This document shows positions 1 through 51,821 of a stretch of DNA of 51,821 nucleotides, in pieces. The translations under genes and the position numbers were made by a program. Under the pieces are notes generated by a model. It was not told where the DNA came from, ran no database searches, and saw only the letters and a program-made list of their open reading frames with translations. Source of the stretch: Shigella phage pSf-1. Every line of letters starts with the position of its first letter. Positions within the stretch are counted from its first letter, which is position 1. The stretch lies in sequence record KC710998; one strand, written 5' to 3'.

Positions 1-1208
1 TGTTCATTCCCGTCTACATAAATACCAGCCCCAGGAGCTAAGGAAATACTTTTCGCTCCTGAAAAAGCACCATTTTCATTAAACTGATAATACTGTGATA
101 ACCCATTATGAAATACTCCTATTGTATGCTTTCCTACGCCTACTTGAGTCTCAAAATAAGACTGAGAAGATCCAATATCTTCACCTTGTGTACTCTTTAG
201 TTTTGAATGGTATATACCTGCGTTTGCAGTAGATGCATTTTCCGTTTCATTTTCAACATTAAGACTAAAGAACTTTGGCGCATGTTTCTCGCCAAGTCCT
301 ATATTGTTTCTGATGCCATTTGCGTCAATAGCTCCAGTACCACCAGAAGAAATAGCTAAAGGCACAGTTTCAAATGCACCAGATCCAGAAATATCTCTCT
401 GAAAAACAAGAAGACCATCATTTCTGATAACAAGCCTATATTCTCTATTTCTAGAGTACAAGATAGTATGTACGTAATCCTGAAAAAATGAATCAATACT
501 AAGCGTCTGGCGAGCAGATTCAATGTCAGAAAGATCTTTAAGATTCTGATCCTTATGCAATAGATTTTCAGGATTTACCTGTTGCGCCCACTGGCGAGCT
601 TCATCACGCGCCAATACAGCCTGATCGCGAGCGCCAAAAGCCTCTTGTTTAATGGCTTCCGTTTCGATTATAGCTGAATCTTTAATCTGTTGCGTTTGCG
701 CCTTGATTGCGTCAGTGTCTGATTTAATCTGGTTTGTTTCAGCAACAGCAGAATCCTTTATCTGTTGAGTGTTGTTTTTCAGTTGTTCAGTAGCAGCGCG
801 ATCATTGGCCGTTTTCTCTGCATCACTTTTAACCTGATTAGCCAGATCTTGCAGCTGTTTTAGGTCAAAGTTTTTGAAAAATTCAATAGCTTCCTCGATC
901 TGAGTTTCTTTGCTTTGATAGTAACGCAGCGTTTCCGCAACATCTTGCGCTAGTCCGTCAACAGTGATTGAGTCATGCAGCAAAATAATGTAGTTGCTTC
1001 GCCCAATTTCAGCGCCGCCAGTTGTGATGGCGCGTATTTGTGTATCGCTGATAACTTCACTGATCACAGCCGCTTGGAATGGTGCATCAATGAAAAAGAT
1101 TGTTGCACCAGGGCGAATGAGCGTTAGTTGCTCTCGCCATTTTGTGTCGTATCCAGTGATATAACCTTGCGCGTCCATTGACGCTTGTCCGGTTCTGTAA
1201 ATCGCCAT
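1..1208 (-). CDS. tail fiber protein, N-terminal part (3' end runs off window start; probably continuous with 50899..51821)
   Basis: ATG at 1208..1206 preceded by GGGAGA RBS; minus-strand frame open to position 1 (MAIYRTGQASMDAQGYITGYDTKWREQLTLIRPGATIFFIDAP...); absent from ORF track because truncated by window edge. Confidence 0.55.
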   Translation of the reverse strand, partial: MAIYRTGQASMDAQGYITGYDTKWREQLTLIRPGATIFFIDAPFQAAVISEVISDTQIRAITTGGAEIGRSNYIILLHDSITVDGLAQDVAETLRYYQSKETQIEEAIEFFKNFDLKQLQDLANQVKSDAEKTANDRAATEQLKNNTQQIKDSAVAETNQIKSDTDAIKAQTQQIKDSAIIETEAIKQEAFGARDQAVLARDEARQWAQQVNPENLLHKDQNLKDLSDIESARQTLSIDSFFQDYVHTILYSRNREYRLVIRNDGLLVFQRDISGSGAFETVPLAISSGGTGAIDANGIRNNIGLGEKHAPKFFSLNVENETENASTANAGIYHSKLKSTQGEDIGSSQSYFETQVGVGKHTIGVFHNGLSQYYQFNENGAFSGAKSISLAPGAGIYVDGNE

Positions 1209-1264
1209 GCGTTTTCTCCCGTGTTGCATGTTAATGTCAATGCAGATAATAGCATTTGCTAAGG

Positions 1265-1289
1265 CAAAAAAAAACCCCGCAATGCGGGG
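1265..1289 (-). terminator. rho-independent terminator downstream of primase gene
   Basis: CCCCGC-aat-GCGGGG hairpin preceded on + strand by A9 (T-run on minus strand). Confidence 0.6.
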
Positions 1290-1307
1290 TAAAAGTAGCA
1301 GTGACAT

Positions 1308-2240
1308 TTAGAGAAGAGATTCAGGTTTGTAAACCTTTCTCTCTATCCCTTGCCTGTAATTATCATGAATCGGCATCATAATTTCAAGTCCTCTTTCCTC
1401 GGCAGCAATGATCGCGTCACGGTCTGTACTCTTACAGACAACTCGCATTCTTCTGTTGCCTTTATACCTGTAAGCTACAATCTCAATATTCGTTGCATCA
1501 AAGCAGGCCCAAACCTCTTGACCAGTTGCAAGGTGAATATGTTGCGCATCAATCCAGTCAACGCAAAGATAGATAGTCTTATCGGTGCTTCCTGTTCTAA
1601 CAACCGACCCCCGCGTGTAGTCCTTTGCGAGAAAAGACTGTTTACCTTCTTCATCAATGAAAAGCACATTGCACATTTCATCATCAACATCATCTGAATG
1701 CACAAGGTAACATGGTAACGCGTGAATGTATCGACCATCTTTTACGCCGCAATCATAATGACCATCTTCAGGCGGGTATATTCCTTCATATGTGCTTAAC
1801 GGCGTGCGATCAAATTTTAGTGTTTTTGACATAACGCGCTCGCAGCATTCATGGCTTGCCTGTTTCCCAAACGAATAACCAGAATCACGAGATACTCGCT
1901 TATTTGCCTTGATTCTATAGTCCTGCGGAACTTTTCCAAGAAAACGGCCCAAAATATTGATCACTTCGCTGTAAGGTTCTCCGGTTAGCTTCATGATCCA
2001 ACCAATTCCGGTATCATTACCGCACACGTTGCAGATCGCACCGCCATCGCCTTTTTTATCGCCAAGTTTATCCGTCCATCTGAAGCGATCCTTTCCGCCG
2101 CAGTGGGGGCAAGATTGATGCTTGCCGTTAAAAACTTCATTTGGAAGACCGCAAATACTTTGTAGCGCCTCACGCCACAATCCTTGCATATATGGGAGAA
2201 CATCTTCCTTTTGATAAACCATAAAGTTTTCGTTATTCAT
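1308..2240 (-). CDS. DNA primase (P4-type zinc-binding / toprim-like)
   Basis: CPHCGG...CNVCGND zinc-ribbon motif; start moved to internal ATG (MNNENFMVYQ) with GAGGTG RBS; track ORF 1308..2342. Confidence 0.6.
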   Translation of the reverse strand: MNNENFMVYQKEDVLPYMQGLWREALQSICGLPNEVFNGKHQSCPHCGGKDRFRWTDKLGDKKGDGGAICNVCGNDTGIGWIMKLTGEPYSEVINILGRFLGKVPQDYRIKANKRVSRDSGYSFGKQASHECCERVMSKTLKFDRTPLSTYEGIYPPEDGHYDCGVKDGRYIHALPCYLVHSDDVDDEMCNVLFIDEEGKQSFLAKDYTRGSVVRTGSTDKTIYLCVDWIDAQHIHLATGQEVWACFDATNIEIVAYRYKGNRRMRVVCKSTDRDAIIAAEERGLEIMMPIHDNYRQGIERKVYKPESLL

Positions 2241-2295
2241 ATGCACCTCAAACAAAAAAGCCTGACAGATGATAACATCATGCCAGGCATTGTTT

Positions 2296-2769
2296 TTAGC
2301 AATTAGTGCTTTCAGGTTTATACAGGAATCCGCCAGGTTCATAATCTGACATTCTTACCACTCGCAACATTTCACGCTTATCACATCTCTTTGTGAGCGG
2401 TTTTCCATTGGAATCAAATCGCAGATCTGGACGACAGAATGAAGCGCGATAGCCTTGACAGCCATACTTTTTGTAATCGTTATGCACCTTTTGAGCGCCA
2501 GCGGCTGAAATCATACCGCGAACTCGCCACTGATTTACAGTTTGCTGGCTAACGTTAAGACGTTTTGCCATTGCTGACACACTTCCGTAATACTCAATAA
2601 GGATGTCAAGTCGAGCTTTTAGTCCGGCTCGCACTTCATCTTTTAGTACATAGTATCCTGTCGGGCGCTTGCGCTTCTTCTTATCCTTCCCTCGTCGAGT
2701 TCCGTTGTTTCCATTAATTGTGCGCTTGTCAATCTTGCCAGTTGATACTGCGATTCGCTGTTCTTTCAT
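2296..2769 (-). CDS. HTH DNA-binding protein (Cro/YdaS-like regulator)
   Basis: helix-turn-helix segment SVSAMAKRLNVSQQTVNQWRVRG; basic N-terminus; divergent from helicase gene. Confidence 0.5.
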   Translation of the reverse strand: MKEQRIAVSTGKIDKRTINGNNGTRRGKDKKKRKRPTGYYVLKDEVRAGLKARLDILIEYYGSVSAMAKRLNVSQQTVNQWRVRGMISAAGAQKVHNDYKKYGCQGYRASFCRPDLRFDSNGKPLTKRCDKREMLRVVRMSDYEPGGFLYKPESTNC

Positions 2770-2783
2770 TATTCATTCTCCAA

Positions 2784-2826
2784 TAGCATTTTTTGTTAAA
2801 CGATGATTTAATGATTGTGTATTATA
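2784..2826 (+). promoter_or_regulatory. conserved promoter cassette (variant ATAGCATTTTTTGTTAAAC + 18 nt + TATTAT) upstream of helicase
   Basis: member of repeated motif family; spacing and -10-like hexamer conserved. Confidence 0.5.
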
Positions 2827-2858
2827 CACGCCAAATGGCATTACTCAAAGGTTTTAGA

Positions 2859-4541
2859 ATGATTCCAAACATTGAAAAGCAAATATCAGCACTTGGTGAA
2901 GCGGTAATTAAATCCATTCAGGAGCGATTCACTGTTGGCGATATTGTGCCTTACCCTTACCAGTGCGTTGCATACGCTGAGATCGCAAAGCGTATGAAAA
3001 ATTATGAGCATCCATTCTTTGTTAAAGCGTCCGTATCGGCTGGCAAAACATTGGTGTTTGCAATGGTTGCTCACCAGTGCCGGAAAATGGGCTTGAAAAT
3101 GATGGTCCTTGCTCGCCAGGCTGAGATTGTGGGTCAGGATTCTGAAGAGATAACAAATCTTGGTGTGCCGAACTCCATCTATTGTGCAGGACTGAAGACA
3201 AAAAGCGCATACTTTCCGATCGTTGTTGGTTCTGAGGGAACTGTAGTTAATGGACTGTTTAAAGCGCTTGGCGACTATGTTCCGCACGTTATCGGGATTG
3301 ACGAGTGTCACCAGGTGGATTGGGAAGACCTTGCCGACGCAATAGACAAAGACGAATCATTTTTGCAAATGACGACGAAGAAAGGCGAAAAAGTACCAAA
3401 TCCAGATTATGACATAACAAAGGGAAGCAGGAACAGAAATACAGAGTTCCTGATTGGTGAAGATGGCTTGCCAATGGAGGGAACAGGCCGCACACAATAC
3501 ACTGTCATTATCATGGAAATGATGCGACGTTGCAGGAAAGCATATGGCCATGAACTGCGCATATTTGGCATGACTGGATCGGAGTTTCGCGGCGTAGTCC
3601 CGATCCTGGTAGAAGACAAAAAACAAAAAGGATTCTGGCGTGAACAGGTTACTAATATTGACACCAACTACCTGATCAAATTCGGTTCTGTTGTGCCAAC
3701 AAATTTTGGCGACGTTGGCGATCTAGGGTATGACCTTTCAGAGTTTGAGGCATCCAGCGAGGATGGCGTTGCAGACTTTGACGCTAAAACGCTTCGTAGG
3801 ATGGAACAAAAAATTCATGAAGAAGCGACCATGACAAAGCGCATCATGGCAAAAGTTCACGAGATCTGTAAAAACCGCAACGGCGTACTTGTGACATGTG
3901 CAGGAGAAAGGCATTGCAAAGAGGCAGCGGCAGCGTTGCCACCTGGAACTACTTACAGGATCATTACTGGTAAGACTGGCGACAATCAGCGCAAGGAGTG
4001 GTTGAGGGAAGCATACGAAGGGAAGGTAAAATACATCTTCCAGGTTCAGGCGCTAACAACTGGCGTTAACGTTCCGTTTTGGGATACGTCGGTTATATTG
4101 CGTAAGATTGGATCTCTTACGTTGCTGATTCAGCTTTTAGGGCGCGGAATGCGACTACTTAAGAAGTGGCATAAGGAGCAAGGATTCCAGAAAGATGATC
4201 ATCTCGTCATGGATTTTTCAGGAACGATGGACGAGTTAGGGGAACTTTATTTTGATCCGATACTGGAACAGGCGCAACATCAGAAGCGATTCAGGAACGG
4301 TAAAGATCCGAAGCCTTGTCCTGTTTGCGGAACTCTTAATAGCTATTATGCTCGTCGTTGTATGCACGTAGACGAAAACGGCAACAGATGCGAGTGGTTC
4401 TTTAAATTCAGGACATGCGATGATCAGATTGACCCGCGCACTAAAAAGATTATTCATCGCGGTTGTGGAACGAAAAATGATATTGCGGCCAGGGTGTGCA
4501 GACATTGCGACATGTCATTGATTGACCTAACGAGAAGTTGA
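2859..4541 (+). CDS. SF2 (DEAD/DEAH-type) DNA helicase with C-terminal zinc ribbons
   Basis: Walker A VSAGKT, GIDECHQ (DExH box), C-terminal CPVCG...CRHC; start chosen at ATG 2859 downstream of promoter cassette (track ORF starts 2793). Confidence 0.7.
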   Translation: MIPNIEKQISALGEAVIKSIQERFTVGDIVPYPYQCVAYAEIAKRMKNYEHPFFVKASVSAGKTLVFAMVAHQCRKMGLKMMVLARQAEIVGQDSEEITNLGVPNSIYCAGLKTKSAYFPIVVGSEGTVVNGLFKALGDYVPHVIGIDECHQVDWEDLADAIDKDESFLQMTTKKGEKVPNPDYDITKGSRNRNTEFLIGEDGLPMEGTGRTQYTVIIMEMMRRCRKAYGHELRIFGMTGSEFRGVVPILVEDKKQKGFWREQVTNIDTNYLIKFGSVVPTNFGDVGDLGYDLSEFEASSEDGVADFDAKTLRRMEQKIHEEATMTKRIMAKVHEICKNRNGVLVTCAGERHCKEAAAALPPGTTYRIITGKTGDNQRKEWLREAYEGKVKYIFQVQALTTGVNVPFWDTSVILRKIGSLTLLIQLLGRGMRLLKKWHKEQGFQKDDHLVMDFSGTMDELGELYFDPILEQAQHQKRFRNGKDPKPCPVCGTLNSYYARRCMHVDENGNRCEWFFKFRTCDDQIDPRTKKIIHRGCGTKNDIAARVCRHCDMSLIDLTRS

Positions 4542-4903
4542 GCGGAAAGCACTACACAAAAAACGACTGGTTCAAGGTGCAATCTTTCTCGGTTGACATA
4601 ACGAAAAACCAGAAAGGGATAATATTTAATTATGAGCTTTCCGATGGCATGGACACTTTCAGGGCGAGAGAGATATTTTTCCCTGAATCTGAGAGCCAAA
4701 TTTGCCGCGCAAAATGGCGAAGCGTTGCTCTTAAGCACATACCAGATCGCCGCGTTGCTGGCATGGTGGCGAGCTATCGTAATGCACGAAAAATAATGCA
4801 ATATGTGAATCACATTATGCCGCCATCGCGTGTGACTCACCGCAAGACTAGCAAGGGTGAAGATAATTTGTACAAGAAGGACTTTAATTATGGCAATAAC
4901 TGA
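4538..4903 (+). CDS. hypothetical protein (TTG start overlapping helicase stop)
   Basis: ORF track; no recognisable motif; start uncertain. Confidence 0.3.
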   Translation: MSGKHYTKNDWFKVQSFSVDITKNQKGIIFNYELSDGMDTFRAREIFFPESESQICRAKWRSVALKHIPDRRVAGMVASYRNARKIMQYVNHIMPPSRVTHRKTSKGEDNLYKKDFNYGNN

Positions 4904-5309
4904 TAAAGGCGATTATCTGGAGTTTTACGAAAGAGATCCGACGGATACGCTAAAAGAGGAATCACACCAGATTGGGGCGTTTCAATGGTTAACTTATGCT
5001 CATCCTGAATTTCTTGCCTGGCATACGAAAAATGAGGGAGAAAAGGGTATCGCTACCGCAATGATGGATCAGCAAGCTGGACTCGTTAAGGGCGTAAGTG
5101 ATTTTATCATCCTGATTGGATTAAAAGGCCGTTACCCATTCGCGGCTATTGAGATGAAACGCGTCAATAAGTCTGGCAAGGGCAAGGCTTCACCAGTCAG
5201 CAAGGAGCAAAAAGCCTTCTTGCGCCGTGTGCGTGAGCTTGGCGGATTCGCTGCCGTAACATACGGATATAAGCAATTCATGATCGCGGTAGAATACATG
5301 ATGAAATAG
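4890..5309 (+). CDS. VRR-NUC domain nuclease (PD-(D/E)xK)
   Basis: KGVSDFIIL...IEMKR motif pattern typical of VRR-NUC; ATG 4890 with AAGGA RBS. Confidence 0.6.
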   Translation: MAITDKGDYLEFYERDPTDTLKEESHQIGAFQWLTYAHPEFLAWHTKNEGEKGIATAMMDQQAGLVKGVSDFIILIGLKGRYPFAAIEMKRVNKSGKGKASPVSKEQKAFLRRVRELGGFAAVTYGYKQFMIAVEYMMK

Positions 5310-5349
5310 CACTTTTTGTTAAAACAGGCGCGAAGGATTGCGCCATAAT
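5306..5349 (+). promoter_or_regulatory. conserved promoter cassette (ATAGCACTTTTTGTTAAAAC + hairpin spacer + CATAAT)
   Basis: motif begins at stop codon TAG of upstream gene; spacer GGCGCGAAGGATTGCGCC is an inverted repeat. Confidence 0.55.
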
Positions 5350-5383
5350 AACACCAGTTCAACAAGCAACAGGTAATTAAGAA

Positions 5384-6085
5384 ATGAGCAAAGAAACCGA
5401 AGTGACATTTGAACAAATAGAACGCGAAACATTCATTGGCAATGCTCTTGCTACTGGTGGTCATTACCAGGCTGTTAAACCAAATCAATATTTCAAAGTG
5501 ACTGGCAACCGCTATAACGGAAGCAATACGCCGGACGTTGTGCGCGATTTGTGGTCTACGCCGTCTGAGCTTGTCGAATGGATGGAAAGCGAATACGGTG
5601 ATTATGACATCGACGCGGCGGCAAGCAAAGAAAATGCTGTATGTGAAAAATTCTACAGCAAGGAAACAAATTGTTTAAAGCGTTGGTGGGGTAGTAATAA
5701 GCATATATGGCTGAATCCACCGTATAGCAATATTACGCCATTTGTTAAGAAGGCGATTGAGCAAATGGAGCACAACAATCAGATCGACATTCTGTTACCT
5801 TGCGACACATCAACAGGATGGTTTTATGAAGCGCAGCAGCGCGCAGCGGAAATCATCTGGATCACTGGCGAAGTTTACCAGGAGGATGGAACAGAATATT
5901 CCCGCACCGGACGCCTGGCGTTTACTTCCGCGCTAACAGGTAAACCAGTGCAGGGAAACAACAAAGGAAGCGTTATTTTCATCATGCGCGAACTTAAAGA
6001 AGGTGAGCAGCAGAAAACGCGATACGTTAAAATCAGCGACATTTGCCCTTCGGTGGCAGACCGTCGCGCACGGAAACGGAGCTAA
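5384..6085 (+). CDS. dam: DNA N6-adenine methyltransferase (phage Dam-like)
   Basis: NPPY catalytic motif (WLNPPYSN), size about 233 aa. Confidence 0.7.
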   Translation: MSKETEVTFEQIERETFIGNALATGGHYQAVKPNQYFKVTGNRYNGSNTPDVVRDLWSTPSELVEWMESEYGDYDIDAAASKENAVCEKFYSKETNCLKRWWGSNKHIWLNPPYSNITPFVKKAIEQMEHNNQIDILLPCDTSTGWFYEAQQRAAEIIWITGEVYQEDGTEYSRTGRLAFTSALTGKPVQGNNKGSVIFIMRELKEGEQQKTRYVKISDICPSVADRRARKRS

Positions 6086-6088
6086 AAC

Positions 6089-6329
6089 CATGCAAAAAGA
6101 AAGAAGCGTTTATTTAAATGAAACTGGCGAATGGTTGTTATTTCGCGCTATGGTTTGCGAAGCGATTGATAAAAACGAGTTCGTAAAACCGCTATTAGGT
6201 TGCGATCCGTGGGAGTTTACAAGCGCGCTTGATATGAGTTTTGAGGAAACAAGAAAACTACCGCTTGAAAAATGGCATGAGCAGATCGGTAAAGACTTGC
6301 AAGAGTTTTACGAATCCGCGTCAAAATAG
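6089..6329 (+). CDS. hypothetical protein
   Basis: ATG 6089 with GGAG RBS; ends in TAG that is part of next promoter motif. Confidence 0.45.
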
Positions 6330-6370
6330 CACTTTTTGTTAAAACGCCCGGCCTTGTGTCGGGCATAATT
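6326..6370 (+). promoter_or_regulatory. conserved promoter cassette
   Basis: ATAGCACTTTTTGTTAAAAC + GCCCGGCCTTGTGTCGGGC hairpin + ATAATT. Confidence 0.55.
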
Positions 6371-6401
6371 TTTTCATCAAAACGAACAAGAGGAAAATAA
6401 A

Positions 6402-6581
6402 ATGGTTGTTTACGATCCACGCGCTTTTAAAATTGCTCAAGAAGTTTCACGCGAATCTGTTGCTGGCGGTTCGGTTAACGGCTATCAGTTTGATTGGTCG
6501 GCAGCAATGACCCTGCTTAAGGTTGCATATGGTCACGCGCCAATTGAAACAGCGGAGGAATATTATAAGCATGAAGGTTGA
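6402..6581 (+). CDS. hypothetical small protein (59 aa, below ORF-track cutoff)
   Basis: ATG 6402 with AGAGGA RBS immediately after promoter cassette and CATCAAAACGAAC leader. Confidence 0.4.
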   Translation: MVVYDPRAFKIAQEVSRESVAGGSVNGYQFDWSAAMTLLKVAYGHAPIETAEEYYKHEG

Positions 6582-6813
6582 ACAAGGTAGGCAGGCCGTA
6601 TGGGATCACGCAAAGGAGTGCGGGATCTCTGAAGACATAGCCAGGATAGCAAAATATTTTGATATTGCTGACATAAGCATTATCAGCGGCGACAAAATGA
6701 CATTTCTCAATGAACGACCGCGCAAGATGCATCGCGTACCAGCAATACCAACAAAGATTGATTTCAAAGAGGCTATGGCGAAAATTCGCGAGCCGCGCAA
6801 ATACTACAAATGA
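6571..6813 (+). CDS. hypothetical protein
   Basis: ATG 6571 with GGAGG RBS; track ORF 6523..6813. Confidence 0.45.
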   Translation: MKVEQGRQAVWDHAKECGISEDIARIAKYFDIADISIISGDKMTFLNERPRKMHRVPAIPTKIDFKEAMAKIREPRKYYK

Positions 6814-6911
6814 GGATTATTATCATGTGGCGTTTGTTACTTTTGCCCTTACCTGTTATGATGGCGACCTCTATTGTATACGTTGTCATAATGAGATAAG
6901 GAGAATTTTTG

Positions 6912-8027
6912 ATGAAGCAAATCAAAATCACAGATGAACAATTTATCAATGAGCGCAAGCAGGGAAAGACATATAAGCAAATCGCTAATGAGTATGGTAT
7001 GAACGTTCGCAGCATTGAGCGACGCGCGGCACGATTAGCAAAGCAAGGTAAAGTTACAACCATAGGATCACCTGGTTTTGGTGTTACTGGAGAATCAAAG
7101 CTAATTGATAAAGATGGCAATGTGGTTATGACATGGATTAAGACAAGTAAGGACCGCGAACAGTTAGAAGCATTAATGCAGGCCGCTATGGATGCATTTA
7201 GCGAAGAAGTTCCTCGACTTGATCCACAGCCAGAATCACAAAAGGATTATAGCGAGACGTTATCACTGTATCCGATCTTTGACATGCACTTGGGCGCAAT
7301 GGCGCATAAGCATGAATGCGGCGAGAATTGGGATACAGCAACAGCAGAGCGCGCAATGAATAATTTCATTGATTATTCCATCCAGTGCGCGCCGGATAGT
7401 GAAAAAGCTGTTTTGCTGATTGGTGGTGATATGCTTCACAGCGACGGACTGGAAGCGGTGACACCTGCAAGCGGTCACGTATTAGATCAAGATAGTCGAT
7501 ACGCAAAACTTGTTTATGTTGCCATCCGGTCAGTGCGTCGAGCAATCACAAAGCTGTTATCAAAACACAAAAACGTCGAGATTCAGATTATTGAAGGAAA
7601 CCACGACCAAAGCGGCATGATCTGGTTGCGCGCAGCAATGGCGGCAGCATATGAGAATGAGCCACGAGTGCATGTTGATGTATCTCCGCGAGTAGTTCAT
7701 CACACACAGTATGGCAAAACATTCCTGGCATATCATCACGGGCACACTATACGCAAGCCTGAAACATTACTAATGATGTGCGCGGCAGACTGGCGCGAAG
7801 ACTTCGGAAATTCAAAAATGATGTATGCTCACGTAGGGCACTGGCATCATCAGACAGTAACTGAAACAAGCCTGGGCATTGTTGAAGTGCATAGCACTAT
7901 GGCGGCAAAAGATGCATATGCTGCGCGCGGTGGATGGCGTTCTCGTCGCCGCGCGGCTGTTATTGTTTACGATAAAGAATACGGAGAAGTGGGGCGATTT
8001 ATGCATTATCCAGAAATGGCTGATTGA
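6912..8027 (+). CDS. calcineurin-like metallophosphoesterase with N-terminal HTH domain
   Basis: phosphoesterase motifs DMHLG, GGDMLHSD, EGNHD, HGH, GHWHH; N-terminal HTH-like segment; AAGGAG RBS. Confidence 0.65.
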   Translation: MKQIKITDEQFINERKQGKTYKQIANEYGMNVRSIERRAARLAKQGKVTTIGSPGFGVTGESKLIDKDGNVVMTWIKTSKDREQLEALMQAAMDAFSEEVPRLDPQPESQKDYSETLSLYPIFDMHLGAMAHKHECGENWDTATAERAMNNFIDYSIQCAPDSEKAVLLIGGDMLHSDGLEAVTPASGHVLDQDSRYAKLVYVAIRSVRRAITKLLSKHKNVEIQIIEGNHDQSGMIWLRAAMAAAYENEPRVHVDVSPRVVHHTQYGKTFLAYHHGHTIRKPETLLMMCAADWREDFGNSKMMYAHVGHWHHQTVTETSLGIVEVHSTMAAKDAYAARGGWRSRRRAAVIVYDKEYGEVGRFMHYPEMAD

Positions 8028-8070
8028 ACTTTTAATCATTAAAATATAAATATAAATCATCAATTTAATT

Positions 8071-8101
8071 GGGCGTGGCATTTTGCTTCGCCCTTTTTTT
8101 A
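8071..8101 (+). terminator. rho-independent terminator
   Basis: imperfect GC hairpin (GGGCGTGGCA...TGCTTCGCCC) followed by T7. Confidence 0.5.
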
Positions 8102-8173
8102 TTCCTTTTTGTGAGTTCAATGGTTAGGATACAAACAATTAATTGTTGACTTTTATCTACAGGAGATCTAATC

Positions 8174-8389
8174 ATGAAAGATTTTTTAAACGCCGCAACT
8201 TCCGGTACTGGCGGCGCGTCAATCACTGGCGCGGTAACTGGTCAAACAACTATCGCAATAGCCAGCTTAGTTTTGATGGCTGCATTTGGTATGTGGGGCG
8301 CTTATCTTCGTTGGCGTGATAGCAAGGCGCTACGTGACGCTCTTGAATGCGGTGATATTAAGAAAGCTATTGAGATCAGAGGTAAATAA
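8174..8389 (+). CDS. holin (small, pinholin-like)
   Basis: 71 aa, hydrophobic core, charged C-terminus, directly upstream of and overlapping endolysin start. Confidence 0.55.
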
Positions 8390-8877
8390 TGAGTATAAAA
8401 CAAAGAGTGACCGCTGCGGCTTTTGGCGTTGCTCTTGCCCTTACTTCTCCGCTACTGGAGGAAATAGAAGGAGTAAAATATAAGCCGTACAAAGATATTG
8501 CTGGGATATGGACGGTTTGCGCCGGAATAACTGGACCTGACGTAATACAAGGCAAAACGTACACACAAAGAGAGTGTGATGCACTACTGGCAAAGCATAT
8601 CAAGATCGCAAAGGATGAAGTTGATAAGAGTGTAAAGGTTGACATTCCTGATACAATGCGCGCAGCAATGTATTCATTCACATACAATGCTGGAACTGGA
8701 GCTTTTAGAAATTCAACCATGCTTAAGCTGATTAATAGAGGTCGTTACATGGAAGCGTGTAATCAGTTATGGCGATGGACCAAGTACACCAATCCAAAAA
8801 CTGGAAAGAAAGAAACGTCTAAAGGACTGCGCAACCGCCGCGCGGTGGAATTTAAATATTGCATTAAGGATCTGTAA
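8389..8877 (+). CDS. SAR endolysin (T4-lysozyme-like muramidase)
   Basis: N-terminal weakly hydrophobic Ala/Gly-rich signal-anchor-release segment; catalytic E-x8-D-x5-T triad ([16 protein letters not shown]). Confidence 0.7.
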
Positions 8878-8879
8878 TT

Positions 8880-9296
8880 ATGCGAAAGTTATCACTAATC
8901 GCGATCGCTGTTATTTTGTCTGGATGTTCAAGCGTTACGCCACTGACCGGATTAATCGGTAGTAAGCCGGAAATCACCGCGCAGGCAGGAGCGGAGAACG
9001 TAAAGCAGACCGTAGGCCTGACAGCAAAACAGGACGCAAGCAACAAGCAGGATACAACCATTAAAGATTCGAAAGTTGACACGGTTGATACTTCCAGCAA
9101 AAAGGAGATCAAAACGTCAACCATTCAGGCAAACACCATCAAGGCTGATAAAATCCAGGTTGTGCAGGGTGAGCAAAGGAAGTGGTACGATCCTATAATC
9201 TATTGCGCTGCAATTTTCAGTGGTCTTTTGACTATGCTTTACTTTTCCTACCGCAAAGACAACAAAAAGGAGCTTAACGCCTCCTTTGTTTTATAG
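8880..9296 (+). CDS. unimolecular spanin (lipoprotein with C-terminal TMD)
   Basis: N-terminal lipobox LSGC and C-terminal transmembrane helix; position after endolysin. Confidence 0.6.
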   Translation: MRKLSLIAIAVILSGCSSVTPLTGLIGSKPEITAQAGAENVKQTVGLTAKQDASNKQDTTIKDSKVDTVDTSSKKEIKTSTIQANTIKADKIQVVQGEQRKWYDPIIYCAAIFSGLLTMLYFSYRKDNKKELNASFVL

Positions 9297-9512
9297 TGAA
9301 TCCATCAAATCTTGAAAGCTGTTTCCGCTATAATCATTCTCGACAAGAATGTAAGCACCTTTCTTCTTTATATCCCATAACATTTCATTGTATTCGTAAC
9401 GATTTATTTCAAACGTGCTGCCATCTTCTCTTGTCGCAGTTCCTTTGTCGTTGAAAACATCAAAAGTTACATTGATGATTTTTGTCTCTTTCTTTGTTAC
9501 TTTGATAGCCAT
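9291..9512 (-). CDS. hypothetical protein
   Basis: ATG with AGGA RBS downstream of minus-strand promoter cassette; track ORF 9291..9578. Confidence 0.4.
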   Translation of the reverse strand: MAIKVTKKETKIINVTFDVFNDKGTATREDGSTFEINRYEYNEMLWDIKKKGAYILVENDYSGNSFQDLMDSL

Positions 9513-9543
9513 TTTTAAAATCCTCATATTCGTTTCGATGAAA

Positions 9544-9588
9544 CAAATATACCGATACGAGATCGGGAGTTTTAACAAAAAGTGCTAT
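9544..9588 (-). promoter_or_regulatory. conserved promoter cassette (minus strand)
   Basis: reverse-complement motif GTTTTAACAAAAAGTGCTAT, 17 nt spacer with CCGAT/ATCGG inverted repeat, TATATT, CATCGAAACGAA leader. Confidence 0.55.
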
Positions 9589-9705
9589 TCAATACGCTTT
9601 ACAGTAACCAACAAAACGCCGTCCTCATCACACAAATTATGCTCTGATATATCAAACGCTCGCATGTCAGAATGAATGAGCGTTAACATTGCGTGCATGA
9701 AGTCG

Positions 9706-10113
9706 TCATGTGAGATTGAACTTACGGCGCAGAACTTCAATATTTTGTCTATTAGCATTTGACGTAAACAATTCTTCATCGCTCATTTCTCCGATCCTTA
9801 AAACATCCCTTACCCATTCGTTTTGCATACCTTCCAGACTGTAAAGTTCAAACGAGAAAGGTCGATTTGCAGACCCTTTCTTACACCAGAACTTTCCACC
9901 AACTCCATCAAGATAACCAGCGGTCATCATTCTTGCGCAAAACTCTTTTGAAACGGCGGTTGCAAACATTCTCGGCGTAAATCCTGCGGCCCTTGCGAGC
10001 CGCTCACATTCTCTATGCTGAAATATAAATTTTGCGATATGTTGACGTGTAAACCATTCGAATGACTCACACCAGCGATACAGATCCAAGATAAACAAAA
10101 TGTTACCTCCCAT
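9706..10113 (-). CDS. hypothetical protein
   Basis: ORF track; downstream of HNH gene in same operon. Confidence 0.35.
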   Translation of the reverse strand: MGGNILFILDLYRWCESFEWFTRQHIAKFIFQHRECERLARAAGFTPRMFATAVSKEFCARMMTAGYLDGVGGKFWCKKGSANRPFSFELYSLEGMQNEWVRDVLRIGEMSDEELFTSNANRQNIEVLRRKFNLT

Positions 10114-10615
10114 GATTGCAGTGATATTTTAGTTCGTTTTCTTTTGATCTTCTTGCGCAAGCCGCATCAAATATAGTTTTAAAATATCCAATACAAAATG
10201 TTTTTCCTAAAACTCCTATTTGTGCATAATACAGTCCATCTTTAGTTATTGTAACCCCAGTTAATCCAGTTTTGTTTCTTTTGTTTTTTGATAAGTTTTT
10301 TTGATTATCTTTCTTTCTAACAAGTCTTAGATTTTCTATCCTGTTGTCGTCGCGAATGTGGTTAATGTGATCAATCTCATATCCTTCTAGTATAGCGCCG
10401 TTATGCATTTCCCATATTATCCGATGCGCCAAAAATCTCCTTTTATTTATGTTTAATAATATATAACCAGATTCTAAATCCTTACATCCTGCAATCTTAC
10501 CAGAATATTGAGTGTTACATTTGCTCATTATTCTTTCGCATGAGAAGTGGCTTAATGGCCTGGTGCGCCATATAAGCGCACCATTTGAATATGTAAAATA
10601 ATCATGCCAATTCAT
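10103..10615 (-). CDS. HNH homing endonuclease with AP2-like DNA-binding domain
   Basis: HNH motif EIDHINHIRDDNRIENLRLV...N; AP2-like segment GVTITKDGLYYAQIGVLGKTFCIGYF; GGGGTAA RBS. Confidence 0.65.
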   Translation of the reverse strand: MNWHDYFTYSNGALIWRTRPLSHFSCERIMSKCNTQYSGKIAGCKDLESGYILLNINKRRFLAHRIIWEMHNGAILEGYEIDHINHIRDDNRIENLRLVRKKDNQKNLSKNKRNKTGLTGVTITKDGLYYAQIGVLGKTFCIGYFKTIFDAACARRSKENELKYHCNHGR

Positions 10616-10619
10616 AAAA

Positions 10620-12203
10620 TTACCCCAGCAATGTTGGATTTACGAAAACAACGCCATTAATCACGCAAATATAGTTTCTTTCCTCAAGCATCGGAAGCAG
10701 TTGCGTTTCCATTCGCTTCATTACTCCAGCCTGACCAACAAACGGCTTAACTTTTCGTGCTGCCTCATATATAGCGCGAACATTCAATATCCCCTTATTA
10801 GCCTTGCCGTGTCGAGTAATGATCTCGATTAGTTTACCCATTTCAGCATCATCACCAGCGTAGCCAGAAGCGTTGGCGGCGCTAATGTATGTTTTGCTCA
10901 ACTCGCTAAACATCAGTAGTGCTTCCTGAACGGTTTCAACCTCAATCTCTTTCGACTTTTGAGGGTATCCGCCAGGGTTAAACCAATTGCGGATAGTGTG
11001 CAAAACCGAAGCAATCCTGATCACCTGCTTATCCATTTTTCCAAGCGCACCGCGCAGCATTGTATGCGAATACTTTCCGCCATCGGCAAGGTGCGGTTCC
11101 ATTTCCTGACGAGCCATGTTAAGAACTCGCATTGCTGATTTGCTGATCTTAAGCTGGATGTTTGATTCACTCATGATGTTATGGATCAGCTTAAAATATT
11201 GACTTTTCAGTTCTCCATCAACAGGCTCATAAGTCGAATCACCGTTATCATCAACAAACTTTCGACGACCTAAAAATGATTCCTCACGCACAAGCAAATA
11301 ACGCTCACTTACACCGATACCGCGCGATCCTGCATCCATGATGGCATTGATTGTTTCATCCTGGGCAATTACCGCCATACAGCCAAGAGCTTTAAAACTC
11401 ATATTGTTGTCAGCGTTTGCACGAGCTATAGAAACATGACCGTGATCCCATGCTTTTAATACAAGTTCGCTGTTGGTTTTACGTTCACTATTGGCATATG
11501 TCAGACCTAAAAGGCTGTTAATACTCGTTGCCTCGTCTGAAATTACAGCAAAGTTACCCTGGCGATTATTGATTCTTGCAAGTCCTTCCGGCGTGGTGTC
11601 GGACACAGGGAAAACTATGTCACACATCTTTTCCAGTTTTTCTTCCAGATCTTCTTTCTCCTGGTACAGAGATTCCATATCAGCGCCGGAGCGCTCGCTT
11701 TTCATCTCTTTTGCAAGACCTGCCAACTTTGCCTGAATCTTTTTTCTTTCCTTCTTTCGCTGATCGTTAATTCTTTCCACTTCTGCAACCATTGGAGCAA
11801 GTGCCAAGCTGTTAACGGCAGATTTACCAGTTGATGGAGGCTGGCTTGTAACAACGTACAGAGCGGTTGGTTGATCCGTTCCGTGATACTCAACAGTGAA
11901 GCGTCCAAGCATTGCAGCAGACACGCATCCGATAAAATGCATATATGCCGATGATTCAGGGAACTGAACTGATCGAGCAATGTTGCGCGCCAACTTGCCA
12001 ACAATATCAACATCATTGCCAAGAGAAATTACAGGGTAGCGATCGTTTCCGTTATTAACATCATTAACCTCACCCCAAAAGCTGGACGATTGACGGTATC
12101 CGTTTGCCTGAATGGACACGCGCACCGGAGACAATCCTTGTGCATCAGCTAATTCGATAATTTGTTTTGGTGTTAGTTTGTTGGTTTCAAACGAAAAATT
12201 CAT
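10620..12203 (-). CDS. DUF3987-like P-loop ATPase (putative replicative primase-helicase-associated protein)
   Basis: Walker A-like PPSTGKS, Walker B-like AVISDEAT; start at MNFSFETNK (ATG 12203, AAAGGAG RBS) downstream of promoter cassette. Confidence 0.5.
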   Translation of the reverse strand: MNFSFETNKLTPKQIIELADAQGLSPVRVSIQANGYRQSSSFWGEVNDVNNGNDRYPVISLGNDVDIVGKLARNIARSVQFPESSAYMHFIGCVSAAMLGRFTVEYHGTDQPTALYVVTSQPPSTGKSAVNSLALAPMVAEVERINDQRKKERKKIQAKLAGLAKEMKSERSGADMESLYQEKEDLEEKLEKMCDIVFPVSDTTPEGLARINNRQGNFAVISDEATSINSLLGLTYANSERKTNSELVLKAWDHGHVSIARANADNNMSFKALGCMAVIAQDETINAIMDAGSRGIGVSERYLLVREESFLGRRKFVDDNGDSTYEPVDGELKSQYFKLIHNIMSESNIQLKISKSAMRVLNMARQEMEPHLADGGKYSHTMLRGALGKMDKQVIRIASVLHTIRNWFNPGGYPQKSKEIEVETVQEALLMFSELSKTYISAANASGYAGDDAEMGKLIEIITRHGKANKGILNVRAIYEAARKVKPFVGQAGVMKRMETQLLPMLEERNYICVINGVVFVNPTLLG

Positions 12204-12230
12204 TGGTGATAACTCCTTTTTGATGCGGCA

Positions 12231-12274
12231 ATAATACCGCACCAATGCTACCCGCATTTAACAAAAAATGCTAT
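12231..12274 (-). promoter_or_regulatory. conserved promoter cassette (minus strand, variant ATAGCATTTTTTGTTAAATG)
   Basis: motif + 19 nt spacer + TATTAT upstream of DUF3987 gene. Confidence 0.5.
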
Positions 12275-12487
12275 TTGATCCGCTCTATGCTAACTAAGAT
12301 TTTTTCTGGTTCCTTTGCACTATGGCAATGCGCGGTTACAGAATCAACAAAATCAAAGTAAAGTGATTTGTGATATGAGAATCCAATCAGCCACCCAACC
12401 ATCGTTTTCTTTATTGGCCTGACTATATCGCATGATTGAAGGTTTTTGTTGCTGAATGAGTCACCTTATAGCGATATTCAGCCTTGA

Positions 12488-12874
12488 TCACTTATACATA
12501 GCCTCAAACAAATGACAGCCACCAGCGGAAAATCCAACTTCTTCGCGGTACAGCGTCCAGCGGTCGCCAGCTTCATCAAACACATAACCAGCAACAGCGC
12601 CAAGTGCTCGGCCTTGCTCAATCTGGTAGCGCTTTCCTTCTTTGAAATGCTTTTTACAAGGGATCTTGTGATCTACAAAGGTGCATTTAATTGTTTTTGT
12701 CTTGATATGACGATAGTCAGACTCAACAGCGTTTTGCCACTTGCTACCCTTTGTAATGCTCTTTACCTGGAATTGTTCCAACTCGATCACATCATCGCTA
12801 CCAGCGATTTTTTCGTATACAACTTTATAACGACCGTTCATCAAAACGTTGGTTTTATTGCAGATAACTTTCAT
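12488..12874 (-). CDS. hypothetical protein
   Basis: ORF track; AAGGAG RBS; downstream of promoter cassette. Confidence 0.45.
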   Translation of the reverse strand: MKVICNKTNVLMNGRYKVVYEKIAGSDDVIELEQFQVKSITKGSKWQNAVESDYRHIKTKTIKCTFVDHKIPCKKHFKEGKRYQIEQGRALGAVAGYVFDEAGDRWTLYREEVGFSAGGCHLFEAMYK

Positions 12875-12904
12875 CGTTTATTTCTCCTTTCGTTTCGGTG
12901 AAGT

Positions 12905-12949
12905 GATTATGCCAGGTTTTGCACCTGGCGTTTTAACAAAAAGTGCTAT
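12905..12949 (-). promoter_or_regulatory. conserved promoter cassette (minus strand)
   Basis: 44-nt core identical to the plus-strand cassette at 17701..17744 (includes hairpin GCCAGGTGCAAAACCTGGC). Confidence 0.55.
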
Positions 12950-13655
12950 TTTGCGTTTGCTTCAAAGACGGCGCGAGCAAAACCGCGCGGTGTGAGGGAG
13001 CGGATCATCTTTGTGCGAGATGATTTTCCGCCAGTTTTGGCCCAACCAGGATTATCCTTGTCATCCTCTTTAGGAAGGATTGTTGCGCGCGGAGGAATAA
13101 CAAATCCGTTTCCAGTCCAAAGGCATGTTTTCTTAAAGTACCGATCCCGCGCCGGAATAATATCAGGGAAGTCGGGATGCTTATCATCTTCCGGCAGATA
13201 GCAGCATAATCGCACGGATGGAACGTATAATCAGGCTTACGCCATAACGTTGACAGCTTGCCTACAGGATTTTCGATCATGTAAGGAACGCCGAAATAAT
13301 CAGCGATATGCGCCGCGATTCTGCAAGTGTCGGCGGCCTCATCCTGGAACGCTGGATTCTCAAGGCGTTTTTTGGTCCAATGGCGAGATCCGCTATTTGC
13401 AAGGTCAGTGCACGGCGGAAATGCCATAATGAAATCAGGCTTGCCCCAATTTTCAAGTTTTGCGGTATATTTGAATAGCTCATCAATCCACACATTAACG
13501 TAAAAAATATTATCATGGATTATGCGCACTGATTGGTAGTCGCCATGATCTGCATCATCGTAATTAAAGCAAATGCATTTATATCCAGCATCAGCCCAAT
13601 CTTTAACGGCTTTACCAGATCCATCAAACAAAGAGAATATTAAACCTTTATACAT
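12946..13655 (-). CDS. C5-cytosine DNA methyltransferase-like protein, apparently frameshifted
   Basis: motif I LFDGSG, motif IV FPPCTDLANSG (PC dipeptide), motif VI ENPVG; coding continues in another frame (track ORFs 13005..13655 and 12946..13215). Confidence 0.45.
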
Positions 13656-13888
13656 TTCATCACCTCAAAACGGAAAGCATCTGGGCAGTTCGGATCAAAA
13701 TTGCAACCACAATCATTAACAATCATAGTTGGATCTGCAAATGCAGCGCCGCATTCATGGTCCATATCCATTTCACCCAACGCATCATCAAGCGTCCTGA
13801 TTTTATATGCGACTTCAAGCGCGGCCTCTTTATTCAGTCCGGCATCTTCTGCTTTTTGCAGTCGCTCAAAAAAACCGTCTTGACTCAT
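13640..13888 (-). CDS. hypothetical Cys-rich protein
   Basis: ORF track; Cys-containing CGCNFDPNCPD segment; overlaps start of methyltransferase-like gene. Confidence 0.4.
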   Translation of the reverse strand: MSQDGFFERLQKAEDAGLNKEAALEVAYKIRTLDDALGEMDMDHECGAAFADPTMIVNDCGCNFDPNCPDAFRFEVMKCIKV

Positions 13889-13998
13889 TTAATAAACTCC
13901 TTAACAACAGCAAGAATAATCACAAGCCCAGCAGTAAAAACAAGCAAACCGACAAGGCCAATCATAACACTAAATAAAACATCAAGCGTCTTAATCAT
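13885..13998 (-). CDS. small hydrophobic peptide (about 37 aa)
   Basis: ATG..TGA minus-strand ORF MIKTLDVLFSVMIGLVGLLVFTAGLVIILAVVKEFIK, single predicted TM helix; stop overlaps next start (ATGA). Confidence 0.3.
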   Translation of the reverse strand: MIKTLDVLFSVMIGLVGLLVFTAGLVIILAVVKEFIK

Positions 13999-14010
13999 TT
14001 ATTCACCATT

Positions 14011-14036
14011 GATAAAATGGGAGGCGGAAACCTCCC
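14011..14036 (-). terminator. putative terminator (minus strand)
   Basis: perfect GGGAGG/CCTCCC hairpin followed on minus strand by ATTTTATC. Confidence 0.4.
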
Positions 14037-14045
14037 ATTGGTTAA

Positions 14046-14273
14046 TCATACAGCCTTCCAGCTTTCAATAAACATGCTGTTTTCTTCCAGCAGTTTAATC
14101 AATTCTTCGCGCGTGTATTTGCGGATTTTACTACCTGGATGTGAGCCAACAACAAACACACCTTTACCACTCGTGATTGTTAACTGGTTGATTCCGCAAG
14201 ATTTATCCATCTTAATTGCGACGCGGTGATGTGCATCAACAGTGTTCATGATGTTAGTAACTTTAGCTTTCAT
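14046..14273 (-). CDS. hypothetical protein
   Basis: start at MKAKVTNIM with GAGGAT RBS; track ORF 14046..14336. Confidence 0.45.
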   Translation of the reverse strand: MKAKVTNIMNTVDAHHRVAIKMDKSCGINQLTITSGKGVFVVGSHPGSKIRKYTREELIKLLEENSMFIESWKAV

Positions 14274-14303
14274 TATGCAATCCTCATTATATTTGGTGTG
14301 ATA

Positions 14304-14346
14304 ACTATACCAGGTTTGAGAAATATTGTTTAGCAATTCGTGCTAT
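14304..14346 (-). promoter_or_regulatory. conserved promoter cassette (minus strand, variant ATAGCACGAATTGCTAAAC + TATAGT)
   Basis: same variant upstream half as cassettes at 19381 and 21896. Confidence 0.5.
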
Positions 14347-14447
14347 CAGTTGAAATAGCTATGGCGCTTTGCTCGCTTGCCTTCTCCGCCATAATGATCA
14401 TTTGCAACAGCTACCATCCAGGAATTATGGAATATTATTAGCTTCAT

Positions 14448-14729
14448 CTAATTAATGCCAACAACGTTAAAACTTACAGCTTTTGTTGCGCTAAATACAT
14501 ACGCTTCAACAGCATCACCAAATACACGAATTTTTCCATAGCCGTACTGCGCATTCATATTGCGCCAAACCGTCCTGTTAGAACAGAACGCGTTACCAGT
14601 CTTGATAAGATTATCCATCTCTTTTCTTAGGTCATGATAATCAAGCCAGAATCTATAGGCGCGTTGTTTAATGAGTTTCGCCTTGATTGCTTCGGCTGAG
14701 TTTTTAAAATCGCTGTTTTTGTATGCCAT
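14448..14729 (-). CDS. hypothetical protein
   Basis: ORF track; start overlaps stop of upstream gene (translational coupling). Confidence 0.45.
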   Translation of the reverse strand: MAYKNSDFKNSAEAIKAKLIKQRAYRFWLDYHDLRKEMDNLIKTGNAFCSNRTVWRNMNAQYGYGKIRVFGDAVEAYVFSATKAVSFNVVGIN

Positions 14730-14923
14730 TACACAACCTCCATAATAGTATTGAATCCACGCAGTTTGAAAGAGTTTCCATGTTTAACAACGTTCCATGT
14801 CAGGCCGGAGTGATACGCAACCATATCCTCAAGATCAATTGTGATGATAGCGCCTTTCTTAAAGATTCCTTTCTCGTGAGTGGTGTCACGCTGTACAACT
14901 TTAACATCAACTTGATTTTCCAT
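14729..14923 (-). CDS. hypothetical protein
   Basis: ORF track; GGA RBS in conserved leader. Confidence 0.45.
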   Translation of the reverse strand: MENQVDVKVVQRDTTHEKGIFKKGAIITIDLEDMVAYHSGLTWNVVKHGNSFKLRGFNTIMEVV

Positions 14924-14954
14924 TTTTAAATCCTCGTTCGTTGTCGATGCGCTT

Positions 14955-14998
14955 AATATACCAATCAGAGGCGCATCGGTTTTAACAAAAAGTGCTAT
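14955..14998 (-). promoter_or_regulatory. conserved promoter cassette (minus strand)
   Basis: motif + spacer, TATATT enclosed by 8-bp inverted repeat CGATGCGC/GCGCATCG. Confidence 0.55.
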
Positions 14999-15285
14999 TC
15001 AACAACAGATCCAGTTAAAGAGATAAGTGCTCTTGTGATCTTGTGTCTGCGATACTGACGCGCAACAACCGGAAGATTTTCACCGCTTTGATGACCGAAG
15101 CAGATCGGCAACTCACCCTCAAGAGAGCGGAAGCCGCCAAATTCAAGATCCCGCACTGGATTTGAGCGCCACGCTTCAATAAATCCGCGTTCGTCACGCG
15201 TGATATAGCGGTATATGTTAGGGAGGGGCAATTGTATCCCCTCAAAATCCACGGTATCGGTATAGCTGTAAAACTTAGAACTCAT
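14995..15285 (-). CDS. hypothetical protein
   Basis: start at MSSKFYSY overlapping stop of upstream small gene; track ORF 14995..15402. Confidence 0.4.
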   Translation of the reverse strand: MSSKFYSYTDTVDFEGIQLPLPNIYRYITRDERGFIEAWRSNPVRDLEFGGFRSLEGELPICFGHQSGENLPVVARQYRRHKITRALISLTGSVVE

Positions 15286-15427
15286 AATCAACAACTCCAA
15301 ACTCGTTGACGATTTGCGCCTTATAGAAGCCGCCATTTTTCGCAAGGTTGTAGCATGCCGCCACAGTTTCAAATTCGCGCACTTCCGGCTGGCTGTTTTC
15401 ATGTTCCCAGGTAATCAGAGTAACCAT
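15275..15427 (-). CDS. hypothetical small protein (50 aa)
   Basis: ATG after conserved leader CATCGACAACGAAAGCGAGGA; MVTLITWEHENSQPEVREFETVAACYNLAKNGGFYKAQIVNEFGVVDYEF. Confidence 0.4.
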   Translation of the reverse strand: MVTLITWEHENSQPEVREFETVAACYNLAKNGGFYKAQIVNEFGVVDYEF

Positions 15428-15460
15428 TTTCAAATCCTCGCTTTCGTTGTCGATGTGTGT

Positions 15461-15504
15461 AATGTACAGGAATACGAGGATTGAGTTTTAACAAAAAGTG
15501 CTAT
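15461..15504 (-). promoter_or_regulatory. conserved promoter cassette (minus strand)
   Basis: motif + 18 nt + TACATT + CATCGACAACGA leader. Confidence 0.55.
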
Positions 15505-15771
15505 TTAGTCCAGGAGTTCGATTTCGCGCTCGCCAGTTAACGGATCTTTGATCCAGAATCCGAGCGCCTCACCGTAAATACCGCCATAGAATCCAAGCGC
15601 CGACAGATCCTCACCTTTAACAAATACCAGATCCCCGCTACGGCTTACGTGAGATACGTTAACGATAACCGGAAAGGTGCGATCCTTAAATGCAGGCCGC
15701 ATGGCGTAACACCCGTTATTGAGCAAACGTGCTTTGCGCTTAACTGGAATAGGTGCATTGATTCGCGCCAT
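15505..15771 (-). CDS. hypothetical protein
   Basis: track ORF 15505..15810, start moved to MARINAPIP. Confidence 0.4.
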   Translation of the reverse strand: MARINAPIPVKRKARLLNNGCYAMRPAFKDRTFPVIVNVSHVSRSGDLVFVKGEDLSALGFYGGIYGEALGFWIKDPLTGEREIELLD

Positions 15772-15784
15772 CTTTATTTCTCCT

Positions 15785-16030
15785 TCATTGTTGATCGTGT
15801 TTAACGGCAATCAGAACACCACAGGACTCGTTAATGAATTTTGCCATTCGCTTATCATCACCAGCAGGGATTAGCGCATTACACTCGCGTTTGCTACTGA
15901 ATACCGTCACTTTATGGAATGATGCGAACGGCATCGACGGGAACTCTACTGTTTGCGTCAAGATCCGCAATCCCATCTTTTTGGCCCTTACCTGGGCCTC
16001 AGCGAGTTCAAAATCCACTTCATTAATCAT
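15785..16030 (-). CDS. hypothetical protein
   Basis: ORF track. Confidence 0.4.
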   Translation of the reverse strand: MINEVDFELAEAQVRAKKMGLRILTQTVEFPSMPFASFHKVTVFSSKRECNALIPAGDDKRMAKFINESCGVLIAVKHDQQ

Positions 16031-16299
16031 TTCTTGATCTCCTCGGCAATAAACTTCAGGACTTTGCGCAAAAACACTTCATTATTGATGGTCGCTGGCA
16101 ATTCCTCTTTCACTTCTTGCGGCAGGTAAACGTTGCCATGCCAGGTTAAGCAATCGTAGTTGATACGATAAGAGCAAAGCCACTCGCAATCGTTATCCGC
16201 TTCCCAAATGCAGAGTTGCAGAACATCGCCAAAATTCTCAACAGTCAGGTCCAGACCGTGACGCTTTGCAAAGTTGAAAGTGGTTTTGCTGATGTTCAT
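16027..16299 (-). CDS. hypothetical protein
   Basis: start MNISKTTF after conserved leader; track ORF 16027..16371. Confidence 0.45.
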   Translation of the reverse strand: MNISKTTFNFAKRHGLDLTVENFGDVLQLCIWEADNDCEWLCSYRINYDCLTWHGNVYLPQEVKEELPATINNEVFLRKVLKFIAEEIKK

Positions 16300-16337
16300 T
16301 TGCTTTCTCCTGATGGGTATCTCGTTTCGATGCGTGT

Positions 16338-16381
16338 AATGTACCCGATCAGGATGATTCAGTTTTAACAAAAAGTGCTAT
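16338..16381 (-). promoter_or_regulatory. conserved promoter cassette (minus strand)
   Basis: motif + 18 nt + TACATT + CATCGAAACGAG leader. Confidence 0.55.
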
Positions 16382-16974
16382 TTCTCAACTGGCGATTATT
16401 CCAACTATTCCATTAATCAGGAATAACAAGAATAACTCATTCGCGATCACCTGGATTGTGAGACTTTGAGTTTGGTCAATTTTAATCAAGTGATTAACTT
16501 TTTGTGTGGAGGGGATAGAGAAACGCGGCCCTCTTGCGTCCTTTCCGGCAATCCTGGCGCGCGCAATTGTTATCTTCTGTTATCGCTGTTATGCGTGTTA
16601 TTCCGGCGTGGAATCGCATAACAAAAAATAACAAGAAAAATCCATATAACATACTAAAAAATAAGGATTATTTATTTATATGTATCTATAAATTATTATC
16701 TGTTATGTGTGTTATGTGGGCGTATTGATACCAGATGTATTTTGGTGATTGTATGTGGTTGTGTGTTGGCTTGTATGTATATATGGGGTGGGGCGTATCC
16801 GCGCATTTTTAGATAACACGCAAAAACAACATTGATTTATAAGGAAAAGAACATGAATTTTGTTTCGTTCTTGAAACACAACATTGAAAAACTGCCAATA
16901 ACAATTAAAAACAGTTGACACGCCAGGAATGGTAAATGATAATGCAGCCACTGAATCACGAGGGGGGATAAAGC
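16382..16974. repeat. noncoding AT-rich island with TGTTAT/ATAACA iterons and TG-rich repeats (candidate origin or regulatory hub)
   Basis: four direct TGTTAT copies at 9-10 bp phasing (16568-16601), three ATAACA copies (16618-16651), TGTTATG x2 (16701-16715), GTGATTGT/TGTATGT repeats; no ORF of 60 aa or more. Confidence 0.6.
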
Positions 16975-17292
16975 ATGAGTGAGTCTGTGTTTACAAATGA
17001 GCTTCGCAAGGTTGCAATTGCTCTAGCCACTGGAGTACATGAATCTATCCAGATACCTGAAAGATGGGTAAGGCAGCACCTGGAGGGCAAGAAGTCAGCC
17101 AGCAACGCCGGATCATATCTGCGTCAGATTATGGGGCGCGTTCCAGAAGTGGCGGAGAAGGGGCGAGTTTCAGTATCAAAGAAACCTTACGGCCCTGATA
17201 GCGAATACTTCGGCGAAAATTACTTTGATGTGTCGATTGTTAATGCGCCGAATCGCAGGGTTTACAACAAGGCCGCGCTTGAGAAGCTGTAG
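16975..17292 (+). CDS. hypothetical protein (first gene of plus-strand early cluster)
   Basis: ATG with GAGGGGGGA RBS; a second frame stays open past the stop (possible indel). Confidence 0.45.
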   Translation: MSESVFTNELRKVAIALATGVHESIQIPERWVRQHLEGKKSASNAGSYLRQIMGRVPEVAEKGRVSVSKKPYGPDSEYFGENYFDVSIVNAPNRRVYNKAALEKL

Positions 17293-17445
17293 CGAAAGCA
17301 AAGCGCCAGGTTGCTGAGTCAATGCTTAAAGTCTCACCAAGCCTAGCGAACTACTCGCCAGATGAATATGAAACACTTGCTAAGGCGATCGCAGATTTTC
17401 ACGCGATCATTAAAGAAACATACCTTAACGATGAGGAACAATAAA

Positions 17446-17694
17446 ATGAGCAAACTTACGCTTGATGAACTGATGGAAAAAATTGATGAAGTGGGCTTTA
17501 ACAAGCTGGTTGATTTCCACTTGACCGCATGTGAAATCACCGCGCAGGAGTTTAGCGACATGCTATCTGATGCGAGCGAGATTTACACAAGCCTATGCGA
17601 AAGAGAAATCAAAGTCATTGAAATTGAGATGCCTGGAGATCCGGTATTCGCAAGGCTTGTGGCTGCATTCGATGAGGAGAATGTTGGACTCTGA
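17446..17694 (+). CDS. hypothetical protein
   Basis: ATG 17446 with GAGGAA RBS; track ORF 17362..17694. Confidence 0.45.
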   Translation: MSKLTLDELMEKIDEVGFNKLVDFHLTACEITAQEFSDMLSDASEIYTSLCEREIKVIEIEMPGDPVFARLVAAFDEENVGL

Positions 17695-17700
17695 CCGGAA

Positions 17701-17745
17701 ATAGCACTTTTTGTTAAAACGCCAGGTGCAAAACCTGGCATAATA
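17701..17745 (+). promoter_or_regulatory. conserved promoter cassette
   Basis: ATAGCACTTTTTGTTAAAAC + GCCAGGTGCAAAACCTGGC hairpin + ATAATA + CATCGAAACGAG leader. Confidence 0.55.
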
Positions 17746-17776
17746 ACCTCATCGAAACGAGATTGAGGAAAACAAA

Positions 17777-17962
17777 ATGGCACGTCGCATCACCAAAGAC
17801 CTTAAAGTCCTGAACAAAGAAAACGTAGTTAAAATCCTGGTTATCTGGGGATACAACGAAGAAACAGCAAAGCAGAAGGTAGAGGCAGGTTATGACATGG
17901 CTGTAAAAGCAATGCCAAACGACGACGCCAAAGGTATTGCAAACTATGTAGCTTTCTTTTAA
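17777..17962 (+). CDS. hypothetical protein
   Basis: ORF track; GAGGAA RBS. Confidence 0.45.
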   Translation: MARRITKDLKVLNKENVVKILVIWGYNEETAKQKVEAGYDMAVKAMPNDDAKGIANYVAFF

Positions 17963-17977
17963 TTAGCAGGTGAGTAA

Positions 17978-18163
17978 ATGAAAACGAAATTAGTCCATAA
18001 ATCAGAAATCAAGATCGGCGATACTGTGATTCACAACGGTGAGCTTAGAACGGTTGGCAAAGAGTCAATAAGCCACGATGAATTTATGGGGATCTTGTTG
18101 TTCGGTGACTCTTATCGTCTTGGTTACAAGATGGTTGAGCTTGTGGAAGAGGTAAAATTCTAA
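17978..18163 (+). CDS. hypothetical protein
   Basis: ORF track; AGGTGAG RBS. Confidence 0.45.
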   Translation: MKTKLVHKSEIKIGDTVIHNGELRTVGKESISHDEFMGILLFGDSYRLGYKMVELVEEVKF

Positions 18164-18208
18164 ATAGCACTTTTTGTTAAAACTCGAAAACGATAACCAG
18201 GCATAATA
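18164..18208 (+). promoter_or_regulatory. conserved promoter cassette
   Basis: motif + 19 nt + ATAATA. Confidence 0.55.
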
Positions 18209-18261
18209 AATCACATAGGGCGGCACGGCGTCGCCCAAAAAACCAATCAGGAGAAAGCACC

Positions 18262-19155
18262 ATGTTAAAACTTGCTGACATTAAATTCCCGATCACTTTC
18301 GAATCTCGTGGCGTTGGTCATTACATTTTTACCGATGAGAAAACATGCCATAACGTTTGGTTGCACAGCGATAAGCCAAGCCCATCAACAATGGAGATTC
18401 AGCACTTCATTGATGCGCATAATCAGCACTACAACTCAATCCGTGACTACGGCTACGCAATGCCAGGCTACACATGCTTGCACTACAAGCCATATAAGGG
18501 CCAGGTGTTACCAGTGCGCTCACCGGAACGCGCAGAGATTCCGATGGTCAATATGAAAACCTGCGACTACAAAAAGCTGTGGTGCTTAAGTCTGGAAAAT
18601 ATCAAGTATCCGATCACGTTCCACACGACTGGTAAGTCAACGATTCGCTACACATCGCGCGACAATGGCGTTTATAGCGATGGTACGAAATCAGAGTTGA
18701 AAGTTGATTTCTTTGTCAATGGTCACAACAAATTCAATCCGCACAACGAAGAGGATAAAGTGTATTACGTGGAAGACATTACAAAACACTTGTTTGGAGA
18801 AACTCCATTCGGCGGCGGGAAGACGGCAATTCAGAAAATCATTGGCGAGGAGATCCATAAAGCGGCTGTCGAAATGAAAGCGCCTGGAGGCTGGCGTATT
18901 GACAAGAGCGCCTTTGCCTATCAAGAAATCGTAACGCAGGGCGCGATTGAAGATATGCCAGTTAAAGCCACGCTAAAAGGAGTCCGGCTTGATGACGGCA
19001 GTTGGTATGAATTAACGGCTACACCAAAGACGATCGAAATTCATGATGATGTTGTTATCCTTCTGCTTCACTACGGCGGCACTAAAAACCGGACTGTTGC
19101 AGGTGAGATCAGCATCAAGCGCGGAACGATGGTTAAGTGGAAGGTGAAGATTTGA
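18262..19155 (+). CDS. hypothetical protein with internal tandem duplication
   Basis: two similar segments (ADIKFPITFESRGVGHY... and ENIKYPITFHTTGKSTI...); AGGAGA RBS. Confidence 0.5.
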   Translation: MLKLADIKFPITFESRGVGHYIFTDEKTCHNVWLHSDKPSPSTMEIQHFIDAHNQHYNSIRDYGYAMPGYTCLHYKPYKGQVLPVRSPERAEIPMVNMKTCDYKKLWCLSLENIKYPITFHTTGKSTIRYTSRDNGVYSDGTKSELKVDFFVNGHNKFNPHNEEDKVYYVEDITKHLFGETPFGGGKTAIQKIIGEEIHKAAVEMKAPGGWRIDKSAFAYQEIVTQGAIEDMPVKATLKGVRLDDGSWYELTATPKTIEIHDDVVILLLHYGGTKNRTVAGEISIKRGTMVKWKVKI

Positions 19156-19231
19156 GTTTGTTCACTGCGGCGCACGTCGCCGCATGGATCGGATTGTTTG
19201 CCTACCTGTTTAGCTTTTATTGAGGTGAGAG

Positions 19232-19384
19232 ATGGCTACCTGGATTTTGCTGATTCTTATGATTGATGGCGGCGTTGACCATATCGAAATGAATAGCCAG
19301 CAATCTTGCATTGAGGCACGAGAGCAGATCAAGAACAACAACAGGTTTTATGCGTACACTCACACGCTATGTATTAAGAAATAG
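19232..19384 (+). CDS. small membrane protein (50 aa)
   Basis: MATWILLILMIDGG... hydrophobic N-terminus; GAGGTGAGAG RBS; stop TAG lies in next promoter motif. Confidence 0.35.
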   Translation: MATWILLILMIDGGVDHIEMNSQQSCIEAREQIKNNNRFYAYTHTLCIKK

Positions 19385-19423
19385 CACGAATTGTTAAAAC
19401 TCAAATGTGGGGCCAGGTATAAT
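19381..19423 (+). promoter_or_regulatory. conserved promoter cassette (variant ATAGCACGAATTGTTAAAAC + TATAAT)
   Basis: TATAAT lies in loop of GGCC...GGCC inverted repeat. Confidence 0.55.
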
Positions 19424-19453
19424 GGCCTCACTTTCAACGAAGGGGATAAAACG

Positions 19454-19684
19454 ATGTACGTTAACAAGAAGATGAAATGCGTTTCCGTTGGCTATGGTTT
19501 CACTGGCATGTTCAAGCCTGGCGAAATCTATATGGCGCAAAAGTTGAAATCATCAACCGGATCTTTTTACGTCAGCAACAGCAAAGGGCATCGCATGTTC
19601 CTGAACGGTGGTGAAGGCACTAAGGTTATGGCGCACGCTATGGTGATTGCTGAATTTGAGGAAGTGAAAGATGGAAACAAATAA
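19454..19684 (+). CDS. hypothetical protein
   Basis: ATG 19454 with AAGGGGA RBS; track ORF 19391..19684. Confidence 0.45.
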   Translation: MYVNKKMKCVSVGYGFTGMFKPGEIYMAQKLKSSTGSFYVSNSKGHRMFLNGGEGTKVMAHAMVIAEFEEVKDGNK

Positions 19685-19892
19685 GCGCGTTAAGCACAAG
19701 TTTATTGATAATCATGGCGATGCACTTGAGGTATATAAGTTCGGCGATCGCGTGTTTATTGATGGCACGTTTGAAGGTGGGCGCAGGCCGGATTTTAGAT
19801 CGATACTCACCATTGACCAGGTGCGCAAGCTGGCGGATAAGTTAAATGATCTGGCAGATGAAATCGAATACAAGCAAATTCATTTTAATTGA
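19671..19892 (+). CDS. hypothetical protein
   Basis: ORF track; GAGGAAG RBS. Confidence 0.45.
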   Translation: METNKRVKHKFIDNHGDALEVYKFGDRVFIDGTFEGGRRPDFRSILTIDQVRKLADKLNDLADEIEYKQIHFN

Positions 19893-19903
19893 TAGGTTTG
19901 ATA

Positions 19904-20443
19904 ATGAAAAAATACGAATTTGAACTTTGGGGCAGCAAATACCATTTTTCCACTAGCAAGCCGATTGTTATCGTTGACCTGGACGGAACGTTATCAGACG
20001 GAACGCATCGCTTGCACCTGCTTCCGACAGAAGATTTGCACCTTACAGAAAGCTGGGCTGAGTTCAATAAGGCGGCTGTTGGCGATTCGCCGATTAAGAG
20101 CACTGTTGCAGTGGTTAACGGTTTGTGGATGTCAGGATTTGCCATCGTTATCCTGACTGGACGCAGCGATGAAGTTGCGATGGATACATGTAAATGGATT
20201 GGCGAGAATGGCATCAAATACGACGCGTTAATCATGCGCCGCAAGGAAGACAACCGCAAAGATACGATCATCAAAGAAGAAGTATTGCGAGCTATCGGAC
20301 TGGAAAACATTGTGTGCGCCTTTGATGATTCGCCTAACGTGGTTAAGCACTTCCGCAGCCTGGGAATCACAACCTATCAGGTCACGGAATACGACAAGCC
20401 ACATAATCATATCCAATCGCATGGCGTGGAGGAATTGAAATGA
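19904..20443 (+). CDS. HAD-superfamily phosphatase (polynucleotide 3'-phosphatase-like)
   Basis: HAD motif I IVDLDGTL (DxDGT); size about 180 aa. Confidence 0.55.
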   Translation: MKKYEFELWGSKYHFSTSKPIVIVDLDGTLSDGTHRLHLLPTEDLHLTESWAEFNKAAVGDSPIKSTVAVVNGLWMSGFAIVILTGRSDEVAMDTCKWIGENGIKYDALIMRRKEDNRKDTIIKEEVLRAIGLENIVCAFDDSPNVVKHFRSLGITTYQVTEYDKPHNHIQSHGVEELK

Positions 20444-20601
20444 CCTGGTTACTTTTAATCTTTGTCACAAGTTACAACTCCGCCGCTATTGAATCGCAAG
20501 AGTTCCACGGCGAATCAAGGTGTCAGGAAGCACGAAAACAAGTTGTTCTCCACATGTCAGATAGTGGGAAAGATGTAACAGCGCTATGCGTTCGTAAGTA
20601 G
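20440..20601 (+). CDS. small protein with N-terminal hydrophobic segment (53 aa)
   Basis: ATGA overlap with phosphatase stop; stop TAG lies in next promoter motif. Confidence 0.3.
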   Translation: MTWLLLIFVTSYNSAAIESQEFHGESRCQEARKQVVLHMSDSGKDVTALCVRK

Positions 20602-20641
20602 CACTTTTTGCAAAAATAGATTGTCGGGCTTGCGGTATAGT
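20598..20641 (+). promoter_or_regulatory. conserved promoter cassette (variant GTAGCACTTTTTGCAAAAAT + TATAGT)
   Basis: TATAGT in loop of GGGCTT/AAGCCC inverted repeat; CCATCGACAACAAACGAGGA leader. Confidence 0.5.
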
Positions 20642-20672
20642 AAGCCCATCGACAACAAACGAGGATTAAATC

Positions 20673-20783
20673 ATGGCTAACAAGATCGAGTTTTTTAAAG
20701 CGGTAGACAAGATTGATGCGCGCCAAGTTTCTTTGCTATCCAGTCAATTGACGGTGAGGATATGGCATACAACGTTATCATAG
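20673..20783 (+). CDS. hypothetical small protein (36 aa; may be fused with next ORF if an indel is present)
   Basis: ATG with GAGGA RBS after cassette. Confidence 0.3.
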   Translation: MANKIEFFKAVDKIDARQVSLLSSQLTVRIWHTTLS

Positions 20784-20932
20784 AAAAGAATCGCAGCGTA
20801 AACGAGCTTATCATGCTTGTGGTTAAGTTCGGGAAATGTGGGTGGCTTGATTCTGGAGTAGAGCCGCGCCGCCGCGACATGCAAGATCCAGTTCTGCTTT
20901 ACACGCTTGTAATTGAAGGAGGCAGCAAATGA
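20762..20932 (+). CDS. hypothetical small protein (56 aa)
   Basis: ATG with GGTGAGG RBS; below track cutoff. Confidence 0.3.
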   Translation: MAYNVIIEKNRSVNELIMLVVKFGKCGWLDSGVEPRRRDMQDPVLLYTLVIEGGSK

Positions 20933-21114
20933 TTTGGTTACTTGTATTTTTAGTTGTTTTCCTTTATATTTCAGGCTTATTCATCTTCCGCGCGCTGGTG
21001 AAAACATGCGATTGCACGGATAAAGATCAGCCTCTTGTTCTGATGTTCTGGTTTGTGTGGTTTTGGGTGGCGCTTTACCAGATTGTACGGGATAAAAGCG
21101 GATTCAAGTGGTGA
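20929..21114 (+). CDS. small integral membrane protein (two predicted TM helices)
   Basis: MIWLLVFLVVFLYISGLFIF...WFVWFWVALYQIV; ATGA coupling. Confidence 0.45.
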   Translation: MIWLLVFLVVFLYISGLFIFRALVKTCDCTDKDQPLVLMFWFVWFWVALYQIVRDKSGFKW

Positions 21115-21308
21115 TTCTTACTATAGCGCATTCACGCAGTGCGCTATGTTGAGATAACAACATGAGATCATGAAGATGCGAAACTTCGAAAAAATCGTAT
21201 CCAAAAAGAAGCGATACAGCTACCACGAGCACCAAGAGATGAATCAACGCTATCGCAATAAGCGCCAGCGCAAAGGTAAACATTCCAGTAAACATGGAGA
21301 AAATCAAT

Positions 21309-21899
21309 ATGAAACGCGACATTATCATTCTTAACGGGCCGCCAGGAGTTGGCAAAGATACGCTTGCGGCATACTTAACGGGCCATCGTTACGCAGCGGT
21401 TAAAGCGTCATTTAAACAGCCTATGTTCGATATTGCATTCTCCATGCTTGGCGTTTACCGATATGACGAGTTCATTGATCTGTATAACGACCGCGAGCAG
21501 AAAGAAAAGCCTCAAGCAATCTTGCAAGGTAAGTCGCCGCGACAATTCATGATCTGGATTAGTGAAGAAGTCATGAAGCCAGCTTTTGGCAAGCAATATT
21601 TCGGAAATCGCATGGTTGAGCAAGTACACGAGATGTACAGAGATTTGGCTGTTGTAATTAGTGATGGCGGATTCCCTGAAGAAATCAAGCCGCTCGTTAA
21701 GGCAGGCCATGAGGTGCACATTTGCCGACTGCATCGCGAAGGCTTCACGTTTGATGGCGATTCACGAAACTATATTGACCTGAGCGGATACCATCACCGA
21801 GTCAATCATTACGACTTCACAATGATTGATGGCGAGCCAGAAAAGACTGTTGAAGAGATCATCAAAACGGTGCAGTGGAAACACACAAAGATTGAATAG
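21309..21899 (+). CDS. P-loop nucleotide/polynucleotide kinase
   Basis: Walker A GPPGVGKDT near N-terminus; start ATG 21309 with GGAG RBS (track ORF from 21294). Confidence 0.55.
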   Translation: MKRDIIILNGPPGVGKDTLAAYLTGHRYAAVKASFKQPMFDIAFSMLGVYRYDEFIDLYNDREQKEKPQAILQGKSPRQFMIWISEEVMKPAFGKQYFGNRMVEQVHEMYRDLAVVISDGGFPEEIKPLVKAGHEVHICRLHREGFTFDGDSRNYIDLSGYHHRVNHYDFTMIDGEPEKTVEEIIKTVQWKHTKIE

Positions 21900-21939
21900 C
21901 ACGAATTGCTAAAAGCGGGGCGCAATGCCTCGCTATAAT
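21896..21939 (+). promoter_or_regulatory. conserved promoter cassette (variant ATAGCACGAATTGCTAAAAG + TATAAT)
   Basis: TAG of kinase stop codon inside motif. Confidence 0.55.
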
Positions 21940-21969
21940 GCAAACACCAATCAACGAGAGGAAATCATC

Positions 21970-22371
21970 ATGGTAGAGTTAAACGACATTCGCGTTGGAA
22001 CAAGATTTCGCGTAACCTGGGCAGATGAAAATTGCGGCGTTAGTAAGGGGCAGGTTGTTACGGTGGATAGTATTTATCGCGGATACAGCAAAGACTTTCG
22101 CCGACCACGCATCAAGAATGGCTATATCATTACTCGACGTTTTGGCTTTGAGTGTTATTGCGTAGTGGCTACTCAAGGAGTTTTGATTGAGCTTCAGCGA
22201 ATCAGCGATCATCGCGGCTGTCATGTTAAGACAATGAAAGCACCATTTCAGCGAGCGCGATACGATGCGCGACGGATGCGCCGACTTGCTCGAAATGCGT
22301 TCAAGTTCAAAAAGCCTGGCAGTGATTTTTACGGCATGTACAAAAGGATTGCGCGAAATGCTGGGAAATAA
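21970..22371 (+). CDS. hypothetical protein (basic C-terminus)
   Basis: ATG 21970 with GAGAGG RBS; track ORF 21925..22371. Confidence 0.45.
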   Translation: MVELNDIRVGTRFRVTWADENCGVSKGQVVTVDSIYRGYSKDFRRPRIKNGYIITRRFGFECYCVVATQGVLIELQRISDHRGCHVKTMKAPFQRARYDARRMRRLARNAFKFKKPGSDFYGMYKRIARNAGK

Positions 22372-22470
22372 CAACAACGCAACCAATCCAAAGCCGCCAT
22401 TTGATTTTCATGAAATCATGATTGTGTTATTCTTGATTCTCTTAGTTGTTTATTCAGTGAGGGCCGCAAT

Positions 22471-22734
22471 ATGGTTTTTAATGCACTAAAACGAATCTTT
22501 AAACCTGAATACCGGATCGTTGCTTGCACAGAATGCAAGATTTATTATCTGCAACGCCGCCGCGTTATTAGTGGGGATTGGGAATATCTGACGGATGATG
22601 CTTTCGGATTTTGGGCTATGGAGTTCAATAGCTACAGCGAAGCGCGTGAGTACGCTAAAAAGTTGCACAAGTTCCGACCTTACAAACTGCGTTTGCTGGT
22701 TGTCAAAAAATGCGACGTGTGGGATCACGTATGA
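22471..22734 (+). CDS. hypothetical protein
   Basis: ORF track. Confidence 0.4.
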   Translation: MVFNALKRIFKPEYRIVACTECKIYYLQRRRVISGDWEYLTDDAFGFWAMEFNSYSEAREYAKKLHKFRPYKLRLLVVKKCDVWDHV

Positions 22735-22907
22735 AAAGAGTAATTATAACTTTTATTGCACTTATCGCTGGTTCTCACTTGGCTTATGGGTATAGCGGCA
22801 TTGTTGAGTCAATCGGCGGAATGATTATCTTCCTGGCTGGCGCATATTACGGCTATGGCGATGGATTTAAAAATGGCAAGCGTTACATCCTGACCGGGAA
22901 GAAATAA
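22731..22907 (+). CDS. small membrane protein (58 aa)
   Basis: MKRVIITFIALIAGSHLAYG...GMIIFLAGAYYGYG. Confidence 0.4.
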   Translation: MKRVIITFIALIAGSHLAYGYSGIVESIGGMIIFLAGAYYGYGDGFKNGKRYILTGKK

Positions 22908-22950
22908 TTTTTAACCGCGCCGCTTCGGTGGCGCTAAAAGGAGGAAACAA

Positions 22951-23238
22951 ATGGCTAAAAGCAATCGTAAAATGTTGATTAACGCATTCGAAAAGGCGGC
23001 GCTTGAGCGTGGTTGGAATGACTCATTTCACACGGCAAACTGTATCCGCCGTTACGGATTCAAGAATTGCCGCTCATGGGCGCGTGAAATGGCTTCATGG
23101 TATGATCTTGATGCGCATTACCTTGATATGGATTGCGCCCTGGTTGAAATGATTGAGCAGGCCGCATTAGAGGATCGACCATTAACGCAATCTGATTTTG
23201 ACGATTTTGTTCGCGATGAAATCTATTACATGAGCTAA
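22951..23238 (+). CDS. hypothetical protein
   Basis: AAGGAGGAAA RBS preceded by UUCG-loop hairpin. Confidence 0.45.
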   Translation: MAKSNRKMLINAFEKAALERGWNDSFHTANCIRRYGFKNCRSWAREMASWYDLDAHYLDMDCALVEMIEQAALEDRPLTQSDFDDFVRDEIYYMS

Positions 23239-23280
23239 TAGCACTTTTTGTTAAAACTTCCGCGAGGGCATTTGTTAAAG
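23238..23280 (+). promoter_or_regulatory. conserved promoter cassette (with TAAAGT -10-like)
   Basis: motif overlaps TAA stop/TAG; CATTGAAGCGAAACAGAGGA leader. Confidence 0.5.
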
Positions 23281-23313
23281 TGTCCTCATTGAAGCGAAAC
23301 AGAGGAAATCAAA

Positions 23314-23526
23314 ATGAAAATTCGAATCACCAGGGTTGACATTGACCGCAACGACGGAAGCATTACCCTTGAGCAATGCGGGTTCAAAGTTGGTGACATT
23401 GTAGAGGTTGACGGATTCTTTCGTGATGGTTCTTACTGCGTGTTAGCAATCCGCAACACGGAAGAAATTCGAATCGGTGATAACATCGGCGTAAACCATG
23501 ACGAATGCGAGGTAGTAGAGGAATGA
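23314..23526 (+). CDS. hypothetical protein
   Basis: ORF track; AGAGGAAA RBS. Confidence 0.45.
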   Translation: MKIRITRVDIDRNDGSITLEQCGFKVGDIVEVDGFFRDGSYCVLAIRNTEEIRIGDNIGVNHDECEVVEE

Positions 23527-23771
23527 TCACGATTAACCTTTCAGAAGAGCAAGCAAAGAAACTCCTGCATGCTGTAGGTTCTCGTGCACTTTGCGGATCA
23601 ACTGATGAAATGATGATTGATCATGAGGTTGCAAGAGAGCTTTTTACTCAGCTTGAGCAAAAATTCTCACCACGTCCGACCGACGCGGCAGAAACTGCAA
23701 AATGGCTTGCTGAGAATGGATACACGGCTTTAAAAGTTCACAACTGGAAGCGAAAAAACGAAGCGTTGTAG
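23523..23771 (+). CDS. hypothetical protein
   Basis: ATG 23523 with GAGGAATG; track ORF 23505..23771. Confidence 0.4.
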   Translation: MITINLSEEQAKKLLHAVGSRALCGSTDEMMIDHEVARELFTQLEQKFSPRPTDAAETAKWLAENGYTALKVHNWKRKNEAL

Positions 23772-23856
23772 AATGCTGGATTTTAATTAAAACTGAATGC
23801 CTAATACAGCGAACAGGACGCATTTTGACGAGGCATTTTTTATGTAAGGTGATTCA

Positions 23857-23985
23857 ATGGATAACTACATAAAACCGTCGCAGTGGTGCGCAAAGAAGCA
23901 AGAGGAAGCATTAGAGCGTGGCGACACTGAAACAGCAATGCACTATTTCGAAATGTACAACTTGTGGAAGGGTAGAGGTCTGTAA
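23857..23985 (+). CDS. hypothetical small protein (42 aa)
   Basis: AGGTGA RBS; MDNYIKPSQWCAKKQEEALERGDTETAMHYFEMYNLWKGRGL. Confidence 0.3.
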   Translation: MDNYIKPSQWCAKKQEEALERGDTETAMHYFEMYNLWKGRGL

Positions 23986-24215
23986 TGTTTGGAATGAGCG
24001 AGGCACAATTCAACGCTGCAAAACGCCAGGCTAAGAAGTGCGGCGAGGCAATGAAGGCTGATGTTGAAAAGCGCGGGAAGTATGTTGATGAAGTTATGAA
24101 GGGCATTATTGCCGAACATTATCAGCCAGTTGCGCCAATGCTGACAATTACCCAATTCATCTGGTTGTGTGGTTATCTTCGTGGTAGATGGGGAAGCGCA
24201 TTTGACCGCGAATGA
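23985..24215 (+). CDS. hypothetical protein
   Basis: ORF track; ATGTTTGG overlapping previous stop. Confidence 0.4.
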   Translation: MFGMSEAQFNAAKRQAKKCGEAMKADVEKRGKYVDEVMKGIIAEHYQPVAPMLTITQFIWLCGYLRGRWGSAFDRE

Positions 24216-24244
24216 TTGACAACGATTTCCTGATTGGTTAGCAT
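24216..24244 (+). promoter_or_regulatory. sigma70-type promoter (TTGACA-17 nt-TAGCAT)
   Basis: perfect -35 hexamer, 17-bp spacer, 4/6 match -10; followed by about 110 nt structured leader. Confidence 0.45.
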
Positions 24245-24361
24245 ATTCAGCGTTTACATAAGAGCGGCATTAGTGCCGAACGGGTGGCGCGGTTGCCACG
24301 AAACAACGGCGATATGCAGGTTTTTACCGTAAGACGTATTGCCTTTTTTATAGGTGTATAT

Positions 24362-24595
24362 ATGGAAAAGTACAAATTAACTTTCATGTTTAATAACATG
24401 GTGATGAATCCCTTAAATGGTTACGCTTGCAATAGCTTTTCTGTTACCGTGAATGCGGATGAAATTGAGGATGATGGTAAATTTATCCTAATAGGTGATT
24501 ACATTTATCCTATTCACAATATCAATTGCATCAAACGCGAGATCGTAAAAGATGAAATACAAGGTAAGGTTGACGATCAGGCGAATGGGGCGTAA
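24362..24595 (+). CDS. hypothetical protein
   Basis: ATG 24362 with AGGTG RBS; track ORF 24284..24595. Confidence 0.4.
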   Translation: MEKYKLTFMFNNMVMNPLNGYACNSFSVTVNADEIEDDGKFILIGDYIYPIHNINCIKREIVKDEIQGKVDDQANGA

Positions 24596-24737
24596 TTGCT
24601 CGTCATGTAGACAGAGTTTTGAATGTGAGGTTGAGGCGCGCGGAGAGCTTGAGGCGGCAGCAAGAGCAAAAGAGTTGTCCGGCGCTAATCAAGACACTCA
24701 CCAGTTTTCAATAGATCTTGTAAGGAAAATATCATGA
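24552..24737 (+). CDS. hypothetical Cys-containing protein
   Basis: ORF track; overlaps previous ORF, start uncertain. Confidence 0.3.
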   Translation: MKYKVRLTIRRMGRNCSSCRQSFECEVEARGELEAAARAKELSGANQDTHQFSIDLVRKIS

Positions 24738-24973
24738 GTTCTGTAATTATTGGTTTGGTTGCTTTAATCATTGGTGTTCTAATCGGCTTTGTCGCTGTAT
24801 CTTTCGTTGTGGCTGTTGGTGTTCGCTATAAGTCAAAAAAAGGTGAATTTGCTTTAGCGTTTTGGGATGAAGAGCAGAAAGTTTGGCAGGTTCGCGGTCA
24901 CTATTTATCAATCGGTGGCAGGATTCACAGCACTATGAAAACAAATCCAGAAAAAGTAAAATACAAGTATTGA
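24734..24973 (+). CDS. small membrane protein
   Basis: N-terminal TM helix VIIGLVALIIGVLIGFVAVSFVVAVGV; AAGGA RBS. Confidence 0.45.
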   Translation: MSSVIIGLVALIIGVLIGFVAVSFVVAVGVRYKSKKGEFALAFWDEEQKVWQVRGHYLSIGGRIHSTMKTNPEKVKYKY

Positions 24974-24980
24974 CCAACTA

Positions 24981-25002
24981 CCCGCCAAATGGCGGGTTTT
25001 TT
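24981..25002 (+). terminator. rho-independent terminator followed by TATAAT promoter-like element
   Basis: CCCGCC-aaat-GGCGGG + T6; TATAAT at about 25020. Confidence 0.55.
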
Positions 25003-25053
25003 ATTGCCTGCAATTTGTCTATAATGAGGCTTTGTTATAAAGGAGGGCGCATT

Positions 25054-25574
25054 ATGGCTAAAAACGTTGAGCCAGCAGTAAAGGCTTGCAATTTTAAAAA
25101 ACTATATAATAAGCAATATGGCGATATAGCAAAAATGACAAAGGCGCACAAGTACACGCCGGAACAGGTATTTGATCTGGCTGTTCGTTACTTTACGTGG
25201 GCTGAGGAAAACCATATACAGGCTGCGGAAACGGCATCCTTTCAGGGTGACGTATACGAAAGCAAGATTCACAAGCCGCGCGTGTTCACCTTAAACGGAT
25301 TCCGATTATTCGCTGGCCTTTCTGCCTCCGTACTTGAAAAATGGCGACGCGAGCAGGATTTAGCGATGTTATGGACTTTATCGACGGCGTTGTTTACGAG
25401 CAAAAATTCCAGCTTGCCGCAAACAATATTGTTAACGCCGGATTCATTGGTAAGGAGATCGGCATTGAAAAGCCAGCCACCGTTACCATTGAGAATAACA
25501 CAAGCGCCAGCGTTGACGCTGTAACGGCGGAGGAAGTCAAAGAGGCGGTAATTGACATTCTGGAGAAGATATAA
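25054..25574 (+). CDS. terminase small subunit (apparent frameshift near 25357)
   Basis: N-terminal part ...KPRVFTLNGFRLFAGLSASVLEKWRREQ in one frame, C-terminal part GFSDVMDFIDGVVYEQKFQLAANNIVNAGFIGKEIGIEKP in another (track ORFs 24883..25524 and 25341..25574); AAGGAGGG RBS. Confidence 0.55.
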
Positions 25575-27142
25575 TGCTGATTTGGGAAGACTTAACAGCG
25601 GCGCAAAAGCGCGCCGTTAAGGAAATGAGCGAATATTCATTCGAAAAGATGATCCGCATTTGGTTTCAACTTCTCCAGGGGCAAAGGTTCTTGGGAAACT
25701 GGCATTTCAGTTACCTATGCAGCGAAGTTGAAAAAATCATCAAAGGCGAGTCACAGAATGTAATTTTCAACATAACGCCAGGCAGTGGTAAAACAGAGAT
25801 ATTCTCGATCCACATGTCACCTTATGCGTCATTGAAAAGTAAGAAGGTGCGAAATCTTAATCTTTCGTTTAGTGATGGCCTTGTCCAGCAGAATAGCAAC
25901 CGCATCAAAGAGATTATTGGTTCTCCAGAATGGCAGGAGCTATGGCCTGGAAAGCTGGCAAAGGCGAGCGCAAAGGATTTGATTGTAACAGATGGCGGCA
26001 AGGTTAAATTACAAGTCAACTCGCGTTCTATTGGTGGTCAGGTTACTGGTCTGCGTGGCGGATACATGGACGATGGATTTACTGGTATGCTGGTTCTTGA
26101 TGATCCAGACAAACCGGATGACATGCTTTCTAAGGTGAAGCGCGAAGCCGGACACATGCGCCTAAAGAACACGGTGCGATCGCGTCGAATGAAAGACACT
26201 ACGCCAATTGTGATGGTTCAGCAACGTCTACACGTCAATGATTCAACGTGGTTCATGACAAACGGCGGTATGGGCGGCATCCAGTTTAAGGTGGTAAGTA
26301 TTCCGGCGCTCGTTACTAAGGAATACCGCGAAACGCTTCCTGATTGGTTAAAGCCTGAGTTTGATCGCGATGTTTTGTCCAGTAAGCCAGTGATGATTGA
26401 TGGTGTTGCTCATTATTCGTTCTGGCCTGCTAAGGAAAGCGCGGAGGAATTACTTGCACTTCGAAATGCTGATCCGTACACGTTCGCCAGTCAGTATCAG
26501 CAACAGCCTGTTGCGCTTGGTGGTAACGTGTTTAAAACAGAGTGGTTCCAGTATTACGGCAGCAGCGAGAAATGCACGCTACCAAAACCGGATCGCTTTG
26601 AATATACATTTATCACGGTTGATACCGCGCAGAAAACAGGTGAGCTTAACGACTACTCCGTGATCTGTTATTGGGGGATGTATAAAGATCGTGTCTACTT
26701 CATTGATGGCGTTCGCGGAAAATGGGAAGCACCGGACCTTGAGACGAATTTTGTTGCATTCGTTAATCAGTGCTGGAAGCGCAATAAAGAATGCGGAACG
26801 TTGCGAAGGATTCATGTTGAAGATAAATCATCTGGCACTGGCTTGATTCAGAGTGCAGCGAAAAAAATCATGATCAAGATCAATCCCGTTCAGCGCGATA
26901 AAGACAAGGTTACGCGAGCAATGGACGCAGCGCCAGTAATGCGCGCCGGACGCGTAGCACTTCCAGAATCCCATCCTATGCTGGCTGAGATACTAGCTGA
27001 AGTTGCGGCGTTTACATTCGATGATAGCCATCCTCATGATGATATTGTTGATAACATCATTGATGCGGTTAACATTGAAATGAACATGGCAGATGATCCG
27101 GTTGGAAGAATGAAAAAATTGGCAGGTTTGCGGAACAAATAG
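25574..27142 (+). CDS. terminase large subunit
   Basis: Walker A ITPGSGKTE, 522 aa, follows TerS. Confidence 0.7.
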   Translation: MLIWEDLTAAQKRAVKEMSEYSFEKMIRIWFQLLQGQRFLGNWHFSYLCSEVEKIIKGESQNVIFNITPGSGKTEIFSIHMSPYASLKSKKVRNLNLSFSDGLVQQNSNRIKEIIGSPEWQELWPGKLAKASAKDLIVTDGGKVKLQVNSRSIGGQVTGLRGGYMDDGFTGMLVLDDPDKPDDMLSKVKREAGHMRLKNTVRSRRMKDTTPIVMVQQRLHVNDSTWFMTNGGMGGIQFKVVSIPALVTKEYRETLPDWLKPEFDRDVLSSKPVMIDGVAHYSFWPAKESAEELLALRNADPYTFASQYQQQPVALGGNVFKTEWFQYYGSSEKCTLPKPDRFEYTFITVDTAQKTGELNDYSVICYWGMYKDRVYFIDGVRGKWEAPDLETNFVAFVNQCWKRNKECGTLRRIHVEDKSSGTGLIQSAAKKIMIKINPVQRDKDKVTRAMDAAPVMRAGRVALPESHPMLAEILAEVAAFTFDDSHPHDDIVDNIIDAVNIEMNMADDPVGRMKKLAGLRNK

Positions 27143-27172
27143 CACGAATCGACAAACCAATATATAATCAAA

Positions 27173-27195
27173 GGCTGGAAAATCCAGCCTTTTTT
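27173..27195 (+). terminator. hairpin + T-run between terminase and portal genes
   Basis: GGCTGGA-aaa-TCCAGCC + T6; preceded by ATAGCACGAAT...TATAAT partial cassette. Confidence 0.4.
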
Positions 27196-27210
27196 ATTGG
27201 AGGAAAGATA

Positions 27211-28490
27211 ATGAGTAAATCACGAATCGTTAAGGCTGATGGCTATAACGAGATCTTTAAAGGCGAGAATTGCAAATCGCGAGTAGAGCAACCATTCTAC
27301 ATGCAATCAATGCCATACAAGACACTTGCTGACTTTTACGAAAAAGACGGCCTGGCAAAAAGGGTTATTGACGTAGTACCAGAGGAAATGGTTTCCCCTG
27401 GCTTCACGGTTGACGGCGTGGCAGACGAGGCAGCATTCCGTTCTTTGTGGGATGAGAAGCGATTGAATGCAAAAATTATTGATGCGCTTTGCTGGTCGCG
27501 TTTGTTTGGTGGATCTGCAATCATTGCTCTTGTTCAGGATGGGCGAGCGCTCAAATCACCTGTAAAGCCTGGTGCCATGTTGGAGGATGTGCGAGTTTAC
27601 GATCGCTATCAGATTCGCGTTGAAGCGCGCGAAACTAATCCACGCAAGGTTCGCTATGGTGAGCCAGTGCTTTACACTGTAACGCCAGGCGGAGACTTGC
27701 CGGAATACCAGGTACACTACACGCGAGTTTGCATTATCGACGGTGAGCGGATACCTAACGCAAAGCGACGCAGCAATGATGGCTGGGGTGAGTCAGTTCT
27801 TAACAAGCGACTTGTTGAGGCTATTGTTGATTATAACTATTGTGAAACATTGGCAACGCAATTATTGCGGCGGAAGCAACAGGCGGTATGGAAGGCTAAA
27901 GGACTCGCTGACTTGTGCGATGATGAAGAAGGTGTTAGCGCGGCACGTCTGAGGCTTGCGCAGGTTGACGATGAGGCGGCGTAGGCAGGGCCATTGGTAT
28001 TGATGCTGAGGATGAGGAATATGATGTTCTTAACTCTGACATTAGCGGCGTTGATTCTTTTCTGGAAAAGAAAATGGATCGCATCGTTTCCCTTTCAGGT
28101 ATTCATGAAATCATCCTGAAAAATAAAAACGTTGGCGGAGTTAGCGCAAGCCAAAACACGGCGCTTGAAACATTCTATAAGCTGATTGAACGAAAACGCG
28201 TTGAGGATTACAAGCCTATTCTTGAATTTCTATTGCCGTTCATCATTAGTGAGCAGGAGTGGAGTATTGAGTTTTCACCTTTGAGCGTACCTAGCGATAA
28301 AGATCAGGCTGAAATTCTGAATAAGAATATCGACTCAATCAGCAAGGCTATTGATGGTCAGTTCCTTGATGTTGAAGAAGCGCGCGACACGTTGCGAGCA
28401 ATCGCCCCAAGCGTTAAACTAAAGGACACTAATAAAATCAAGCTGCCGGAGCCAACTGAGCCGGAGCCAGGCACGCAGGGGAATGAGTAA
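27211..28490 (+). CDS. portal protein (apparent frameshift near 27970-27985)
   Basis: two adjacent track ORFs (27211..27984, 28074..28490); second frame is open back to about 27975, so one indel joins them; position between TerL and head morphogenesis gene. Confidence 0.5.
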
Positions 28491-29254
28491 TGAAAGTGAA
28501 AGGCGTTGTTAAACAATGGCGTTTTCCTGAAGCAAGCGAGCGGCAATTTAGCCGCTCAATTCAGGAGGCAATTAGAGATCTGGTAGTTCTCATGCGTAAT
28601 AGGACAAAAGCGATGAAGTTTGACGCAACCGATAATGAGATCAACAGCGCAGAAGATGAAATTAACAGCCTGGCAACTGACCTTATAGCTGGCATTGTTT
28701 CCACTCTTCCTGCAATCGCGTTGACCATTTATAAATTCAATGCGAAGCAGTTTATCAATGTTGCCAAGTCAACTGGCGGAAAGGATAATACGGCGGTAAT
28801 TGTTTTGATCGCGGTTGGCGCTAACGCTAACGAGGATTGGTATCAGACGCTCTACGGTCAATGGCACGGGCTTACAGAATCATCGCTAAGGAAGTTATTC
28901 ACAAACATTGTTTCTGATTGGTCAACAAACATTCGTAATGCAAACTTTCGCGGAAGCAATGATAAACAGGTTAATGATCTTGCAGAAAAGAGATTTGCTG
29001 TTTATAGCTCTTGGGGTAAAACGAGATCAGAAAACATTATCGGCGCGTGGAATAGTCGCCTGATGCGCCAGCGCCTTTATGATGCTAAGGTAACTCATTA
29101 TTTCTGGCATGGAATGTTAGATGACAGAGAGCGCTTGCAGCATGTGTTATGGGAAGGTAAAAGAATAGCGCTTAATGCAATTCATGATTTCCCTGGTGAG
29201 CCGTGGGGTTGCCGTTGCTGGGCGATTCCAGATTGGAATAATAAAGGAGAGTAA
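28490..29254 (+). CDS. head morphogenesis protein (Mu F / SPP1 gp7-like)
   Basis: C-terminal motif FPGEPWGCRCWAIP. Confidence 0.55.
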   Translation: MKVKGVVKQWRFPEASERQFSRSIQEAIRDLVVLMRNRTKAMKFDATDNEINSAEDEINSLATDLIAGIVSTLPAIALTIYKFNAKQFINVAKSTGGKDNTAVIVLIAVGANANEDWYQTLYGQWHGLTESSLRKLFTNIVSDWSTNIRNANFRGSNDKQVNDLAEKRFAVYSSWGKTRSENIIGAWNSRLMRQRLYDAKVTHYFWHGMLDDRERLQHVLWEGKRIALNAIHDFPGEPWGCRCWAIPDWNNKGE

Positions 29255-29257
29255 TTA

Positions 29258-30370
29258 ATGAAGGCAAAACAAAGATTTGATAGCGTCCAGGTTAAGGCGC
29301 ATTTTGATGATAATGGCTTTTTAGTGGATCGCCCAATTGTGGCGCGAATTGGTTTGCAGGAGTACCGCACACCGTATGGAATCAGGCGAGAGTTCCGACC
29401 AGCGTCAGAAGTGTTTAAGGCTGATTCGCTTGCTACGTTCGCAGGCAAGCCGATCACTATCGGTCACGTCACAGTGACGCCAGATAATGCGGATCAGGTT
29501 GTTGTTGGTTCATGCGCTGGCGCTGGTGTTCCAAATGGGATTGGCGTTGAAGTTCCGTTAAGCATTTATTCAAAGCGAGCAATTGAGAGCGCAAAAAAGA
29601 AAGACACGGCGGAAATTTCAGTTGGTTACACATCAATTGATATTGATAAACCAGGTTGGGGCAATAATAAAACTGGCGATTACTTGTTTGAGGAAGACAT
29701 TAAGGAAGACTGGAAGCCTGATTCTCCTGATTGGGTTAAATTTGACGCCATTCAGACGAATATCCGTGTTAATCACATTGCGCTCGTCTTTCGTGGTCGT
29801 GCTGGCATTGCCAAATTAAATCTTGATAGTGAACAGGATTTTCCGTATAGTGACGAGGTTCTAAATGACAAAGGAGATGAGGAAATGACAGTAAAAATTA
29901 AACTTGATGGCGCGGTAGAATTTGATGTTCCAAAGGCCGTTGCTGATCATATTGAGGCGTTAAAGGCAGATGCAAAAGCTGCAACCGAAAAAGCTGATGG
30001 CCTTGAGGCCGAGCGCGACGCCCTGAAAACTAAAGTCGATGGCATTCCGGCGCAGATTGCAGAAGCTGTTAAGAAGGCAAAGACTGACGCAGAAGAACAC
30101 GCCAAGCTGGTTGCAGATGCAACTGAAATTGGCATCAAGTGTGACGGCCTGGACGCTAAAGCGATCAAAGTTGCTTACGTCAAAGAAGTCACTGGCGCTG
30201 ATATTTCAGAAAAAGCCGATGCATATATTGAAACAGCTTTTGACCTTGCGAAGCAGTCTGATAAAATGGCGGCGCAGCGTAAATCTGTTAAGGGCGATTC
30301 TTTCGAGTCTGGCAAGAATGAAAAAACCGACTCCCTTGATCCGACTGCGCGTTTGAAAAAACTTAAATAA
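29258..30370 (+). CDS. scaffolding protein / prohead protease-like
   Basis: C-terminal Ala/Lys/Glu/Asp-rich predicted coiled coil; position before capsid genes. Confidence 0.45.
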   Translation: MKAKQRFDSVQVKAHFDDNGFLVDRPIVARIGLQEYRTPYGIRREFRPASEVFKADSLATFAGKPITIGHVTVTPDNADQVVVGSCAGAGVPNGIGVEVPLSIYSKRAIESAKKKDTAEISVGYTSIDIDKPGWGNNKTGDYLFEEDIKEDWKPDSPDWVKFDAIQTNIRVNHIALVFRGRAGIAKLNLDSEQDFPYSDEVLNDKGDEEMTVKIKLDGAVEFDVPKAVADHIEALKADAKAATEKADGLEAERDALKTKVDGIPAQIAEAVKKAKTDAEEHAKLVADATEIGIKCDGLDAKAIKVAYVKEVTGADISEKADAYIETAFDLAKQSDKMAAQRKSVKGDSFESGKNEKTDSLDPTARLKKLK

Positions 30371-30382
30371 GGAGAAATAAAT

Positions 30383-30895
30383 ATGGCTACAATTGGAGCA
30401 AGTTATTTTGCTGTAATGTCTCGTGCGTTACCTGGTCAGGTTTCTGACACTTCAGCTTATAATATTGATGGCGCTTGTGTTCTTGAGAATGCGGCAGGCA
30501 ATCAGAACAAAAACATTTTTGTTGGTGTTGCAGTCCAGCATGGCGGCGTTGACGCGATGGGTAATAAACTGATTAAGCCTATGGCGGCAAGCGGCAAGGC
30601 TTACGGCGTTGCAATTCGATCCCACTTCCAGACGACTTCGGCTGACGGTCGAATGATTTATGAGTCTGGCGGCGGAATCAACGTAATGACTGAGGGGCGT
30701 GTTTGGATGTTGGCTAAAGACGCTTCCGCGCCAACGTTCGGCACTACAATCAAACTGTCTGATGATGGTCAGGTTGATACCGCGTCTGGTACTATCGAAA
30801 CCAACTGGATCGCGACTGGTGATTTCACCAAGTTTCAAGACTTGAAGCTGGTAGAGGTTCAGGTGCAAAAAGTTCCGGCAGTTTCAGCAGTTTAA
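30383..30895 (+). CDS. capsid-associated structural protein (paralog 1)
   Basis: AAGGAGAAA RBS; shares GVAV...G.VW.L...AP..G pattern with ORF 30985..31374. Confidence 0.4.
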   Translation: MATIGASYFAVMSRALPGQVSDTSAYNIDGACVLENAAGNQNKNIFVGVAVQHGGVDAMGNKLIKPMAASGKAYGVAIRSHFQTTSADGRMIYESGGGINVMTEGRVWMLAKDASAPTFGTTIKLSDDGQVDTASGTIETNWIATGDFTKFQDLKLVEVQVQKVPAVSAV

Positions 30896-30902
30896 TAAAT
30901 AT

Positions 30903-30924
30903 GGCGCTCACTGAGCGCCTTTTT
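30903..30924 (+). terminator. rho-independent terminator
   Basis: palindrome GGCGCTCA-c-TGAGCGCC + T5. Confidence 0.6.
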
Positions 30925-30984
30925 TATATTTGGGGTTATCATGAGTGATTATTCAGTCATTGTTGGCGCTGAGTCGCAGGGTGC

Positions 30985-31374
30985 ATGGTCGATTCTTCAA
31001 TAATGGTGATTAACGGATCTTTCGTGTGCGGAGATGAATTTATTGAGCCAGGTAAGATTGTGCGACTATCACATATAACAAATGGATACAAAATAGCAAG
31101 TGTTAATGGGGATCTCGTTATTGGTGTGGCAGTAAGGCCGCCGTACTCGTGCATATATGAGGAGGGTGATCCCGTTAGTGTAGTTAGTAGAGGTAGTGTG
31201 TGGTGCTTAACTTCTGAGAGCGAAGCGCCAGAATACGGAGATAAGGTGTTTGTAACGCAAGATGGTGATGCGTCATACAGTGAAGGCGACTTACTGAGCG
31301 GTTGGATCTTTACTGGCGAACATGTAAAGGTTGATCATGATTCATATATTGTCGGGGTAAGCATTAGCGCATAA
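30985..31374 (+). CDS. capsid-associated structural protein (paralog 2)
   Basis: ORF track; similarity pattern to 30383..30895. Confidence 0.4.
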   Translation: MVDSSIMVINGSFVCGDEFIEPGKIVRLSHITNGYKIASVNGDLVIGVAVRPPYSCIYEEGDPVSVVSRGSVWCLTSESEAPEYGDKVFVTQDGDASYSEGDLLSGWIFTGEHVKVDHDSYIVGVSISA

Positions 31375-31392
31375 CACAAAATTATGTTGCAC

Positions 31393-31411
31393 GTTTAACA
31401 AAAAATGCTAT
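31393..31411 (-). promoter_or_regulatory. orphan copy of conserved motif in reverse orientation upstream of capsid gene
   Basis: GTTTAACAAAAAATGCTAT on + strand; no minus-strand gene downstream. Confidence 0.4.
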
Positions 31412-31457
31412 CATTGGGGCGTTACATACTAACAGCCTTTATATATGGAGGAAGAAA

Positions 31458-32432
31458 ATGGAAAAAGAAAAATTTGATCAGCTAGATGCGGATATTGTTT
31501 CTAGCCATCTGGCTACTCGCGGCGTTAAGGGTGATGCTTCTGATATGGGTATCTGGACGGCGCAAGAGCTTCACAAGATCCGCTCAACTGCTTACGAGAA
31601 AGAGTATCCGGCAGGTTCGGCGCTTCGTGTATTCCCTGTAACTAATGAGCTTTCTGATACTGATAAGACTTTTGAATATCAGATGTTTGACAAGGTTGGT
31701 TACGCAAAAATTATCGCTGATTACACCGACGACCTACCGACCGTTGACGCGCTGATGTCCAGCGAATTTGGTAAAGTGTTCCGCCTGGGTAACGCGTTCT
31801 TGATCTCCATTGACGAAATCAAGGCTGGTCAGCGTACTGGCAAGAGCCTTTCCACTCGCAAGGCAAACGCAGCGCAAAACGCGCATGATCAGGAAGTTAA
31901 CCGCTTGGTGTTTAAGGGTTCAAAACCGCATAAGATTCTTTCGGTGTTCGAACATCCTAACCTGACAAAGATCGTGTCTTCTGGCTGGTTAAGTAGTGAT
32001 GAAAACACCAAGTTCCCGCAGGCTGCATCTGATGAACTGGAAAAGGCTATTGAAACCATTCAGACCATCACCAATGGTCAGCACCGAGCAACCAACATCC
32101 TGATTCCTCCGTCTATGCGCAAGGTTCTTTCCGTTCGAATGGAAAACACCACTGAAAGTTATCTGGAATACTTCCAGAAACAAAACAGCGGAATCACCAT
32201 TGACTCAATCGCAGAGCTTGAGGATATTGATGGCACAGGAACGAAAGGTTGCCTGGTATATGAGAAAGACCCGATGAACATGTCGATCGAAATTCCAGAA
32301 GCATTTAACATGCTTCCGGCGCAACCAAAAGATCTGCATTTCAAAGTTCCGTGTACTTCAAAATGTACTGGCTTGACGATTTACCGTCCGTTTACGCTAG
32401 TGCTTATTACTGGCTTGAAAAAATCAGGTTAA
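31458..32432 (+). CDS. major capsid protein
   Basis: 324 aa, GGAGGAAGAAA RBS, position in head module; followed by strong terminator. Confidence 0.5.
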   Translation: MEKEKFDQLDADIVSSHLATRGVKGDASDMGIWTAQELHKIRSTAYEKEYPAGSALRVFPVTNELSDTDKTFEYQMFDKVGYAKIIADYTDDLPTVDALMSSEFGKVFRLGNAFLISIDEIKAGQRTGKSLSTRKANAAQNAHDQEVNRLVFKGSKPHKILSVFEHPNLTKIVSSGWLSSDENTKFPQAASDELEKAIETIQTITNGQHRATNILIPPSMRKVLSVRMENTTESYLEYFQKQNSGITIDSIAELEDIDGTGTKGCLVYEKDPMNMSIEIPEAFNMLPAQPKDLHFKVPCTSKCTGLTIYRPFTLVLITGLKKSG

Positions 32433-32445
32433 TCGTATAACATTT

Positions 32446-32474
32446 GGGAATCCTTAACTGGATTCCCTTTTTTT
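32446..32474 (+). terminator. rho-independent terminator
   Basis: GGGAATCC-ttaact-GGATTCCC + T7. Confidence 0.65.
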
Positions 32475-32489
32475 ATTGGAGGTTATGAA

Positions 32490-32762
32490 ATGGCTAAAGA
32501 AAAAACTGTAACGCTAAAGGTTTCCGGCGTGTGCCTTATCATTGTTGATGGTGAGCATTATCATCCAGGCAAAGAGTTTGACGTAGAAGAATCAAAATTG
32601 AAAACAAGCGCGTTTGAATATCTAATTGCAAAAGGCGATCTGGAGGTTAAAGACAACTCCGCATTGAACGAAGAAATCAAACAGAGCGCAGCAAGCAAAC
32701 GTAAAAAAGATCCGCGAGAGGGCAAGAGCAAAGCCGAACTTGAAGACGGCGGCATCTATTAA
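32490..32762 (+). CDS. hypothetical head-module protein
   Basis: ORF track; GGAGG RBS. Confidence 0.4.
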
Positions 32763-32809
32763 TAAAGAGGGCGCTTATAGCGCCCTTTGTCATATCTGGA
32801 GGAAACACA

Positions 32810-33226
32810 ATGGTTGATGAATTTTTCACTGACGCAGAAATCACGCAGCAAATCGTGAAATTAGCGCCACCGATGAAACAGATTGATCCAGATTTAATGG
32901 TGGCATGGATTGATCTGGCAAAGGAATTTGTTTGCAAGAAGCGGTTTAAAGAATCATATCCTAAAGCGGTTGCTCTTTATACGTTGCACCTTATGACGCT
33001 TGACGGAGCTATGAAGCAAGAGGGGGAAAGCGTAGAGAGTTACTCACGGCGCGTGGCGTCATTTTCCCTGACTGGTGAATTTAGCCAGACATTTGATCGC
33101 GTGTCCGGCGATTCAAGCGGAAAAGAGATTAGACAAACTCCGTGGGGCAAAATGTATGAGACGTTAAATAGAAAAAAAGGCGGTGGATTTGGCCTTGTGA
33201 CTGGATTTCGGAGGCGCTGCAAATGA
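32810..33226 (+). CDS. putative head-tail connector/adaptor protein
   Basis: position and size; GGAGGAAA RBS. Confidence 0.35.
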
Positions 33227-33594
33227 ACTATAACGAGATCGCAAGAATGGCAACCGAAGGAATTAACTTCTTTAGTGATGGCAACGGTGAGTTTAAGTGC
33301 ATAACGCAGCGCGGAAGCGTTGAAATCATCGGAGGCGAAGAAGTAGAAAAGCCAGAGATTAGTGTAATGATTAAGGGTTTAATTAGATCCCCAAAAGTCC
33401 GAGAGGTTGACGGCGAGACAATACGAGTAACCGATAAGTTGGGAGTTTTTAACAATAAAGTTGAAATTAAGAACGGGTATCATATTGATGTTGATGGTGA
33501 ATTATATGTTGTAGTTGAAGCAAGACCAATCAGACAAACCAATGTCACAGTTGCTTATCGGCCTATTTTGAGAAGGATTTCCGTGCATGGCTAA
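33223..33594 (+). CDS. putative head-tail joining protein
   Basis: position; overlapping start/stop coupling. Confidence 0.3.
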
Positions 33595-34030
33595 AAACTA
33601 CACGATAAGGGAATTTCACGGCAACATTGATGCGTGGATAAACGCCGTTGATAGTGGACTAAAAGATTGCGTGGAGTTGTTCGCCGAAAAAGTACACACA
33701 GATTTGGTTAAGCGTTCTCCGGTAGATACTGGTCGTTACCGTGGAAACTGGCAGGTAACAGCAAATAAGCCGCCATTGTATGCGCTTAACCAGTACGATA
33801 AGCACGGCGACAAAACGATCGCGGAAGGCAAGCGCGCCATATACGCGATTTTACGAGGTGGCGGAGCAGTAAGAGCCATTTATTTTTCCAACATGCTTAT
33901 TTATGCCAACGCGCTTGAGTACGGTCATTCAAAACAAGCGCCAGCGGGTGTTCTTGGGATTGTAGCGGTTAAGTTGAGATCTTATATGGCTGAAGCAATA
34001 AAAGAGTCGAGGGCTAAAAATGCACTATGA
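33587..34030 (+). CDS. HK97 gp10-like tail completion protein
   Basis: TGRYRGNW and SNMLIYANALEYGHSKQAPAG pattern. Confidence 0.5.
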   Translation: MAKNYTIREFHGNIDAWINAVDSGLKDCVELFAEKVHTDLVKRSPVDTGRYRGNWQVTANKPPLYALNQYDKHGDKTIAEGKRAIYAILRGGGAVRAIYFSNMLIYANALEYGHSKQAPAGVLGIVAVKLRSYMAEAIKESRAKNAL

Positions 34031-34418
34031 ATTAATGCTATCTGCGCGTAAGGCGCTGGCGACTGAATACGAAACCAGATTCATGATCGCTTATGAAAAC
34101 GTAGAGTTTACGCCACCTGGTGACGGTTCGCCGTGGTTGAAGTTTGACTATGCCGAAGTTGACACAGAATACTTGTCATTGGATCGCAAGTGCGTTTCTT
34201 ATATCGGAATGATTCAGGTTGGTATTGTGTTTCCACCAGGTTACGGAACTGACAGGCCGCGCGTTCTCGCTAAAGAGATTGCGCAATTCTTTTACGATGG
34301 TAAAATGCTGGAGCATGGTTATATATATGAGGGTGCAAGAGTTCACAAGCCGCTCAAGAGTGAAAGCGGTTGGATTCTCCCAATAAGGTTTTATGTTCGA
34401 ATTGAAACAAAGGAGTAA
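34020..34418 (+). CDS. putative tail terminator protein
   Basis: position immediately upstream of major tail gene. Confidence 0.35.
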   Translation: MHYELMLSARKALATEYETRFMIAYENVEFTPPGDGSPWLKFDYAEVDTEYLSLDRKCVSYIGMIQVGIVFPPGYGTDRPRVLAKEIAQFFYDGKMLEHGYIYEGARVHKPLKSESGWILPIRFYVRIETKE

Positions 34419-34423
34419 AAATT

Positions 34424-35086
34424 ATGCATTTACCAAATGGATCGCAAATTTTCGTTGAGAGCAATCGCGGAAGCGCTATTGATGCAACGGCAGTATCAAA
34501 CGCTAAAGATCCTGTATTCACCGTTGCATCTGGCGGAACTGCGTACAAGAAAGGTGATTATGTTATCATCACTGCGTCTTCTTGGGGTAAGCTGATTGAT
34601 CGTGTTATGCGTGTAAAGACTGACGGTGAAGAAACAAGCGTGACTCTTGAAGGCGTAGATACTACTGATCAGAACGTTTTCCCGTCTGGCGGTACTGCAT
34701 CTTTTGCCAAAATTGATGCATGGACTGAGATCCCTTGCGTTCAGGATTTGTCGCAGGACGGCGGCGAACAGCAATACTACACTTATCAGTGTTTGTCAGA
34801 CGATCAGGAACAGCAGTTACCTACCTATAAGAGCGCCGTTTCTCTTACCTACACTTTTGCGCACGAATACGATAACGCGATCTATCCGCTATTGCGTTCA
34901 GCAGATGAATCGGGCGAAGTAACCGCGCTTCGTATGTATGTACCAAAAGCAAAAGAGATGCGTTGCTGGGCTGGTGTACTTTCATTTAACGAGATCCCAC
35001 AAACGACCGTTAACGAAATGGAAACCGTTTCCCTGTCTGTATCCCTGAAAGGTCGATTCACCTTCCTACCTTCTCAAGTAGCATAA
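34424..35086 (+). CDS. major tail protein
   Basis: 220 aa; position upstream of G/T chaperone and tape measure; followed by terminator. Confidence 0.5.
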   Translation: MHLPNGSQIFVESNRGSAIDATAVSNAKDPVFTVASGGTAYKKGDYVIITASSWGKLIDRVMRVKTDGEETSVTLEGVDTTDQNVFPSGGTASFAKIDAWTEIPCVQDLSQDGGEQQYYTYQCLSDDQEQQLPTYKSAVSLTYTFAHEYDNAIYPLLRSADESGEVTALRMYVPKAKEMRCWAGVLSFNEIPQTTVNEMETVSLSVSLKGRFTFLPSQVA

Positions 35087-35092
35087 TCACAA

Positions 35093-35114
35093 GGGGCGTT
35101 GCGCCCCTTTTTTT
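35093..35114 (+). terminator. rho-independent terminator
   Basis: GGGGCG-ttg-CGCCCC + T7. Confidence 0.65.
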
Positions 35115-35152
35115 GTTACTGTACAATCAAGCTACACGATTCATAATCAATT

Positions 35153-35173
35153 CTTTTAACAAAAAGTGCTATC
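35153..35173 (-). promoter_or_regulatory. orphan copy of conserved motif in reverse orientation upstream of tail chaperone gene
   Basis: CTTTTAACAAAAAGTGCTATC on + strand, 13 nt before ATG 35186. Confidence 0.4.
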
Positions 35174-35185
35174 AAGGGGAAAGAA

Positions 35186-35503
35186 ATGTCAAAAATGAAA
35201 TTGACGATTGGGCCGCTTCCTGACTTTAAATTACCAGTGAAATTTGCAATGCCTAACGGAGAAGATCAAACAATTATCTTCACAGTTCGCCACCGCAAAA
35301 CAAGTGAGATTCACGAGCGCTACACGTCAGATACTCCAATGAGCGATGTTGAAATGATCACCTTCCTTGCTTCCGGTTGGAATCTTGATGATGAATTTAA
35401 CGAAGAAAATATTAAACAGCTTCTTGATTACTACCCAGCGACAGCAATCGGATTAACTAGCGCATACATGAAAGCGCTTGCGGGGCAGCGAGTAAAAAAC
35501 TAA
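35186..35503 (+). CDS. tail assembly chaperone G-like
   Basis: 105 aa, AAGGGGAAAG RBS; ends at slippery heptamer. Confidence 0.55.
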   Translation: MSKMKLTIGPLPDFKLPVKFAMPNGEDQTIIFTVRHRKTSEIHERYTSDTPMSDVEMITFLASGWNLDDEFNEENIKQLLDYYPATAIGLTSAYMKALAGQRVKN

Positions 35504-35814
35504 AAAGGGCGGTTTACCTGTTTTATCAGAAACCGCCGACAGATGCAGAGCTTGAGGCCGTTGGCCTTACAAGGGCAGACTATGAAGGAGAAGATCCGCC
35601 AGAGGTTATATTTGATGAAAGCATGATGCAATCATGGGATATATTTTGCGCAATGCAAACGCAATGGAGATGTTCTGGCGGTGGCGCTTACGGGTTTGAT
35701 TATAATGTCTTGCCTATGCTTTTTGAGATTTACAAGGTTGAGGATCGCGAGATGGCGCTAAACGACTTGCGAATCATGGAGCAAAAAGCACTTGAAATGA
35801 TGCATTCAAAATAA
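35186..35814 (+). CDS. tail assembly chaperone GT-like fusion (programmed -1 frameshift product)
   Basis: -1 frame is open from slippery site A_AAA_AAC (35494..35500) through ORF 35623..35814. Confidence 0.5.
35494..35500 (+). promoter_or_regulatory. -1 ribosomal frameshift slippery heptamer A AAA AAC
   Basis: XXXYYYZ heptamer immediately before G stop codon. Confidence 0.5.
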
Positions 35815-35853
35815 GCGCCTACGGGCGCTTTTTTATTACCTGGAGGATTAATA

Positions 35854-38526
35854 ATGTCAGAACAATACGCAGGCTTGACGCTTGGGGTTGACGTTTCTCA
35901 ACTCAACAATGCTGTAAAGTCTTTGCAGCAATTCAAGAAGGCAAACGACGACGCAAAGGGAAGCGTTGAGAGTTTTGTTGATTCAGAGGTTGTTGCAAGA
36001 CAAAGAGCCAAACAACTGGCTGAGGAATTGGCAAAGCAGAAGCAAGAATTTAAAGCAATTCAGTCGGCAATAGATCCGACAGCAAGCAAAATGGATAAGT
36101 TGCGCCAGGCGGCAACACAGCTTGATGCGCTTTGGAAAAAAGGAATTGTGCCGGATGATACATTCTTTGAGTTAGGATCAATTCTTGAGACGCAGCAAAA
36201 CAAACTGATCGCAACTAAAAAGGCGCTAACTGAAGAAGGCCGCGCGGCGCTTGAGGAAGCAAAAAACAAGGCAAGGGCAGAGGCTGAGGCAAGAAAGTTT
36301 ATTGCGGCATTGCAGGCGCAAGCTGACGCAGCGGAAAAAACAAAATCAGAGCTTGTCGAAATGAGAGCCGCACAACTTGGAGTTAGTGCAGAGGCAGCGC
36401 CATTTATTGCAAAAATGAAGGAGCAGGAAAAACAAGCCTCAAAACTTGGCGTTTCTATGGGGCAGTACAAGCAAGCAATGGCGCAATTGCCAATGCAGAT
36501 CACTGACGTTGTTACTTCTCTTGCTTCAGGTATGCCAGTATGGATGATCGCAATCCAGCAGGGTGGGCAAATCAAGGACTCATTCGGCGGTGTTGCTAAT
36601 ACGTTTAAAGCGCTAATGACATTTGTCACGCCTTTAAGTGTAGGAATGACGGCGCTGACTGGTGCTCTTGGTTATGCTGCATATAATGCATACAAAGCAA
36701 ATGCACAATTGAAGGAGATCACAAAAACCGTTCAGGAGGCAACAGGTCTTTCCGGTGAGTTTGCAGAGCGGATCGCAACTGGAATCCAAGCGCTATCTGA
36801 CAAGACAGGAGAGAGCGCCGACAATCTGGCAAAGGCATACATAAGCACTAAGGATGGAGCAACCGAGGCCATACAAAAACTCGTCGATGTTGGATTTACC
36901 TATGACGAAGCAAAGGCAAAAGTAAACGAATACAAAAACGCATCAAGTTTTGTAAGTCTTAACAATGAAATTGCTGATCACAAAAACAAGGTTCTTGAGC
37001 TTGGCGATTCATGGTATGCGGTCTTAAAAGCAAAACGTGATTATGCTTCACCGTCCGGCGGGCTGTTGGGGAAAGAGCTTGGTTATGTGAATCCAATGCT
37101 GCAATTTGCGAAGAACACCTATGAGGATATAGGAAAGATTGTAAAAGATGCGAATAAGGATATGGCGGAACGAGCAGCACGCATCGACAGAGAAAACCTT
37201 TCCTTAAACAGAGTTCGAGCGGCGCAAGAGGCTTTAAACAAAGCCATAGAGGATCAGAAGAACGTAGCAAGGACAGCAGACGAAGAGTTGAAAAAGCGCG
37301 CGGCTGAGAACGTGGAGTTCAGGCGAAAAGAGCTTGAAGAGGCGAAGAAGGCGCAGCAGCAAAAGGAAAAAGTTGGTGGAGTTGTAAAAGCACCAACAGA
37401 GCAGCTTGATAAGGAGCTATATGTTCTCAAGGCGCAACTTGAAACGCTGAAAGAGCACCGAACTGTAAATGATGTTATTTCACGCCAGAGGCAATCTTTG
37501 TGGAGCATTGAAAAGCAGATCCAGATCCTGGAGGAAGCGCAAAGCAAACGCAAGCTGACAAAGGCTGAACAGGCGTTACTAAACGAGCAAAAAGCAGTTA
37601 TTGCTATGGCAAAAGAAAAGGCCGAGATAGGCGATCAGATTGTTTTGCAACAAAGAAAGAACAAGCAATACCAGGAAGGGCTTAAATTCATTCAGCAAAC
37701 ATCAGATGCTATTGACGCTATGAACTTGCGACAGTCTGGAGCTACAGATCTGCAAATCCAGCGAGAGCTTGAGTTGAAGAAGTTGCGAACTGATTATGTT
37801 GCTGGCGGCGGTAGTATCGACGATGAAATTTATCAGCAGATGGAAGCAAAGCTGAAAGAGTATTACGCAACTGAGGATCAACTTAGAAATAACTGGATTG
37901 CAGGAGCAAAAAACGCATGGGAGGTTTACGGACAAGATGCAATGGATATGTACGGAAACGTGCAAGATATTGCAAGCGAGGCGCTCAACGGTCTAACCAA
38001 CCAAATGGCTACATTCCTTGCAACAGGCAAGGCAAACTTTAAGAGCTTCGCAACGTCAATCATCCAAATGATTATCCAGATGATCACGAAGATGGTTATC
38101 TTTAATGCCATATCTGGTGCGATTGGAGGTGACACTTGGACGATTGGAAGCCTTCTTAAAAATGTTGGATTTGCAACTGGTGGATACACTGGCGACGGCG
38201 GGAAGTATGAGCCAGCAGGTGTTGTTCATAAAGGCGAGTTTGTCATGACGAAGGAGGCCACGAAGCGGATCGGAGTTGGAAACCTTTACAAAATGATGCG
38301 CGGTTATGCAAATGGCGGCGTTGTTGGCGGCACTTCATACACTGGCGGCGGCGTTTCATCAGGAGCAACAAACCTTAATATTGGTGGGATTAGCGTTGAT
38401 ATTAACAACGGAAACGATCCGAAGGGGTTAGAGACTGGCGTAAAAATGATTTTCACTGATATGATTAAGCGTTCCTGTACGCAGGGTGGGGAAGTTTACG
38501 AATTTGTTATGTCTAAGCGGGGGTGA
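35854..38526 (+). CDS. tape measure protein
   Basis: 890 aa, Ala/Lys/Glu-rich predicted coiled coil, Gly-rich C-terminal region, position after G/T. Confidence 0.75.
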
Positions 38527-38879
38527 TAGTGAAACTTGAGCAATTCAAATGGTGCACGCAAACGCAAGGAGGCGGCGGCACTATGACCACATCAAATAAC
38601 GACAGGGAAATCTCATTTGGTAATGGTTACACGCAGGTTGCTTCAGGAGGGTTTAACACGGTACGCAGGGAGTTTTCCATTGTCTATGTTGGCAATGATT
38701 ACAGAGACGTTGTTGACTTCCTGAATGGACACAGGCTGAAGCCGTTTTTATGGTTTATGCCTGACGGTCAACCTGGTCTATTCAGGGTAAAATCTGGTAG
38801 CGTTGGATTAACTCCAATATCAGCAACCGTTCAGGAAGTGAAAGCAACATTTACTGAGCAATTTACATCAATGCAATAA
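38523..38879 (+). CDS. minor tail protein (lambda M-like)
   Basis: 118 aa directly after tape measure. Confidence 0.5.
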
Positions 38880-38882
38880 TTC

Positions 38883-38907
38883 AAGCCGCCTTTGTGCGGC
38901 TTTTTTA
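38883..38907 (+). terminator. rho-independent terminator
   Basis: AAGCCGC-ctttgt-GCGGCTT + T6. Confidence 0.55.
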
Positions 38908-38940
38908 TTGATGATACAATGCACGAAAGGAGGTGCAATT

Positions 38941-39702
38941 ATGGCTAATGAAACAACAGGTCGCGCGGATCTTGAAAATTGTCTGCAAAGCCTTTACCCT
39001 GGCGAGATTATCACGCTAATTGAGATTGACGGCACAAAGTTTGGCGCAAACATTTACCGCATACACAATGAGAACATCTCATACACTGCGGAAGAATTAT
39101 TGCAGGCGCGAGAAACTGGAGTTCTTCCGCCGAAAGAGATTACATTCCGTGGCGAGGTTTACGGCGCGCGCCCGTTTGGAATATCTGGAATCAACTTCAC
39201 AAGCAACGGAAAGGCTGATAAGCCACAATTGATACTATCAAACCTTGATAGCCAGGTGAGCGCGATGATTCGCAACTTTAACGGCATGATGCAAGCTAAG
39301 GTTACAATCTGGATCACGCCAGCGGAATTAATGGGGAAAGATGGCAGCATTAAAGATGGAGCCTCAAGAAAGCTGGTTTACTACATTGAGCGCCCAAGCC
39401 ATTACAATAGAATGATGGCGAAATTTGACCTGACATCGCCTTATGATATGGATGGAATAATGATTCCTCCGCGAATAACTCAAAGCGTTTGTTATTGGGC
39501 GCAGCGTGGATGGTATCGAAGCGGAAAAGGTTGCGGATACAATGGATCGCGAATGTTTGACAAAGACAACAATCCTGTAACAGATCCATCTCAAGACTTT
39601 TGCGCAGGAACTGTAACAGCGTGCAAACTTCGTTTTGGTGCAGATCAGCAGCTTGATTTTGGCGGTGCACCAGTAGCAAGCCTGTTAAGGAGAAATCAGT
39701 GA
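38941..39702 (+). CDS. minor tail protein (lambda L-like)
   Basis: start ATG 38941 with AGGAGGTG RBS (track ORF from 38908); position. Confidence 0.55.
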   Translation: MANETTGRADLENCLQSLYPGEIITLIEIDGTKFGANIYRIHNENISYTAEELLQARETGVLPPKEITFRGEVYGARPFGISGINFTSNGKADKPQLILSNLDSQVSAMIRNFNGMMQAKVTIWITPAELMGKDGSIKDGASRKLVYYIERPSHYNRMMAKFDLTSPYDMDGIMIPPRITQSVCYWAQRGWYRSGKGCGYNGSRMFDKDNNPVTDPSQDFCAGTVTACKLRFGADQQLDFGGAPVASLLRRNQ

Positions 39703-40433
39703 TGATTAGTGCAAAAATAAAACTTGAAATAATGCAGCACGTAAAAGATGAATACCCGCGCGAGGCGTGCGGGGTTATCACTCAAAAATCACGCGTGCAA
39801 AAATACCACCGCATAACCAACGTGCATGATGATCCTGAAAATCATTTTGAGATGGACGCAATTGAATATGTTGAAGCGTGTGAAAGTGGCGAGCTTATTG
39901 CTGTTGTGCATAGCCACACTGGAGACGGGGCAAGTACAATTCCAAGCTCCCATGATACATGCATGTGTGATGAAATGGGTGTTTCATGGGTTATTGTGTC
40001 ATGGCCCGAAGGTGATATGAGAATAATTGAGCCTGAATCTCGTCCTCTGATTGGTCGCCCGTGGTCGCTTGGGGCGTATGATTGCTGGGGGCTTATTATG
40101 GCATGGCATAAGCAACATGGCGTTATCCTGAATGATTTCAGGAAACCATATGAATGGTGGAAGCATGAGCACGGCGAAAATCTTTACCAGGAAAATTATC
40201 TGAAAGAGGGTTTTGTTGAAACAGGAGAGCCGCCAAAACCTGGTGATATGGTTATCTTTCAGCTTTCCGCGCCAGTGTGGAATCATGCAGGCATTTATCT
40301 TGGGAACAATCAGTTGCTTCATCATGCCTTTGGTAAGTTGTCGAGGGTTGATTTGTATTCTGGATGGTATCAGGAACATGCAAAAATGGTTTGTAGACAT
40401 AAGGATCTGAAATATGACTTTGAAGGTAATTAA
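39702..40433 (+). CDS. tail assembly protein K-like (JAB/MPN + NlpC/P60)
   Basis: JAMM motif HSHTGDGASTIPSSHD; NlpC/P60-type Cys in YDCWGLI. Confidence 0.7.
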   Translation: MISAKIKLEIMQHVKDEYPREACGVITQKSRVQKYHRITNVHDDPENHFEMDAIEYVEACESGELIAVVHSHTGDGASTIPSSHDTCMCDEMGVSWVIVSWPEGDMRIIEPESRPLIGRPWSLGAYDCWGLIMAWHKQHGVILNDFRKPYEWWKHEHGENLYQENYLKEGFVETGEPPKPGDMVIFQLSAPVWNHAGIYLGNNQLLHHAFGKLSRVDLYSGWYQEHAKMVCRHKDLKYDFEGN

Positions 40434-41010
40434 ATTATCTGGATCTTTAGGCCGAAGATTTGGAGTATTTCATAAGATGGCTGTTGATTCATACCCAGAG
40501 GCAATACGCGCACTATCTTCGCAGGTGGAAGGATTCAAGGACTACATGCAAAGCGAAGTAGGATCGCGAATGCGTTACGCTGTATTTGTTGACGGTAAGA
40601 ATGTAGGACAGCACGATGAAAAAGCGTGGCAATGTGCAAAGGAAGTGAGGATTATTCCAATCCCAACAGGTTCAAAGTCTGGCGGGTTGTTTCAGGTTGT
40701 TCTTGGCGCGGTTATTATGGCGACTGCATTTTTCACTGGCGGCTCTTCACTTGCGTTAATGGGTGCTTTTGCATCGTCTGCTTTTATGATGGGTGGAGCA
40801 ATGGTACTTGGCGGAGTAATGCAAATGATCTCACCGCAGCAAGGAGGATCAAGATTGTCATCCCAATCAGCAGAAAACAAGCCGTCTTATGCTTTCGGTG
40901 GCGCTGTTAACACAACGGCAGCAGGATACCCAATACCATTGCCATATGGTCAAAGGACCGTCGGCGGAGCTATCTGGTCGGCTGGGAGTTATGCAGAAGA
41001 TAAGGCTTAA
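40414..41010 (+). CDS. tail assembly protein I-like
   Basis: position; Gly/Ala-rich hydrophobic C-terminal half. Confidence 0.5.
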   Translation: MTLKVIKLSGSLGRRFGVFHKMAVDSYPEAIRALSSQVEGFKDYMQSEVGSRMRYAVFVDGKNVGQHDEKAWQCAKEVRIIPIPTGSKSGGLFQVVLGAVIMATAFFTGGSSLALMGAFASSAFMMGGAMVLGGVMQMISPQQGGSRLSSQSAENKPSYAFGGAVNTTAAGYPIPLPYGQRTVGGAIWSAGSYAEDKA

Positions 41011-41019
41011 TATAAAAGA

Positions 41020-41046
41020 GTCGCGCGTTGCGCGGCTTTTTTTTTG
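41020..41046 (+). terminator. rho-independent terminator
   Basis: GTCGCGC-gtt-GCGCGGC + T9. Confidence 0.6.
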
Positions 41047-41090
41047 CCCGTATAATTCAACAAATCAAATAGCACAAAAGGTGAAAAAGC

Positions 41091-44000
41091 ATGGCTGAAA
41101 ATATGATAACGGGCAGTAAGGGTGGATCATCAAAACCTTATGTGCCAAAAGAGATGGAAGATAACCTGATCTCAATCAACAAAATCAAAATCCTTCTTGC
41201 CGTTTCCGATGGTGAGTGCGATCCAGATTTCACGCTTCGCGATCTGTATCTCGATGATGTTCCGGTAATTGCAGACGACGGAACTGTTAACTACCAGGGT
41301 GTGAAAGCTGAATTTCGACCTGGAACGCAGACGCAAGATTACATCCAGGGGTTTACTGACACATCAAGCGAAGTGACGCTGGCGCGTGACATTACTACAT
41401 CAAATCCTTATGTAATTTCTGTAACCAACAAAACATTATCGGCTATCAGAATCAAAATGCTAATGCCAACAGGCATCAAGCAAGAGGATAACGGCGATCT
41501 TGTCGGCGTTAAGGTTACTTATGCTGTTGATATGGCTGTTGACGGAGACTCTTACAAAGAAGTATTGCTAGACACCATCGAAGGTAAAACGCGTTCCGGT
41601 TACGACAGAAGCCGAAGGATTGACCTTCCGGCATTTAATGATCGCGTATTGCTTAGGGTTAGAAGGGTTACGGCAGACAGCGCATCATCTCGCGTTACTG
41701 ATCTGATTAAGCTACAAAGTTACGCTGAGGTTATTGATGCAAAATTCCGTTATCCTCTGACTGGTCTTGTATACGTTGAATTTGACAGTGAGTTGTTCCC
41801 TAACCAGATCCCTAACATTTCAATCAAGAAGAAATGGAAGCTGATTAACGTTCCGAGTAACTACGATCCTGTTTTGAGAGAGTATCACGGTTCATGGGAT
41901 GGTACTTTCAAGAAAGCGTGGTCGAACAATCCGGCGTGGGTTCTTTATGACATTATCACAAACCAGCGATACGGATTAGATCAGCGAGAACTTGGTGTGC
42001 AGGTTGACAAATGGAGTCTTTACGAAGCGGCACAATACTGCGATCAGAAAGTGCCGGATGGAAAAGGCGGTACAGAGCCGCGTTATCTATGCGACGTTGT
42101 GATTCAAAGCCAGATTGAGGCTTATCAGCTTATTCGTGATATTTGCTCAATCTTCCGAGGCATGAGCTTTTGGAATGGCGAGAGCTTGTCAATCGTCATT
42201 GATAAGCCGCGCGATCCGTCGTACATCTTCACCAATGACAACGTTGTTGATGGTGATTTTCAGTACACAACAGCAAGCGAAAAGAGCATGTACACGCAGT
42301 GCAACGTGACGTTTGACGACGAACAAAACATGTATCAACAGGACGTAGAGGGCGTATTCGACACAGAGGCCGCATTGCGCTTTGGATACAATCCGACAAG
42401 CATAACAGCGATCGGATGTACACGCAGGAGTGAGGCTAATCGGCGCGGTCGATGGATACTAAAAACCAACTTGCGCAGCACTACGGTAAACTTTGCTACT
42501 GGACTGGAAGGCATGATCCCATCAATAGGTGATGTGATTGCTATTGCTGACAACTTTCACAGCAGCAACCTGAAGTTAAACCTGTCAGGGCGCGTGATGG
42601 AAGTTTCCGGCTTGCAGGTATTCGTTCCGTTTAAGATTGATGCTAGACCAGGTGATTTCATTATCATCAACAAGCCGGACGGTAAGCCAGTTAAGCGCAC
42701 AATCTCAAAGGTAAGCGGTGACGGAAAAACCATTGAGCTAAACATTGGGTTTGGGTTTGAAGTTAAACCTGACACGGTTTTTGCAATCGACCGCACTGAT
42801 ATTGCGTTGCAGCAATACGTTGTAACGAGTATCGGCAAAGGTGATGATGATGATGAATTTACATACTCCATCACGGCTGTTGAATATGACCCGAACAAAT
42901 ACGACGAGATTGATTACGGAGTAAACATTGACGACAGGCCAACTTCAATTGTCCAGCCTGACACAATGGCAGCACCGGAAAACGTGCAAATATCCTCATA
43001 CTCGCGAATTGTCCAGGGGGCAAGCGTTGAAACAATGGTTGTGTCGTGGGATAAAGTACCTTACGCATCGCTGTATGAAATGCAATGGCGAAAAGGTGAT
43101 GGCAACTGGCTGAATACACCACAGACCGCAAACAAAGAAATTGAGGTTGAAGGTATTTATTCAGGAAACTACCAGGTAAGGGTTAGATCTGTTTCTGCTT
43201 CCGGTTCCACATCGCCGTGGTCCAGAATTGTGACAGCTTCACTGACTGGTAAGGTAGGAGAGCCAGGTGCGCCAGTTAACTTAACTGCATCCGACAATGA
43301 GGTGTTTGGCATTCGTGTAAAATGGGGCATGCCTGAAGGGAGTGGAGACACTGCATACATTGAGCTTCATCAGTCGCCAGATGGAACAGCGGAAAACTCA
43401 AGCCTATTAACGCTGATCCCATACCCACAATATGAATACTGGCACGGGACGCTTCCGGCTGGTCATGTTGTCTGGTATAGGATTCGAAGCGTTGACAGAA
43501 TCGGCAACGTTTCCAGCTGGACTGATTTTGTTAGAGGCATGGCTTCAGATGATGTTGAGGCTGTTTTAGGCGATATTCTTGATAAGATTTTTGATACCGA
43601 AGCAGGAAAGGATCTGAAAGAGAATGCCATTGATAGCGCAAACAAAATCAAGGATCAGGCACAAAGCATCATTCAAAACGCATTGGCGAATGATACGGAC
43701 GTTAGGATTATGAGGAAGGAGAACGGAAAACGCAAAGCCGAGTTTAGACAATCAATCCAATTGATCGCAAGTGAAACTGAAGCGCGCGTTACCGCAATGA
43801 CGCAACTTAAGGCTGAATTTGACGATGAAATAACTAGCGAAGTAACGAGACTCGATCAGGCAATTGCAACAGAATCGGAAACGCGAGCAACAGCCATTGA
43901 GGAATTGAAATCACAGATTGGTGATGATATTCAGGGGCAATTAACGCGGGTTGAGGAAGCGATTGCAAACGAAACAGAGGCGCGCGTTTCGGCTGATACA

Positions 44001-44543
44001 GCATTAACAGCGAAGTTTGGAGATGTTGAATCAGCGCTTACAGAAAAACTTGATTCATGGGCTGGCGTTAATGGAGTTGGAGCACAGTACGCAATGAAAT
44101 TGGGATTGACCTACAACGGGCAGAAGTACAGCGCCGGAATGGTCATGCAGTTATCAAACAGCGCTCAAGGTTTGATTTCACAAATCCTTTTTGATGCTGG
44201 CAGATTTGCTATCATGACGAGTTCTACCGGAGGTTCGTATACATTGCCTTTTGTGGTCGAAAATAACCAAGTTTTCATCAATAGCTTGTTAGTTAAGGAT
44301 GGATCAATAAACAATGCGAAGATTGGAAACTTTATTCAGTCAAATAATTGGGATGGTAACAATGGTTGGCACATAAATAAAAATGGCGATGCGTATCTAA
44401 TGAACGCAACAGTTAGAGGTTCACTTTACGCATCAAACGGAAATTTTTCTTTTAATGGTACTAACAATACAGTTGTTATAAATAACAATGGTATAACTGT
44501 AAACCTTCCTAATGGCGGTCGCGTTGTTGTTGGTGTTTGGTAA
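41091..44543 (+). CDS. tail tip / host-specificity protein (lambda J-like)
   Basis: 1150 aa; N-terminus GSKGGSSKPYVPKEMEDNLISINKIKILLAVSDGE resembles J family start; GGTGAAAAAG RBS. Confidence 0.7.
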   Translation: MAENMITGSKGGSSKPYVPKEMEDNLISINKIKILLAVSDGECDPDFTLRDLYLDDVPVIADDGTVNYQGVKAEFRPGTQTQDYIQGFTDTSSEVTLARDITTSNPYVISVTNKTLSAIRIKMLMPTGIKQEDNGDLVGVKVTYAVDMAVDGDSYKEVLLDTIEGKTRSGYDRSRRIDLPAFNDRVLLRVRRVTADSASSRVTDLIKLQSYAEVIDAKFRYPLTGLVYVEFDSELFPNQIPNISIKKKWKLINVPSNYDPVLREYHGSWDGTFKKAWSNNPAWVLYDIITNQRYGLDQRELGVQVDKWSLYEAAQYCDQKVPDGKGGTEPRYLCDVVIQSQIEAYQLIRDICSIFRGMSFWNGESLSIVIDKPRDPSYIFTNDNVVDGDFQYTTASEKSMYTQCNVTFDDEQNMYQQDVEGVFDTEAALRFGYNPTSITAIGCTRRSEANRRGRWILKTNLRSTTVNFATGLEGMIPSIGDVIAIADNFHSSNLKLNLSGRVMEVSGLQVFVPFKIDARPGDFIIINKPDGKPVKRTISKVSGDGKTIELNIGFGFEVKPDTVFAIDRTDIALQQYVVTSIGKGDDDDEFTYSITAVEYDPNKYDEIDYGVNIDDRPTSIVQPDTMAAPENVQISSYSRIVQGASVETMVVSWDKVPYASLYEMQWRKGDGNWLNTPQTANKEIEVEGIYSGNYQVRVRSVSASGSTSPWSRIVTASLTGKVGEPGAPVNLTASDNEVFGIRVKWGMPEGSGDTAYIELHQSPDGTAENSSLLTLIPYPQYEYWHGTLPAGHVVWYRIRSVDRIGNVSSWTDFVRGMASDDVEAVLGDILDKIFDTEAGKDLKENAIDSANKIKDQAQSIIQNALANDTDVRIMRKENGKRKAEFRQSIQLIASETEARVTAMTQLKAEFDDEITSEVTRLDQAIATESETRATAIEELKSQIGDDIQGQLTRVEEAIANETEARVSADTALTAKFGDVESALTEKLDSWAGVNGVGAQYAMKLGLTYNGQKYSAGMVMQLSNSAQGLISQILFDAGRFAIMTSSTGGSYTLPFVVENNQVFINSLLVKDGSINNAKIGNFIQSNNWDGNNGWHINKNGDAYLMNATVRGSLYASNGNFSFNGTNNTVVINNNGITVNLPNGGRVVVGVW

Positions 44544-44547
44544 TGCA

Positions 44548-44572
44548 AAGGGGGCTTTTGCCCCCTTTTTTA
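44548..44572. terminator. bidirectional rho-independent terminator between convergent genes
   Basis: GGGGGC-tttt-GCCCCC flanked by A-run and T-run. Confidence 0.65.
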
Positions 44573-45535
44573 ATACATATTTGGAGTGAATGGTATAGGC
44601 ATTGAAATATTTATATTAAATGGAAATTGAGCGCCGCTCTGAGTAGAATAGTTACCTACCCTTGTTCCTGGGGTACTTCTTACGTTGCCACCACTCATGC
44701 ATACGCCCTTGTATCGAATGTTATTATATCCACCCGTAACTCTACATATTGTACCTGTTCTCAGTATTGGGAAAAATCCACCGCACCACTGCCAACCATC
44801 ATTTATCGCCATAGTCCCGCCAAGAACAAAAGGACGTCTAACGCTTGAGAAAACTATCTGACCAGCAGGATTGCTCATAGTGATTCCTGGTCCTGGAGGT
44901 GGTGGAGTGTTATTAAATATTACGAGTTGCACGTATACGCTCGCGCCAACGTCATCAATTCCGTTATAGTTTGCATCTCTGCACCATATCGTGTTGCCGT
45001 CAGATTCCAGAGTTACGTTTGGGTTATCCCACATTCCGAAAGGAACACCCTGGACTGGCAACTGAGCCTGACCGTTAACCTGGATTCCTCCAACAAATGC
45101 CGCGCTCATTAACCTGGCGTTGTTCGGTATTGATGCAAAGTCCGTTGAGTCGCTAACAAGTATCCCCTGATTACCCGCCTGAGCGGGGAGTATTTCGTAG
45201 CAGTTGCCGTAAAACCTCATTCTCCTTCCCCTGCTCCCGTTAAAATTACCTACCGTTATTCGACCAGTTGCGTCATTTACCTTTTGAAAGCTGGTTAAAT
45301 AATAAACTTCCGGTATGTAATCCATATCGTCGATATAAACGGCTTGAGATGGAAGGCAAAAAGCCGTTGATCCTGGACTCATTTGCAAACCAAAATCAAA
45401 TACTGATCCAGATGAATCAACTCCGTCGGCTTGTATAGGTCCACACCATGATGGGGCGCGAAGTCCCGATGTTATCTCCATTGCCGGACGACCGTCATTT
45501 AGGTTTATATATATTCCCTGCCCCATAATTACCAC
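44570..45535 (-). CDS. putative receptor-binding protein (inference from context)
   Basis: 321 aa, Gly/Asn/Ser-rich; co-oriented with and directly downstream of lipoprotein gene; convergent with J. Confidence 0.35.
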   Translation of the reverse strand: MVIMGQGIYINLNDGRPAMEITSGLRAPSWCGPIQADGVDSSGSVFDFGLQMSPGSTAFCLPSQAVYIDDMDYIPEVYYLTSFQKVNDATGRITVGNFNGSRGRRMRFYGNCYEILPAQAGNQGILVSDSTDFASIPNNARLMSAAFVGGIQVNGQAQLPVQGVPFGMWDNPNVTLESDGNTIWCRDANYNGIDDVGASVYVQLVIFNNTPPPPGPGITMSNPAGQIVFSSVRRPFVLGGTMAINDGWQWCGGFFPILRTGTICRVTGGYNNIRYKGVCMSGGNVRSTPGTRVGNYSTQSGAQFPFNINISMPIPFTPNMY

Positions 45536-45759
45536 TCTTTAGTTTTGATTGATACCTTGCCGCTAAAGTTGCCCTGGACGTCATCGGATGACAGACCTTT
45601 GAATCGCATATCTATTTCGCCAGCCGGAATCTTCTGACCATCAACTAATCGCACCATGCAAGATCCGTAAGTGTAAGTAACACAGTCGCCATTTTTAAGA
45701 TTCTGAGCACAACCAGTCAGGGCAACGGCTGCAATCAAAACGGCGATTAACTCTTTCAT
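45529..45759 (-). CDS. small lipoprotein, Llp/Cor-like superinfection-exclusion candidate
   Basis: signal peptide + lipobox LTGC at residues 14-17; 76 aa; AAGGAG RBS. Confidence 0.5.
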   Translation of the reverse strand: MKELIAVLIAAVALTGCAQNLKNGDCVTYTYGSCMVRLVDGQKIPAGEIDMRFKGLSSDDVQGNFSGKVSIKTKEW

Positions 45760-45790
45760 CTTGGTATCTCCTTCGTTGTTGTTGGTTGCA

Positions 45791-45834
45791 ACTATACACG
45801 ATCTTGCGGTTGGCGTTTAGCAAAAAGTGCTATT
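45791..45834 (-). promoter_or_regulatory. conserved promoter cassette (minus strand, variant ATAGCACTTTTTGCTAAAC + TATAGT)
   Basis: motif + 18 nt + TATAGT + CAACAACAACGAAGGAG leader. Confidence 0.55.
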
Positions 45835-46259
45835 CTTGTTCTTTTTGTTATCCGGTGTTCTCAAATCTGCGGAGTCTTAAATTTAGCTCAAAAAGCGAAC
45901 AACAATAGAGCGCAATACATACAGATAATATATATACATACATATAAATCAATAAGTTAGTAGTATATATATTCATGTTTGTTCTTTATTGTTATCTATG
46001 TTTTGTGTGATTTTGTGTGTCTGGTGATTTTTCTGTGATTGTGCATGTGTCATTGGTTATGTGTGTCTATATATCTATATCCGGCGCAAATTGAGGAACA
46101 AGAGAACAAAAGATAACAAGGATATTTATCAATCACTTACATGTAAGTTTTGTTATCTAAGTTGGCTATAACGTTGTTAGAACAGAAAAAACAAAATAAC
46201 TATTGACTAAACGCATCAAATAGCTACAATGCAGACATACCAACCAATGAGGGCAAATC
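45835..46259. repeat. noncoding AT-rich island with TGTTATC/GATAACA iterons, TATA-repeats and GTGATT/GTGTG repeats
   Basis: copies of TGTTATC at about 45845, 45990, 46151; GATAACA at 46113; TATATATACATACATATAAAT tract; no ORF of 60 aa or more. Confidence 0.6.
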
Positions 46260-47321
46260 ATGAATAAGTTTATGGCGTACACCAGCGAAGAAATGAGCAA
46301 TGAGCTTTATCACGATCCAGAAGCGTGGACGGCTGATTATGTTAGTGGATCAAGCCTTGCAGAGATTTACAGCACATGCCCGGCGGCGTGGAAGTTCAAG
46401 CCGCGCGACGACAAGAGCAAGGCGCTAGTTTTCGGTACGCAGTCGCATACCAACTTTGAAAGCAAGGAGCTTTTCGAAAAAACATATCGCCGTGCGCCAG
46501 CGCCAGAAGACTTTAAGGATCTGATAACCAGCCAAACGGCGCTTGCTGCAAAGCTAAAATCATTTGGCCTGAAAGGTACAACAGGAAAGACTTACCCTGA
46601 ACTTATAAAAATGTTGGTTGACTGCGGAGAAGACCTTAACGTCATGTGGTTAATCGACATGATCGCAGAAAGTCAGGCCAGGGCTGACGGCGTGCAGCTA
46701 ATCGAATCTAAAGATTACGATGCGTGCGTGGCAATGCGCCAGGTTCTGGAATCAATACCTGAACATAACGCATGTATGAATAGCAAGACAGCACAACGTG
46801 AATTATCGTTGTTCGGTGAAATCAACGGCGTAAAAGTCAAAGTGCGATGCGATCACGTTGACGTAACGAAGAACGTAACAGCAACTTTGATTGATGGTTA
46901 CGATGAAAAAGGACAGCCGATTTGCCGCGATATTATTTATCCAGAGGCGATTGTGATCACTGACTACAAAACAACGATGAGCGCTAATCCGGCTGAGTTT
47001 ATGCGCCTGGCCTACAATCACGGCTATTATCTGAAAATGGCGTTGCAATGTGATTTATTCAGGAAAGCGTATCCAGAAGAAAAGCGACCTATAGTTGTGC
47101 GCCTGTTAGCGCAAGAGAAGAAAGAGCCTTACTTGCCGTTAGCTTTCCGCATGAACAGCGAGCAATTGAAGATCGGGCGCATTCAGTACATGAGCGTAAT
47201 TAACCAGTTTGCCATGTGCCAGCAACATGACGTTTGGCCTTCGTATTCAAACGGTGAGCCGGAGGTTTGCCTTGATACTCCTGATTGGGTGCGACGCCAG
47301 TTTAAGCAATATCTTATTTAA
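46260..47321 (+). CDS. PD-(D/E)xK family exonuclease (recombination exonuclease candidate)
   Basis: ITDYKTT motif (RecB/Cas4-like nuclease motif); upstream of Erf and SSB. Confidence 0.5.
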   Translation: MNKFMAYTSEEMSNELYHDPEAWTADYVSGSSLAEIYSTCPAAWKFKPRDDKSKALVFGTQSHTNFESKELFEKTYRRAPAPEDFKDLITSQTALAAKLKSFGLKGTTGKTYPELIKMLVDCGEDLNVMWLIDMIAESQARADGVQLIESKDYDACVAMRQVLESIPEHNACMNSKTAQRELSLFGEINGVKVKVRCDHVDVTKNVTATLIDGYDEKGQPICRDIIYPEAIVITDYKTTMSANPAEFMRLAYNHGYYLKMALQCDLFRKAYPEEKRPIVVRLLAQEKKEPYLPLAFRMNSEQLKIGRIQYMSVINQFAMCQQHDVWPSYSNGEPEVCLDTPDWVRRQFKQYLI

Positions 47322-47402
47322 ACAGCACAAATAGCTAAACAAATGAAAAATGCGGTGTTATAATTCACCGCATAAGTTAACAGCAAGAGTAAGGAAATAA
47401 AC

Positions 47403-47681
47403 ATGGAAAACAAACAAGTGTCAGAGGTGGCAGTTCATATCAATAATTTTGCAACTGGCATGGCTATGTTGCTTCGTGATTTTGTAGCGCCGCTTGATCC
47501 AACGGCAGGCGCAGAAGAGATGGAGTACATCAGAAAAGTAATTGATGCAGTCGATAACGTCGTACTTGTTGCAACAATGAGCGAAGACAACGAGGAAGCA
47601 ATCAAGGCGGTAAAAGAAAGTTCTGATCGCATGATGGAAAATCTGATTAAATTACACACCAAAGAAGAAACAAAACATTAA
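47403..47681 (+). CDS. hypothetical protein
   Basis: ORF track; AAGGAAATAAAC RBS. Confidence 0.4.
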   Translation: MENKQVSEVAVHINNFATGMAMLLRDFVAPLDPTAGAEEMEYIRKVIDAVDNVVLVATMSEDNEEAIKAVKESSDRMMENLIKLHTKEETKH

Positions 47682-47726
47682 CAGCAATAAGGCGGCTAAA
47701 GCCGCCATTAATTACGGGAATTAATC

Positions 47727-48383
47727 ATGAAACTATCAGAGCAATTCGACAAGGTTTTACCAGCACTGCATAAGGCGCGCAGTTTGTTTGTAAAGGTTAA
47801 GAAGGATAAGCAAAATACACACTTAAAAAACCGTTACGCGACACTTGATTCCGTTCTTGATGCAATCACTCCAGCACTCAACGATAACGAGCTAATGTTG
47901 ATGCAGGATATGATTGAAAGCGAACAACCTAACAGAATCAAGGTTGAGACAACAGTTCTTCATGTTTCCGGTCAGTGGGTTAAATTCTATGCTGAATTAC
48001 CAATAGTTAAAAACGATCCTCAAGGTGTCGGATCTGCATTCACATACGCGCGTCGTTATGCAGCCGCCGCAGCATTTGGCTTAAGCCAGGCAGACGATGA
48101 CGCACAGATTGCCGTTAAATCTGCAAACGACTGGAAGCGTGACATTGAGAAATGCGAAAGCGTAAACGAATTGCAAGAAGTGCTTAAATCAGCATGGAAG
48201 GCAAGCGATCCGGCAAGCAAGCAGGTAATTAAAGAGCATTACGAAAAACGCAAGGCAGAGCTTGAGATCGGAAAAGCACGAGGATTTAATCCAGCGCAAC
48301 CAAAGCAAAATCTTGCATCACCAGAAGTTGACACAAAAAACGACGAGCAAGTAAAATCACAAAGTATCACTGATTTTGAATAA
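47727..48383 (+). CDS. erf: Erf-like single-strand annealing protein
   Basis: size and composition; context exonuclease-Erf-SSB. Confidence 0.5.
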
Positions 48384-48390
48384 TTGACAT

Positions 48391-48412
48391 GGGGCGCTTG
48401 CGCCCCTTTCTT
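48391..48412 (+). terminator. putative terminator
   Basis: GGGGCG-cttg-CGCCCC followed by TTTCTT. Confidence 0.45.
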
Positions 48413-48427
48413 ACAGGAGTATAAAAC

Positions 48428-48880
48428 ATGCATATTATTACTGGTGAGATCCGAAAAGAGCCGCGAGTAAAGCAAATGCCTAACGGCAGCACACTTTATG
48501 TGGTTGAACTTTCAGAGCGATACAAAGATAAAGATGGAAACTGGCAATATACAAACTACAGTTTCTTTTTTAATGCTAAAACAGAAGGACTTAAGGGTTG
48601 GTATGATGAGGCGTTCCAGGTTGGCAAGGTTATTTCTGTATCTTGCGACACGCTGCGCATTGAAACGCGTGAATATAACGGAAAGATGTATTCAAGTTTA
48701 ATGCCAGGAGGATTTGCAAATCTTATCTTCAGTCAGCGCGGGGAAAGTCAGCAACAATATCAGCAGCGAACGCAAGGGGGATGGGGCCAACCACAACAAC
48801 AGAATCAACCGCAACAACCGCAACAGCCAAGACAAAGCAATCAACCTCCTATGGACTTTGACGACGACATTCCTTTCTGA
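48428..48880 (+). CDS. ssb: single-stranded DNA-binding protein
   Basis: C-terminal acidic tail DFDDDIPF identical to canonical SSB tip; Gln/Pro/Gly-rich linker. Confidence 0.8.
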   Translation: MHIITGEIRKEPRVKQMPNGSTLYVVELSERYKDKDGNWQYTNYSFFFNAKTEGLKGWYDEAFQVGKVISVSCDTLRIETREYNGKMYSSLMPGGFANLIFSQRGESQQQYQQRTQGGWGQPQQQNQPQQPQQPRQSNQPPMDFDDDIPF

Positions 48881-48885
48881 TCAAC

Positions 48886-48908
48886 AAAGGGGCATTACGC
48901 CCCTTTTT
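48886..48908 (+). terminator. rho-independent terminator
   Basis: GGGGC-attac-GCCCC + T5. Confidence 0.55.
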
Positions 48909-49152
48909 CACTTTCAGCCATCCCAAGCACGGCAATAACCTTAACAGCAATTCGCTTTGCAAGTTCAGTTTGATGAGCGTTAAGTTTTCCAGTGGTCATT
49001 ATTGACAACATTCCGCTCATACTTCCAAGCCCGTTAAAATCTGACATTGCCGATTTCATGATTGATATTGGTGAGTGACCTTCATCAGCTATTGTGTGCG
49101 CTCTCTCTGACAAGTCTTTAACTACCTGATCAATTCCTTCACTTTTCGTCAT
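48895..49152 (-). CDS. hypothetical protein
   Basis: ORF track. Confidence 0.35.
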   Translation of the reverse strand: MTKSEGIDQVVKDLSERAHTIADEGHSPISIMKSAMSDFNGLGSMSGMLSIMTTGKLNAHQTELAKRIAVKVIAVLGMAESEKGA

Positions 49153-49630
49153 TTGCTTTTCCTTCAGGAGTTGATTGCTGTTCTGGCATTACAGGCCACG
49201 GGCTAATTGATTCCCTTTCTGCTACTGCCTTTTCAGGTTCAATTCCTAAAAACTTTCCTACAAACTCACCAACAAAATTTGAGCTATCGCTTACATAAAC
49301 ATGCATCCTGTCTAGATCTGCAACAGTAACGCTATTTGGTGCGATCATGATCCTCTGTTGGTGAAAACCGATATACATCACATTAGCCGGACGCTCAAGA
49401 GTTCCCATATTTGGCGCAATTACGCCCATTATCCAACAATAATGAATGTTGCCATCAAGAGGTTCACATCCTGCGTTAAGCCAGTTTACTTTCTGGTGTG
49501 GGAATGCCATTGATGAATCAGTAGCATCACGCCGTAACGACCATTTAACGCCGCCAATCTCAATGATTTGTTTCGGCCTCATTCCGTTGAATTGAGTCAC
49601 GCCAGCGCCATTTTGATTAATGTTTTGCAT
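49139..49630 (-). CDS. hypothetical protein
   Basis: ORF track. Confidence 0.4.
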   Translation of the reverse strand: MQNINQNGAGVTQFNGMRPKQIIEIGGVKWSLRRDATDSSMAFPHQKVNWLNAGCEPLDGNIHYCWIMGVIAPNMGTLERPANVMYIGFHQQRIMIAPNSVTVADLDRMHVYVSDSSNFVGEFVGKFLGIEPEKAVAERESISPWPVMPEQQSTPEGKANDEK

Positions 49631-49644
49631 ATCGGTTAACCTTT

Positions 49645-49968
49645 TTACATTGATTTCATTTTACGCAATGCGCAGATACAAGCGGCAGCAAGATCGGTTA
49701 ATTCTTTCTCTATGCCATGATGCGAGCCGTCTGCCTTTTCGGTCATTAGCTCTTTGTATTCCATTTCTACAATCAACATTAAGCCGCCTGGCTTGTCAAT
49801 GTGCGCGTCCCAGGTCTTAGGATAGTGCTTAGTTCTTTCCATAACACTTCCCATAACTGAATCATGTTTGCTATCTCGCTCATAATCATCATCATGATCA
49901 TCACTCCCTATTGAAACTCGCGGCAAATGAATGCGCGGTATTTTATAGCCAGCATAACGGATCTTCAT
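49645..49968 (-). CDS. hypothetical protein
   Basis: ORF track. Confidence 0.4.
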   Translation of the reverse strand: MKIRYAGYKIPRIHLPRVSIGSDDHDDDYERDSKHDSVMGSVMERTKHYPKTWDAHIDKPGGLMLIVEMEYKELMTEKADGSHHGIEKELTDLAAACICALRKMKSM

Positions 49969-50017
49969 TATCTCGCCCTCTTGATGAAAAGCGCCCCGAA
50001 AGGCGCTTGATTTATTA

Positions 50018-50719
50018 TCAGCCGCAACAGCCAGTAGGCGGAGTCTGAGGAGTAGGCAACTTGAAGTTTACCAATTGCTCTACCTGGTTGATTTTGCAAT
50101 TCAGTGCGGCGGTCTGGTTTGCCTGAGAAAGAGCAAAACGAGCCTCCTGCAACTGAGCTTTCATATCGCAAATCAGAACAGCCTGAGAATCAGCGAACTG
50201 TTGACGAATCAGATCTCGCGTTGCGTTACCTTGTCGCTCAATGTTCAGGTTAGTCTCGCAGCAACATCTCTCCGCTGCAATCTGTGCCTGATAGGAACGC
50301 TCAAGAGCATTAACATCAGCAGCATTAATTGCAGCAACCGTCTGGTTAGTACCGCTAACAATCGCGGTATTCAGTCCGGCGAAACCTTGCACCGATGCAA
50401 GCAGGTTTTGCGTATTCTGGCTGGTAATGCCGTTAAAGGTTGATGCGGCGGAGCGCTCAACGGTAAGGTTTGTGGAGTTTTGGCCTTGCAGAGTTTGCAG
50501 CCCCAGGTTGTTTACGCCTGTCTGGATGTTGTTAATACCATCAAGAACAGCGTTAGCACCGACAGCAACAGCAGCACCATCACCACCATAACCGCCGCGA
50601 CCATTAAAGCCGTTACCAAACCATGACCCAATCAGGCCACCAACAGCACCGCCAAGACCAGCCGCGCCAGCTTCGCCACCAAAACCACCACCAGTAGGGA
50701 GTAAAGTCATATCTGACAT
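50018..50719 (-). CDS. glycine-rich protein with Cys cluster (function unknown)
   Basis: N-terminal GGGFGGEAGAAGLGGAVGG...GRGGYGG low-complexity region, internal CCC and C-terminal GCCG; AGAGGAA RBS. Confidence 0.45.
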   Translation of the reverse strand: MSDMTLLPTGGGFGGEAGAAGLGGAVGGLIGSWFGNGFNGRGGYGGDGAAVAVGANAVLDGINNIQTGVNNLGLQTLQGQNSTNLTVERSAASTFNGITSQNTQNLLASVQGFAGLNTAIVSGTNQTVAAINAADVNALERSYQAQIAAERCCCETNLNIERQGNATRDLIRQQFADSQAVLICDMKAQLQEARFALSQANQTAALNCKINQVEQLVNFKLPTPQTPPTGCCG

Positions 50720-50854
50720 AGTAAATTCCTCTTTGACGTTAAAAAAATTAAAAAAAAGTTTGCAACATTTATGTTACGACAAAGAGTATGCGCCCAATTA
50801 CCATGAATAGATATAAAATATTTGTAAGCAATATGTAAGCAACTAGCATAAAGA

Positions 50855-50883
50855 CGAAAAAAAGCGCAGCATGAGCCGCGCTT
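50855..50883 (-). terminator. rho-independent terminator downstream of tail fiber gene
   Basis: AAGCGC...GCGCTT hairpin, followed on minus strand by T-run. Confidence 0.55.
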
Positions 50884-50898
50884 GAGTTAAAAATATTG

Positions 50899-51821
50899 TT
50901 ATTTATTGAGCAGTGCAGCAACAGCCGCCTTTAATTCGTCTATCTCCTTTTGCTGGTTTTCGATCATTCCTCCCATGTAAACCATAGCGCAAGCCATATC
51001 AGCCATGATCACGTTGTTGTCAAGAGCAAGCGTATCATCTGCTTTGTCAACCACAATTTGACGATCTACATATTCTTCACCTTCATCATTAACGCCTATA
51101 ACATCTGCAAAAATGTCCCCGCCAGGTATTAGCTTTACATATTCAGGATCTATTTTTAGCAGATCCTGAGCTATCATCCCAAATCGCTGAATGTTGCTTC
51201 CATTGTATTTAAACATTGTCGGAAGCCACTGCATAACGCGATCATAGCTTTCCTTTCCATCTGTATAAATTATATCGTGCTTCAAATCTCTGTCAGAGTT
51301 AGCGGCCTTTTGAAAAATGAAATTTCCACTTGATGACCATGTGGTTATATCGTTTGAGGCTGGCTGAAACTGGAAGTTACAGAAAAAATTACCATCACCA
51401 CGAAGTCTTAATGAGCAAAAAGGCCAAGCATTATTTCCCTGTGGGATAAGACCCCAAGTTGCACGAATTGGATAACCACCAGTTGATTGTGTACCCCATG
51501 AAAGGCCAGGCGCCCATCCACCGTCATTGTTAGGGATAATCTCGCCCCAAACAAGAGCATTACCCCAATAGTTAGGATCATCCATCCATTTGTTGGGTTT
51601 TGCCAGTGTATTGAGCAGAATGCGTTCTGCCGTCAGGGTAAAACTTGTGCATATAGCTTTGCACACCATGTTTATACAGTTCAATCCCAAACGACTCAAT
51701 TTGTGCAGCACCGCCTCTGATCAAACCAGCGATAGCGTAATCGCTATACCAGTTGTAACGACTTACACCAGTCCATGAGTTCATTGGTGGATTCATGATT
51801 GAATATAGTTGTGACGGATTG
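50899..51821 (-). CDS. tail fiber protein, C-terminal part with S74-type intramolecular chaperone domain (frame disrupted near 51580-51715)
   Basis: SDRDLKHDIIYTDG... autoproteolytic chaperone-like motif in ORF 50899..51711; upstream ORF 51578..51796 is in frame with the minus-strand ORF at 1..1208 if window ends are joined. Confidence 0.5.

Follow-up and report, generated by a model that had tools for sequence, protein, structure and literature searches.

Stem-loops in the intergenic promoter cassettes of T1-like phages point to a sense-strand RNA hairpin on read-through transcripts

Analysis of the Shigella phage pSf-1 genome (KC710998; a window of 51,821 nt) and its relatives points to a sense-strand RNA hairpin that is carried in intergenic promoter cassettes and acts on read-through transcripts as a terminator, an attenuator or a 3' stabiliser. 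The stem-loop probably functions in RNA arriving from the upstream gene, with the cassette forming a terminator-plus-promoter joint.

The genome is that of a T1-like phage (Drexlerviridae, Hanrivervirus). It contains about 20 copies of the 21-nt repeat AATAGCACTTTTTGTTAAAAC, and a scan of the window returned 23 motif matches. The repeat has been published for T1-like phages, with its function listed as open in the accessible text of that paper (PMC11447400). Downstream of every copy, at constant spacing, come G-N-TATAAT, a predicted CA start site, the leader CATCGAAACGA, a Shine-Dalgarno site and ATG. The cassettes so defined, ~75 nt long, punctuate the early and accessory gene arrays; in phage JakobBernoulli, the annotated intergenic gaps of 71–78 nt equal one cassette length. 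Each cassette takes in the upstream gene's stop codon, often a TAG/TAA within the motif. The predicted order is then the conserved 21-nt upstream element AATAGCACnnnTTGnTAAAAC, 17–18 variable nt, a G at -14, a TATAAT-like -10, a 6-nt discriminator and the CA start, leader, Shine-Dalgarno and ATG. A literature search turned up neither mapped transcript starts nor mapped 3' ends for T1-like phages, so we infer the position of the start.

In cassette numbering, the motif occupies positions 1–21 (roughly -51 to -31 relative to the predicted start), the -10 hexamer 40–45 and CA 51–52. In a sequence logo built from 517 unique cassettes, the conserved motif, G38 (86%), A41 and T45 (90% each) and C51-A52 stand out. 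Only the 'spacer' and the discriminator vary freely, and in most cassettes they are shaped as a GC-rich stem-loop that extends no further than -1. The two arms are both in the spacer, or they flank the -10, one on each side. The earlier note had treated the palindrome-holding stretch as a promoter spacer. TTGTTA lies 21–22 bp from the -10 hexamer, unlike in a sigma-70 promoter, and a simple sigma-70 scan of the window flagged only one cassette.

The features of the window are collected in Table 1. The palindromes named in the earlier note are present within a few bases of the positions it gave, are stable as RNA and fold far better than shuffles. Two stems that it had described as looping out the -10 hexamer were likewise recovered: CGAUGCGC...GCGCAUCG around TATATT (14945–14978; -14.6 kcal/mol, z -3.5) and GGGCUU...AAGCCC around TATAGT (20626–20647; -15.9 kcal/mol, z -3.7), the latter with its 3' arm ending at -1. 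The claim that most cassettes carry a palindrome in the spacer was right as to the existence of hairpins but overstated their frequency. Among the 23 motif matches, 6 have a hairpin wholly between motif and -10, in 7–8 the hairpin surrounds or overlaps the -10, and about 9 have none. Hairpins are absent from about 40% of the window cassettes, several of which follow a co-directional gene (15485, 18163).

Table 1. Cassettes, stem-loops and gene modules of the window.
Feature	Coordinates	Strand	Evidence
Cassette, hairpin 2260–2288 then TTTTTT, 3' of HTH regulator gene	2260..2313	-	-18.1 kcal/mol
Cassette, spacer hairpin 5327–5344 (GGCGCGA...TGCGCC), -10 CATAAT 5344–5349	5305..5349	+	GGCGCGA...UGCGCC RNA -11.4 kcal/mol, z -4.2
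Cassette, spacer hairpin 6346–6364 (GCCCGG...UCGGGC), then ATAATTTTTTC, U-rich, terminator-like	6325..6375	+	-13.0 kcal/mol, z -3.1
Cassette, motif 9569–9589, hairpin CCGAT...ATCGG 9552–9566, then TATATTTGTTT	9530..9589	-	Terminator-like in simple scan
Cassette, degenerate motif AATAGCATTTTTTGTTAAATG, strong hairpin overlapping -10 TATTAT	12222..12275	-	-19.4 kcal/mol
Inverted duplication arm, 62 nt	12890..12951	.	95% match to 17699–17760, central 44 nt identical
Cassette B stem-loop, identical to A	12911..12929	-	-10 CATAAT at 12906–12911
Cassette B motif, inverted copy	12930..12950	-	44-mer match and motif scan
Cassette, motif 14979–14999, stem CGATGCGC/GCGCATCG (14971–14978 / 14945–14952) around -10 TATATT (14955–14960)	14945..14999	-	
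Gene module (ORF 14995–15402) between two cassettes	15000..15423	-	Missing in phages damhaus and phiE31-2
Hairpin-less cassette, example	15427..15505	-	dG -0.6 to -7.5 for hairpin-less cassettes, z about 0
Cassette A motif AATAGCACTTTTTGTTAAAAC	17700..17720	+	Equals the TLS repeat consensus aaATAGCACnnnTTGnTAAAA in the accessible text of PMC11447400
Cassette A stem-loop GCCAGGT-GCAAA-ACCTGGC, 7 bp	17721..17739	+	-13.7 kcal/mol, z -5.1
Two-gene module (17777–17962, 17978–18163) between cassettes 17700 and 18163	17746..18161	+	Missing in phage A14b
Cassette, 9-bp stem 19407–19431, -10 TATAAT (19418–19423) in loop and 3' arm	19380..19431	+	-16.4 kcal/mol, z -4.8
Cassette, motif 20597–20617, stem GGGCTT/AAGCCC (20626–20631 / 20642–20647) around -10 TATAGT (20636–20641)	20597..20647	+	
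Cassette, hairpin 21914–21934 (with a G·U pair) adjoining -10 TATAAT	21895..21939	+	
Cassette, hairpin 23257–23294 across -10 region	23237..23294	+	-17 kcal/mol
Degenerate cassette, stem GCGGTG/CACCGC, TATAAT in loop	47321..47373	+	
Other hairpin-less cassettes (starts)	2782(+), 14327(-), 16362(-), 18163(+), 45814(-)		

The set examined for hairpin enrichment comprised 574 unique cassettes, drawn from about 125 T1-like loci; some tests used 517 unique cassettes, and lineage-level tests used 126 lineages or 90 lineage representatives. The stretch from motif to predicted start folds at -10 kcal/mol or below in 68% of the 574 cassettes versus 4% of shuffles (mean dG -11.7 versus -4.9 kcal/mol). 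Spacer stems of at least 5 bp occur in 148 of 517 cassettes, versus 27 expected and 6–17 in control windows. At the level of the 126 lineages, 52% reach -10 kcal/mol versus 5.7% after shuffling confined to the variable positions. Native combinations of a 5' with a 3' half outperform chimeras by at least 4 kcal/mol in 37 of 90 lineages, and the reverse never occurs. The stems differ in sequence between cassettes, yet their arms are specifically complementary. These results support the earlier proposal that the palindromes are selected for a structural role; a shared operator is disfavoured because the stem sequences are unrelated between cassettes.

Comparing spacers across relatives for compensatory changes gave a divided result. 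Such changes within lineages are few (10, versus 0–5 in slid controls), and fixed-register covariation was absent among the 90 lineage representatives, with 43.0% of cells paired versus 41.8% after shuffling and 83 of 500 shuffles as high. The pairing signal is present only when each cassette is folded singly. Orthologues of the 6325 cassette show C-G replaced by A-T through a double change, and G·T replaced by A-T. The seventh stem pair of cassette A, T-A in the window, reads C-G in three relatives and is the mismatch T·T in two.

Selection to fold acts on the sense strand only: mismatches within the stems are nearly all G·T, with A·C very rare (105:9 in all unique cassettes, 20:0 in lineage representatives). 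This asymmetry argues against the cruciform that had been suggested. GNRA/UNCG loops number 8 of 36 on the sense reading and 2 of 36 on the antisense, and the better-folding strand is the sense in 372 cassettes and the antisense in 190. The 3' arms end mostly at cassette positions 39–41 or 50–52, and the 5' arms start anywhere from 18 to 37. The alternative suggestion, that the hairpin forms the 5' end of the transcript started by the cassette, is not supported, as the hairpins lie upstream of the predicted start; for the same reason the cassette's own mRNA would exclude the hairpin.

Of the 420 cassettes with a co-directional ORF ahead of them, 81% have a hairpin (dG <= -10), against 31% of the other 77 (p=1e-12). 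Counted by lineage, the shares are 69% and 25% (Fisher p=6e-4). Hairpin presence follows the upstream co-directional gene, which points to read-through RNA from that gene. The stem-loop would end, attenuate or 3'-stabilise these transcripts. Acting on upstream RNA and not on the cassette's own mRNA, it would therefore make each cassette a terminator-plus-promoter joint, a compact element insulating small gene modules from one another. The window's hairpin-less cassettes, some of them behind co-directional genes, count against this reading.

Several hairpins resemble known terminators. In phage T1, four cassette hairpins carry an annotation as rho-independent terminators, the 2260–2288 hairpin is a predicted canonical intrinsic terminator nested in a cassette, and U-rich tails occur in cassettes 2293, 6325, 9569 and 27138. 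The T fraction 3' of spacer-class stems is 0.37 versus 0.32 in hairpin-less cassettes. Most hairpins lack a U-tract, the common class being followed by AUCGAAACGA, and canonical intrinsic termination is therefore not the general mechanism. It is possible, though we would not favour it, that the same architecture is a 3'-end protector or RNase barrier rather than a terminator. As a protector, the hairpin would shield the upstream cistron from 3' exonucleases once cleavage within the unstructured A-rich leader has severed the read-through RNA; as a barrier, it would stop RNase E scanning into the next cistron. U-tracts are not enriched after the stems, the 3' arms end directly before the conserved unstructured leader CAUCGAAACGA, and the sense-strand bias and upstream-gene link fit this account as well as termination. 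However, the data do not distinguish it from attenuation, some cassette hairpins are genuine U-tract terminators, and one stem-loop of the promoter-early stem-loop (PeSL) type terminates transcription in a lacZ assay, cutting downstream expression as strongly as rrnB T1 (PMC2839356).

An element acting in DNA, a strand-specific hairpin or cruciform that presents a single-stranded -10 or adjusts how readily the promoter melts and responds to supercoiling, in the manner of the phage N4 early promoters and the single-strand promoters of plasmids, is unlikely. The commonest class does hold the -10 hexamer in its loop with the 3' arm ending exactly at -1, the upstream element is not a normal -35, and G·T is the least destabilising mismatch in DNA too. 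But the 20:0 ratio rules out a symmetrical cruciform, the hairpin register relative to the -10 is variable, and in the spacer-only class the hairpin does not include the -10. The spread of 5' arm starts, the absent fixed-register covariation and the poor extrusion from duplex DNA of 8–12-nt loops on 5–8-bp stems also argue against it, and rarer hairpins where no co-directional gene lies upstream would be unexpected for a promoter-intrinsic element.

It is very improbable that transcription starts just 3' of the 21-nt motif, where TGnTAAAAC would serve as an extended -10, and that a hairpin at the 5' end stabilises the mRNA. T13-G14-n-T16-A17-A18-A19-A20 looks like TGnTAAAA and many 5' arms begin at 28–30, about 7 nt past the motif. 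Yet position 21, which would serve as -7, is a C in 66% of cassettes and seldom a T, and the downstream hexamer has a classic -10 pattern (A41/T45 90%, G -14 86%, CA +1) that an RNA loop would not need. Moreover, 5' arms begin as far apart as 18 and 37, spacer-class stems start at 20–24, inside or abutting the motif, and a link to the upstream ORF is not predicted. Terminators of antisense transcripts, with GTTTTAAC coming after the hairpin on the opposite strand, are a highly doubtful alternative: the complement of the motif's 3' end gives GUUUUA directly after spacer-class hairpins and perfect stems often fold with similar energy on the antisense, but sense G·T pairs become antisense A·C mismatches (20:0), the sense strand folds better (372 versus 190 cassettes), and the main hairpin class lies 7–10 nt from GTTTTA. 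Chance palindromes, or operators of a dimeric DNA-binding protein, can be practically dismissed, as only the existence of short inverted repeats speaks for them, against a 10- to 20-fold enrichment over shuffles and chimeras.

The cassettes also exchange sequence. The 44-mer ATAGCACTTTTTGTTAAAACGCCAGGTGCAAAACCTGGCATAAT, reported earlier as identical on opposite strands, occurs exactly twice with 0 mismatches (12906–12949(-) and 17701–17744(+); chance expectation none), within a 62-nt stretch of 95% likeness (12890–12951 / 17699–17760). At both loci GCCAGGU-GCAAA-ACCUGGC folds as RNA at -13.7 kcal/mol (z about -5). In cassette A the last stem-loop base is the first base of the -10 CATAAT (17739–17744), with the predicted start at about 17751 and ATG at 17777; in cassette B the predicted start is at about 12899 and ATG at 12874. 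Loci orthologous to cassette B in six relatives have a different, B-type hairpin, AAAAG-CCAGGTGTAAAAGCCTGG, and only the window phage has the A-type sequence at both loci. The identical pair is therefore evidently the product of gene conversion of B (12930) by A (17700), which bears out gene conversion, one of the two origins first proposed.

Comparison of relatives has further shown gains and losses of gene modules with junctions inside the 21-nt motif, the cassettes recombining because they have 21–45 nt of near-identical sequence in common. Homology breakpoints lie at 14999/15424, 17698–9, 17745/18162, 19369–79 and 20599, and the junction sequences agree. Phages damhaus and phiE31-2 have one hybrid cassette in place of the 15000..15423 module, with the junction inside the motif; the junction in A14b, which lacks the 17746..18161 module, also lies within the motif.

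By analogy, the closest known system is the PeSL cassettes of the T4-type phages RB49/phi1, PST and nt-1 (Arbiol et al. 2010, PMC2839356; Comeau et al. 2014, PMC4122927), which mediate gene shuffling (PMC2839356; PMC4122927). In both systems the stem-loop is placed between upstream promoter element and -10, over the -10 or just before the start, stems contain G-T pairs, and the cassettes cluster among small accessory genes and bound indels between close relatives. Both stem-loops are interpreted as terminators or attenuators of upstream transcription, those of the T1-like cassettes as putative ones. In contrast, the T1-like cassettes sit in Drexlerviridae siphoviruses and have a 21-nt motif with TTG 21–22 bp from the -10, whereas PeSLs combine a consensus sigma-70 -35 and an AT-rich tract. 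T1-type cassettes occur in at least one T4-like phage, KP15, so the PeSL and T1 sets may not be fully independent.

Rho-independent terminators also have GC-rich stem-loops with GNRA/UUCG loops directly 3' of genes, but most cassette hairpins lack their U-tract; the window's canonical terminators form a AAGGGGCG..CGCCCCTTTTT family (35091, 41020, 44548, 48390, 48887) unlike the cassette hairpins. The N4 virion-RNAP hairpin promoters similarly place an inverted repeat with strand-specific structure within a promoter. However, N4 stems of 5–7 bp with 3-nt loops are fixed in position and require the phage virion RNA polymerase, whereas cassette loops are 4–12 nt and variable in position; an RNA polymerase gene is reported absent from T1-like phages in the accessible text of PMC11447400. 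The intergenic direct repeats described there for TLS and T1-like phages, with consensus aaATAGCACnnnTTGnTAAAA, are the same elements as the window motif, oriented with transcription, about 76 nt from the start codon and divided into T and GAA subclasses. As far as that text goes, it covers the 21-mer alone and suggests a stoperator, an enhancer or an UP element (PMC11447400); the fixed -10/CA/leader module, the embedded stem-loops and the cassette-bounded shuffling go beyond this description.

The 51.8-kb window is essentially a T1-like genome, near enough complete. A megablast search with 12000-18500 returned 173 phage records, and the best matches, at 92-95% identity, were the Escherichia phages damhaus, JakobBernoulli, herni, and phiE31-2, all classified as Drexlerviridae, Tempevirinae, Hanrivervirus. 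Leftward genes occupy ~16.9 kb down to 9.7 kb, and the rightward ones begin at ~17.0 kb. The divergent region contains a near-consensus sigma-70 promoter (TTGACA-17-GATAAT, 11/12) upstream of ORF 16975-17292; this element, as opposed to the cassette promoters, may be the one that truly serves immediate-early transcription of the rightward arm.

A scan of the window for the shared upstream sequence gave 23 matches, always in the orientation of the flanking genes. The sequence common to these cassettes, intergenic units of ~75 nt, is the 21-nt direct repeat aaATAGCACnnnTTGnTAAAA, which was described for phage TLS, with T1, Rtp, and Rogue1 noted as further carriers; its function is listed there as an open question (PMC11447400). 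The window cassettes agree with the direct repeats defined there for TLS in consensus (aaATAGCACnnnTTGnTAAAA), intergenic location, direction relative to transcription, and distance from the start codon (~76 nt). Scanning IMG/VR with an exact 20-mer yielded 120 loci, and addition of the four relatives and phage T1 gave a set of 633-757 cassettes, 517-574 of them unique.

With positions counted from the start of the motif, the logo of 517 unique cassettes features G38 (86%), TATAAT at 40-45 (A41 and T45 both 90%), and C51-A52, followed by the conserved leader CATCGAAACGA, a Shine-Dalgarno sequence, and ATG. The pattern at positions 38-52 is that of a predicted -10 element: the G falls at -14 and the start would be 7 nt downstream, which would place the 21-mer at -51 to -31. 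There is no canonical -35 element: TTGnTA lies 21-22 bp from the -10, which is not a sigma-70 spacer, TTAAAA lies 18-19 bp from it, and a sigma-70 scan marks a single cassette. Sigma-54 (TGGCAC-N5-TTGC), sigma-32, sigma-28, and the T4 MotA box (TGCTTtA at -30), compared with the motif by eye on their consensus sequences, misfit in spacing or sequence. The predicted initial transcribed sequence, CATCGAAACGA at 51-62 nt into the cassette, is kept across cassettes, across the family, and in Klebsiella phage KP15.

The cassettes are tightly packed between genes. Annotated intergenic gaps in JakobBernoulli measure 71-78 nt, one cassette length, and in phage T1 the upstream gene often terminates within the 21-nt motif, at the TAG in aaTAGcac or the TAA in TAAAA, a pattern seen in cassettes generally. 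Two of the three reading frames are closed within the motif, and the ends of genes overlap with this regulatory element. Since the gap equals one cassette and the stop codons fall in the motif, the gaps leave free only a 'spacer' of 17-18 nt and a discriminator of 6 nt. A conserved Cro/YdaS-like HTH protein of 157 residues, slightly under the Pfam threshold and matching phrog_2856 ('transcriptional regulator', E 3e-78), is a candidate factor for reading the motif; its gene ends within cassette 2293, and the hairpin of that cassette is a true terminator.

Coordinates of the features discussed (pSf-1 unless another phage is named; cassettes are named by motif coordinate)
Feature	Coordinates	Strand
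Cassettes with hairpin wholly between motif and -10 (6)	5305, 6325, 9569, 12930, 17700, 21895	
Cassettes with hairpin enclosing or overlapping -10 (7-8)	2293, 12255, 14979, 19380, 20597, 23237, 47321, 27138	
Identical 44-mer, cassette B (12930)	12906-12949	-
Identical 44-mer, cassette A (17700)	17701-17744	+
Leader CATCGAAACGA, example	17750-17760	
Leader CATCGAAACGA, example	14939-14949	-
HTH protein gene	2296-2769	-
HNH endonuclease ORF	10103-10615	-
Sigma-70 promoter, divergent region	16915-16943	+
Stem-loop in predicted 5' UTR of cassette 18163	18215-18245	+
Intrinsic terminators, late region	35091-35112, 41020-41041, 44548-44569, 48390-48411, 48887-48908	
Stop codon/motif overlaps, phage T1	1449-1456, 2268-2275, 2829-2836, 3534-3541, 4343-4363	
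T1-type cassettes, phage KP15	10010-10086 and 10386-10440	-

An earlier note on this genome had reported palindromes embedded in the promoter spacers. All of them are present, with RNA folds of -11.4 to -15.9 kcal/mol (z -3.1 to -5.1). When each window cassette was folded over positions 17-60, the hairpins either lay wholly within the spacer or took in the -10, and about nine cassettes had none. The claim that most cassettes carry a spacer palindrome was therefore overstated (6/23 spacer-only), but most having a hairpin is about right. Two main classes are seen, in which the 3' arm mostly ends at 39-41 or at 50-52, reaching the predicted start or stopping just short of it; the start of the 5' arm varies between positions 18 and 37. 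No hairpin is present in cassette 2782(+), which faces a divergent gene. Cassette 18163 has none upstream of its predicted start, and its predicted 5' UTR contains a GC-rich stem-loop, GGGCGGCACGGCGTCGCCC, followed by AAAAAA and kept in relatives.

The cassette hairpins are under selection. Perfect stems of at least 5 bp at positions 20-41 occur in 148 of 517 cassettes, compared with 27 in shuffles and 6-17 in four control windows. Over positions 17-60 the mean MFE is -11.7 kcal/mol against -4.9 kcal/mol in shuffles, and 68% of cassettes against 4% of shuffles fold at -10 kcal/mol or better. The excess persists after collapse into 126 lineages (under 60% identity over the variable positions), where 52% reach -10 kcal/mol or better compared with 5.7% of shuffles restricted to variable positions. 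Joining a lineage's own 5' half to foreign 3' halves destroyed the structure: among 90 lineages the natural sequence was better by at least 4 kcal/mol in 37 and worse by at least 4 kcal/mol in none, and it was the best of 21 in 31 lineages (4.3 expected).

The stems themselves are highly diverse, for example GGGGTT/AACCCC, GGGCTT/AAGCCC, AAGGCCA/TGGCCTT, and GGCGCT/AGCGCC. Fixed-register covariation at pairs 22-27/35-40 and 28-33/46-51 gave no signal in 90 lineage representatives because the register differs between lineages; an all-against-all mutual-information scan showed only a weak excess, along the i+j=79 antidiagonal. A single homologous RNA structure was accordingly dropped, and an Rfam 15 search of the whole window gave no match at gathering score. 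The compensatory changes that the earlier note proposed to look for exist in clear cases, though few in number (10 in orthologous lineages versus 0-5 in slid controls). In cassette 17700, pair 7 reads T-A in the window; three relatives have C-G there and two have T·T. Orthologues of cassette 6325 differ by a double change (C-G to A-T) and by a second change from G·T to A-T.

Where an otherwise perfect stem has an internal mismatch, its type is strongly biased, with 105 G·T against 9 A·C over all unique cassettes and 20 against 0 in lineage representatives. A transition in a Watson-Crick pair gives G·T or A·C about equally, so the bias means that only the sense strand must fold. The two strands are thus not equally able to fold, which excludes the symmetrical cruciform offered earlier as a structural role, and the same asymmetry rules out an antisense terminator (hairpin plus GTTTTA) or antisense RNA. 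The sense strand also has more GNRA/UNCG tetraloops (8/36 versus 2/36 on the antisense strand) and is the better-folding strand in 372 cassettes, the antisense in 190. The other form of the structural proposal, a hairpin at the 5' end of the cassette's own transcript, is probably wrong as well: with 3' arms ending by the predicted start, the hairpin would be absent from that transcript and present in RNA coming from upstream. The earlier structural reading was nevertheless right in spirit. Folds of -10 kcal/mol or better are found in 81% of cassettes that follow a co-directional ORF and in 31% of others; under strict cassette criteria with lineage de-duplication the values are 69% and 25% (Fisher p=6e-4). 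This excess is consistent with the hairpins being present in transcripts arriving from upstream.

We infer that the RNA stem-loop would act on the upstream side, ending, attenuating, or 3'-stabilising the transcript of the preceding gene. In phage T1, four cassette hairpins fall on annotated rho-independent terminators. U-rich tails are found in a few window cassettes (2293, 6325, 9569, and 27138), and as a class the stems show no U-tract enrichment downstream (T fraction 0.37 versus 0.32 in controls). 'Canonical terminators' was therefore rejected as a general description, the GC-rich hairpin being present but the U-tract confined to a minority. Canonical intrinsic terminators do occur as a family in the late region, AAGGGGCG..CGCCCCTTTTT, and their form clearly sets them apart from the cassette hairpins that lack a U-tract. 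The main rival reading is that the hairpin purely protects the 3' end, a role that the general lack of U-tracts would suit; attenuation and termination would be preferred to it, as they are favoured by precedent and the T1 annotations point the same way. The literature searches yielded no usable start-site or transcriptome data for T1-like phages.

The identical 44-mer reported for cassettes A and B occurs twice with no mismatch, where chance predicts none, and with a repeat finder the match lengthens to 62 nt (95%). At the 17700 locus the relatives have A-type hairpins (GCCAGGcGCAAAgCCTGG or ..tGCAAAt..), and at the 12930 locus six relatives have a distinct B-type hairpin, AAAAG-CCAGGTGTAAAAGCCTGG; the same A-type sequence at both loci is found in the window only. 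This distribution bears out the suggested gene conversion of a promoter module and indicates that cassette B was converted by cassette A, 4.7 kb away and in inverted orientation, in the recent ancestry of pSf-1.

Cassettes are also joints at which genomes differ. Comparison of 9-24 kb with the four relatives placed about 10 of about 31 homology breakpoints (hand tally) in cassettes, far more than their ~7% share of the region predicts. Gene 14995-15402 plus one cassette is missing in damhaus and phiE31-2, and genes 17777-18163 plus one cassette are missing in phage A14b; in both base-resolved absences the relative has a single hybrid cassette with the junction within the 21-nt motif. JakobBernoulli and phiE31-2 have unrelated sequence in place of segment 16593-17698, between the divergent arms, and the right-hand edge of this replacement falls exactly at the first base of cassette 17700. 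Separately, the HNH endonuclease ORF (PF13392, E 3e-19) lies in a 516-bp segment missing in all four compared relatives (homology breaks 10101/10618), with no cassettes at its borders; the segment is likely a homing-endonuclease insertion.

IMG/VR also matched Klebsiella phage KP15 (GU295964), a T4-like myovirus (Straboviridae, Slopekvirus). Its dexA-proximal cassette is a complete T1-type unit that combines a perfect 21-mer, a stem (GGGGTA/TACCCC) enclosing TATAGT, and the leader ATCGAAAC; in the second, the motif lacks one base and the spacer contains a true terminator. The KP15 record annotates the T1-type cassettes as 'putative middle promoters'. In tblastn, the KP15 genes flanking the cassettes did not match the collected T1-like loci, and the regulatory cassette alone appears common to the two phage families. 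This bears on an improbable reading, in which the 21-nt element, stem-loop, and -10 form a new promoter class: in place of -35 recognition there would be a phage factor, with the Cro/YdaS-like HTH protein as candidate, or contacts of host RNA polymerase at -51 to -31; the hairpin of the sense strand would work on DNA by presenting or masking the -10; and the whole would be a self-contained, horizontally mobile regulatory module. If true, the mobile module could explain a complete T1-type cassette without T1-like genes in KP15.

The pSf-1 elements would be best filed as a Drexlerviridae system resembling the promoter-early stem-loop (PeSL) cassettes of T4-type phages; the earlier finding is real and more general than was seen. 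The pSf-1 elements reveal no new mechanism, and the literature searched does not link T1-family repeats with PeSLs or embedded stem-loops. Within a fixed promoter-plus-leader module, usually with a sense-strand stem-loop serving the preceding gene, the 21-nt repeat would be the upstream element; this bears on the function question explicitly posed for T1-like phages. As in PeSLs, a repeated intergenic cassette spans the upstream stop codon, promoter elements, Shine-Dalgarno sequence, and start codon, and the promoter contains a stem-loop, placed in the stretch from upstream element to -10, over the -10, or just before the start. Cassette-bounded indels and replacements between close relatives, a PeSL criterion, are likewise found. 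PeSLs have sigma-70 consensus -35/-10 elements and an AT-rich upstream tract, whereas here the -10 and CA start are clear and a canonical -35 is absent. The PeSL stem-loop is read as a terminator or attenuator of upstream transcription; here sense-strand bias, co-directional ORF association, and T1 terminator annotations point indirectly to such action, and the stems show no U-tract enrichment. G-T pairs are highlighted in PeSL stems, one stem-loop was a terminator in a lacZ assay, and modular shuffling via the cassettes has been demonstrated (PMC2839356, PMC4122927); a further PeSL criterion is the formation of encapsidated mini-circles by cassette-to-cassette recombination. The systems differ further in phage family and in the unusual upstream element. 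Like PeSLs, the modules would be insulated, recombination-prone joints at which small genes are gained, lost, or swapped with their neighbours undisturbed, which would carry the PeSL principle over to another family of phages, unrelated to the first, and aid Drexlerviridae annotation and engineering.

Follow-up and report, generated by a model that had tools for sequence, protein, structure and literature searches.

A Dcm-like C5-cytosine methyltransferase gene of Shigella phage pSf-1, most probably intact in the phage and interrupted by an error in its sequence record

Shigella phage pSf-1 very probably carries an intact, 711-nt gene for a Dcm-like C5-cytosine methyltransferase, and the frame break that divides this gene in the 2013 record KC710998 most probably arose through an error of sequencing or assembly. 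The window that was analysed is the whole stretch of 51,821 nucleotides of this record. Two open reading frames on its minus strand, 13655..13005 (216 aa) and 13215..12946 (89 aa), both listed in an earlier note made from the letters alone, do exist and are the halves of a single gene. The longer product, whose translation starts MYKGLIFSLFDGSG, is deposited under AGI61404.1/YP_008059743.1 with the label 'DNA methyltransferase', and an exact look-up in a collection of 15 billion proteins returned the 216-aa form from the pSf-1 record only. As deposited, this product ends in an aberrant tail, whereas the relatives in Hanrivervirus and the Drexlerviridae have an intact protein of 236 aa. The gene is already known and is characterised in a close relative, phage K42. 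The coordinates of the gene, its parts, its neighbours and the control lesions discussed below are collected in Table 1.

Table 1. Features of the methyltransferase locus and of other genes considered in the pSf-1 window
Feature	Position	Strand	Details
Whole Dcm-like C5-cytosine methyltransferase gene	12946..13655	-	710 nt in the pSf-1 record; 711 nt, 236 aa in relatives; phrog_757 4.4e-86
In-frame N-terminal part, codons 1-151/152	13200..13655	-	Motif I FDGSG, motif IV PPC (Cys82), motif VI ENP (Glu128); tblastn and invariant columns
Missing-base site	13202..13203	.	Alignments with relatives
Final, out-of-frame stretch of the annotated ORF (216 aa)	13005..13199	-	~65 codons with no relation to the family
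C-terminal part (codons 153-236 and stop), read in the other frame	12946..13200	-	K175/K176 and invariant GGKS.RTK.IRSLTPRG block; tblastn, query residues 153-236, 97.6%
Dam-family N6-adenine methyltransferase gene, intact, 233 aa	5384..6085	+	PF05869 1.7e-60, 204 bits vs cut-off 28.1
Cys-rich small gene (pSf1_0022)	13640..13888	-	phrog_9323; 74 aa in relatives, 82 aa in pSf-1
37-aa hydrophobic peptide gene	13885..13998	-	Conserved: Fulano1 gp57, KarlJaspers bas06_0057
Hairpin GCCAGG-N7-CCTGGC, intergenic, directly after the dcm stop	12911..12929	.	Stem consists of two CCWGG sites
Portal gene, private 1-nt deletion	27975..27984	+	ORF ends at 257/426 aa; control for record error
Small terminase (terS) gene, private 1-nt deletion GCCAGG to GCAGG	25338..25356	+	Frame shifted after residue ~100, C-terminus replaced
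DNA helicase gene, private 1-nt deletion	4514..4541	+	ORF ends at 560/681 aa

The lesion is a single base. In alignments with KarlJaspers, Fulano1 and EC147, one base is missing from the pSf-1 coding sequence at plus-strand position 13202/13203, at codon 152, where pSf-1 has a single C13202 and all compared relatives have CC; an indel had been anticipated near 13195-13205, and this is where it lies. On the coding strand, the relatives read GAT TAT GCT GGC TAT (D-Y-A-G-Y) and pSf-1 reads GAT TAT GCT GCT ATC, the lost base being one of G454/G455 in coding numbering. A tblastn search with Fulano1 gp55 places residues 1-152 in one frame of the window (98.0% identity) and residues 153-236 in another (97.6%), which bears out the claim that the C-terminal region continues in the overlapping frame. 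Adding one G yields a protein of 236 aa with ~98% identity to gp55 on either side of the break, and the C-terminal part with motifs IX-X and the DNA-binding region, which lies outside the continuous reading frame as deposited, becomes continuous with the rest.

The locus is widespread among related phages. A megablast search with positions 12900-13700 against 50,697 phage records returned 114 matching records, 92 of which span 80% or more of the query. The best matches, at 95.5-96.5% identity, are EC147, Fulano1, phiE31-2 and KarlJaspers (Hanrivervirus; Drexlerviridae, Tempevirinae), all of which carry one continuous 711-nt coding sequence for 236 aa; the orthologue of KarlJaspers (Bas06) is 95.5% identical in DNA over the 801-nt query. 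The relatives' genes are annotated as 'Dcm-like C5 cytosine methyltransferase', 'site-specific DNA methylase' or 'DNA methyltransferase'. The Drexlerviridae dcm genes, such as bas06_0055 and Fulano1 gp55, share 86-96% DNA identity and the family phrog_757 with pSf-1, as well as the gene order: helicase, small genes, dcm, the Cys-rich gene and the 37-aa gene. Of the 114 matches, each of which has 80% identity or more, twelve are records named 'Campylobacter phage' with C. jejuni as host, an odd host label for a Drexlerviridae-like sequence.

The deletion is private to pSf-1 in these comparisons. With a query of 111 nt that has the site at its centre, it is absent from all 60 records listed among the 89 matching phage records; each listed relative spans one nucleotide more than the query part it matches (112 nt where 111 nt matched, and 111 nt in two cases where 110 nt matched). 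When the frame is restored, the codon differences 3' of the break are almost all synonymous (synonymous to nonsynonymous 4:0 against KarlJaspers, 11:2 against Fulano1 and 10:0 against EC147), so that the downstream part has undergone no decay.

The methyltransferase gene is not the only one interrupted in this record. Comparison with Fulano1, EC147, KarlJaspers and phiE31-2 revealed about 12 one-nucleotide deletions private to the window, at positions 4526, 9272, 9554, 12917, 13203, 13686, 18240, 20719, 25355, 27977, 30978 and 46112, and in nearly all of them a short run of C, G or A is reduced by one base. At least eight lie in coding sequence and break the frame. When all Fulano1 coding sequences were searched against the window with tblastn, the proteins split across two frames were, besides the methyltransferase, terS, portal, helicase gp38, gp7, gp75 and gp26, with breaks at approximately 25353 (terS), 27977 (portal), 4526 (gp38), 30978 (gp7) and 20720 (gp75). 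[quoted passage not shown] 2013). Since pSf-1 forms plaques, the breaks in portal and terminase cannot be real, and the spread of the private deletions fits errors that selection never saw rather than evolved indels. A record error is favoured over a pseudogene for the methyltransferase because the portal, terS and helicase genes are interrupted by deletions of the same kind although the phage is viable. The frame disruption described in the earlier note thus stands as a property of the record and is not supported as one of the phage. The error pattern suggests under-calling of short runs or homopolymers as the probable source of the errors.

Two of the private deletions, 25355 and 30978, lie inside a CCWGG site (GCCAGG to GCAGG), and 12917 abuts a CCAGG. 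Two of twelve inside CCAGG corresponds to a binomial P of ~0.008, which may reflect a motif-linked sequencing bias or chance. Base-calling error at methylation motifs was set aside as the cause, as the events are too few and the dcm lesion itself lies in GCCAGC, which is not a CCWGG site.

That the deletion in dcm is nevertheless genuine, the other breaks being errors, is unlikely. In this case the gene would be a recently inactivated pseudogene, selected for instance by retron Ec86-type or another methylation-sensing defence of Shigella. The idea draws on phage K42 (KarlJaspers strain Hzau42, ~51.7 kb), whose genome was assembled from Illumina data and whose 711-bp dcm triggers retron Ec86/Eco1 (bioRxiv 10.1101/2023.08.16.553469). 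The K42 escapers of the retron, four out of four, disrupted dcm or the region upstream of it (bioRxiv 10.1101/2023.08.16.553469); in one, a single dG is deleted at coding position 451, within 3-4 nt of the pSf-1 lesion, and another, mut#1, lost dcm within a 2,262-bp deletion and shows that the gene is dispensable. The near-absence of nonsynonymous change 3' of the break would also fit a very recent event. Against this, the lesion is a one-base run contraction like ~11 others, at least three of which are impossible in a viable phage, and it occurs in none of the listed relatives. Error alone, at ~12 events per ~44 kb aligned, would place ~0.2 such deletions in a gene of 711 nt, and the neighbouring gene has a private deletion of its own at a distance of 483 nt. 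It is accordingly quite improbable that the Hanrivervirus type isolate, pSf-1, is dcm-null by nature and lost its methyltransferase under methylation-sensing (retron Ec86-like) selection in a Shigella host. A real deletion would represent a field case, at nearly the same nucleotide, of a retron escape that has so far been observed in laboratory escapers only. K42 and pSf-1 belong to the same genus-level phage group, and of the two only the pSf-1 copy is split, at codon 152. That the window might itself be the genome of the K42 escaper mut#4 was rejected, since the exact protein look-up assigns it to pSf-1 and the K42 assembly was made with Illumina data.

Expression of the gene in spite of the break, by ribosomal frameshifting or as an enzyme of two polypeptides, is highly improbable. 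M.AquI is a naturally split C5-methyltransferase, in which the division falls roughly where the catalytic core gives way to the C-terminal motifs. The pSf-1 locus resembles M.AquI alpha/beta in its two overlapping reading frames of different phase and in the place of its break, which separates the catalytic core (motifs I-VI) from the conserved C-terminal block, and the second reading frame has a GTG at 13215. This GTG is, however, its only start, and the 15 nt 5' of it hold no Shine-Dalgarno-like sequence; nor does GAT TAT GCT GCT ATC contain a slippery heptamer. Unlike that of M.AquI, the pSf-1 split is confined to a single record, the gene being a single continuous reading frame in all relatives, and the same type of lesion equally breaks essential genes whose products are single polypeptides. 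Frameshifting and a split enzyme were both rejected on these grounds.

The assignment of the repaired protein to the C5-cytosine methyltransferases, which the earlier note had made from motifs, is well supported, and the protein is a compact, divergent member of this superfamily. Its motif series is present in the 216-aa frame as described: LFDGSG at residues 9-14, FPPCTDLANSG at residues 79-89 and (I)ENPVG, of which ENPVG occupies residues 128-132. The family phrog_757 ('DNA methyltransferase') matches residues 2-235 of the repaired protein with an E-value of 4.4e-86 (289 bits), and 3281 homologues of ~227-240 aa were found, mostly on phage contigs of 40-52 kb. Among 26 homologues, G12/S13/G14 of motif I, P81/C82 of motif IV and E128/N129/P130 of motif VI are invariant, as is a C-terminal block formed by T215-K216 and I218-R-S-L-T-P-R-G225. 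Motif I has the SAM-binding FxGxG form (F10-D-G12-S13-G14), P81-C82 of motif IV falls on the PC dipeptide of DNMT3B and M.HaeIII in alignments, and motif VI is a variant with Pro in the third place instead of Val.

The fold, that of a class I methyltransferase, points in the same direction. An AlphaFold2 model of a homologue with 86% identity (pLDDT 84.4, pTM 0.85) was compared with the PDB by Foldseek and matched the catalytic domains of DNMT3B and DNMT3A with E-values of 2e-7 to 1e-5, probability 1.00 and TM-scores of 0.45-0.55. The top 37 matches all belong to the DNMT3 family, and match 38 is the DNA methyltransferase of prophage CP-933R (3g7u, 2.4e-5). With DNMT3A/DNMT3B and the PF00145 enzymes (M.HaeIII, E. 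coli Dcm), the pSf-1 protein shares the fold, FxGxG of motif I, PC of motif IV and ENx of motif VI. It differs from them in its low identity (12-17%), in being smaller by ~50-240 residues, in its minimal target-recognition region, and in having ENP and PPCT in place of the ENV and (G/S)PCQ of DNMT3 and bacterial C5-methyltransferases.

Another Rossmann-fold enzyme, with a different substrate or chemistry and only superficially similar motifs, is a highly improbable identity for this protein. It would account for the search against PF00145, the check that the earlier note had proposed, in which both the deposited reading frame and the repaired protein stay below the gathering threshold (10.9-11 bits vs 22, E 0.3); the family assignment rests on other evidence. 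Similarly, the repaired protein has no NCBIfam family, sequence and profile searches of the PDB gave only marginal matches to DNMT3B and M.HaeIII (E 0.15-1.1) that cover motifs I-IV alone, and a protein of only 236 aa has no large target-recognition domain. However, 9 of the 26 close homologues match PF00145 with E-values of 0.01 or less (best 1.3e-6), the catalytic PC and ENx are invariant, and the structural matches are led by the DNMT3 family. In addition, 5mC was found by LC-MS on the msDNA of Ec86 with wild-type K42 Dcm and not with its C82A/E128A/K175A/K176A mutant (bioRxiv 10.1101/2023.08.16.553469). K42 Dcm and the repaired pSf-1 protein, compared by length and numbering, have equal genes of 711 bp and identical positions for C82, E128, K175 and K176.

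The locus is the gene for the Dcm-like C5-cytosine methyltransferase that Hanrivervirus shares with other T1-like (Drexlerviridae) phages. Its product is predicted to be a minimal enzyme with a DNMT3-like fold, in which the FDGSG loop would bind SAM, Cys82 of PPC would be the catalytic residue together with Glu128 of ENP, and a short conserved C-terminal part with K175/K176 and GGKS.RTK.IRSLTPRG would contact DNA. Judging from the K42 orthologue, the enzyme probably produces 5-methylcytosine, apparently at CCWGG, and would in this way mimic host Dcm methylation on phage DNA. For K42, the specificity for CCWGG was deduced from the finding that triggering of the retron requires the CCTGG site in its msDNA; mutation of this site abolished Ec86 defence, and expression of K42 Dcm was toxic only when Ec86 was present (bioRxiv 10.1101/2023.08.16.553469). 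By the same analogy, retron Ec86 would sense the pSf-1 enzyme, whose action would methylate the Ec86 msDNA. Both the activity and the CCWGG specificity of the pSf-1 enzyme are in this sense probable properties carried over from its orthologue.

CCWGG is strongly over-represented in the window and is not avoided: it occurs 120 times, compared with 48.8+/-6.8 times in dinucleotide-preserving shuffles, none of which (0/100) reached 120. Drexlerviridae abundantly encode N6-adenine and C5-cytosine methyltransferases, which show no simple link to resistance to restriction (BASEL, PMC8594841). An anti-restriction role of the two pSf-1 methyltransferases is one that we can only infer, and for the orthologous enzyme the only consequence that has been demonstrated is the triggering of retron Ec86 (bioRxiv 10.1101/2023.08.16.553469).

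The second methyltransferase, the Dam-like enzyme that the earlier note had placed elsewhere in the genome, is encoded there by an intact gene, and its product (AGI61389.1) is 98.7% identical to Fulano1 gp40. The small Cys-rich reading frame and the 37-aa hydrophobic peptide, said to lie immediately upstream of the methyltransferase, likewise turned out to be real, conserved genes on the same strand. A scan of 12300-16800 for promoter and terminator consensus sequences gave counts no higher than in shuffles and was uninformative on an operon. Members of the Cys-rich phrog_9323 family have paired Cys motifs (HECG, DCGC, CPRC) and are always found just upstream of dcm; the protein has 74 aa in the other listed members of a cluster of 100. 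In the pSf-1 record, the second private 1-nt deletion, at 13685/13686, changes its C-terminus from ...CPRCFPF followed by the stop to ...CPDAFRFEVMKCIKV followed by the stop, and thereby destroys the last CxxC of the protein.

On the other side of the gene, the hairpin at 12911-12929 shows compensating -1/+1 indels in the window with respect to all four relatives. Genes for HNH homing endonucleases differ in number and position between the window (9583-10620) and Fulano1 (36000-37500, 39159-39659), and Fulano1 gp53, between the helicase and gp54, has no counterpart at that place in the window. These differences indicate mobile HNH insertions around the dcm neighbourhood.

The RefSeq record of pSf-1, the type phage of Hanrivervirus, therefore seems to need correction, the 216-aa methyltransferase and its 82-aa neighbour being apparently truncated and extended artefacts, respectively. 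The portal, terS and helicase genes are seemingly broken in the same manner, and comparative or machine-learning work that builds on this record inherits false pseudogenes. For any one phage, the presence or absence of an intact dcm predicts its sensitivity to retron Ec86, of which the orthologous enzyme is the known trigger.

Follow-up and report, generated by a model that had tools for sequence, protein, structure and literature searches.

Recurrent single-base gene breaks in a Hanrivervirus genome are very probably uncorrected consensus deletion errors

About 70% of the errors in nanopore consensus sequences made with the default model lay in the Dcm motifs CCAGG and CCTGG, with homopolymer lengths as the second source (Wick, Judd & Holt 2019, PMC6591954). 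Homopolymer errors on this platform are chiefly deletions, and reading is poorer in G/C runs than in A/T runs (Delahaye & Nicolas 2021, PMC8486125). Here we analyse a stretch of phage DNA of 51,821 nucleotides (the window), in which ten genes appear broken. These apparent breaks are, with high probability, uncorrected consensus deletion errors of about twenty single bases in the genome of a virulent Hanrivervirus, and the genes would be intact in the real phage.

The window is a complete Hanrivervirus genome (Drexlerviridae, Tempevirinae; T1-like), and the phage type is virulent, an ordinary T1-like E. coli phage. It is circularly closed, with position 51821 abutting position 1 and both ends joining, and it has no host flanks. 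Nucleotide identity to Henu8, herni, slyngel, KarlJaspers and vB_EcoP_06 is 94-97.5% with genome-wide collinearity; it extends over >80-95% of the window against several ICTV-classified genomes, as expected of a Hanrivervirus. The structural and replication genes of such a genome should all be single ORFs, but ten genes are split in the window. Since these split ORFs are repaired by adding one base per site (two in the fibre), we put this discrepancy down to sequence errors.

Frame breaks were judged against intact orthologues in the relatives. The broken genes are the following:

2859..4903, + strand: DNA helicase, 679 aa long in the relatives, with one C missing at 4527 (CCC to CC); its pieces end at 4541 and 4903
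8880..9296, + strand: u-spanin, G absent at 9271 (GGAGGC to GGAGC), the extra G being present in four references
12274..12491, - strand: hypothetical gene of 73 aa, like herni gp19 / bas06_0053, with its break at 12430 within CCAGG (CGCCAGGC to CG-CATGA)
12946..13655, - strand: DNA methyltransferase (236 aa; PHROG 757), broken at 13201/13202 (GCCAGC to GCAGC)
16975..17444, + strand: DUF7174 protein (damhaus gp51, 156 aa), frame lost at 17286 (GG to G), the extra G being present in three references
20673..20932, + strand: 87-aa hypothetical gene (bas06_0073-like), broken at 20717 (GG to G)
25054..25574, + strand: TerS, the small terminase subunit of 173 aa (Pfam GP3_package), with its break at 25354/25355 within CCAGG (GCCAGG to GCAGG)
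27211..28490, + strand: portal protein of 426 aa (Phage_portal_3), with one G missing at 27976 (GGG to GG)
30941..31374, + strand: minor capsid / cement protein of 144 aa, matching positions 1-154 of Pfam XM1_gp53_minor_capsid; C absent at 30977 within CCAGG
50899..51821, - strand: lateral tail fibre, 3' part (731 aa gene in slyngel), two C absent at 51583-51587 (TCCCACCCCATT to TCCATCCATT)
1..1208, - strand: lateral tail fibre, 5' part; the gene crosses the window junction and starts at 1208

Each break is a base that is absent from the window and present in all aligned relatives (2 to 11 genomes per site, mostly five of five references), so that the existence and the positions of the missing bases are seen directly. 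The extra base is found in five of five references at the helicase site (C) and in 11 of 11 relatives at both the TerS (C) and the portal (G) sites. With a single base added at each site, and two in the fibre, the proteins reach full length: helicase 679, methyltransferase 236, TerS 173, portal 426, cement 144, DUF7174 156 and fibre 731 aa. Identity to the references is then 90-99% for eight of the nine genes whose frame is restored (97% for the helicase with its C inserted); the bas06_0073-like gene reaches only ~70% identity to the reference protein, and for this reason the break at 20717 is the least certain case. Before repair, the portal pieces match positions 3-215 and 261-356 of Pfam Phage_portal_3, and the methyltransferase is divided, on the minus strand, into ORFs 13655..13203 and 13200..12949. 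In the cement protein the deletion affects the N-terminus, where it throws the first 12 codons out of frame, and in the u-spanin it changes the last codon and the stop and takes one base out of the terminator stem. Searches of the methyltransferase against Pfam and PDB sequences gave no match, PHROG 757 'DNA methyltransferase' being the sole one, and the label 'C5/Dcm-like' therefore comes from the KarlJaspers annotation only.

The initial annotation had named frame breaks in the methyltransferase, TerS, portal and tail fibre, all of which prove genuine when set against intact orthologues, although the fibre break, placed near 51650, in fact lies ~65 nt away. Its two possible cases, at 17292 and 20740, correspond to the breaks at 17286 and 20717, and the recurrence that it described extends to four sites outside its list (4527, 9271, 12430 and 30977), giving with its own six the total of ten broken genes. 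A tblastn comparison of every reference stop-to-stop ORF with the window revealed no further break in a real gene. Scan junctions at 16320, 16740, 17760, 21960, 22950, 24330, 29250 and 50730 were discarded as intergenic or reference-specific indels, and an indel at 13682, at the 3' end of a 74-aa gene, was rejected as a break because the references disagree among themselves there.

Over the whole window we counted ~21 private single-nucleotide indels, 20 of them deletions and one an insertion (P=2e-5). About half are intergenic, and some of these may be real polymorphisms:

9551..9552, no strand assigned: private intergenic deletion, CCC to CC, in a terminator hairpin
12216 (T run), 12916, 12930, 16743, 16791, 16928, 45928 and 46112: other private intergenic indels

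A change of A4 to A3 at 22951 was left out as a natural polymorphism because it is common to one public contig. The deleted base is G or C in 14 of the 18 countable cases (P=0.004). All ten coding deletions fall in short G/C runs, which make up 15.5% of the genome (P~1e-8); the affected runs are mostly 2-3 bases long. Three deletions lie within CCWGG Dcm sites, against 0.15 expected (113 sites; P=5e-4), and three more indels directly adjoin such sites (12916, 12930 and 16928, the last beside CCAGG); those at 12916 and 12930 are well aligned and are not homopolymer changes. Ten of the 14 G/C deletions convert GCC to GC (P~0.009), an observation that we counted for a possible footprint of cytosine methylation considered below. 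Each of five reference genomes has one to four private indel events; these lie between genes or have lengths in multiples of 3, and none breaks a gene. The indel load of the window is far above chance or natural variation.

The abnormality is confined to the indel channel. Private substitutions number 363 in the window and 336-413 in the references, and the spectrum is the same. No substitution excess was found at CCWGG, although nanopore errors related to Dcm often are substitutions: window-private changes there (3/69 sites) are not commoner than in the references, and an apparent bias to the inner C/G of CCWGG, obtained against the majority consensus, vanished when the count was limited to changes private to the window. 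The out-of-frame 3' parts of the broken genes are open to the usual stop, with no extra stops in the restored frame, and their differences from relatives are mainly synonymous (synonymous to non-synonymous, 14:3 in the portal, 25:2 in the fibre and 3:0 in TerS), so that the relaxed selection expected 3' of the breaks in pseudogenes is not seen.

Public collections hold the intact genes. The identical TerL protein is encoded in 86 blocks of public contigs, and in the six such contigs examined the 173-aa TerS and the 426-aa portal are intact in every one. The truncated portal has no record in a public protein collection. Searches of IMG/VR, JGI metagenomes and GTDB genomes gave 0 occurrences of the TerS 27-mer with the deletion, compared with five of the intact 27-mer in IMG/VR, and an exact search of the same three collections did not find the deleted portal sequence. 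The broken versions are absent from the four public collections searched, and no other public contig carries any tested break.

At least three of the broken genes, helicase, TerS and portal, should be ones that a virulent phage cannot do without. Decay in a defective element, which the initial annotation had kept as an alternative, would make the frameshifts genuine and the window a cryptic element or a non-viable metagenome variant. Slippage in short runs also yields natural frameshifts, so that sequence alone is no proof of error, and a break would be tolerable in each of the small accessory genes (12430, 17286, 20717), any of which could individually be a genuine pseudogene. However, the window is a complete circular copy of a virulent phage type without host flanks, and TerS, portal, helicase and tail fibre are broken together in it while all other genes are intact. 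Its substitution load and spectrum are those of viable relatives, its 3' parts keep mostly synonymous differences and a clean restored frame, and neither a 20:1 deletion bias nor an association with CCWGG is expected under neutral decay. With the tested breaks found in no other public contig, and TerS and portal intact in six of six, we consider decay very unlikely. Recoding, in which programmed ribosomal frameshifting or transcriptional slippage would rebuild the full-length proteins, does exist in this phage type, since the tail assembly chaperone carries a genuine-looking programmed -1 site, A_AAA_AAC at 35494-35500. This is the only site in the window that has the features of recoding: a slippery heptamer is present at none of the ten breaks (TerS reads GCG AGC AGG and the portal GAT GAG GCG), mostly +1 shifts would be needed, at unrelated sequences in ten different genes, and every relative encodes the same proteins in a single unbroken frame. 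Recoding is therefore almost certainly not the explanation of the breaks.

The missing bases might also be real in a lineage that multiplies although its TerS, portal, helicase and fibre genes are split, which would call for complementation by a co-infecting helper or for unrecognised, efficient +1 recoding at G/C runs, or, in a milder variant, the error positions might be the footprint of phage-encoded cytosine methylation beyond CCWGG; we find these proposals hardly credible. Errors of another homopolymer-prone platform in place of nanopore (454 or Ion Torrent), or of a consensus built at low coverage or from mixed strains, are unlikely but deserve more weight, given that the coding deletions are all contractions of G/C runs, which flow-based chemistries produce as well. 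Flow-chemistry errors, though, cluster in long runs, and here mainly 2-3-base G/C runs are affected despite 223 A/T runs of 5 or more in the genome. The non-homopolymer indels beside CCWGG at 12916 and 12930 point to a methylation-sensitive read-out, which argues against flow platforms.

Consensus deletion errors thus remain our explanation, in agreement with the initial annotation, which had proposed systematic indel errors of the uncorrected long-read type: the indels occur in this assembly alone, deletions account for 20 of the 21, they favour G/C runs and are enriched at Dcm motifs, and one-base repair restores the genes. Base-calling or consensus building would have dropped one base from short G/C runs (CC, GG, CCC, GGG), and also at or beside Dcm-methylated CCWGG sites; a base dropped within a gene would then make its reading frame appear as two adjacent ORFs. 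We infer that the platform was nanopore and that methylation played a part. The split genes are an artefact, not a novelty, and imply no new biology. Used in its present form for gene calling, for protein databases or for surveys of pseudogenes or recoding, the record would yield ten genes wrongly annotated as truncated or split, and it is therefore unfit for these purposes. Such errors can be recognised and mended by comparison with close relatives even where reads are lacking, the diagnostic signals being private single-nucleotide deletions, G/C runs, CCWGG sites and synonymous-only divergence kept 3' of the breaks, and the error positions may hint at methylated motifs.

Three described systems can be set beside the window. 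The -1 frameshift of siphovirus chaperones (lambda G/GT type) likewise presents overlapping ORFs in two frames with continuous protein, but the ten breaks lack a slippery sequence and are absent from the relatives, where the genes are single ORFs. The gene order and content of the 51.8 kb window are those of Hanrivervirus (Henu8, herni, slyngel, KarlJaspers = Bas06, vB_EcoP_06, damhaus), and slyngel and many metagenomic contigs encode a TerL protein identical to its own. The window differs from the named phages in an additional HNH endonuclease gene (10103-10615), in the DUF6453/lipoprotein module at 44350-45706, and in the single bases that it lacks in ten genes, none of which is broken in those phages. 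Finally, compared with published nanopore errors in natively methylated DNA from a Dcm-positive enterobacterial host, the window has no CCWGG substitution excess and its runs, mostly of only 2-3 bases, are shorter than in the classic long-homopolymer problem, two features that we counted against a nanopore origin; the window resembles those errors in the dominance of deletions, in the preference for G/C runs and in the enrichment at CCAGG/CCTGG.

The window matches Hanrivervirus phages of Escherichia, Salmonella and Shigella (Henu8, herni, slyngel, KarlJaspers (Bas06), vB_EcoP_06, damhaus and G29-2) genome-wide at 94-97.5% identity, as determined by megablast of three large pieces against the phage collection. 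Hanrivervirus (Drexlerviridae, Tempevirinae) comprises T1-like virulent siphoviruses. Since the slyngel alignment leaves the window end at slyngel 29348 and picks up again at window base 2 (slyngel 29350), the window is one complete, circularly closed genome. Its ends carry no terminal duplication and reflect an arbitrary cut inside the lateral tail fibre gene, which crosses the junction 51821/1 on the minus strand and whose 5' part is for this reason absent from the ORF lists. In the same gene, at 603-611 (-), there is an in-frame gap of ~63 nt (21 codons) with respect to the slyngel and G29-2 fibres; with a length divisible by three, this gap probably represents natural variation in fibre length, not an error. 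About 20 records within MG065640-MG065687, named 'Campylobacter phage' with Campylobacter jejuni as host, share 93% identity with the window and probably bear wrong host or organism labels or derive from contaminants.

The initial annotation had described recurrent single-base frame disruptions at four sites or more, and named two further possible ones. We compared the window by blastn with five full reference genomes, tabulating all indels and printing local alignments, and used three extra partial references for two regions of poor coverage. All six breaks proved real, each arising from one or more bases absent in the window, and the observation is confirmed and widened to ten genes.

Frame breaks in the window: position; gene; change from relatives to window; product after repair and identity to references. 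Repair inserted one base at each position, and two at 51583. Breaks are marked "initial" (named in the initial annotation) or "additional".
4527; 679-aa DNA helicase; CCC->CC; 679 aa, 97%; additional
9271; spanin, last codon; GG->G; 132 aa, 89%; additional
12430; 73-aa gene; within a CCAGG site; 90%; additional
13201; methyltransferase, 12946-13655 (-); GCCAGC->GCAGC; 236 aa, 98%; initial
17286; DUF7174 gene; GG->G; 156 aa, 97%; initial
20717; 87-aa, bas06_0073-like gene, the weakest case; GG->G; residues 1-83 of 87 aligned, ~70%; initial
25354; small terminase subunit (TerS); GCCAGG->GCAGG; 173 aa, 99%; initial
27976; portal; GGG->GG; 426 aa, 99%; initial
30977; 144-aa minor capsid/cement protein, N-terminus; within a CCAGG site; 144 aa, 94%; additional
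51583-51587; tail fibre (-); TCCCACCCCATT->TCCATCCATT, two bases missing; 731 aa, 92%; initial, ~65 nt from the coordinate first assigned

In annotated relatives the orthologues are single ORFs (TerS 522-552 nt, portal 1281 nt, Dcm-like methyltransferase 711 nt, lateral tail fibre 2196 nt), and base insertion returned all the broken genes to one frame at reference length; the bas06_0073-like gene stands out by its low identity. The two pieces of the portal match consecutive positions of the Pfam profile Phage_portal_3 (3-215 and 261-356). For the cement protein, the Pfam family match of the intact form begins at profile position 1, which identifies the longer start as genuine. When every stop-to-stop ORF of the references was systematically searched against the window by tblastn, no further breaks in real genes emerged.

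The alignments show directly that bases are absent relative to all relatives, and in a specific pattern. By the same count, private indel events (seen in one genome only) number just 1-4 per genome in the five references, all intergenic or multiples of three, whereas the window has ~21 private 1-nt indels, ~10 of them within genes. A change at 22951 was excluded because one public contig has it too, and some of the intergenic indels may be real polymorphisms. Deletions outnumber insertions 20 to 1 (P=2e-5), and G or C accounts for 14 of the 18 deleted bases that could be counted, in a genome of 44% G+C (P=0.004). The coding deletions contract G/C runs in 10 of 10 cases, such runs making up 15.5% of the genome (P~1e-8). 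Three deletions fall inside the 113 CCWGG sites, against 0.15 expected (P=5e-4), and three more indels abut such sites, at 12916 (CCAGGC->CCAGG), 12930 (CCTGGC->CCTGGCG) and 16928; the first two, which are well aligned, are not homopolymer changes. Among the 14 G/C deletions (for example those at 12430, 13201, 17286, 20717, 25354, 27976 and 30977), 10 read GCC->GC on one strand, where 37% would be expected (P~0.009). This context bias in the error process extends past CCWGG, and could come from k-mer preferences of the base-caller or from further cytosine methylation. Private substitutions number 363 in the window and 336-413 in the references, with the same spectrum, and no excess at CCWGG was found in the window compared with the references. 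The abnormality is confined to the indel channel.

Genuine decay of the phage genome, which the initial annotation had kept as an alternative, is very improbable. It would have helicase, TerS, portal and tail fibre broken simultaneously while the remainder of the genome is intact, and the first three are expected to be indispensable for a virulent phage. Beyond the breaks, the out-of-frame 3' segments stay open up to the normal stop codon, and their differences are mainly synonymous (synonymous:non-synonymous 14:3 in the portal, 25:2 in the fibre, 3:0 in TerS and, against KarlJaspers, 4:0 in the methyltransferase), so no relaxed selection is detectable. Further, proteins identical to the window's large terminase subunit (TerL) occur in 86 blocks of public contigs, and all six TerL-identical contigs inspected (from metagenomes, read-archive assemblies and GenBank) encode intact TerS (173 aa) and portal (426 aa), with the extra base at both sites. 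A search of the public protein collection found no record of the truncated 257-aa portal; the deleted TerS 27-mer has 0 occurrences in IMG/VR, JGI metagenomes and GTDB genomes, and the intact one occurs 5 times in IMG/VR. That the breaks are recoding sites is more improbable still: all ten lack a slippery sequence and relatives encode the same genes as single ORFs, which leaves recoding unsupported.

Systematic indel errors, the reading preferred in the initial annotation, are strongly supported by the private, deletion-biased indels in G/C runs, the normal substitutions and the restoration of genes by repair. Most likely, these would be consensus errors left uncorrected in assembling natively methylated DNA from nanopore-type long reads; from the pattern we infer both the sequencing platform and a causal part for methylation. 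Dcm is present in E. coli hosts, and the phage encodes one Dam-like methyltransferase plus the second, annotated as Dcm-like. Even when intact, the latter (counterpart in KarlJaspers: bas06_0055) matches no Pfam family and no PDB sequence, PHROG 757 being its sole match, and 'Dcm-like C5' is an annotation conveying a putative class and target motif. With default models, CCAGG/CCTGG Dcm motifs contained ~70% of the consensus errors in nanopore sequencing of an enterobacterial genome, homopolymer length errors ranking next (Wick et al. 2019, PMC6591954). Deletions dominate homopolymer errors, and reading is poorer in C/G runs than in A/T runs (Delahaye and Nicolas 2021, PMC8486125). Two caveats apply to a nanopore-type origin: the affected runs are mostly just 2-3 bases long, and CCWGG substitutions are not in excess. 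The breaks are an assembly artefact within an otherwise ordinary Hanrivervirus genome.

Regions without reference coverage carry intact genes, for an HNH endonuclease, a DUF6453 protein and a phage lipoprotein. The first lies in a 516-nt insertion at 10102-10617 (-), absent from all five references, whose one ORF (10103..10615, 170 aa, Pfam HNH_3, E=3e-19) encodes a free-standing homing-type endonuclease adjoining the second helicase gene at its stop codon. The other two (321 and 76 aa) form a module at 44350-45760 (-), located downstream of the gene for the J-like tail tip. The module is unlike the closest Hanrivervirus genomes, and its identity to the Shigella phages pSf-2 and ISF002 is just ~86%, which suggests mosaic exchange, the cassette probably serving superinfection exclusion or being receptor-related.

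In the tail assembly chaperone region (35186-35814, +), a genuine-looking programmed -1 site, A_AAA_AAC, occupies 35494-35500, where the chaperone ends. The ORF 35186..35503 (+) terminates ...GT A_AAA_AAC TAA, a canonical X_XXY_YYZ heptamer, and the -1 frame is open over 35461-35814 (G/GT type); annotations of relatives list the two parts as separate genes. This site looks quite unlike the ten breaks.

Follow-up and report, generated by a model that had tools for sequence, protein, structure and literature searches.

Where does replication start in phages of the T1 family, and what is the role of the long non-coding gap that separates their early gene clusters? Among the seven classical T phages is T1, whose family, the Drexlerviridae, is abundant, notorious as a laboratory contaminant, and used in phage collections and for therapy candidates. 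The accessible papers name no origin, iterons or initiator, neither origin nor iterons having been found in T1-like phages according to PMC11447400 and PMC7718038. The window analysed here, i.e. the whole of sequence record KC710998 (Shigella phage pSf-1, 51,821 nucleotides), is a Hanrivervirus-like genome of this family. It had been proposed, from a first look at its letters, that a non-coding island rich in repeats lies at the junction of its divergent leftward and rightward early clusters. So it does, and the true gap (island 1 in what follows) is slightly larger than proposed: 675 bp, 16300-16974, between the ATG of the leftward gene at 16299 and the start of the rightward gene at 16975. 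Five small ORFs within it, plus one annotated in KarlJaspers, matched no PHROG family; the annotation of such ORFs is inconsistent among relatives. Most likely, this repeat-rich gap serves as an array for protein binding, arranged about a site of DNA melting. It is a composite early control region, the core of which (16568-16913) has a paralogue elsewhere in the genome, each of the two modules being about 400 bp long.

All the repeat elements of the original prediction are found in place. Four direct TGTTAT copies form a left array on the plus strand (16568-16601, with copies at 16568, 16578, 16587 and 16596, spaced by 10, 9 and 9 bp). Three inverted ATAACA copies follow on the minus strand (16618-16651, at 16618, 16628 and 16646), and a right array is made of two further direct copies on the plus strand (16701-16715, at 16701 and 16710, spacing 9 bp). 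Further ATAACA copies stand at 16423, 16813 and, for the third, 16898, while the TG-rich block lies at about 16737-16773 and the GC-rich segment at 16521-16567. Altogether the 675-bp gap holds 12 copies of TGTTAT/ATAACA against 0.66 expected from the rate in the rest of the genome. This is its most enriched hexamer, and every other bin of that size has at most three copies (76 non-overlapping bins, the one of the island included). The enrichment goes far beyond chance, and genome-wide the count is 62 copies against 33 +/- 6 in dinucleotide-preserving shuffles.

Read rightwards, the parts come in the following order: direct TGTTnn sites, inverted nnAACA sites, AT core, direct sites, G+T block, inverted sites and sigma-70 promoter. 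A CCGGCG box (16603-16608) sits between the first direct and inverted sites, and a box at the same place recurs as CCGGCG, tccgca or CGGCGTAAAT in both islands and in relatives. The third inverted site (16646) overlaps a degenerate -10-like box, TATAAC (16645-16650). Then comes the AT-rich core (16652-16700, 88% A+T), a candidate DNA-unwinding element. That an AT-rich tract accompanies the iterons had been anticipated, and it turns out that no DNA of the genome is less stable than this core and its paralogue: by nearest-neighbour energy 16652-16700 gives the least stable 30-, 80- and 100-bp windows, tied with 45919-45976. The sequence of the core is better conserved than its flanks, to an extent that exceeds mere AT-richness. 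Beyond the right array, a strand-asymmetric G+T-rich block on the plus strand (16716-16804; 16736-16796 is 85% G+T with only 2 C) ends with GGGGTGGGG (16785-16793) and a CCGCGC box (16799-16804). It belongs to the top 0.13% of all 80-nt windows by G+T content, the genome maximum being the equivalent block of island 2. The distal inverted sites (16813-16913, minus strand) comprise ATAACA at 16813, AAAACA/ACAACA at 16823-16831, nnAACA at 16848, 16873 and 16878, and finally the pair ATAACA 16898 and AAAACA 16908, which abuts the -35 hexamer of the rightward early promoter. This promoter, which the first look had missed, is a near-consensus sigma-70 promoter (16915-16943, plus strand, TTGACA-17-GATAAT, 11 of 12 matches).

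Comparison with other phages shows that this layout is conserved. We used the first gene of the leftward early cluster, which is the left border of the island (16027-16299, minus strand; 90 aa, phrog_6147, PHROG match 8.5e-44), as the anchor for collecting 43 related loci. The orientation pattern of the sites is kept in 20 non-redundant relatives for island 1 and in 24 for island 2, TLS and T1 being among the 24; in relatives with the same island 1 layout the sequence is otherwise unalignable. Around the AT core of relatives, TGTT and AACA reach 4-8 times background. At the position of the left direct array there are 0.5-1.0 TGTT per 20 nt (background 0.125), and up to 1.1 at that of the right one; AACA amounts to 0.65-0.85 per 20 nt at the proximal inverted position and to 0.35-0.87 between +120 and +260 from the AT core. 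That the sites keep their places and orientations while the sequence around them is unalignable argues strongly for the multi-site binding array envisaged at the outset. The variants of the site are homogenised within an island and different between lineages, with TGTTAT twelve times here, TAAACA seven times in locus L060 and GAAACA six times in L063-L066, while the sites of the T1 island are of a related nTTAC form (ATTACG, GTTACA, TGTAACA) plus TTAACA. Such uniformity within an island, with differences between lineages, points to a specificity that is encoded by the phage and not by the host.

The module exists twice in the genome. A second, collinear copy is found at 45834-46259, upstream of the exonuclease/Erf/SSB operon, in a paralogous island (45760-46259) absent from the original prediction. 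The module itself (45837-46230, plus strand) has the same part order as the island 1 core: left direct sites TGTTCT/TGTTAT/TGTTCT (45837-45861), inverted sites CGAACA/ACAACA (45896-45904), AT core (45919-45976), right direct sites TGTTTG/TGTTCT/TGTTAT/TGTTTT (45976-46004) followed by the G+T block, a CCGGCG box (46081-46086), distal inverted sites GGAACA/AGAACA/ATAACA (46095-46118) and AGAACA/AAAACA (46179-46193), and a promoter, TTGACT-16-TACAAT (46203-46230). Island 1, island 2 and both TLS islands align collinearly, with 58% mean column identity; the promoters of islands 1 and 2 are homologous and have the AATGCAG start region in common. The operon driven from island 2 (46260-48880, plus strand) encodes, according to PHROG matches, an exonuclease VIII-like protein, a small protein, an Erf-like annealing protein and SSB. 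A run of TGTT at 763-784, a possible third island, was rejected as it looks like ordinary coding sequence. An Rfam covariance-model scan gave a chance-level match only (CrcZ, 12 bits against a threshold of 95 bits). No match to island 1 was found in 5,426 complete E. coli genomes and 72,556 plasmids, and piracy of the island by satellites or plasmids was rejected on that account.

Both islands carry, at their left border, core copies of another element that is distinct from the TGTTAT sites. This is the family-wide 21-nt direct repeat, intergenic in TLS, with consensus aaATAGCACnnnTTGnTAAAA (PMC11447400). Its 19-nt core, ATAGCACTTTTTGTTAAAA, which had escaped attention, occupies 16363-16381 of the minus strand and precedes the leftward ATG 16299 by about 65-80 nt; it matches the specified positions of aaATAGCACnnnTTGnTAAAA exactly. 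Repeats of the TLS type are intergenic, run along transcription and stand about 76 nt before the start codon, as does this one. The window contains 20 copies against 0.26 expected, oriented with transcription, and the element may be described as promoter-like. The core at the left edge of island 2 (45815-45833, minus strand) heads a Cor-like lipoprotein gene (45530-45759, minus strand). In the leader of the leftward transcript a hairpin, CCUGAUCGGGUA...UACCCAUCAGG (16303-16354, minus strand), has a predicted RNA fold of -16.6 kcal/mol (z = -3.5 against shuffles), its 3' arm overlapping the Shine-Dalgarno sequence. Conservation across many Drexlerviridae is restricted to the first 84 nt of the island.

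What, then, would the array be for? Real, conserved, present twice and most likely built around a melting site, it is the best candidate for the replication origin of the family. We favour, tentatively and well short of conviction, a picture where a phage protein would bind the twin iteron-plus-melting-site modules, from which replication would start and the early promoters would be controlled as well. A phage protein, most likely DUF7174, would be made first from the adjacent sigma-70 promoter and coat the TGTTnn sites. Its oligomerisation on the convergent groups of sites either side of the AT core would distort and melt the latter; the DUF3987 (MCM-like) helicase and the primase would be brought in, host polymerase III would copy the DNA, and the two modules would make twin origins. 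With sites abutting the -35 hexamers, the same protein would regulate both early operons. Unlike the repeats, their enrichment and conserved architecture, the paralogy, the extreme instability of the core, the promoters and the fold predicted for DUF7174, these steps, namely DUF7174 binding, core melting and replication start at the modules, are what we infer. Twin origins would be in line with the enrichment, the 9-10 bp phasing, the conserved orientation, the unstable cores, the G+T asymmetry and the concerted variation of the sites, and also with the position and fold of DUF7174, with sites abutting the -35 hexamers as in autoregulated initiator genes, and with the presence of replication genes. 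We count against them a frame-shifted DUF7174 gene, the want of a simple residue code and that of DnaA boxes (there is no TTWTNCACA in the island). Cumulative GC skew, proposed as a check, does have its minimum at about 16 kb, but this follows gene orientation like all its other switches; as every change of its sign is a change of gene orientation, GC skew is no evidence for an origin. A more ambitious version has two almost diametrically placed origin modules with a fixed grammar, i.e. phased TGTTnn sites around a melting core plus a strand-asymmetric loading zone, where a DUF7174 initiator autoregulates early transcription and one module is fused to pac, so that the starts of replication, early transcription and packaging would share one region of 675 bp; this we regard as rather doubtful.

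The stakes are worth spelling out. The present analysis gives coordinates for two candidate origins, proposes a binding protein from among the domains of unknown function and indicates how pac might be told apart from the remainder of the island. If twin origins were true, DUF7174 would gain a function, the place of the gap as the main mosaic breakpoint of the family would be explained, and engineering would gain handles for minimal replicons, packaging signals and control of early promoters.

As for the proteins, the genome encodes a replicative-type helicase of the DUF3987 family and a primase, and a recognised initiator was not found in it. The DUF3987 protein (10620-12257, minus strand; Pfam and PHROG matches), an MCM-related SF6 helicase (PMC4889955; see also PMC11724360) that has no sequence relatives in the PDB, probably serves as the replicative helicase, which any origin would need to load. 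Along with HTH proteins, it had also been put forward as a possible binder of the sites. These candidates are not favoured: the DUF3987 protein is 100% identical in pairs of phages with differing islands and site variants (L008 and L012, this window and L007), and was rejected as the determinant of specificity. A better candidate for binding the TGTTnn sites is DUF7174, the gene of which (16975-17444, plus strand) is the first downstream of island 1. In relatives it is always first after island 1, and T1 has a weak homologue at the same position. The 115 homologues are without exception DUF7174 proteins, and those from long contigs or named sources belong to T1-like phages of about 50 kb; the gene is confined to this phage family. 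The model has an N-terminal H-E-H-H-E-E winged-helix-like domain, the putative recognition helix of which carries an invariant Tyr and an invariant Arg, and ends C-terminally in a helical hairpin. Foldseek against PDB and BFVD, and HMM searches against PDB and against Pfam at E <= 1, returned nothing of known function. In the window the gene is split near 17288 by a frame change, into 105 aa (16975-17292) and a 40-aa ORF (17322-17444), which removes the C-terminal helices. A residue code, where Q or T after the invariant Arg would set the site variant, was rejected, for L055-L058 have T yet use ATAACA; besides, L008 and L012 have the same island 2 although their DUF7174 types differ.

Each module immediately precedes an early promoter, always in the same orientation, and a purely transcriptional role would also fit. 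TGTTnn would then be the operators or activator sites of an early phage regulator (DUF7174 or another), switching the sigma-70 early operons together with the adjoining leftward promoters, while replication would start elsewhere; the AT core and the G+T block would serve curvature, upstream elements or weak internal promoters. That this is all there is strikes us as possible, if on the unlikely side. The sigma-70 promoters to which the two modules are joined are indeed homologous, a leftward 21-nt element flanks each module, site pairs abut the -35 hexamers of both early promoters, and, seen from each outward-pointing promoter, the nearest sites face the same way. Winged-helix response regulators such as PhoB, PhoP, OmpR and ArcA bind direct repeats at 10-11 bp phasing, and sites phased by 9-10 bp resemble these. 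In about half of the relatives a TATAAT-like box lies 9-14 nt after the inverted pair (12 of 20 for island 1, 9 of 24 for island 2), as at activator-dependent promoters; the same box, however, is degenerate here (TATAAC) and missing from the other half or so. At least 12 sites over 350 bp, a conserved hyper-unstable core and a conserved strand-asymmetric block also exceed what the control of a promoter normally needs, and the conservation of the core beyond AT-richness speaks against it too. The state of the box led us to reject an origin of the T4 type, with an internal promoter and R-loop, as the -10 is not intact here and is so in only about half of the relatives. Nor did we find the good -10, set at a fixed distance downstream of tandem sites and with no -35, that would mark an activator-dependent promoter with an unwinding element (T4 oriF/oriG, PhoB/PhoP type). 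Even as purely regulatory devices, the modules would control early promoters in an unusually elaborate and conserved way.

A host protein (of the PhoP, ArcA or OmpR type, with half-sites TGTTTA, TGTTA or GTTACA-like) might be the reader of the sites, or else the repeats might reflect intrinsic DNA curvature only. Some lineages use exactly TGTTTA/TAAACA, TGTTTA being the PhoP half-site, and the phasing is near one helical turn. Yet the spacing is 9-10 bp against 11 bp for PhoP and ArcA boxes, and phages from the same E. coli K-12 host have TGTTAT, TGTTTC, TGTTCT or, for T1, nTTAC, each homogenised per island, variants for which a fixed host factor would not select; we find this account improbable. 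Another thought is that recombination-dependent replication or concatemer formation enters at the modules, with G+T-rich DNA preferred by RecA or Erf placed beside an easily opened core. GGTGG/GGTGA recurs in the G+T-rich blocks, island 2 heads the exonuclease/Erf/SSB operon, and concatemer formation in T1 depends on its recombination genes. But the idea is entirely speculative, leaves the phased and oriented TGTTnn sites unexplained and does not have the full Chi sequence on its side; we regard it as very improbable.

Coming back to the modules as origins, several well-known systems offer a comparison. One is phage P4, where ori and crr are two cis regions with the same short repeats, both needed; the islands at 16568-16913 and 45837-46230 are likewise two. 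The P4 sites, GGTGAACA/TGTTCACC, have 10-11 bp phasing, occur in both orientations beside AT-rich DNA and contain the TGTT/AACA core too; TGTTCAC(C) itself is present in some relatives of the window. The type I octamer TGTTCACC itself is not used in the window, which has TGTTAT, plus TGTTCT in island 2. Differences are no less clear: type I iterons are bound by the alpha primase-helicase of P4, whereas the helicase here is the MCM-like DUF3987 and not of the P4 alpha type, the conserved core of the sites is only 4-6 bp long, and the modules add a G+T-rich block and a fused early promoter. Homology to the origin-binding domain of alpha was rejected, there being none in the alpha C-terminal region for either DUF7174 (hhalign probability 0.15%) or the C-terminus of DUF3987 (BLASTP E = 0.64). 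Plasmid origins (pSC101, F RepE, R6K, RK2) are alike in that initiator sites lie by an AT-rich unwinding element, next to the initiator gene, with partial sites overlapping or abutting its promoter. Their iterons are however 17-22 bp long at a spacing of about 22 bp, usually with DnaA boxes, which are absent here, and DUF7174, a single small winged-helix-like domain with a helical hairpin, has no detectable homology to plasmid Rep proteins. By analogy only, one may also think of archaeal origins, where ORB sites of opposite orientation flank an unwinding element and MCM is loaded, DUF3987 being MCM-related (PMC4889955); no Orc1/Cdc6 homologue is present here, and the sites are much shorter.

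There remains DNA packaging. In P1 pac, 4 + 3 hexamers flank the zone of cleavage, and the 4 + 3 layout of hexamer clusters around a central zone is alike in island 1. Could the arrays and AT core be the pac site, with the small terminase binding the clusters and cutting between them? The ends of T1 and TLS, which the original prediction did not mention, were placed in the same gap (by record start and annotated terminal repeat for T1, by mapped pac for TLS), according to the SU57 paper T1-like phages have their pac in this untranslated region, and an older proposal, cited in PMC8421802, connects pac with ATATA repeats in the AT-rich tract of T1. We nevertheless consider this quite improbable for the arrays themselves. 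The array-plus-core module is present twice per genome, against the single start site of T1-type packaging. The T1 and TLS ends were chosen 50-200 bp to the left of the arrays, in the island-1-specific left part, hereafter part A, which alone is unique. Finally, L007 keeps TerS (96% identity) and part A (95%), while its arrays and core are replaced by unalignable sequence.

It is the left part of island 1 (16384-16520) that probably is a separate element, the pac region. Part A (16384-16507) is found in island 1 only, island 2 being without the left 125-185 bp of island 1 (16384-16567), and this, with the placement there of the T1 and TLS genome ends, is what makes it the probable pac region. 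The T1 record begins in the region of part A, with a terminal repeat of 2.8 kb annotated from there; TLS pac was restriction-mapped to the same gap, and the TLS record starts there, in an equivalent GATT-repeat tract. The start of the haarsle record was rejected as a physical terminus, that study having determined no ends, and so was the divergence of the 2019SD1 TerS as evidence against pac, which is unreliable because the genome is a nanopore one with indels. Part A is made of lineage-specific short repeats, TTATTCC/CTATTCC (16396-16411) facing GGAATAA/GAATAAC (16420-16436), and GGATTGTGAG (16453-16462). It is followed by a G-box, GGAGGGGATAGAG (16508-16520), and by the GC-rich spacer (16521-16567) that leads to the left array; equivalents of the G-box are present in T1, L012, L015, L016 and L046.

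In its organization, the window, 51,821 bp long, looks like a complete genome of T1 type. The early cluster read leftward (9291-16299, minus strand), which includes an HNH gene, the DUF3987 helicase gene (10620-12257, minus strand) and a methyltransferase gene, is followed from 16975 by a long rightward block on the plus strand, where small early genes precede those for terminase, head and tail. Exonuclease/Erf/SSB, primase, SF2 helicase, Dam and lysis genes make up the remaining blocks. Over 1.4 kb around the gap between the two clusters (island 1) identity to Drexlerviridae phages reaches 91-94%, the best annotated relative being Shigella phage ESh4, classed in the Tempevirinae, genus Hanrivervirus. 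Twenty GenBank records titled 'Campylobacter phage' (MG065640 and others) are 92-93% identical over the island to the window, a genome of coliphage type, and their host attribution looks doubtful.

The repeat-rich gap of the original prediction is real, and all the elements named there were located. TGTTAT/ATAACA is the most enriched hexamer of the 675-bp gap 16300-16974, with 12 copies where the rest of the genome predicts 0.66, and every other 675-bp bin holds at most three. Genome-wide its 62 copies exceed every one of 100 dinucleotide-preserving shuffles (33 +/- 6 on average). The sites are phased, with spacings of 10, 9 and 9 bp within the left direct array, 10 and 18 bp among the inverted copies and 9 bp in the doublet. 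That the gap lacks a credible gene also holds: its small ORFs matched no phage protein family, it is annotated inconsistently from relative to relative, and an Rfam scan of it returned no RNA family. Yet the island is a composite, and it has a paralogue that had been missed.

Equivalent regions were collected from 43 IMG/VR loci via the leftward gene and 22 via the rightward gene, together with the GenBank records of KarlJaspers, NorthRox, T1 and TLS. The DNA is a mosaic. Family-wide conservation is limited to the first 84 nt; many Hanriverviruses share 16300-16593 and diverge completely beyond, while other relatives are 67% identical or unalignable. Despite this, one layout recurs: the 21-nt repeat on the minus strand, a lineage-specific repeat tract, a G-box, two to four direct TGTTnn sites spaced 9-10 bp, a box of CCGGCG or tccgca type, two or three inverted nnAACA sites about 10 bp apart, a strongly conserved AT-rich core, two or three direct TGTTnn sites, a G+T-rich block closed by a G-run and another box, of CCGCG type, more inverted sites and, finally, a sigma-70 promoter. 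Among 20 non-redundant sequences anchored on the AT core, counted per 20 nt over a background of about 0.13, TGTT peaks at 1.0 between -120 and -60, AACA at 0.85 between -60 and -20, TGTT again at 1.1 between +20 and +80, and AACA at 0.75 between +140 and +260. The two bases 3' of TGTT differ by lineage and are homogenized inside each island: TGTTAT occurs 12 times in the window, TAAACA seven times in one related locus (L060), GAAACA six times in others (L063-L066), and T1 has the related ATTACG, GTTACA and TGTAACA plus TTAACA. Because this layout is conserved among relatives, the reading of the island as a protein-binding array is well supported.

The paralogous island lies at 45760-46259, flanked by a gene for a Cor-like lipoprotein and by the exonuclease VIII/Erf/SSB operon, and such arrays are confined to these two places in the genome. 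Its 21-nt repeat core (45815-45833, minus strand) is followed by TGTTCT/TGTTAT/TGTTCT, inverted GAACAACA, an AT core and four TGTTnn sites, then by a G+T block, CCGGCG, GGAACA/AGAACA/ATAACA and two sites abutting the promoter TTGACT-16-TACAAT (46203-46230, plus strand). It does without the ~125-185 bp that separate the 21-nt repeat from the first array in island 1 (the left stretch, or part A, the G-box and a GC-rich spacer). A collinear alignment of both islands of the window with both from TLS has a mean column identity of 58% and extends through the AATGCAG start region of the promoters, and the orientation pattern of island 2 is repeated in 24 non-redundant relatives, T1 among them. In a duplex-stability scan of the whole genome the AT core of island 1 (16652-16700) came out least stable, tied with ~45919-45976 in island 2. 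The strongest G+T strand asymmetry in the genome adjoins the latter, and the block of island 1 falls in the top 0.13%. These G+T-rich blocks (16733-16796, 46005-46080) and those of relatives recurrently show GGTGG, GGTGA or TGGTG, the core of Chi (GCTGGTGG); the full octamer is absent.

The borders of island 1 carry its candidate transcription signals. An exact copy of the 21-nt direct-repeat core (16363-16381, minus strand) heads the leftward cluster. This repeat was described for phage TLS as aaATAGCACnnnTTGnTAAAA (PMC11447400); a promoter, an enhancer or a stoperator are proposed roles. In the window, the family-wide repeat ATAGCACnnnTTGnTAAAA, which matches it, occurs 20 times against 0.26 expected, always oriented with transcription (for example at 5306, 6326, 9570, 12931, 14980, 15486, 16363, 17701, 18164, 23238 and 35154). 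Between the repeat and the leftward start codon, a leader hairpin (16303-16354, minus strand; z = -3.5) covers the ribosome-binding site with its 3' arm. As this region is the sole part of the island kept across many Drexlerviridae, it suggests control of translation or stability for the first leftward gene. At the right end, TTGACA-17-GATAAT (16915-16943, plus strand), an 11/12 sigma-70 match of which there are just three genome-wide, is predicted to drive the first rightward gene. In a close relative, L006, the island is separated from the usual first leftward gene by an inserted small gene, also leftward and equipped with a 21-nt repeat of its own (~90-400 nt upstream of phrog_6147, locus reverse-complemented), which shows that genes are gained as whole repeat-plus-gene cassettes.

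The gap probably also accommodates packaging: the pac of T1-like phages was placed in the equivalent untranslated region (PMC7718038). The T1 record begins within it, with a 2.8-kb terminal repeat annotated from position 1, and the AGATTT start of the TLS record is the restriction-mapped pac of its authors (PMC11447400), sitting in a GATT(T/G) repeat run with the AT core ~200 nt to its right. Both starts correspond to part A (16384-16520), away from the TGTTAT arrays. Its short repeats vary by lineage: GGAATAA-type in the window, GTAATCA in Warwickvirus-like phages, GATT(T/G) runs in TLS, L018 and L065 (corresponding stretches: L061:1-60 and L004:1-70). Since the array module is duplicated and part A is unique, pac is probably located in part A, the arrays being a different element. 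One IHF-consensus match lies there, at 16484. The haarsle record opens at the G-box, a position that cannot be taken as a determined end. An older idea, in the form cited in PMC8421802, took ATATA repeats within the AT-rich tract of T1 to mark pac.

Which protein would bind? The DUF3987 ATPase, put forward in the original prediction, is known from the literature as an MCM-related helicase of replicative type that carries a winged helix at its C-terminus (PMC4889955, PMC11724360). It fails as specificity determinant, being 100% identical between the window and L007, and between L008 and L012, where islands differ. TerS of L007 is 96% identical, yet the arrays are replaced; the low TerS identity of 2019SD1, probably a nanopore artefact, was set aside. 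DUF7174, the next gene, always accompanies the arrays, physical linkage being a confound. All 115 cluster representatives of this family have the domain, those on long contigs or from named sources are ~50-kb T1-like phages, and T1 has a weak homologue at the equivalent position. The gene is intact in relatives (156 aa). In the window a frame change near 17288 splits it (region 17285-17444, plus strand) into a 105-aa form ending at 17292, matched in Shigella phage pSf-1, and a 40-aa ORF (17322-17444) that encodes the missing C-terminal helix and still matches the family profile. The split is either natural or the product of a sequencing error.

As for function, on the reading with the best support a phage protein, with DUF7174 as the probable candidate, would coat the phased sites converging on both flanks of the AT core; the complex would open this most meltable DNA of the genome, and the DUF3987 helicase and primase would be loaded, for which, or for priming, the G+T/C+A asymmetric block might serve. 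Feedback on both early operons would come from the sites that touch the -35 hexamers. Iteron plasmids, lambda and especially P4 offer precedents for this proposed logic: the annotated P4 record has two cis regions, ori and crr, where GGTGAACA/TGTTCACC sites of either orientation are phased at 10-11 bp beside AT-rich DNA. In archaeal origins an unwinding element for MCM loading is flanked by inverted sites, an arrangement of which the module is reminiscent. Assignment of the module to any of these families lacks support: it shows no homology to P4 alpha, no DnaA boxes in the island and nothing Rep-like in sequence.

As the main alternative, the arrays could be a device for transcription alone, controlling early promoters. 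These promoters are fused to both modules, and site orientation is consistent relative to them, as with PhoB/OmpR-type winged-helix regulators. A T4-type promoter-plus-R-loop origin is disfavoured for this phage, since the internal TATAAT that about half of the relatives have 9-14 nt past the inverted pair is missing here. Where the original prediction offered an origin or a binding array, the array is well supported and the origin plausible but unproven, with the odds somewhat against it. A defined T1-family origin would probably be new: the authors of the TLS genome reported no iterons anywhere in it (PMC11447400), the SU57 paper found no origin (PMC7718038), and our literature search met no mention of DUF7174 and no defined T1-family origin, though the T1 and Rtp genome papers may already note some points.

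Two further loci deserve comment. The HNH_3 endonuclease gene (10103-10615, minus strand), immediately 3' of the gene for the DUF3987 helicase, is absent from most relatives and is probably a mobile homing-type insertion. The small-terminase ORF (24883-25524) may contain a frame error, near 25350: it aligns to L006 and L007 in two pieces and different frames, with a junction at residue 157, and its last 56 residues resemble out-of-frame sequence. Its listed TTG start is probably too far upstream; a Met lies near residue 58.

Follow-up and report, generated by a model that had tools for sequence, protein, structure and literature searches.

The gap between two small genes of Shigella phage pSf-1 raises the question of whether it holds an ordinary promoter and leader or a regulatory RNA and, if the latter, how such an RNA would act. 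The window referred to below is the whole stretch of DNA that was analysed, 51,821 nt of this phage (KC710998). Within it, 146 nt separate ORF 23985..24215 (phrog_303) from ORF 24362..24595, and TerS (ATG 25054) begins about 0.8 kb downstream of the gap, followed by TerL (25574..27142). A preliminary description had seen here a host-type promoter with a structured leader, interpreted as a candidate attenuator or short RNA. Comparative analysis indicates that the locus is the window's copy of a structured non-coding RNA locus common to all Drexlerviridae examined. The element is a promoter-proximal leader or small RNA outside any described family.

Organisation of the locus and its promoter

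The region 23800-24800 is 94-96% identical to the corresponding regions of the Hanrivervirus phages Henu8, haarsle and herni (Drexlerviridae, Tempevirinae). The promoter, the leader and the transcription unit downstream comprise the following features:

24216..24221, + strand: -35 hexamer TTGACA, abutting the stop codon TGA (24213-24215) of the upstream ORF
24230..24237, + strand: promoter-spacer motif CTGATTGG, family consensus CTGAnnGG
24239..24244, + strand: -10 hexamer TAGCAT, after a 17-bp spacer from the -35; family consensus TANNNT
24250..24252, + strand: predicted transcription start (G/C/G), placed 6-8 nt past the -10 from sigma70 geometry
24251..24264, + strand: single-stranded 5' motif CGUUUACAUAAGAG, with invariant or near-invariant columns in alignment A4, and also in A6 and A8
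24265..24278, + strand: hairpin 1, CGGCA UUAG UGCCG; covarying stem, non-conserved loop
24279..24283, + strand: linker AACG(G), conserved
24284..24299, + strand: hairpin 2, GUGGC GCGGUU GCCAC; covarying 5-bp stem, semi-conserved loop
24300..24307, + strand: single-stranded linker GAAACAAC, within which AACAACGG is conserved in the window's subfamily
24308..24343, + strand: hairpin 3 (P3), with a 9-bp lower stem formed by 24308-24316 and 24335-24343
24344..24349, + strand: U6 run (TTTTTT), giving with P3 an intrinsic-terminator-like 3' end
24352..24595, + strand: RBS AGGTG (24352-24356) and first ORF (ATG 24362, 77 aa), without a family match
24552..24973, + strand: two small ORFs of 61 aa (phrog_2919, CxxC) and 79 aa (DUF7299, transmembrane)
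24980..25002, + strand: strong intrinsic terminator closing the unit
25020-25025, + strand: conserved promoter-like TATAAT, after the 24980 terminator and ahead of TerS (ATG 25054)

The sigma70-type promoter TTGACA-17-TAGCAT reported in the preliminary description was confirmed, and it proved to be conserved across subfamilies. It scores 10/12 in the promoter scan, with near-consensus hexamers and a spacing inside the 16-18 bp of sigma70 promoters. A single match of this kind is unremarkable by itself, since 10 kb yielded 11 matches of 9-10/12 where 17 +/- 4 were expected. The composite pattern TTGAC-N-TANNNT-N(5-8)-CGTNNAC, which joins the promoter to the start of the leader, has one match in the window against 0.02 expected.

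Despite diverged flanking sequence, TTGAC, a spacing of 17 (18) bp and the TANNNT -10 are retained across subfamilies, and the promoter was found in Tempevirinae, Tunavirinae, Rogunavirinae, Braunvirinae, Webervirus, Nouzillyvirus and Kyungwonvirus. The -35 TTGAC is present in nearly all lineages, the Braunvirinae having TTGCAT instead. The CGU motif of the leader stands at a fixed 6 nt from the -10 in all listed lineages but Warwickvirus (5 nt). We infer that the final TGG of the spacer motif may serve as an extended -10 TGn in several lineages. A T1 promoter at 30319 that carries CGTAAAC after its -10 was set aside as a coincidence, the homologous promoter in the window being without CGTAAAC. 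No report of mapped promoters in T1-like phages was found in the literature searched, and the promoter of the element is not among the three sigma70 promoters predicted in the paper on phage TLS (PMC11447400).

Structure of the leader RNA

The leader, 3' of the promoter, is 111 nt long and untranslated. Judged by conservation, the most conserved part of the predicted RNA is its 5' single strand with two short hairpins, not the terminator hairpin. Together with the promoter, the initial ~55 nt of the transcript make up a module of four parts: a single strand of 14 nt (CGUNNACANAAGAG; family consensus of the 5' motif CGUNNACANA(A/C)GAG), hairpin 1, AACG and hairpin 2. The conserved 5' positions are spaced by freely varying ones (CGU-NN-ACA-N-A-M-GAG), with no contiguous conserved stretch of 7 nt or more. 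Across the family, hairpin 1 has a stem of 4-5 bp and a variable loop, and all four of the modelled pairs (4/4) changed on both sides. For hairpin 2, both-side changes were found in 4/5 pairs, and the loop is 5-6 nt long with the consensus (G/A)CGRUW, that is, (G/A)CG(A/G)U(A/U).

By eye only, the hairpin 2 loop GCGAUAG resembles the ops element (GGCGGTAG). A small 5' hairpin (CUCGU...ACGAG) was rejected as a family-wide feature, being restricted to the leaders of Nouzillyvirus and Braunvirinae.

The structured leader proposed earlier is borne out by structure prediction and covariation: RNAalifold applied to nine related leaders recovers three hairpins followed by the U-run, and the stems of all three covary. 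In an alignment of 11 leaders from the same subfamily (Hanrivervirus, Warwickvirus and Henuseptimavirus), the promoter and the unpaired segments are highly conserved, and compensatory changes occur in hairpins 1 and 2 and in the terminator stem. In alignments A6 and A8, whose fitting to the model structure inflates the percentage paired, hairpins 1 and 2 were paired in 91.6% of cells (A6; 61% in shuffled controls, at most 44% with slid partners) and 98.1% of cells (A8; 69% and at most 52%), and in each alignment 8/9 pairs changed on both sides. The slid controls, in which partners were shifted by 1-3 columns, and the unfitted alignments A9 and A7 lessen this concern. A9 comprises 12 leaders aligned with MAFFT and not fitted to structure; in it the lower stem of P3 was paired in 97% of cells, with 5/9 pairs changed on both sides. 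Over 11 pairs, that is, the lower stem and two inner pairs, the corresponding value was 95.5%, against 86% after shuffling and at most 58% with slid partners.

Counted over all stems, there were 32 G.U and 6 A.C wobbles, which favours an RNA read from the + strand. The folding energy of the whole leader is unexceptional (z = -1.3 to -1.5), so the evidence for structure is covariation, not energy. Indels among relatives are not multiples of three, and the leader is therefore non-coding; no ORF or leader peptide within it, including near the hairpin, is conserved across relatives. The Warwickvirus leader has a mini-ORF, and most lineages have none.

The imperfect 9-bp hairpin with a T-run that had been described just before the RBS of ORF 24362 is indeed present and is conserved in relatives. 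The arms of P3, GGCGAUAUG on the 5' side and CGUAUUGCC on the 3' side, form nine pairs including two G.U; an inner helix joins 24319-24321 with 24326-24328, and the internal loop on the 3' side, CCGUAAGA, is conserved. P3 alone folds at -11.7 kcal/mol (z = -2.6) and its equivalent in Henu8 at -15 kcal/mol (z = -4.0), the range across the leaders folded being -11.7 to -21 kcal/mol and z = -2.6 to -4.0. The four basal pairs are G/C-rich; in the window they are three G-C and one G.U, in Henu8 four G-C. As in intrinsic terminators, a stable GC-rich stem thus stands directly before a U-run. The compact loop of efficient terminators (about 3-8 nt) is not present: P3 encloses 18 nt, including an inner helix of 3 bp, and such an interior is unusually large for an intrinsic terminator and makes the termination efficiency uncertain. 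The loop size also explains why P3 is absent from the list produced by the terminator scan, whose loop limit is 8 nt.

The 3' part of the leader differs among lineages. In window-type relatives a U-rich sequence of uneven quality follows P3. In T1, Tlsvirus and Nouzillyvirus, among others, no U-run follows the last hairpin, which in these three has 5 bp and a loop ending in CCGUAA, with the RBS directly next to it. In Webervirus there is no P3, and the leader consists of the 5' module with the start codon 15 nt further on; a short U-rich stretch lies between hairpin 2 and the RBS, and some leaders have a GC hairpin and a U-rich tract. At least seven lineages carry tRNA genes, one or two each (Arg-CCU, Arg-UCU, Ser-GCU), a few nt past the last hairpin. 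The missing U-run of T1, Tlsvirus and Nouzillyvirus indicates that termination is an addition of one clade, the 5' module being the conserved core.

Distribution among Drexlerviridae

A covariance model of the 58-nt module, termed R1, detected one copy per genome at 69/69 Drexlerviridae loci, of which 32/32 came from the phage collection and 37 from IMG/VR, the latter recovered by a DNA pattern scan. The single copy in the window lies at 24245-24303 (56 bits), and T1 likewise has one copy (64 bits). No second copy was found in the window, a 15.9-bit R1 match at 6841-6888(-) being without the stems. Among 185,579 bacterial and archaeal genomes scanned with the pattern, eight matches were obtained, all negative by R1. 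The model gave no match in three non-Drexlerviridae phages with distant TerS, nor in HK022, where it did not exceed 6.4 bits anywhere, and E. coli genomes showed no similarity to the element.

Rfam yielded no match at gathering scores for the whole window, and no relevant match at E up to 10 for the region and the T1 and CS01 leaders. ARAGORN predicted no tRNA or tmRNA in the window; the tRNAs of relatives lie downstream of the element and outside it. No description of the element was found in Rfam or in the literature searched.

By BLAST, the intergenic element matches 128 phage records, and in many of them homology extends to the last base of the U-run and no further, which suggests that the module does not depend on the gene behind it. 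The homologue in T1 is located between ST58 and ST57. The element occurs in every lineage sampled, including Tlsvirus, Rogunavirus Jk06, Braunvirinae, Nouzillyvirus, Webervirus, Kyungwonvirus and unclassified members, and in all of them it is on the gene strand 0.4-1.1 kb upstream of TerS. The TerS proteins of these phages are only ~45-55% identical. Related-locus searches yielded only 9 loci with the upstream ORF and 4 with a TerS alignment; the sequence diversity analysed here was obtained from the phage-collection BLAST and the DNA pattern scan.

Downstream genes and proposed mode of action

In the window, no promoter for the three small ORFs was found after P3, so their expression would require read-through. 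With these ORFs reachable only in this way, a short terminated RNA accompanied by a read-through mRNA is the natural expectation. In almost all lineages a promoter-like element (ATGCCTGCAATnTGGTATAAT; TGGTATAAT type) is located between the strong terminator and TerS, and other late modules also show a terminator and then a promoter-like -10 (family D19 composites). Since TerS has a promoter-like element of its own, the late genes are not obviously dependent on the promoter described here. The genes downstream of the element vary by lineage, tRNA genes included. All family matches of the neighbouring proteins are to families of unknown function, and no candidate binding factor was found among them.

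In the model favoured here, host sigma70 RNA polymerase would initiate at ~24250-24252 from TTGACA-17-TAGCAT, and some 55 nt at the 5' end of the RNA would fold into the 14-nt single strand, hairpin 1, AACG and hairpin 2. In the window's subfamily the RNA would continue through AACAACGG into P3 and U6, a putative terminator separated by 2 nt from the RBS of the first gene. Many transcripts would end at ~24346-24350, giving an RNA of ~100 nt, and the remainder would read through to become the mRNA for ORFs 24362-24973, ending at the terminator 24980-25002. P3 and U6 would act as a fixed, leaky throttle rather than a switch. The 5' module, separate from the terminator, would offer a recognition platform to a phage or host protein or to RNA polymerase itself, and the factor bound there would set the fate of the transcript through elongation or termination, processing or stability. 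Taken as a whole, with a predicted start at ~24251, substantial termination at P3-U6, read-through of the rest as mRNA, a fixed throttle and a platform for a factor, the model is given about an even chance of being correct. Because T1, Tlsvirus and Nouzillyvirus are without the U-run, a discrete short RNA is not family-wide unless processing makes the 3' end. For the 5' module, recognition by a trans-acting factor is the most plausible role; it is preferred over a base-pairing seed because the conserved unpaired bases are spaced, the distance to the promoter is fixed and loop 2 is semi-conserved.

Alternative interpretations

The ~100-nt RNA might itself be the product, a trans-acting sRNA of the Hfq type whose 5' seed pairs with host or phage mRNAs, comparable to other 5'-seed sRNAs or to StxS from the lambdoid late promoter. 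We consider this rather unlikely. It would account for the element having its own strong promoter, for the constant distance between this promoter and the conserved single-stranded 5' end, for P3 and U6 with an A-rich linker before them and for the interchangeable downstream genes; moreover, the family offers three routes to a defined 3' end, namely the U-run of P3, the GC hairpin and U-rich tract of some Webervirus leaders, and a tRNA (RNase P cut). However, the interrupted pattern of conserved 5' positions fits protein recognition better than a seed, and in T1, Tlsvirus and Nouzillyvirus there is no terminator and the leader runs into the RBS. Complements of the seed are also not enriched in the phage genome, with 8 matches against 4.3 +/- 2.1 expected.

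Processive antitermination of the put or nut kind is distinctly unlikely. The module would bind its own polymerase, with or without a phage protein, and carry it past P3-U6, the terminator at 24980 and the late terminators. In agreement with this, terminators in the same orientation are located at 24344, 24980, 27170, 30903, 32446, 35091, 35813, 38883 and 44545, and in every lineage the packaging and structural genes follow shortly after the element. The module directly follows a strong promoter at fixed spacing, as putL does (PMC9378689), and its two hairpins are split by conserved unpaired bases, with a linear motif and a semi-conserved-loop hairpin as in nut. Against it, the promoter-like element of TerS follows a strong terminator, so that read-through is unneeded for late expression; this apparent independence of the late genes makes the antiterminator reading less probable. 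There is one copy per genome, the stems are of 4-5 bp compared with the long stems of put, and R1 is blank in HK022. No boxA (CGCUCUUA-like) is present on the transcribed strand, the transcript having CGUNNACANAAGAG, and no N- or Q-like protein was identified. To our knowledge, no N-like protein is known in T1-like phages. A reading of CGCTCTTA as boxA was rejected, as it applies to the opposite strand of the window only and is not conserved. That the 5' module is a new polymerase-reprogramming RNA, which alone or with a small phage protein would make its polymerase terminator-resistant, so that transcripts run into the terminator-rich packaging and structural operon, is doubtful to the same degree.

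A passive 5' UTR, in which the hairpins stabilise or process the mRNA and a tRNA precursor and the hairpin with the U-run merely lowers expression, is regarded as quite improbable. The element does lead ORFs or tRNAs in every lineage, its 3' side is a preferred site of tRNA genes, suggesting a highly transcribed untranslated stretch, and the Webervirus leader is the 5' module alone, the start codon following as described above. Hairpins that stabilise a transcript must sit at its extreme 5' end, whereas here a conserved single strand of 14 nt precedes them. Conservation of the invariant unpaired CGU, AC, GAG, AACG and loop-2 CG, across phages with TerS as divergent as stated above, also goes far beyond the needs of a generic stabiliser.

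A classical attenuator or riboswitch, with alternative folds or translation of a leader peptide controlling the formation of P3-U6, is very improbable. A terminator-like hairpin does stand directly before the RBS, and the window has a 19-codon frame started by GUG that ends at the UAA in the hairpin loop. This frame is missing from most relatives, however, and no riboswitch family was matched even at E = 10. The consensus fold of the nine leaders contains three hairpins only, with no alternative (antiterminator) pairing in RNAalifold. A long-range pairing between the 5' motif and the CCGUAAG loop, seen in the single-sequence MFE fold, was discarded, as variation at the 5' positions is uncompensated in relatives. 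Of the preliminary interpretation as attenuator or short RNA, the structured untranslated leader therefore stands, and the switching attenuator, which found no alternative pairing, conserved peptide or riboswitch match, does not.

A DNA-level element (replication origin, pac site or operator) in place of an RNA is hardly credible: the conserved motif starts at +1 with a palindromic GTnnAC in fixed positions, CTGAnnGG is conserved in the spacer and terminase genes are nearby, but the compensatory changes preserve hairpins, the wobbles counted above are strand-specific, the terminal repeat of the T1 record, and hence the packaging start, is 7.6 kb away, and at 24.2 kb the GC skew is unchanged, with no iterons or extended dyad symmetry present. 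The RNA could, all the same, be accompanied by an operator that overlaps +1.

Comparison with known systems

T1-like phages are classic, abundant and therapeutically used. The element described here combines the best host-type promoter in the genome with a single-copy, family-wide, covarying RNA at the border between the early small genes and the packaging genes. It is a candidate regulatory RNA that provides a concrete entry to T1 gene regulation, could join RNA family databases and marks a site of tRNA-gene insertion in T1-like phages.

In lambdoid phages, the PR' promoter with the immediate terminator tR' gives 6S RNA, and in Stx phages it gives StxS (PMC7547250). The present locus resembles PR'/tR' in having a constitutive sigma70 promoter and a terminator within ~100-200 nt upstream of packaging and structural genes, with a short RNA as by-product or product and with downstream genes that rely on read-through. 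Unlike PR'/tR', it has no identified Q homologue and no conserved -10-like pause element in the initial transcribed region; here conservation falls on the structured RNA module, the U-run is confined to one clade and TerS is preceded by a promoter-like element of its own.

The put RNA of phage HK022 is ~70 nt long, with two long irregular stem-loops; it occurs twice per genome, putL being located right after a promoter, and its unpaired junction bases are functionally important (PMC9378689). Like put, the element is promoter-proximal, cis-encoded and composed of two stem-loops, but its stems of 4-5 bp follow a 14-nt single strand and it has one copy per genome.

The lambda nut site consists of the linear motif boxA and the hairpin boxB with a GNRA-like pentaloop. 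In the element, too, a short hairpin with a covarying stem and a semi-conserved loop comes after a conserved linear motif; unlike the boxB pentaloop, the loop of hairpin 2 has 5-6 nt and the sequence (G/A)CGRUW. Were the antitermination reading correct, a virulent phage family would possess a switch comparable to put or nut; we know of no such switch in the T1-like phages.

Small RNAs of the RybB and OmrA/B type are Hfq-dependent and carry a 5' seed. Like them, the element has a promoter of its own, a conserved 5' end that is single-stranded, hairpins in its interior and, in the window's clade, a Rho-independent terminator with a U tail. It differs in that the conserved 5' positions are not contiguous and many family members are without a terminator.

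The 'cassette' of the preliminary description corresponds to the 21-nt intergenic repeat aaATAGCACnnnTTGnTAAAA of T1-like phages, which is present in about 18-21 copies per genome (PMC11447400). Both this repeat and the element are conserved and non-coding, the element being single-copy and equipped with a canonical sigma70 promoter.

Terminator-promoter arrangements

A terminator followed by a promoter-like element directly 5' of TerS, the gene for the terminase small subunit, is common to nearly every lineage of Drexlerviridae; among the related phage loci compared, the matching layout is present in L001, L012, L029, L035, L036, L038-L043 and L045-L047. The strong terminator consists of ACCCGCC...GGCGGG with a T-run, and the conserved ATGCCTGCAATnTGGTATAAT that comes immediately after it is predicted from its sequence to be an extended -10-type promoter. 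In phage T1 the -10 of this element overlaps one copy of the 21-nt cassette repeat. Two further composites, belonging to family D19, have a -35-like TTGYGC within the terminator stem and TACAAT or TATAAT 17 bp after it, an arrangement consistent with the 'transcripton' concept that has been put forward for T1.

Terminator-promoter features of the window
24980-25054, strong terminator, then conserved ATGCCTGCAATnTGGTATAAT, upstream of TerS
38883-38928, terminator-promoter composite, family D19
41020-41064, terminator-promoter composite, family D19

The TerS gene itself (ATG 25054 to 25574) is split into two reading frames owing to a 1-nt deletion at about 25354, where the window reads CGCGAG-CAGG and the close relative Henu8 reads CGCGAGCCAGG; the difference may reflect either an error in sequencing or a true frameshift.

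Cassette repeat

A cassette of ~22 nt, AAATAGCACTTTTTGTTAAAAC, occurs about 19 times in the window, frequently with a GC hairpin and CATAATAA on the 3' side. It is the 21-nt repeat aaATAGCACnnnTTGnTAAAA reported in TLS, T1, Rtp and Rogue1 (PMC11447400). Cassette orientation follows gene orientation between about 2.8 and 23.3 kb, and the three late-region copies (31384, 35145 and 45806) are oriented opposite to the + strand late genes.

Cassette copies
2775, 5298, 6318, 17693, 18156, 19373, 20596, 21888, 23230, 27134, + strand
9561, 12257, 12922, 14971, 15477, 16354, 31384, 35145, 45806, reverse-complement

Leader promoter and leader position

The spacer of the leader promoter carries a conserved CTGAnnGG, at 24230-24237 in the window and at the equivalent position in other lineages, with variants including CTGATTGG, CTGAGCGG and CTGACCGG; in Braunvirinae it adjoins the -35 rather than the -10. 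This motif could be a regulator-binding site. In phage PH1062 (L043) the leader element is located at 469-526, two genes upstream of the gap nearest TerS (985-1165), which is occupied by a terminator and by AT-rich sequence in which TTGATT and GATTCGATT motifs recur. A weak second match to the leader covariance model in the window, at 6841-6888 on the - strand (15.9 bits, E about 0.03-0.05), comprises the linear 5' motif CGUAUACAAUAGAG without the hairpins and is probably due to chance.

tRNA genes and tRNA-like sequences in the leaders

All eight tRNA genes examined in Drexlerviridae loci sit within the leader, a few nucleotides past its last hairpin and 5' of the RBS. They are of the Ser-GCU, Arg-CCU and Arg-UCU types, and an RNase P cut at such a gene would free the leader as a separate RNA.

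Leader tRNA genes
L030, 1551-1638
L085, 1233-1320
L037, 1397-1472
L038, 1365-1440
L044, 982-1056
L045, 1081-1158
L087, 1198-1275

The leader of Cronobacter phage CS01 (L041) is unusually long, about 330 nt. Against the Rfam models for permuted and alpha tmRNA, its stretch 1005-1198 scored below threshold, at 22-27 bits (E 1e-4 to 7e-4). ARAGORN found no tRNA or tmRNA there, and the stretch may be a decayed tRNA-like insert. Tunavirinae leaders possess, just 5' of the last hairpin, a hairpin with the loop AUAGUGGUUAA.

Hairpins with the AUAGUGGUUAA loop
L029 (T1), 7689-7712
L030, 1500-1523
L055
L085

The loop of this hairpin resembles the D-loop of tRNA, and the hairpin may be a tRNA remnant.

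Follow-up and report, generated by a model that had tools for sequence, protein, structure and literature searches.

The window analyzed here is the complete 51,821-bp genome record of Shigella phage pSf-1 (KC710998 / NC_021331; Jun et al. 2013, PMC4070988; PMC6340994). In this record, the gene for the small terminase subunit (TerS) lies directly upstream of the gene for the large subunit (TerL), and both are on the plus strand. TerS begins with an ATG at 25054, and 7 nt before it we read a Shine-Dalgarno sequence, AGGAGG (25041..25046, plus strand). One frame (frame A) runs from this ATG to a stop codon at 25522-25524 and encodes 156 aa. A second frame, shifted by –1 (frame B), is open from 25338, immediately after a TGA at 25335-25337, and ends in a TAA at 25572-25574. 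The initial annotation had described a TerS gene at 25054-25574 that is split by a one-base shift, and we found the same split in the open reading frames, by tblastn and in Pfam searches.

When we compared the intact TerS of phage vojen to pSf-1 by tblastn, residues 1-100 matched in frame 1 (25054-25353) at 100% identity and residues 96-173 matched in frame 3 (25338-25571). Frame A is correct through codon 100 (25353); beyond it, the –1 frame carries the gene on to the TAA at 25572-25574. Codons 1-100 in frame A (25054..25353, plus strand), which are the intact 5' portion, are 100% identical at the amino acid level to residues 1-100 of vojen TerS. The true 3' part, which holds part of codon 101 through codon 173 and the stop codon in frame B (25355..25574, plus strand), agrees with the proteins of Henu8 and EcoP_06 at 73/73 residues. 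Because the sequence downstream of the lesion is identical to these two proteins, the match in frame B is not due to chance. What the list of open reading frames gives for frame A beyond codon 100 (25354..25524, plus strand) is an out-of-frame tail of 56 aa, ...QDLAMLWTLSTALF...ALTL*, which forms the end of the annotated 156-aa product; the peptide NSSLPQTILLTPDSLVR is an example from this tail. The tail is not real protein sequence.

The frame-B TAA overlaps the ATG of TerL at 25574 (TAATG), and translation of TerL is coupled to the end of TerS in frame B. TerL itself is intact (25574..27142, plus strand; 522 aa). It is 99.8% identical to vojen TerL and matches Pfam Terminase_6C (E 1.3e-11), and its exact protein belongs to a 256-member cluster.

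Position of the missing base and identity of the repaired TerS

We searched 50,697 phage records by megablast with positions 25000-25620 (621 bases) as the query and found 64 related records, 63 of which are 95-99% identical to pSf-1. In 30 of the 30 that were listed among these 64 records, the 621-base pSf-1 query is spanned by 622 bases. When we aligned the DNA to seven relatives (phiE31-2, vojen, egaa, Henu8, SFP17, A15a and EcoP_06), together with pairwise alignments, we found a single gap, at GAG-C[C]-AGG, where pSf-1 has one C (25354..25354, plus strand) and all seven relatives have CC; this is a one-base deletion that shifts the frame by –1. At the lesion, the relatives read GAGCCAGGATTC and pSf-1 reads GAG-CAGGATTT. 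In all seven aligned relatives the codons are GAG CCA GGA TTC AGC, which encode E-P-G-F-S.

The lost C sits in a two-base CC within CCAGG, 5-7 bases upstream of a T-run. The initial annotation had placed the missing base in this run, as one T at about 25357-25362; however, the alignment gap falls at the CC of GAGCCAGG and not in the T-run, and the T-run itself (25359-25361) differs from the relatives only by a TTC to TTT change that is synonymous in frame B. Repair by an extra T at 25359-25361 was rejected: it restores the open reading frame but produces Q-D where all relatives have P-G. Alignment to the TerS of related phages, which had been proposed as a check, thus supports the loss of one base but moves it from the T-run to the CC at 25354, and the term 'homopolymer' does not fit a lost base that is a C of a two-base CC.

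All seven relatives annotate or encode 173 aa from the same ATG, except that the annotated start in Henu8 is 30 nt upstream. Most differences from the relatives are synonymous when read in frame B; compared to Henu8, there are five synonymous and no non-synonymous differences after the lesion. Frame B is perfectly preserved downstream of the lesion, which fits an artefact or a very recent mutation. The nearest complete relatives of pSf-1 are only about 96-97% identical. We found no exact match in IMG/VR to a 28-base stretch across the deletion, either in the TTT version or in the relatives' TTC version. A search for the TTT haplotype of pSf-1 itself likewise gave no match, so this collection offered no near-identical independent genome for comparison.

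With the C restored, TerS is 173 aa long and has exactly the sequence of TerS from Fulano1 and grams (100% identity). The sequence around 25354 that is predicted if the C is restored is GAGCCAGGATTT, and the tryptic junction peptide of the intact protein is EPGFSDVMDFIDGVVYEQK. The exact repaired protein is carried by 144 contigs and a one-residue variant by 132. The frameshifted 156-aa product, which is deposited as 'terminase small subunit [Shigella phage pSf-1]' (YP_008059782.1 / AGI61443.1), forms a one-member cluster on one contig when ~15 billion proteins are clustered at 90% identity. In Pfam searches, repaired TerS matches PF16677 (GP3_package) with 40.8 bits (E 2.7e-10; cut-off 29.4), while the deposited frame-A product reaches 22.6 bits, under the 29.4 cut-off, and frame B alone has no match. 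P22 gp3 (3P9A chain A) aligns to repaired TerS from query residues 35-144 to chain residues 24-133 (E 4.7e-15). This alignment is gapless across residues 35-144, so the lesion lies mid-way in one continuous region of homology. By homology, the pSf-1 TerS is an ordinary P22-gp3-like small terminase, and it is predicted to form a ring oligomer, bind the packaging site and stimulate TerL.

Across Drexlerviridae and beyond, at least 80% of TerS is encoded at one place in 822 of 979 records, and in nearly all of 60 sampled rows from these 979 records TerS is in one piece. In the older record of Escherichia phage Jk06 (NC_007291.1, 21323-21809), the small terminase is matched in two pieces, possibly because of a comparable frameshift. 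Some 21 records labelled 'Campylobacter phage' (MG0656xx; UNVERIFIED and unannotated) are 97% identical to this E. coli/Shigella Hanrivervirus in the terminase region, which suggests mislabelled hosts or contaminating phages in those preparations.

Other one-base deletions in the record and their sequence context

We surveyed the pSf-1 genome for frame switches by tblastn with the 77 annotated vojen proteins, where a switch was defined as adjacent high-identity segments in different frames. Six of 66 pSf-1 genes show such a switch, compared to 0 of 63 in a control in which the vojen proteins were searched against the Henu8 genome. The pSf-1 record carries at least eight private one-base deletions of G or C, including the one in TerS; six cause frame switches in the middle of genes and two lie at gene ends. 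At all of the deletion sites where both vojen and Henu8 could be matched, the two agree against pSf-1; at 17287 there is a match to vojen only.

The TerS switch relative to vojen falls at 25353/25354 (plus strand). In the portal gene (27211-28490), a private deletion changes GGG to GG at about 27977, and the portal's only Pfam domain, Phage_portal_3, is divided between two open reading frames, one matching profile positions 3-215 and the other 237-356. The first 257 aa of the deposited portal are annotated as 'virion structural protein', and the UniRef name for this piece is 'Anti-CBASS protein Acb1-like N-terminal domain-containing protein'. In the DNA helicase gene (2859-4900; 681 aa in vojen), a private deletion changes CCC to CC at about 4526 and the frame switches after residue 556. 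In a methylase-like gene on the minus strand (12949-13655), the frame switches at residue 152/153 and a C is lost from GCCAG compared to Henu8, at about 13200-13202; the vojen annotation of this gene is 'site specific DNA methylase' and that of Henu8 is 'DNA-cytosine methylase', and a Pfam search with the vojen protein gave no match. Two small hypothetical genes are split by private one-base G/C deletions at 17287 and 12431. The two deletions at gene ends are at 30978, 12 codons into a gene and inside CCAGG, and at 9272, in the penultimate codon of an Rz-like gene, where the base is also lost from a GGAGGC/GCCTCC terminator stem.

Each of the eight deletions shortens a 2-3-base run of G/C by one G or C (P about 3e-4 in view of the run frequencies), and A/T runs outnumber G/C runs in these genomes. 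In seven of the eight, GCC has lost a C, or GGC on the opposite strand a G. Three of the eight, the one in TerS among them, are inside CCWGG (P about 1e-4), a motif that covers about 1.2% of the genome. When we counted indels at aligned CCWGG sites, we found five at 109 sites and five at 89 sites between pSf-1 and either relative (OR 4.0 and 9.2; p 0.01 and 0.0003), compared to none at 89 and 94 sites between the two relatives. GATC sites show no indel effect. CCWGG is itself abundant: pSf-1 has 120 sites, where 48.8 +/- 6.8 are expected from dinucleotide-preserving shuffles (120 was reached in 0 of 100 shuffles), and the relatives have 115-123. That independent genes share the same local context at their lesions argues for systematic miscalling rather than independent mutations.

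Nanopore miscalling at Dcm-methylated CCWGG was considered as a source, since the C lost from TerS lies in CCAGG, but was not adopted; the enrichment at CCWGG is real, but publication of the genome dates from 2013 and there is no such effect at GATC sites. For a later phage, pSs-1, the same laboratory combined Sanger and Ion PGM sequencing (PMC4789750), which is at most suggestive of the platform used for pSf-1.

Two further features of the record were observed. In an intergenic region, a deletion at 12917 and an insertion at 12930 are 13 bases apart and each adjoins CCWGG (CCAGG[C] is lost and CCTGGC[G] is gained); vojen and Henu8 agree against pSf-1 at both. A tail-fibre gene on the minus strand, whose homologue is at vojen 35855-37870 (about 63% identity), is found at 261-1208 and at 50902-51549 and appears to cross both ends of the record, so that the record would start inside a gene. 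We found no terminal repeat of 20-100 bases in the pSf-1 genome.

Origin of the split TerS gene

pSf-1 is virulent (lytic): it forms clear plaques, its latent period lasts about 10 min and its burst size is about 87 PFU per cell (PMC6340994; PMC4789750). Since pSf-1 propagates well, it needs working packaging genes. The initial annotation had argued that a viable phage would hardly carry a true break in so essential a gene, and a truly broken TerS together with a truly broken portal cannot be reconciled with viable lytic growth, which supports an error in the sequence. The TerS lesion occurs in a single record whereas its repaired form is widespread, and similar lesions affect other genes of this record but are absent between vojen and Henu8. 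The initial annotation had left the choice between a sequencing error and an inactivating mutation; the unique lesion, the common repaired protein and seven other deletions, including that in the portal, strongly favor the first. We are thus highly confident that the split in pSf-1 TerS reflects the omission of one C from the deposited sequence and is not biological. As a counterpoint, a two-base CC is not a classic site of long-homopolymer error.

If the C was omitted, the true sequence in pSf-1 (Hanrivervirus, Drexlerviridae) would be GAG CCA GGA TTT AGC, encoding E-P-G-F-S as in the relatives. We infer that the C at 25354 was dropped by a base-calling or assembly error, as one of at least eight context-dependent G/C omissions, and that pSf-1 itself most likely produces TerS as one intact protein.

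It is very unlikely, in our assessment, that the deletion is real and inactivating, whether the sequenced stock carried the TerS mutation or a defective subpopulation prevailed in the assembly. The sequence as given does carry the deletion, spontaneous one-base deletions do occur, and frame B shows no decay, as would be expected of a very recent mutation. However, TerS and portal are essential for particle production and yet the burst is normal. Moreover, all eight independent deletions, which share the GCC/GGC context and six of which are mid-gene, would need to be real, and none of them is in any other record that we compared.

More improbable still is that the deletion is real and tolerated, so that low-level –1 slippage gives full-length TerS or the two halves are made as separate polypeptides. 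Candidates for slippage are tRNA-Lys on the A5 run at 25337-25341 and tRNA-Leu at T-TTA (25359-25362), and a separate half could start from the ATG at 25341. Frame B is open from 25338, such that slippage at any point in 25338-25360 would yield a protein close to normal, and the A5 run and the in-frame ATG are both present in the overlap. Other phage genes, among them those for tail assembly chaperones, are known to use programmed frameshifts. However, the codons at 25336-25365 (GAA AAA TGG CGA CGC GAG CAG GAT TTA GCG) contain no in-register X XXY YYZ heptamer. The RNA at 25330-25450 is no more stable than shuffled sequence: its minimum free energy is –27.6, the shuffles average –27.3 (z = –0.08), and 89 of the 200 shuffles are at least as stable. 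The ATG at 25341 has no Shine-Dalgarno sequence. The two-frame layout is present in none of the seven aligned relatives, the 30 records listed among the 64 all have the extra base, and the frameshifted product is a singleton. The lesion also lies inside the continuous homology to P22 gp3, and tolerance of a split TerS would leave the frameshifts in the portal, helicase and other genes unexplained. Programmed –1 frameshifting at TerS was rejected, as there is no heptamer, no stimulatory structure and no conservation. We give very little credence to the remaining form of this explanation, in which the single C is genuine and sufficient functional TerS nevertheless arises in pSf-1 by unprogrammed low-level –1 slippage within 25337-25362 or from split halves; if true, it would mean that a P22-gp3-like TerS tolerates a split in the middle of its conserved region.

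Implications for the record and comparison with known systems

The biological weight of a one-base omission in TerS is small, as the gene is an ordinary small terminase. The record is of wider concern: NC_021331 is the RefSeq genome of the founding member of Hanrivervirus, and at least eight one-base errors truncate or mislabel its proteins. The faulty entries spread to protein databases, to pangenome and core-gene counts and to automated screens for 'pseudogenes' or 'recoding'. The finding alerts curators to a widely used reference genome whose truncated products already bear misleading names in protein databases. The pSf-1 record should be resequenced or corrected.

In the other Hanriverviruses (Escherichia phages grams, Fulano1, Henu8 and vojen), the 173-aa TerS is encoded by the same gene in the same position adjacent to TerL and with the same TAATG overlap. 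These genes have 97-98% nucleotide identity to pSf-1 TerS; the difference is that pSf-1 lacks one C at 25354. P22 gp3 (PF16677) is homologous to pSf-1 TerS but distant, with about 30% identity to P22-like phages, and the pSf-1 protein comes from a T1-like siphovirus whereas the P22-like phages are podoviruses. The G/GT tail assembly chaperone of lambda likewise has two overlapping frames that are joined by a –1 shift into one protein. In contrast to lambda G/GT, where the shift makes a minor second product, a shift in pSf-1 would make the sole functional product.
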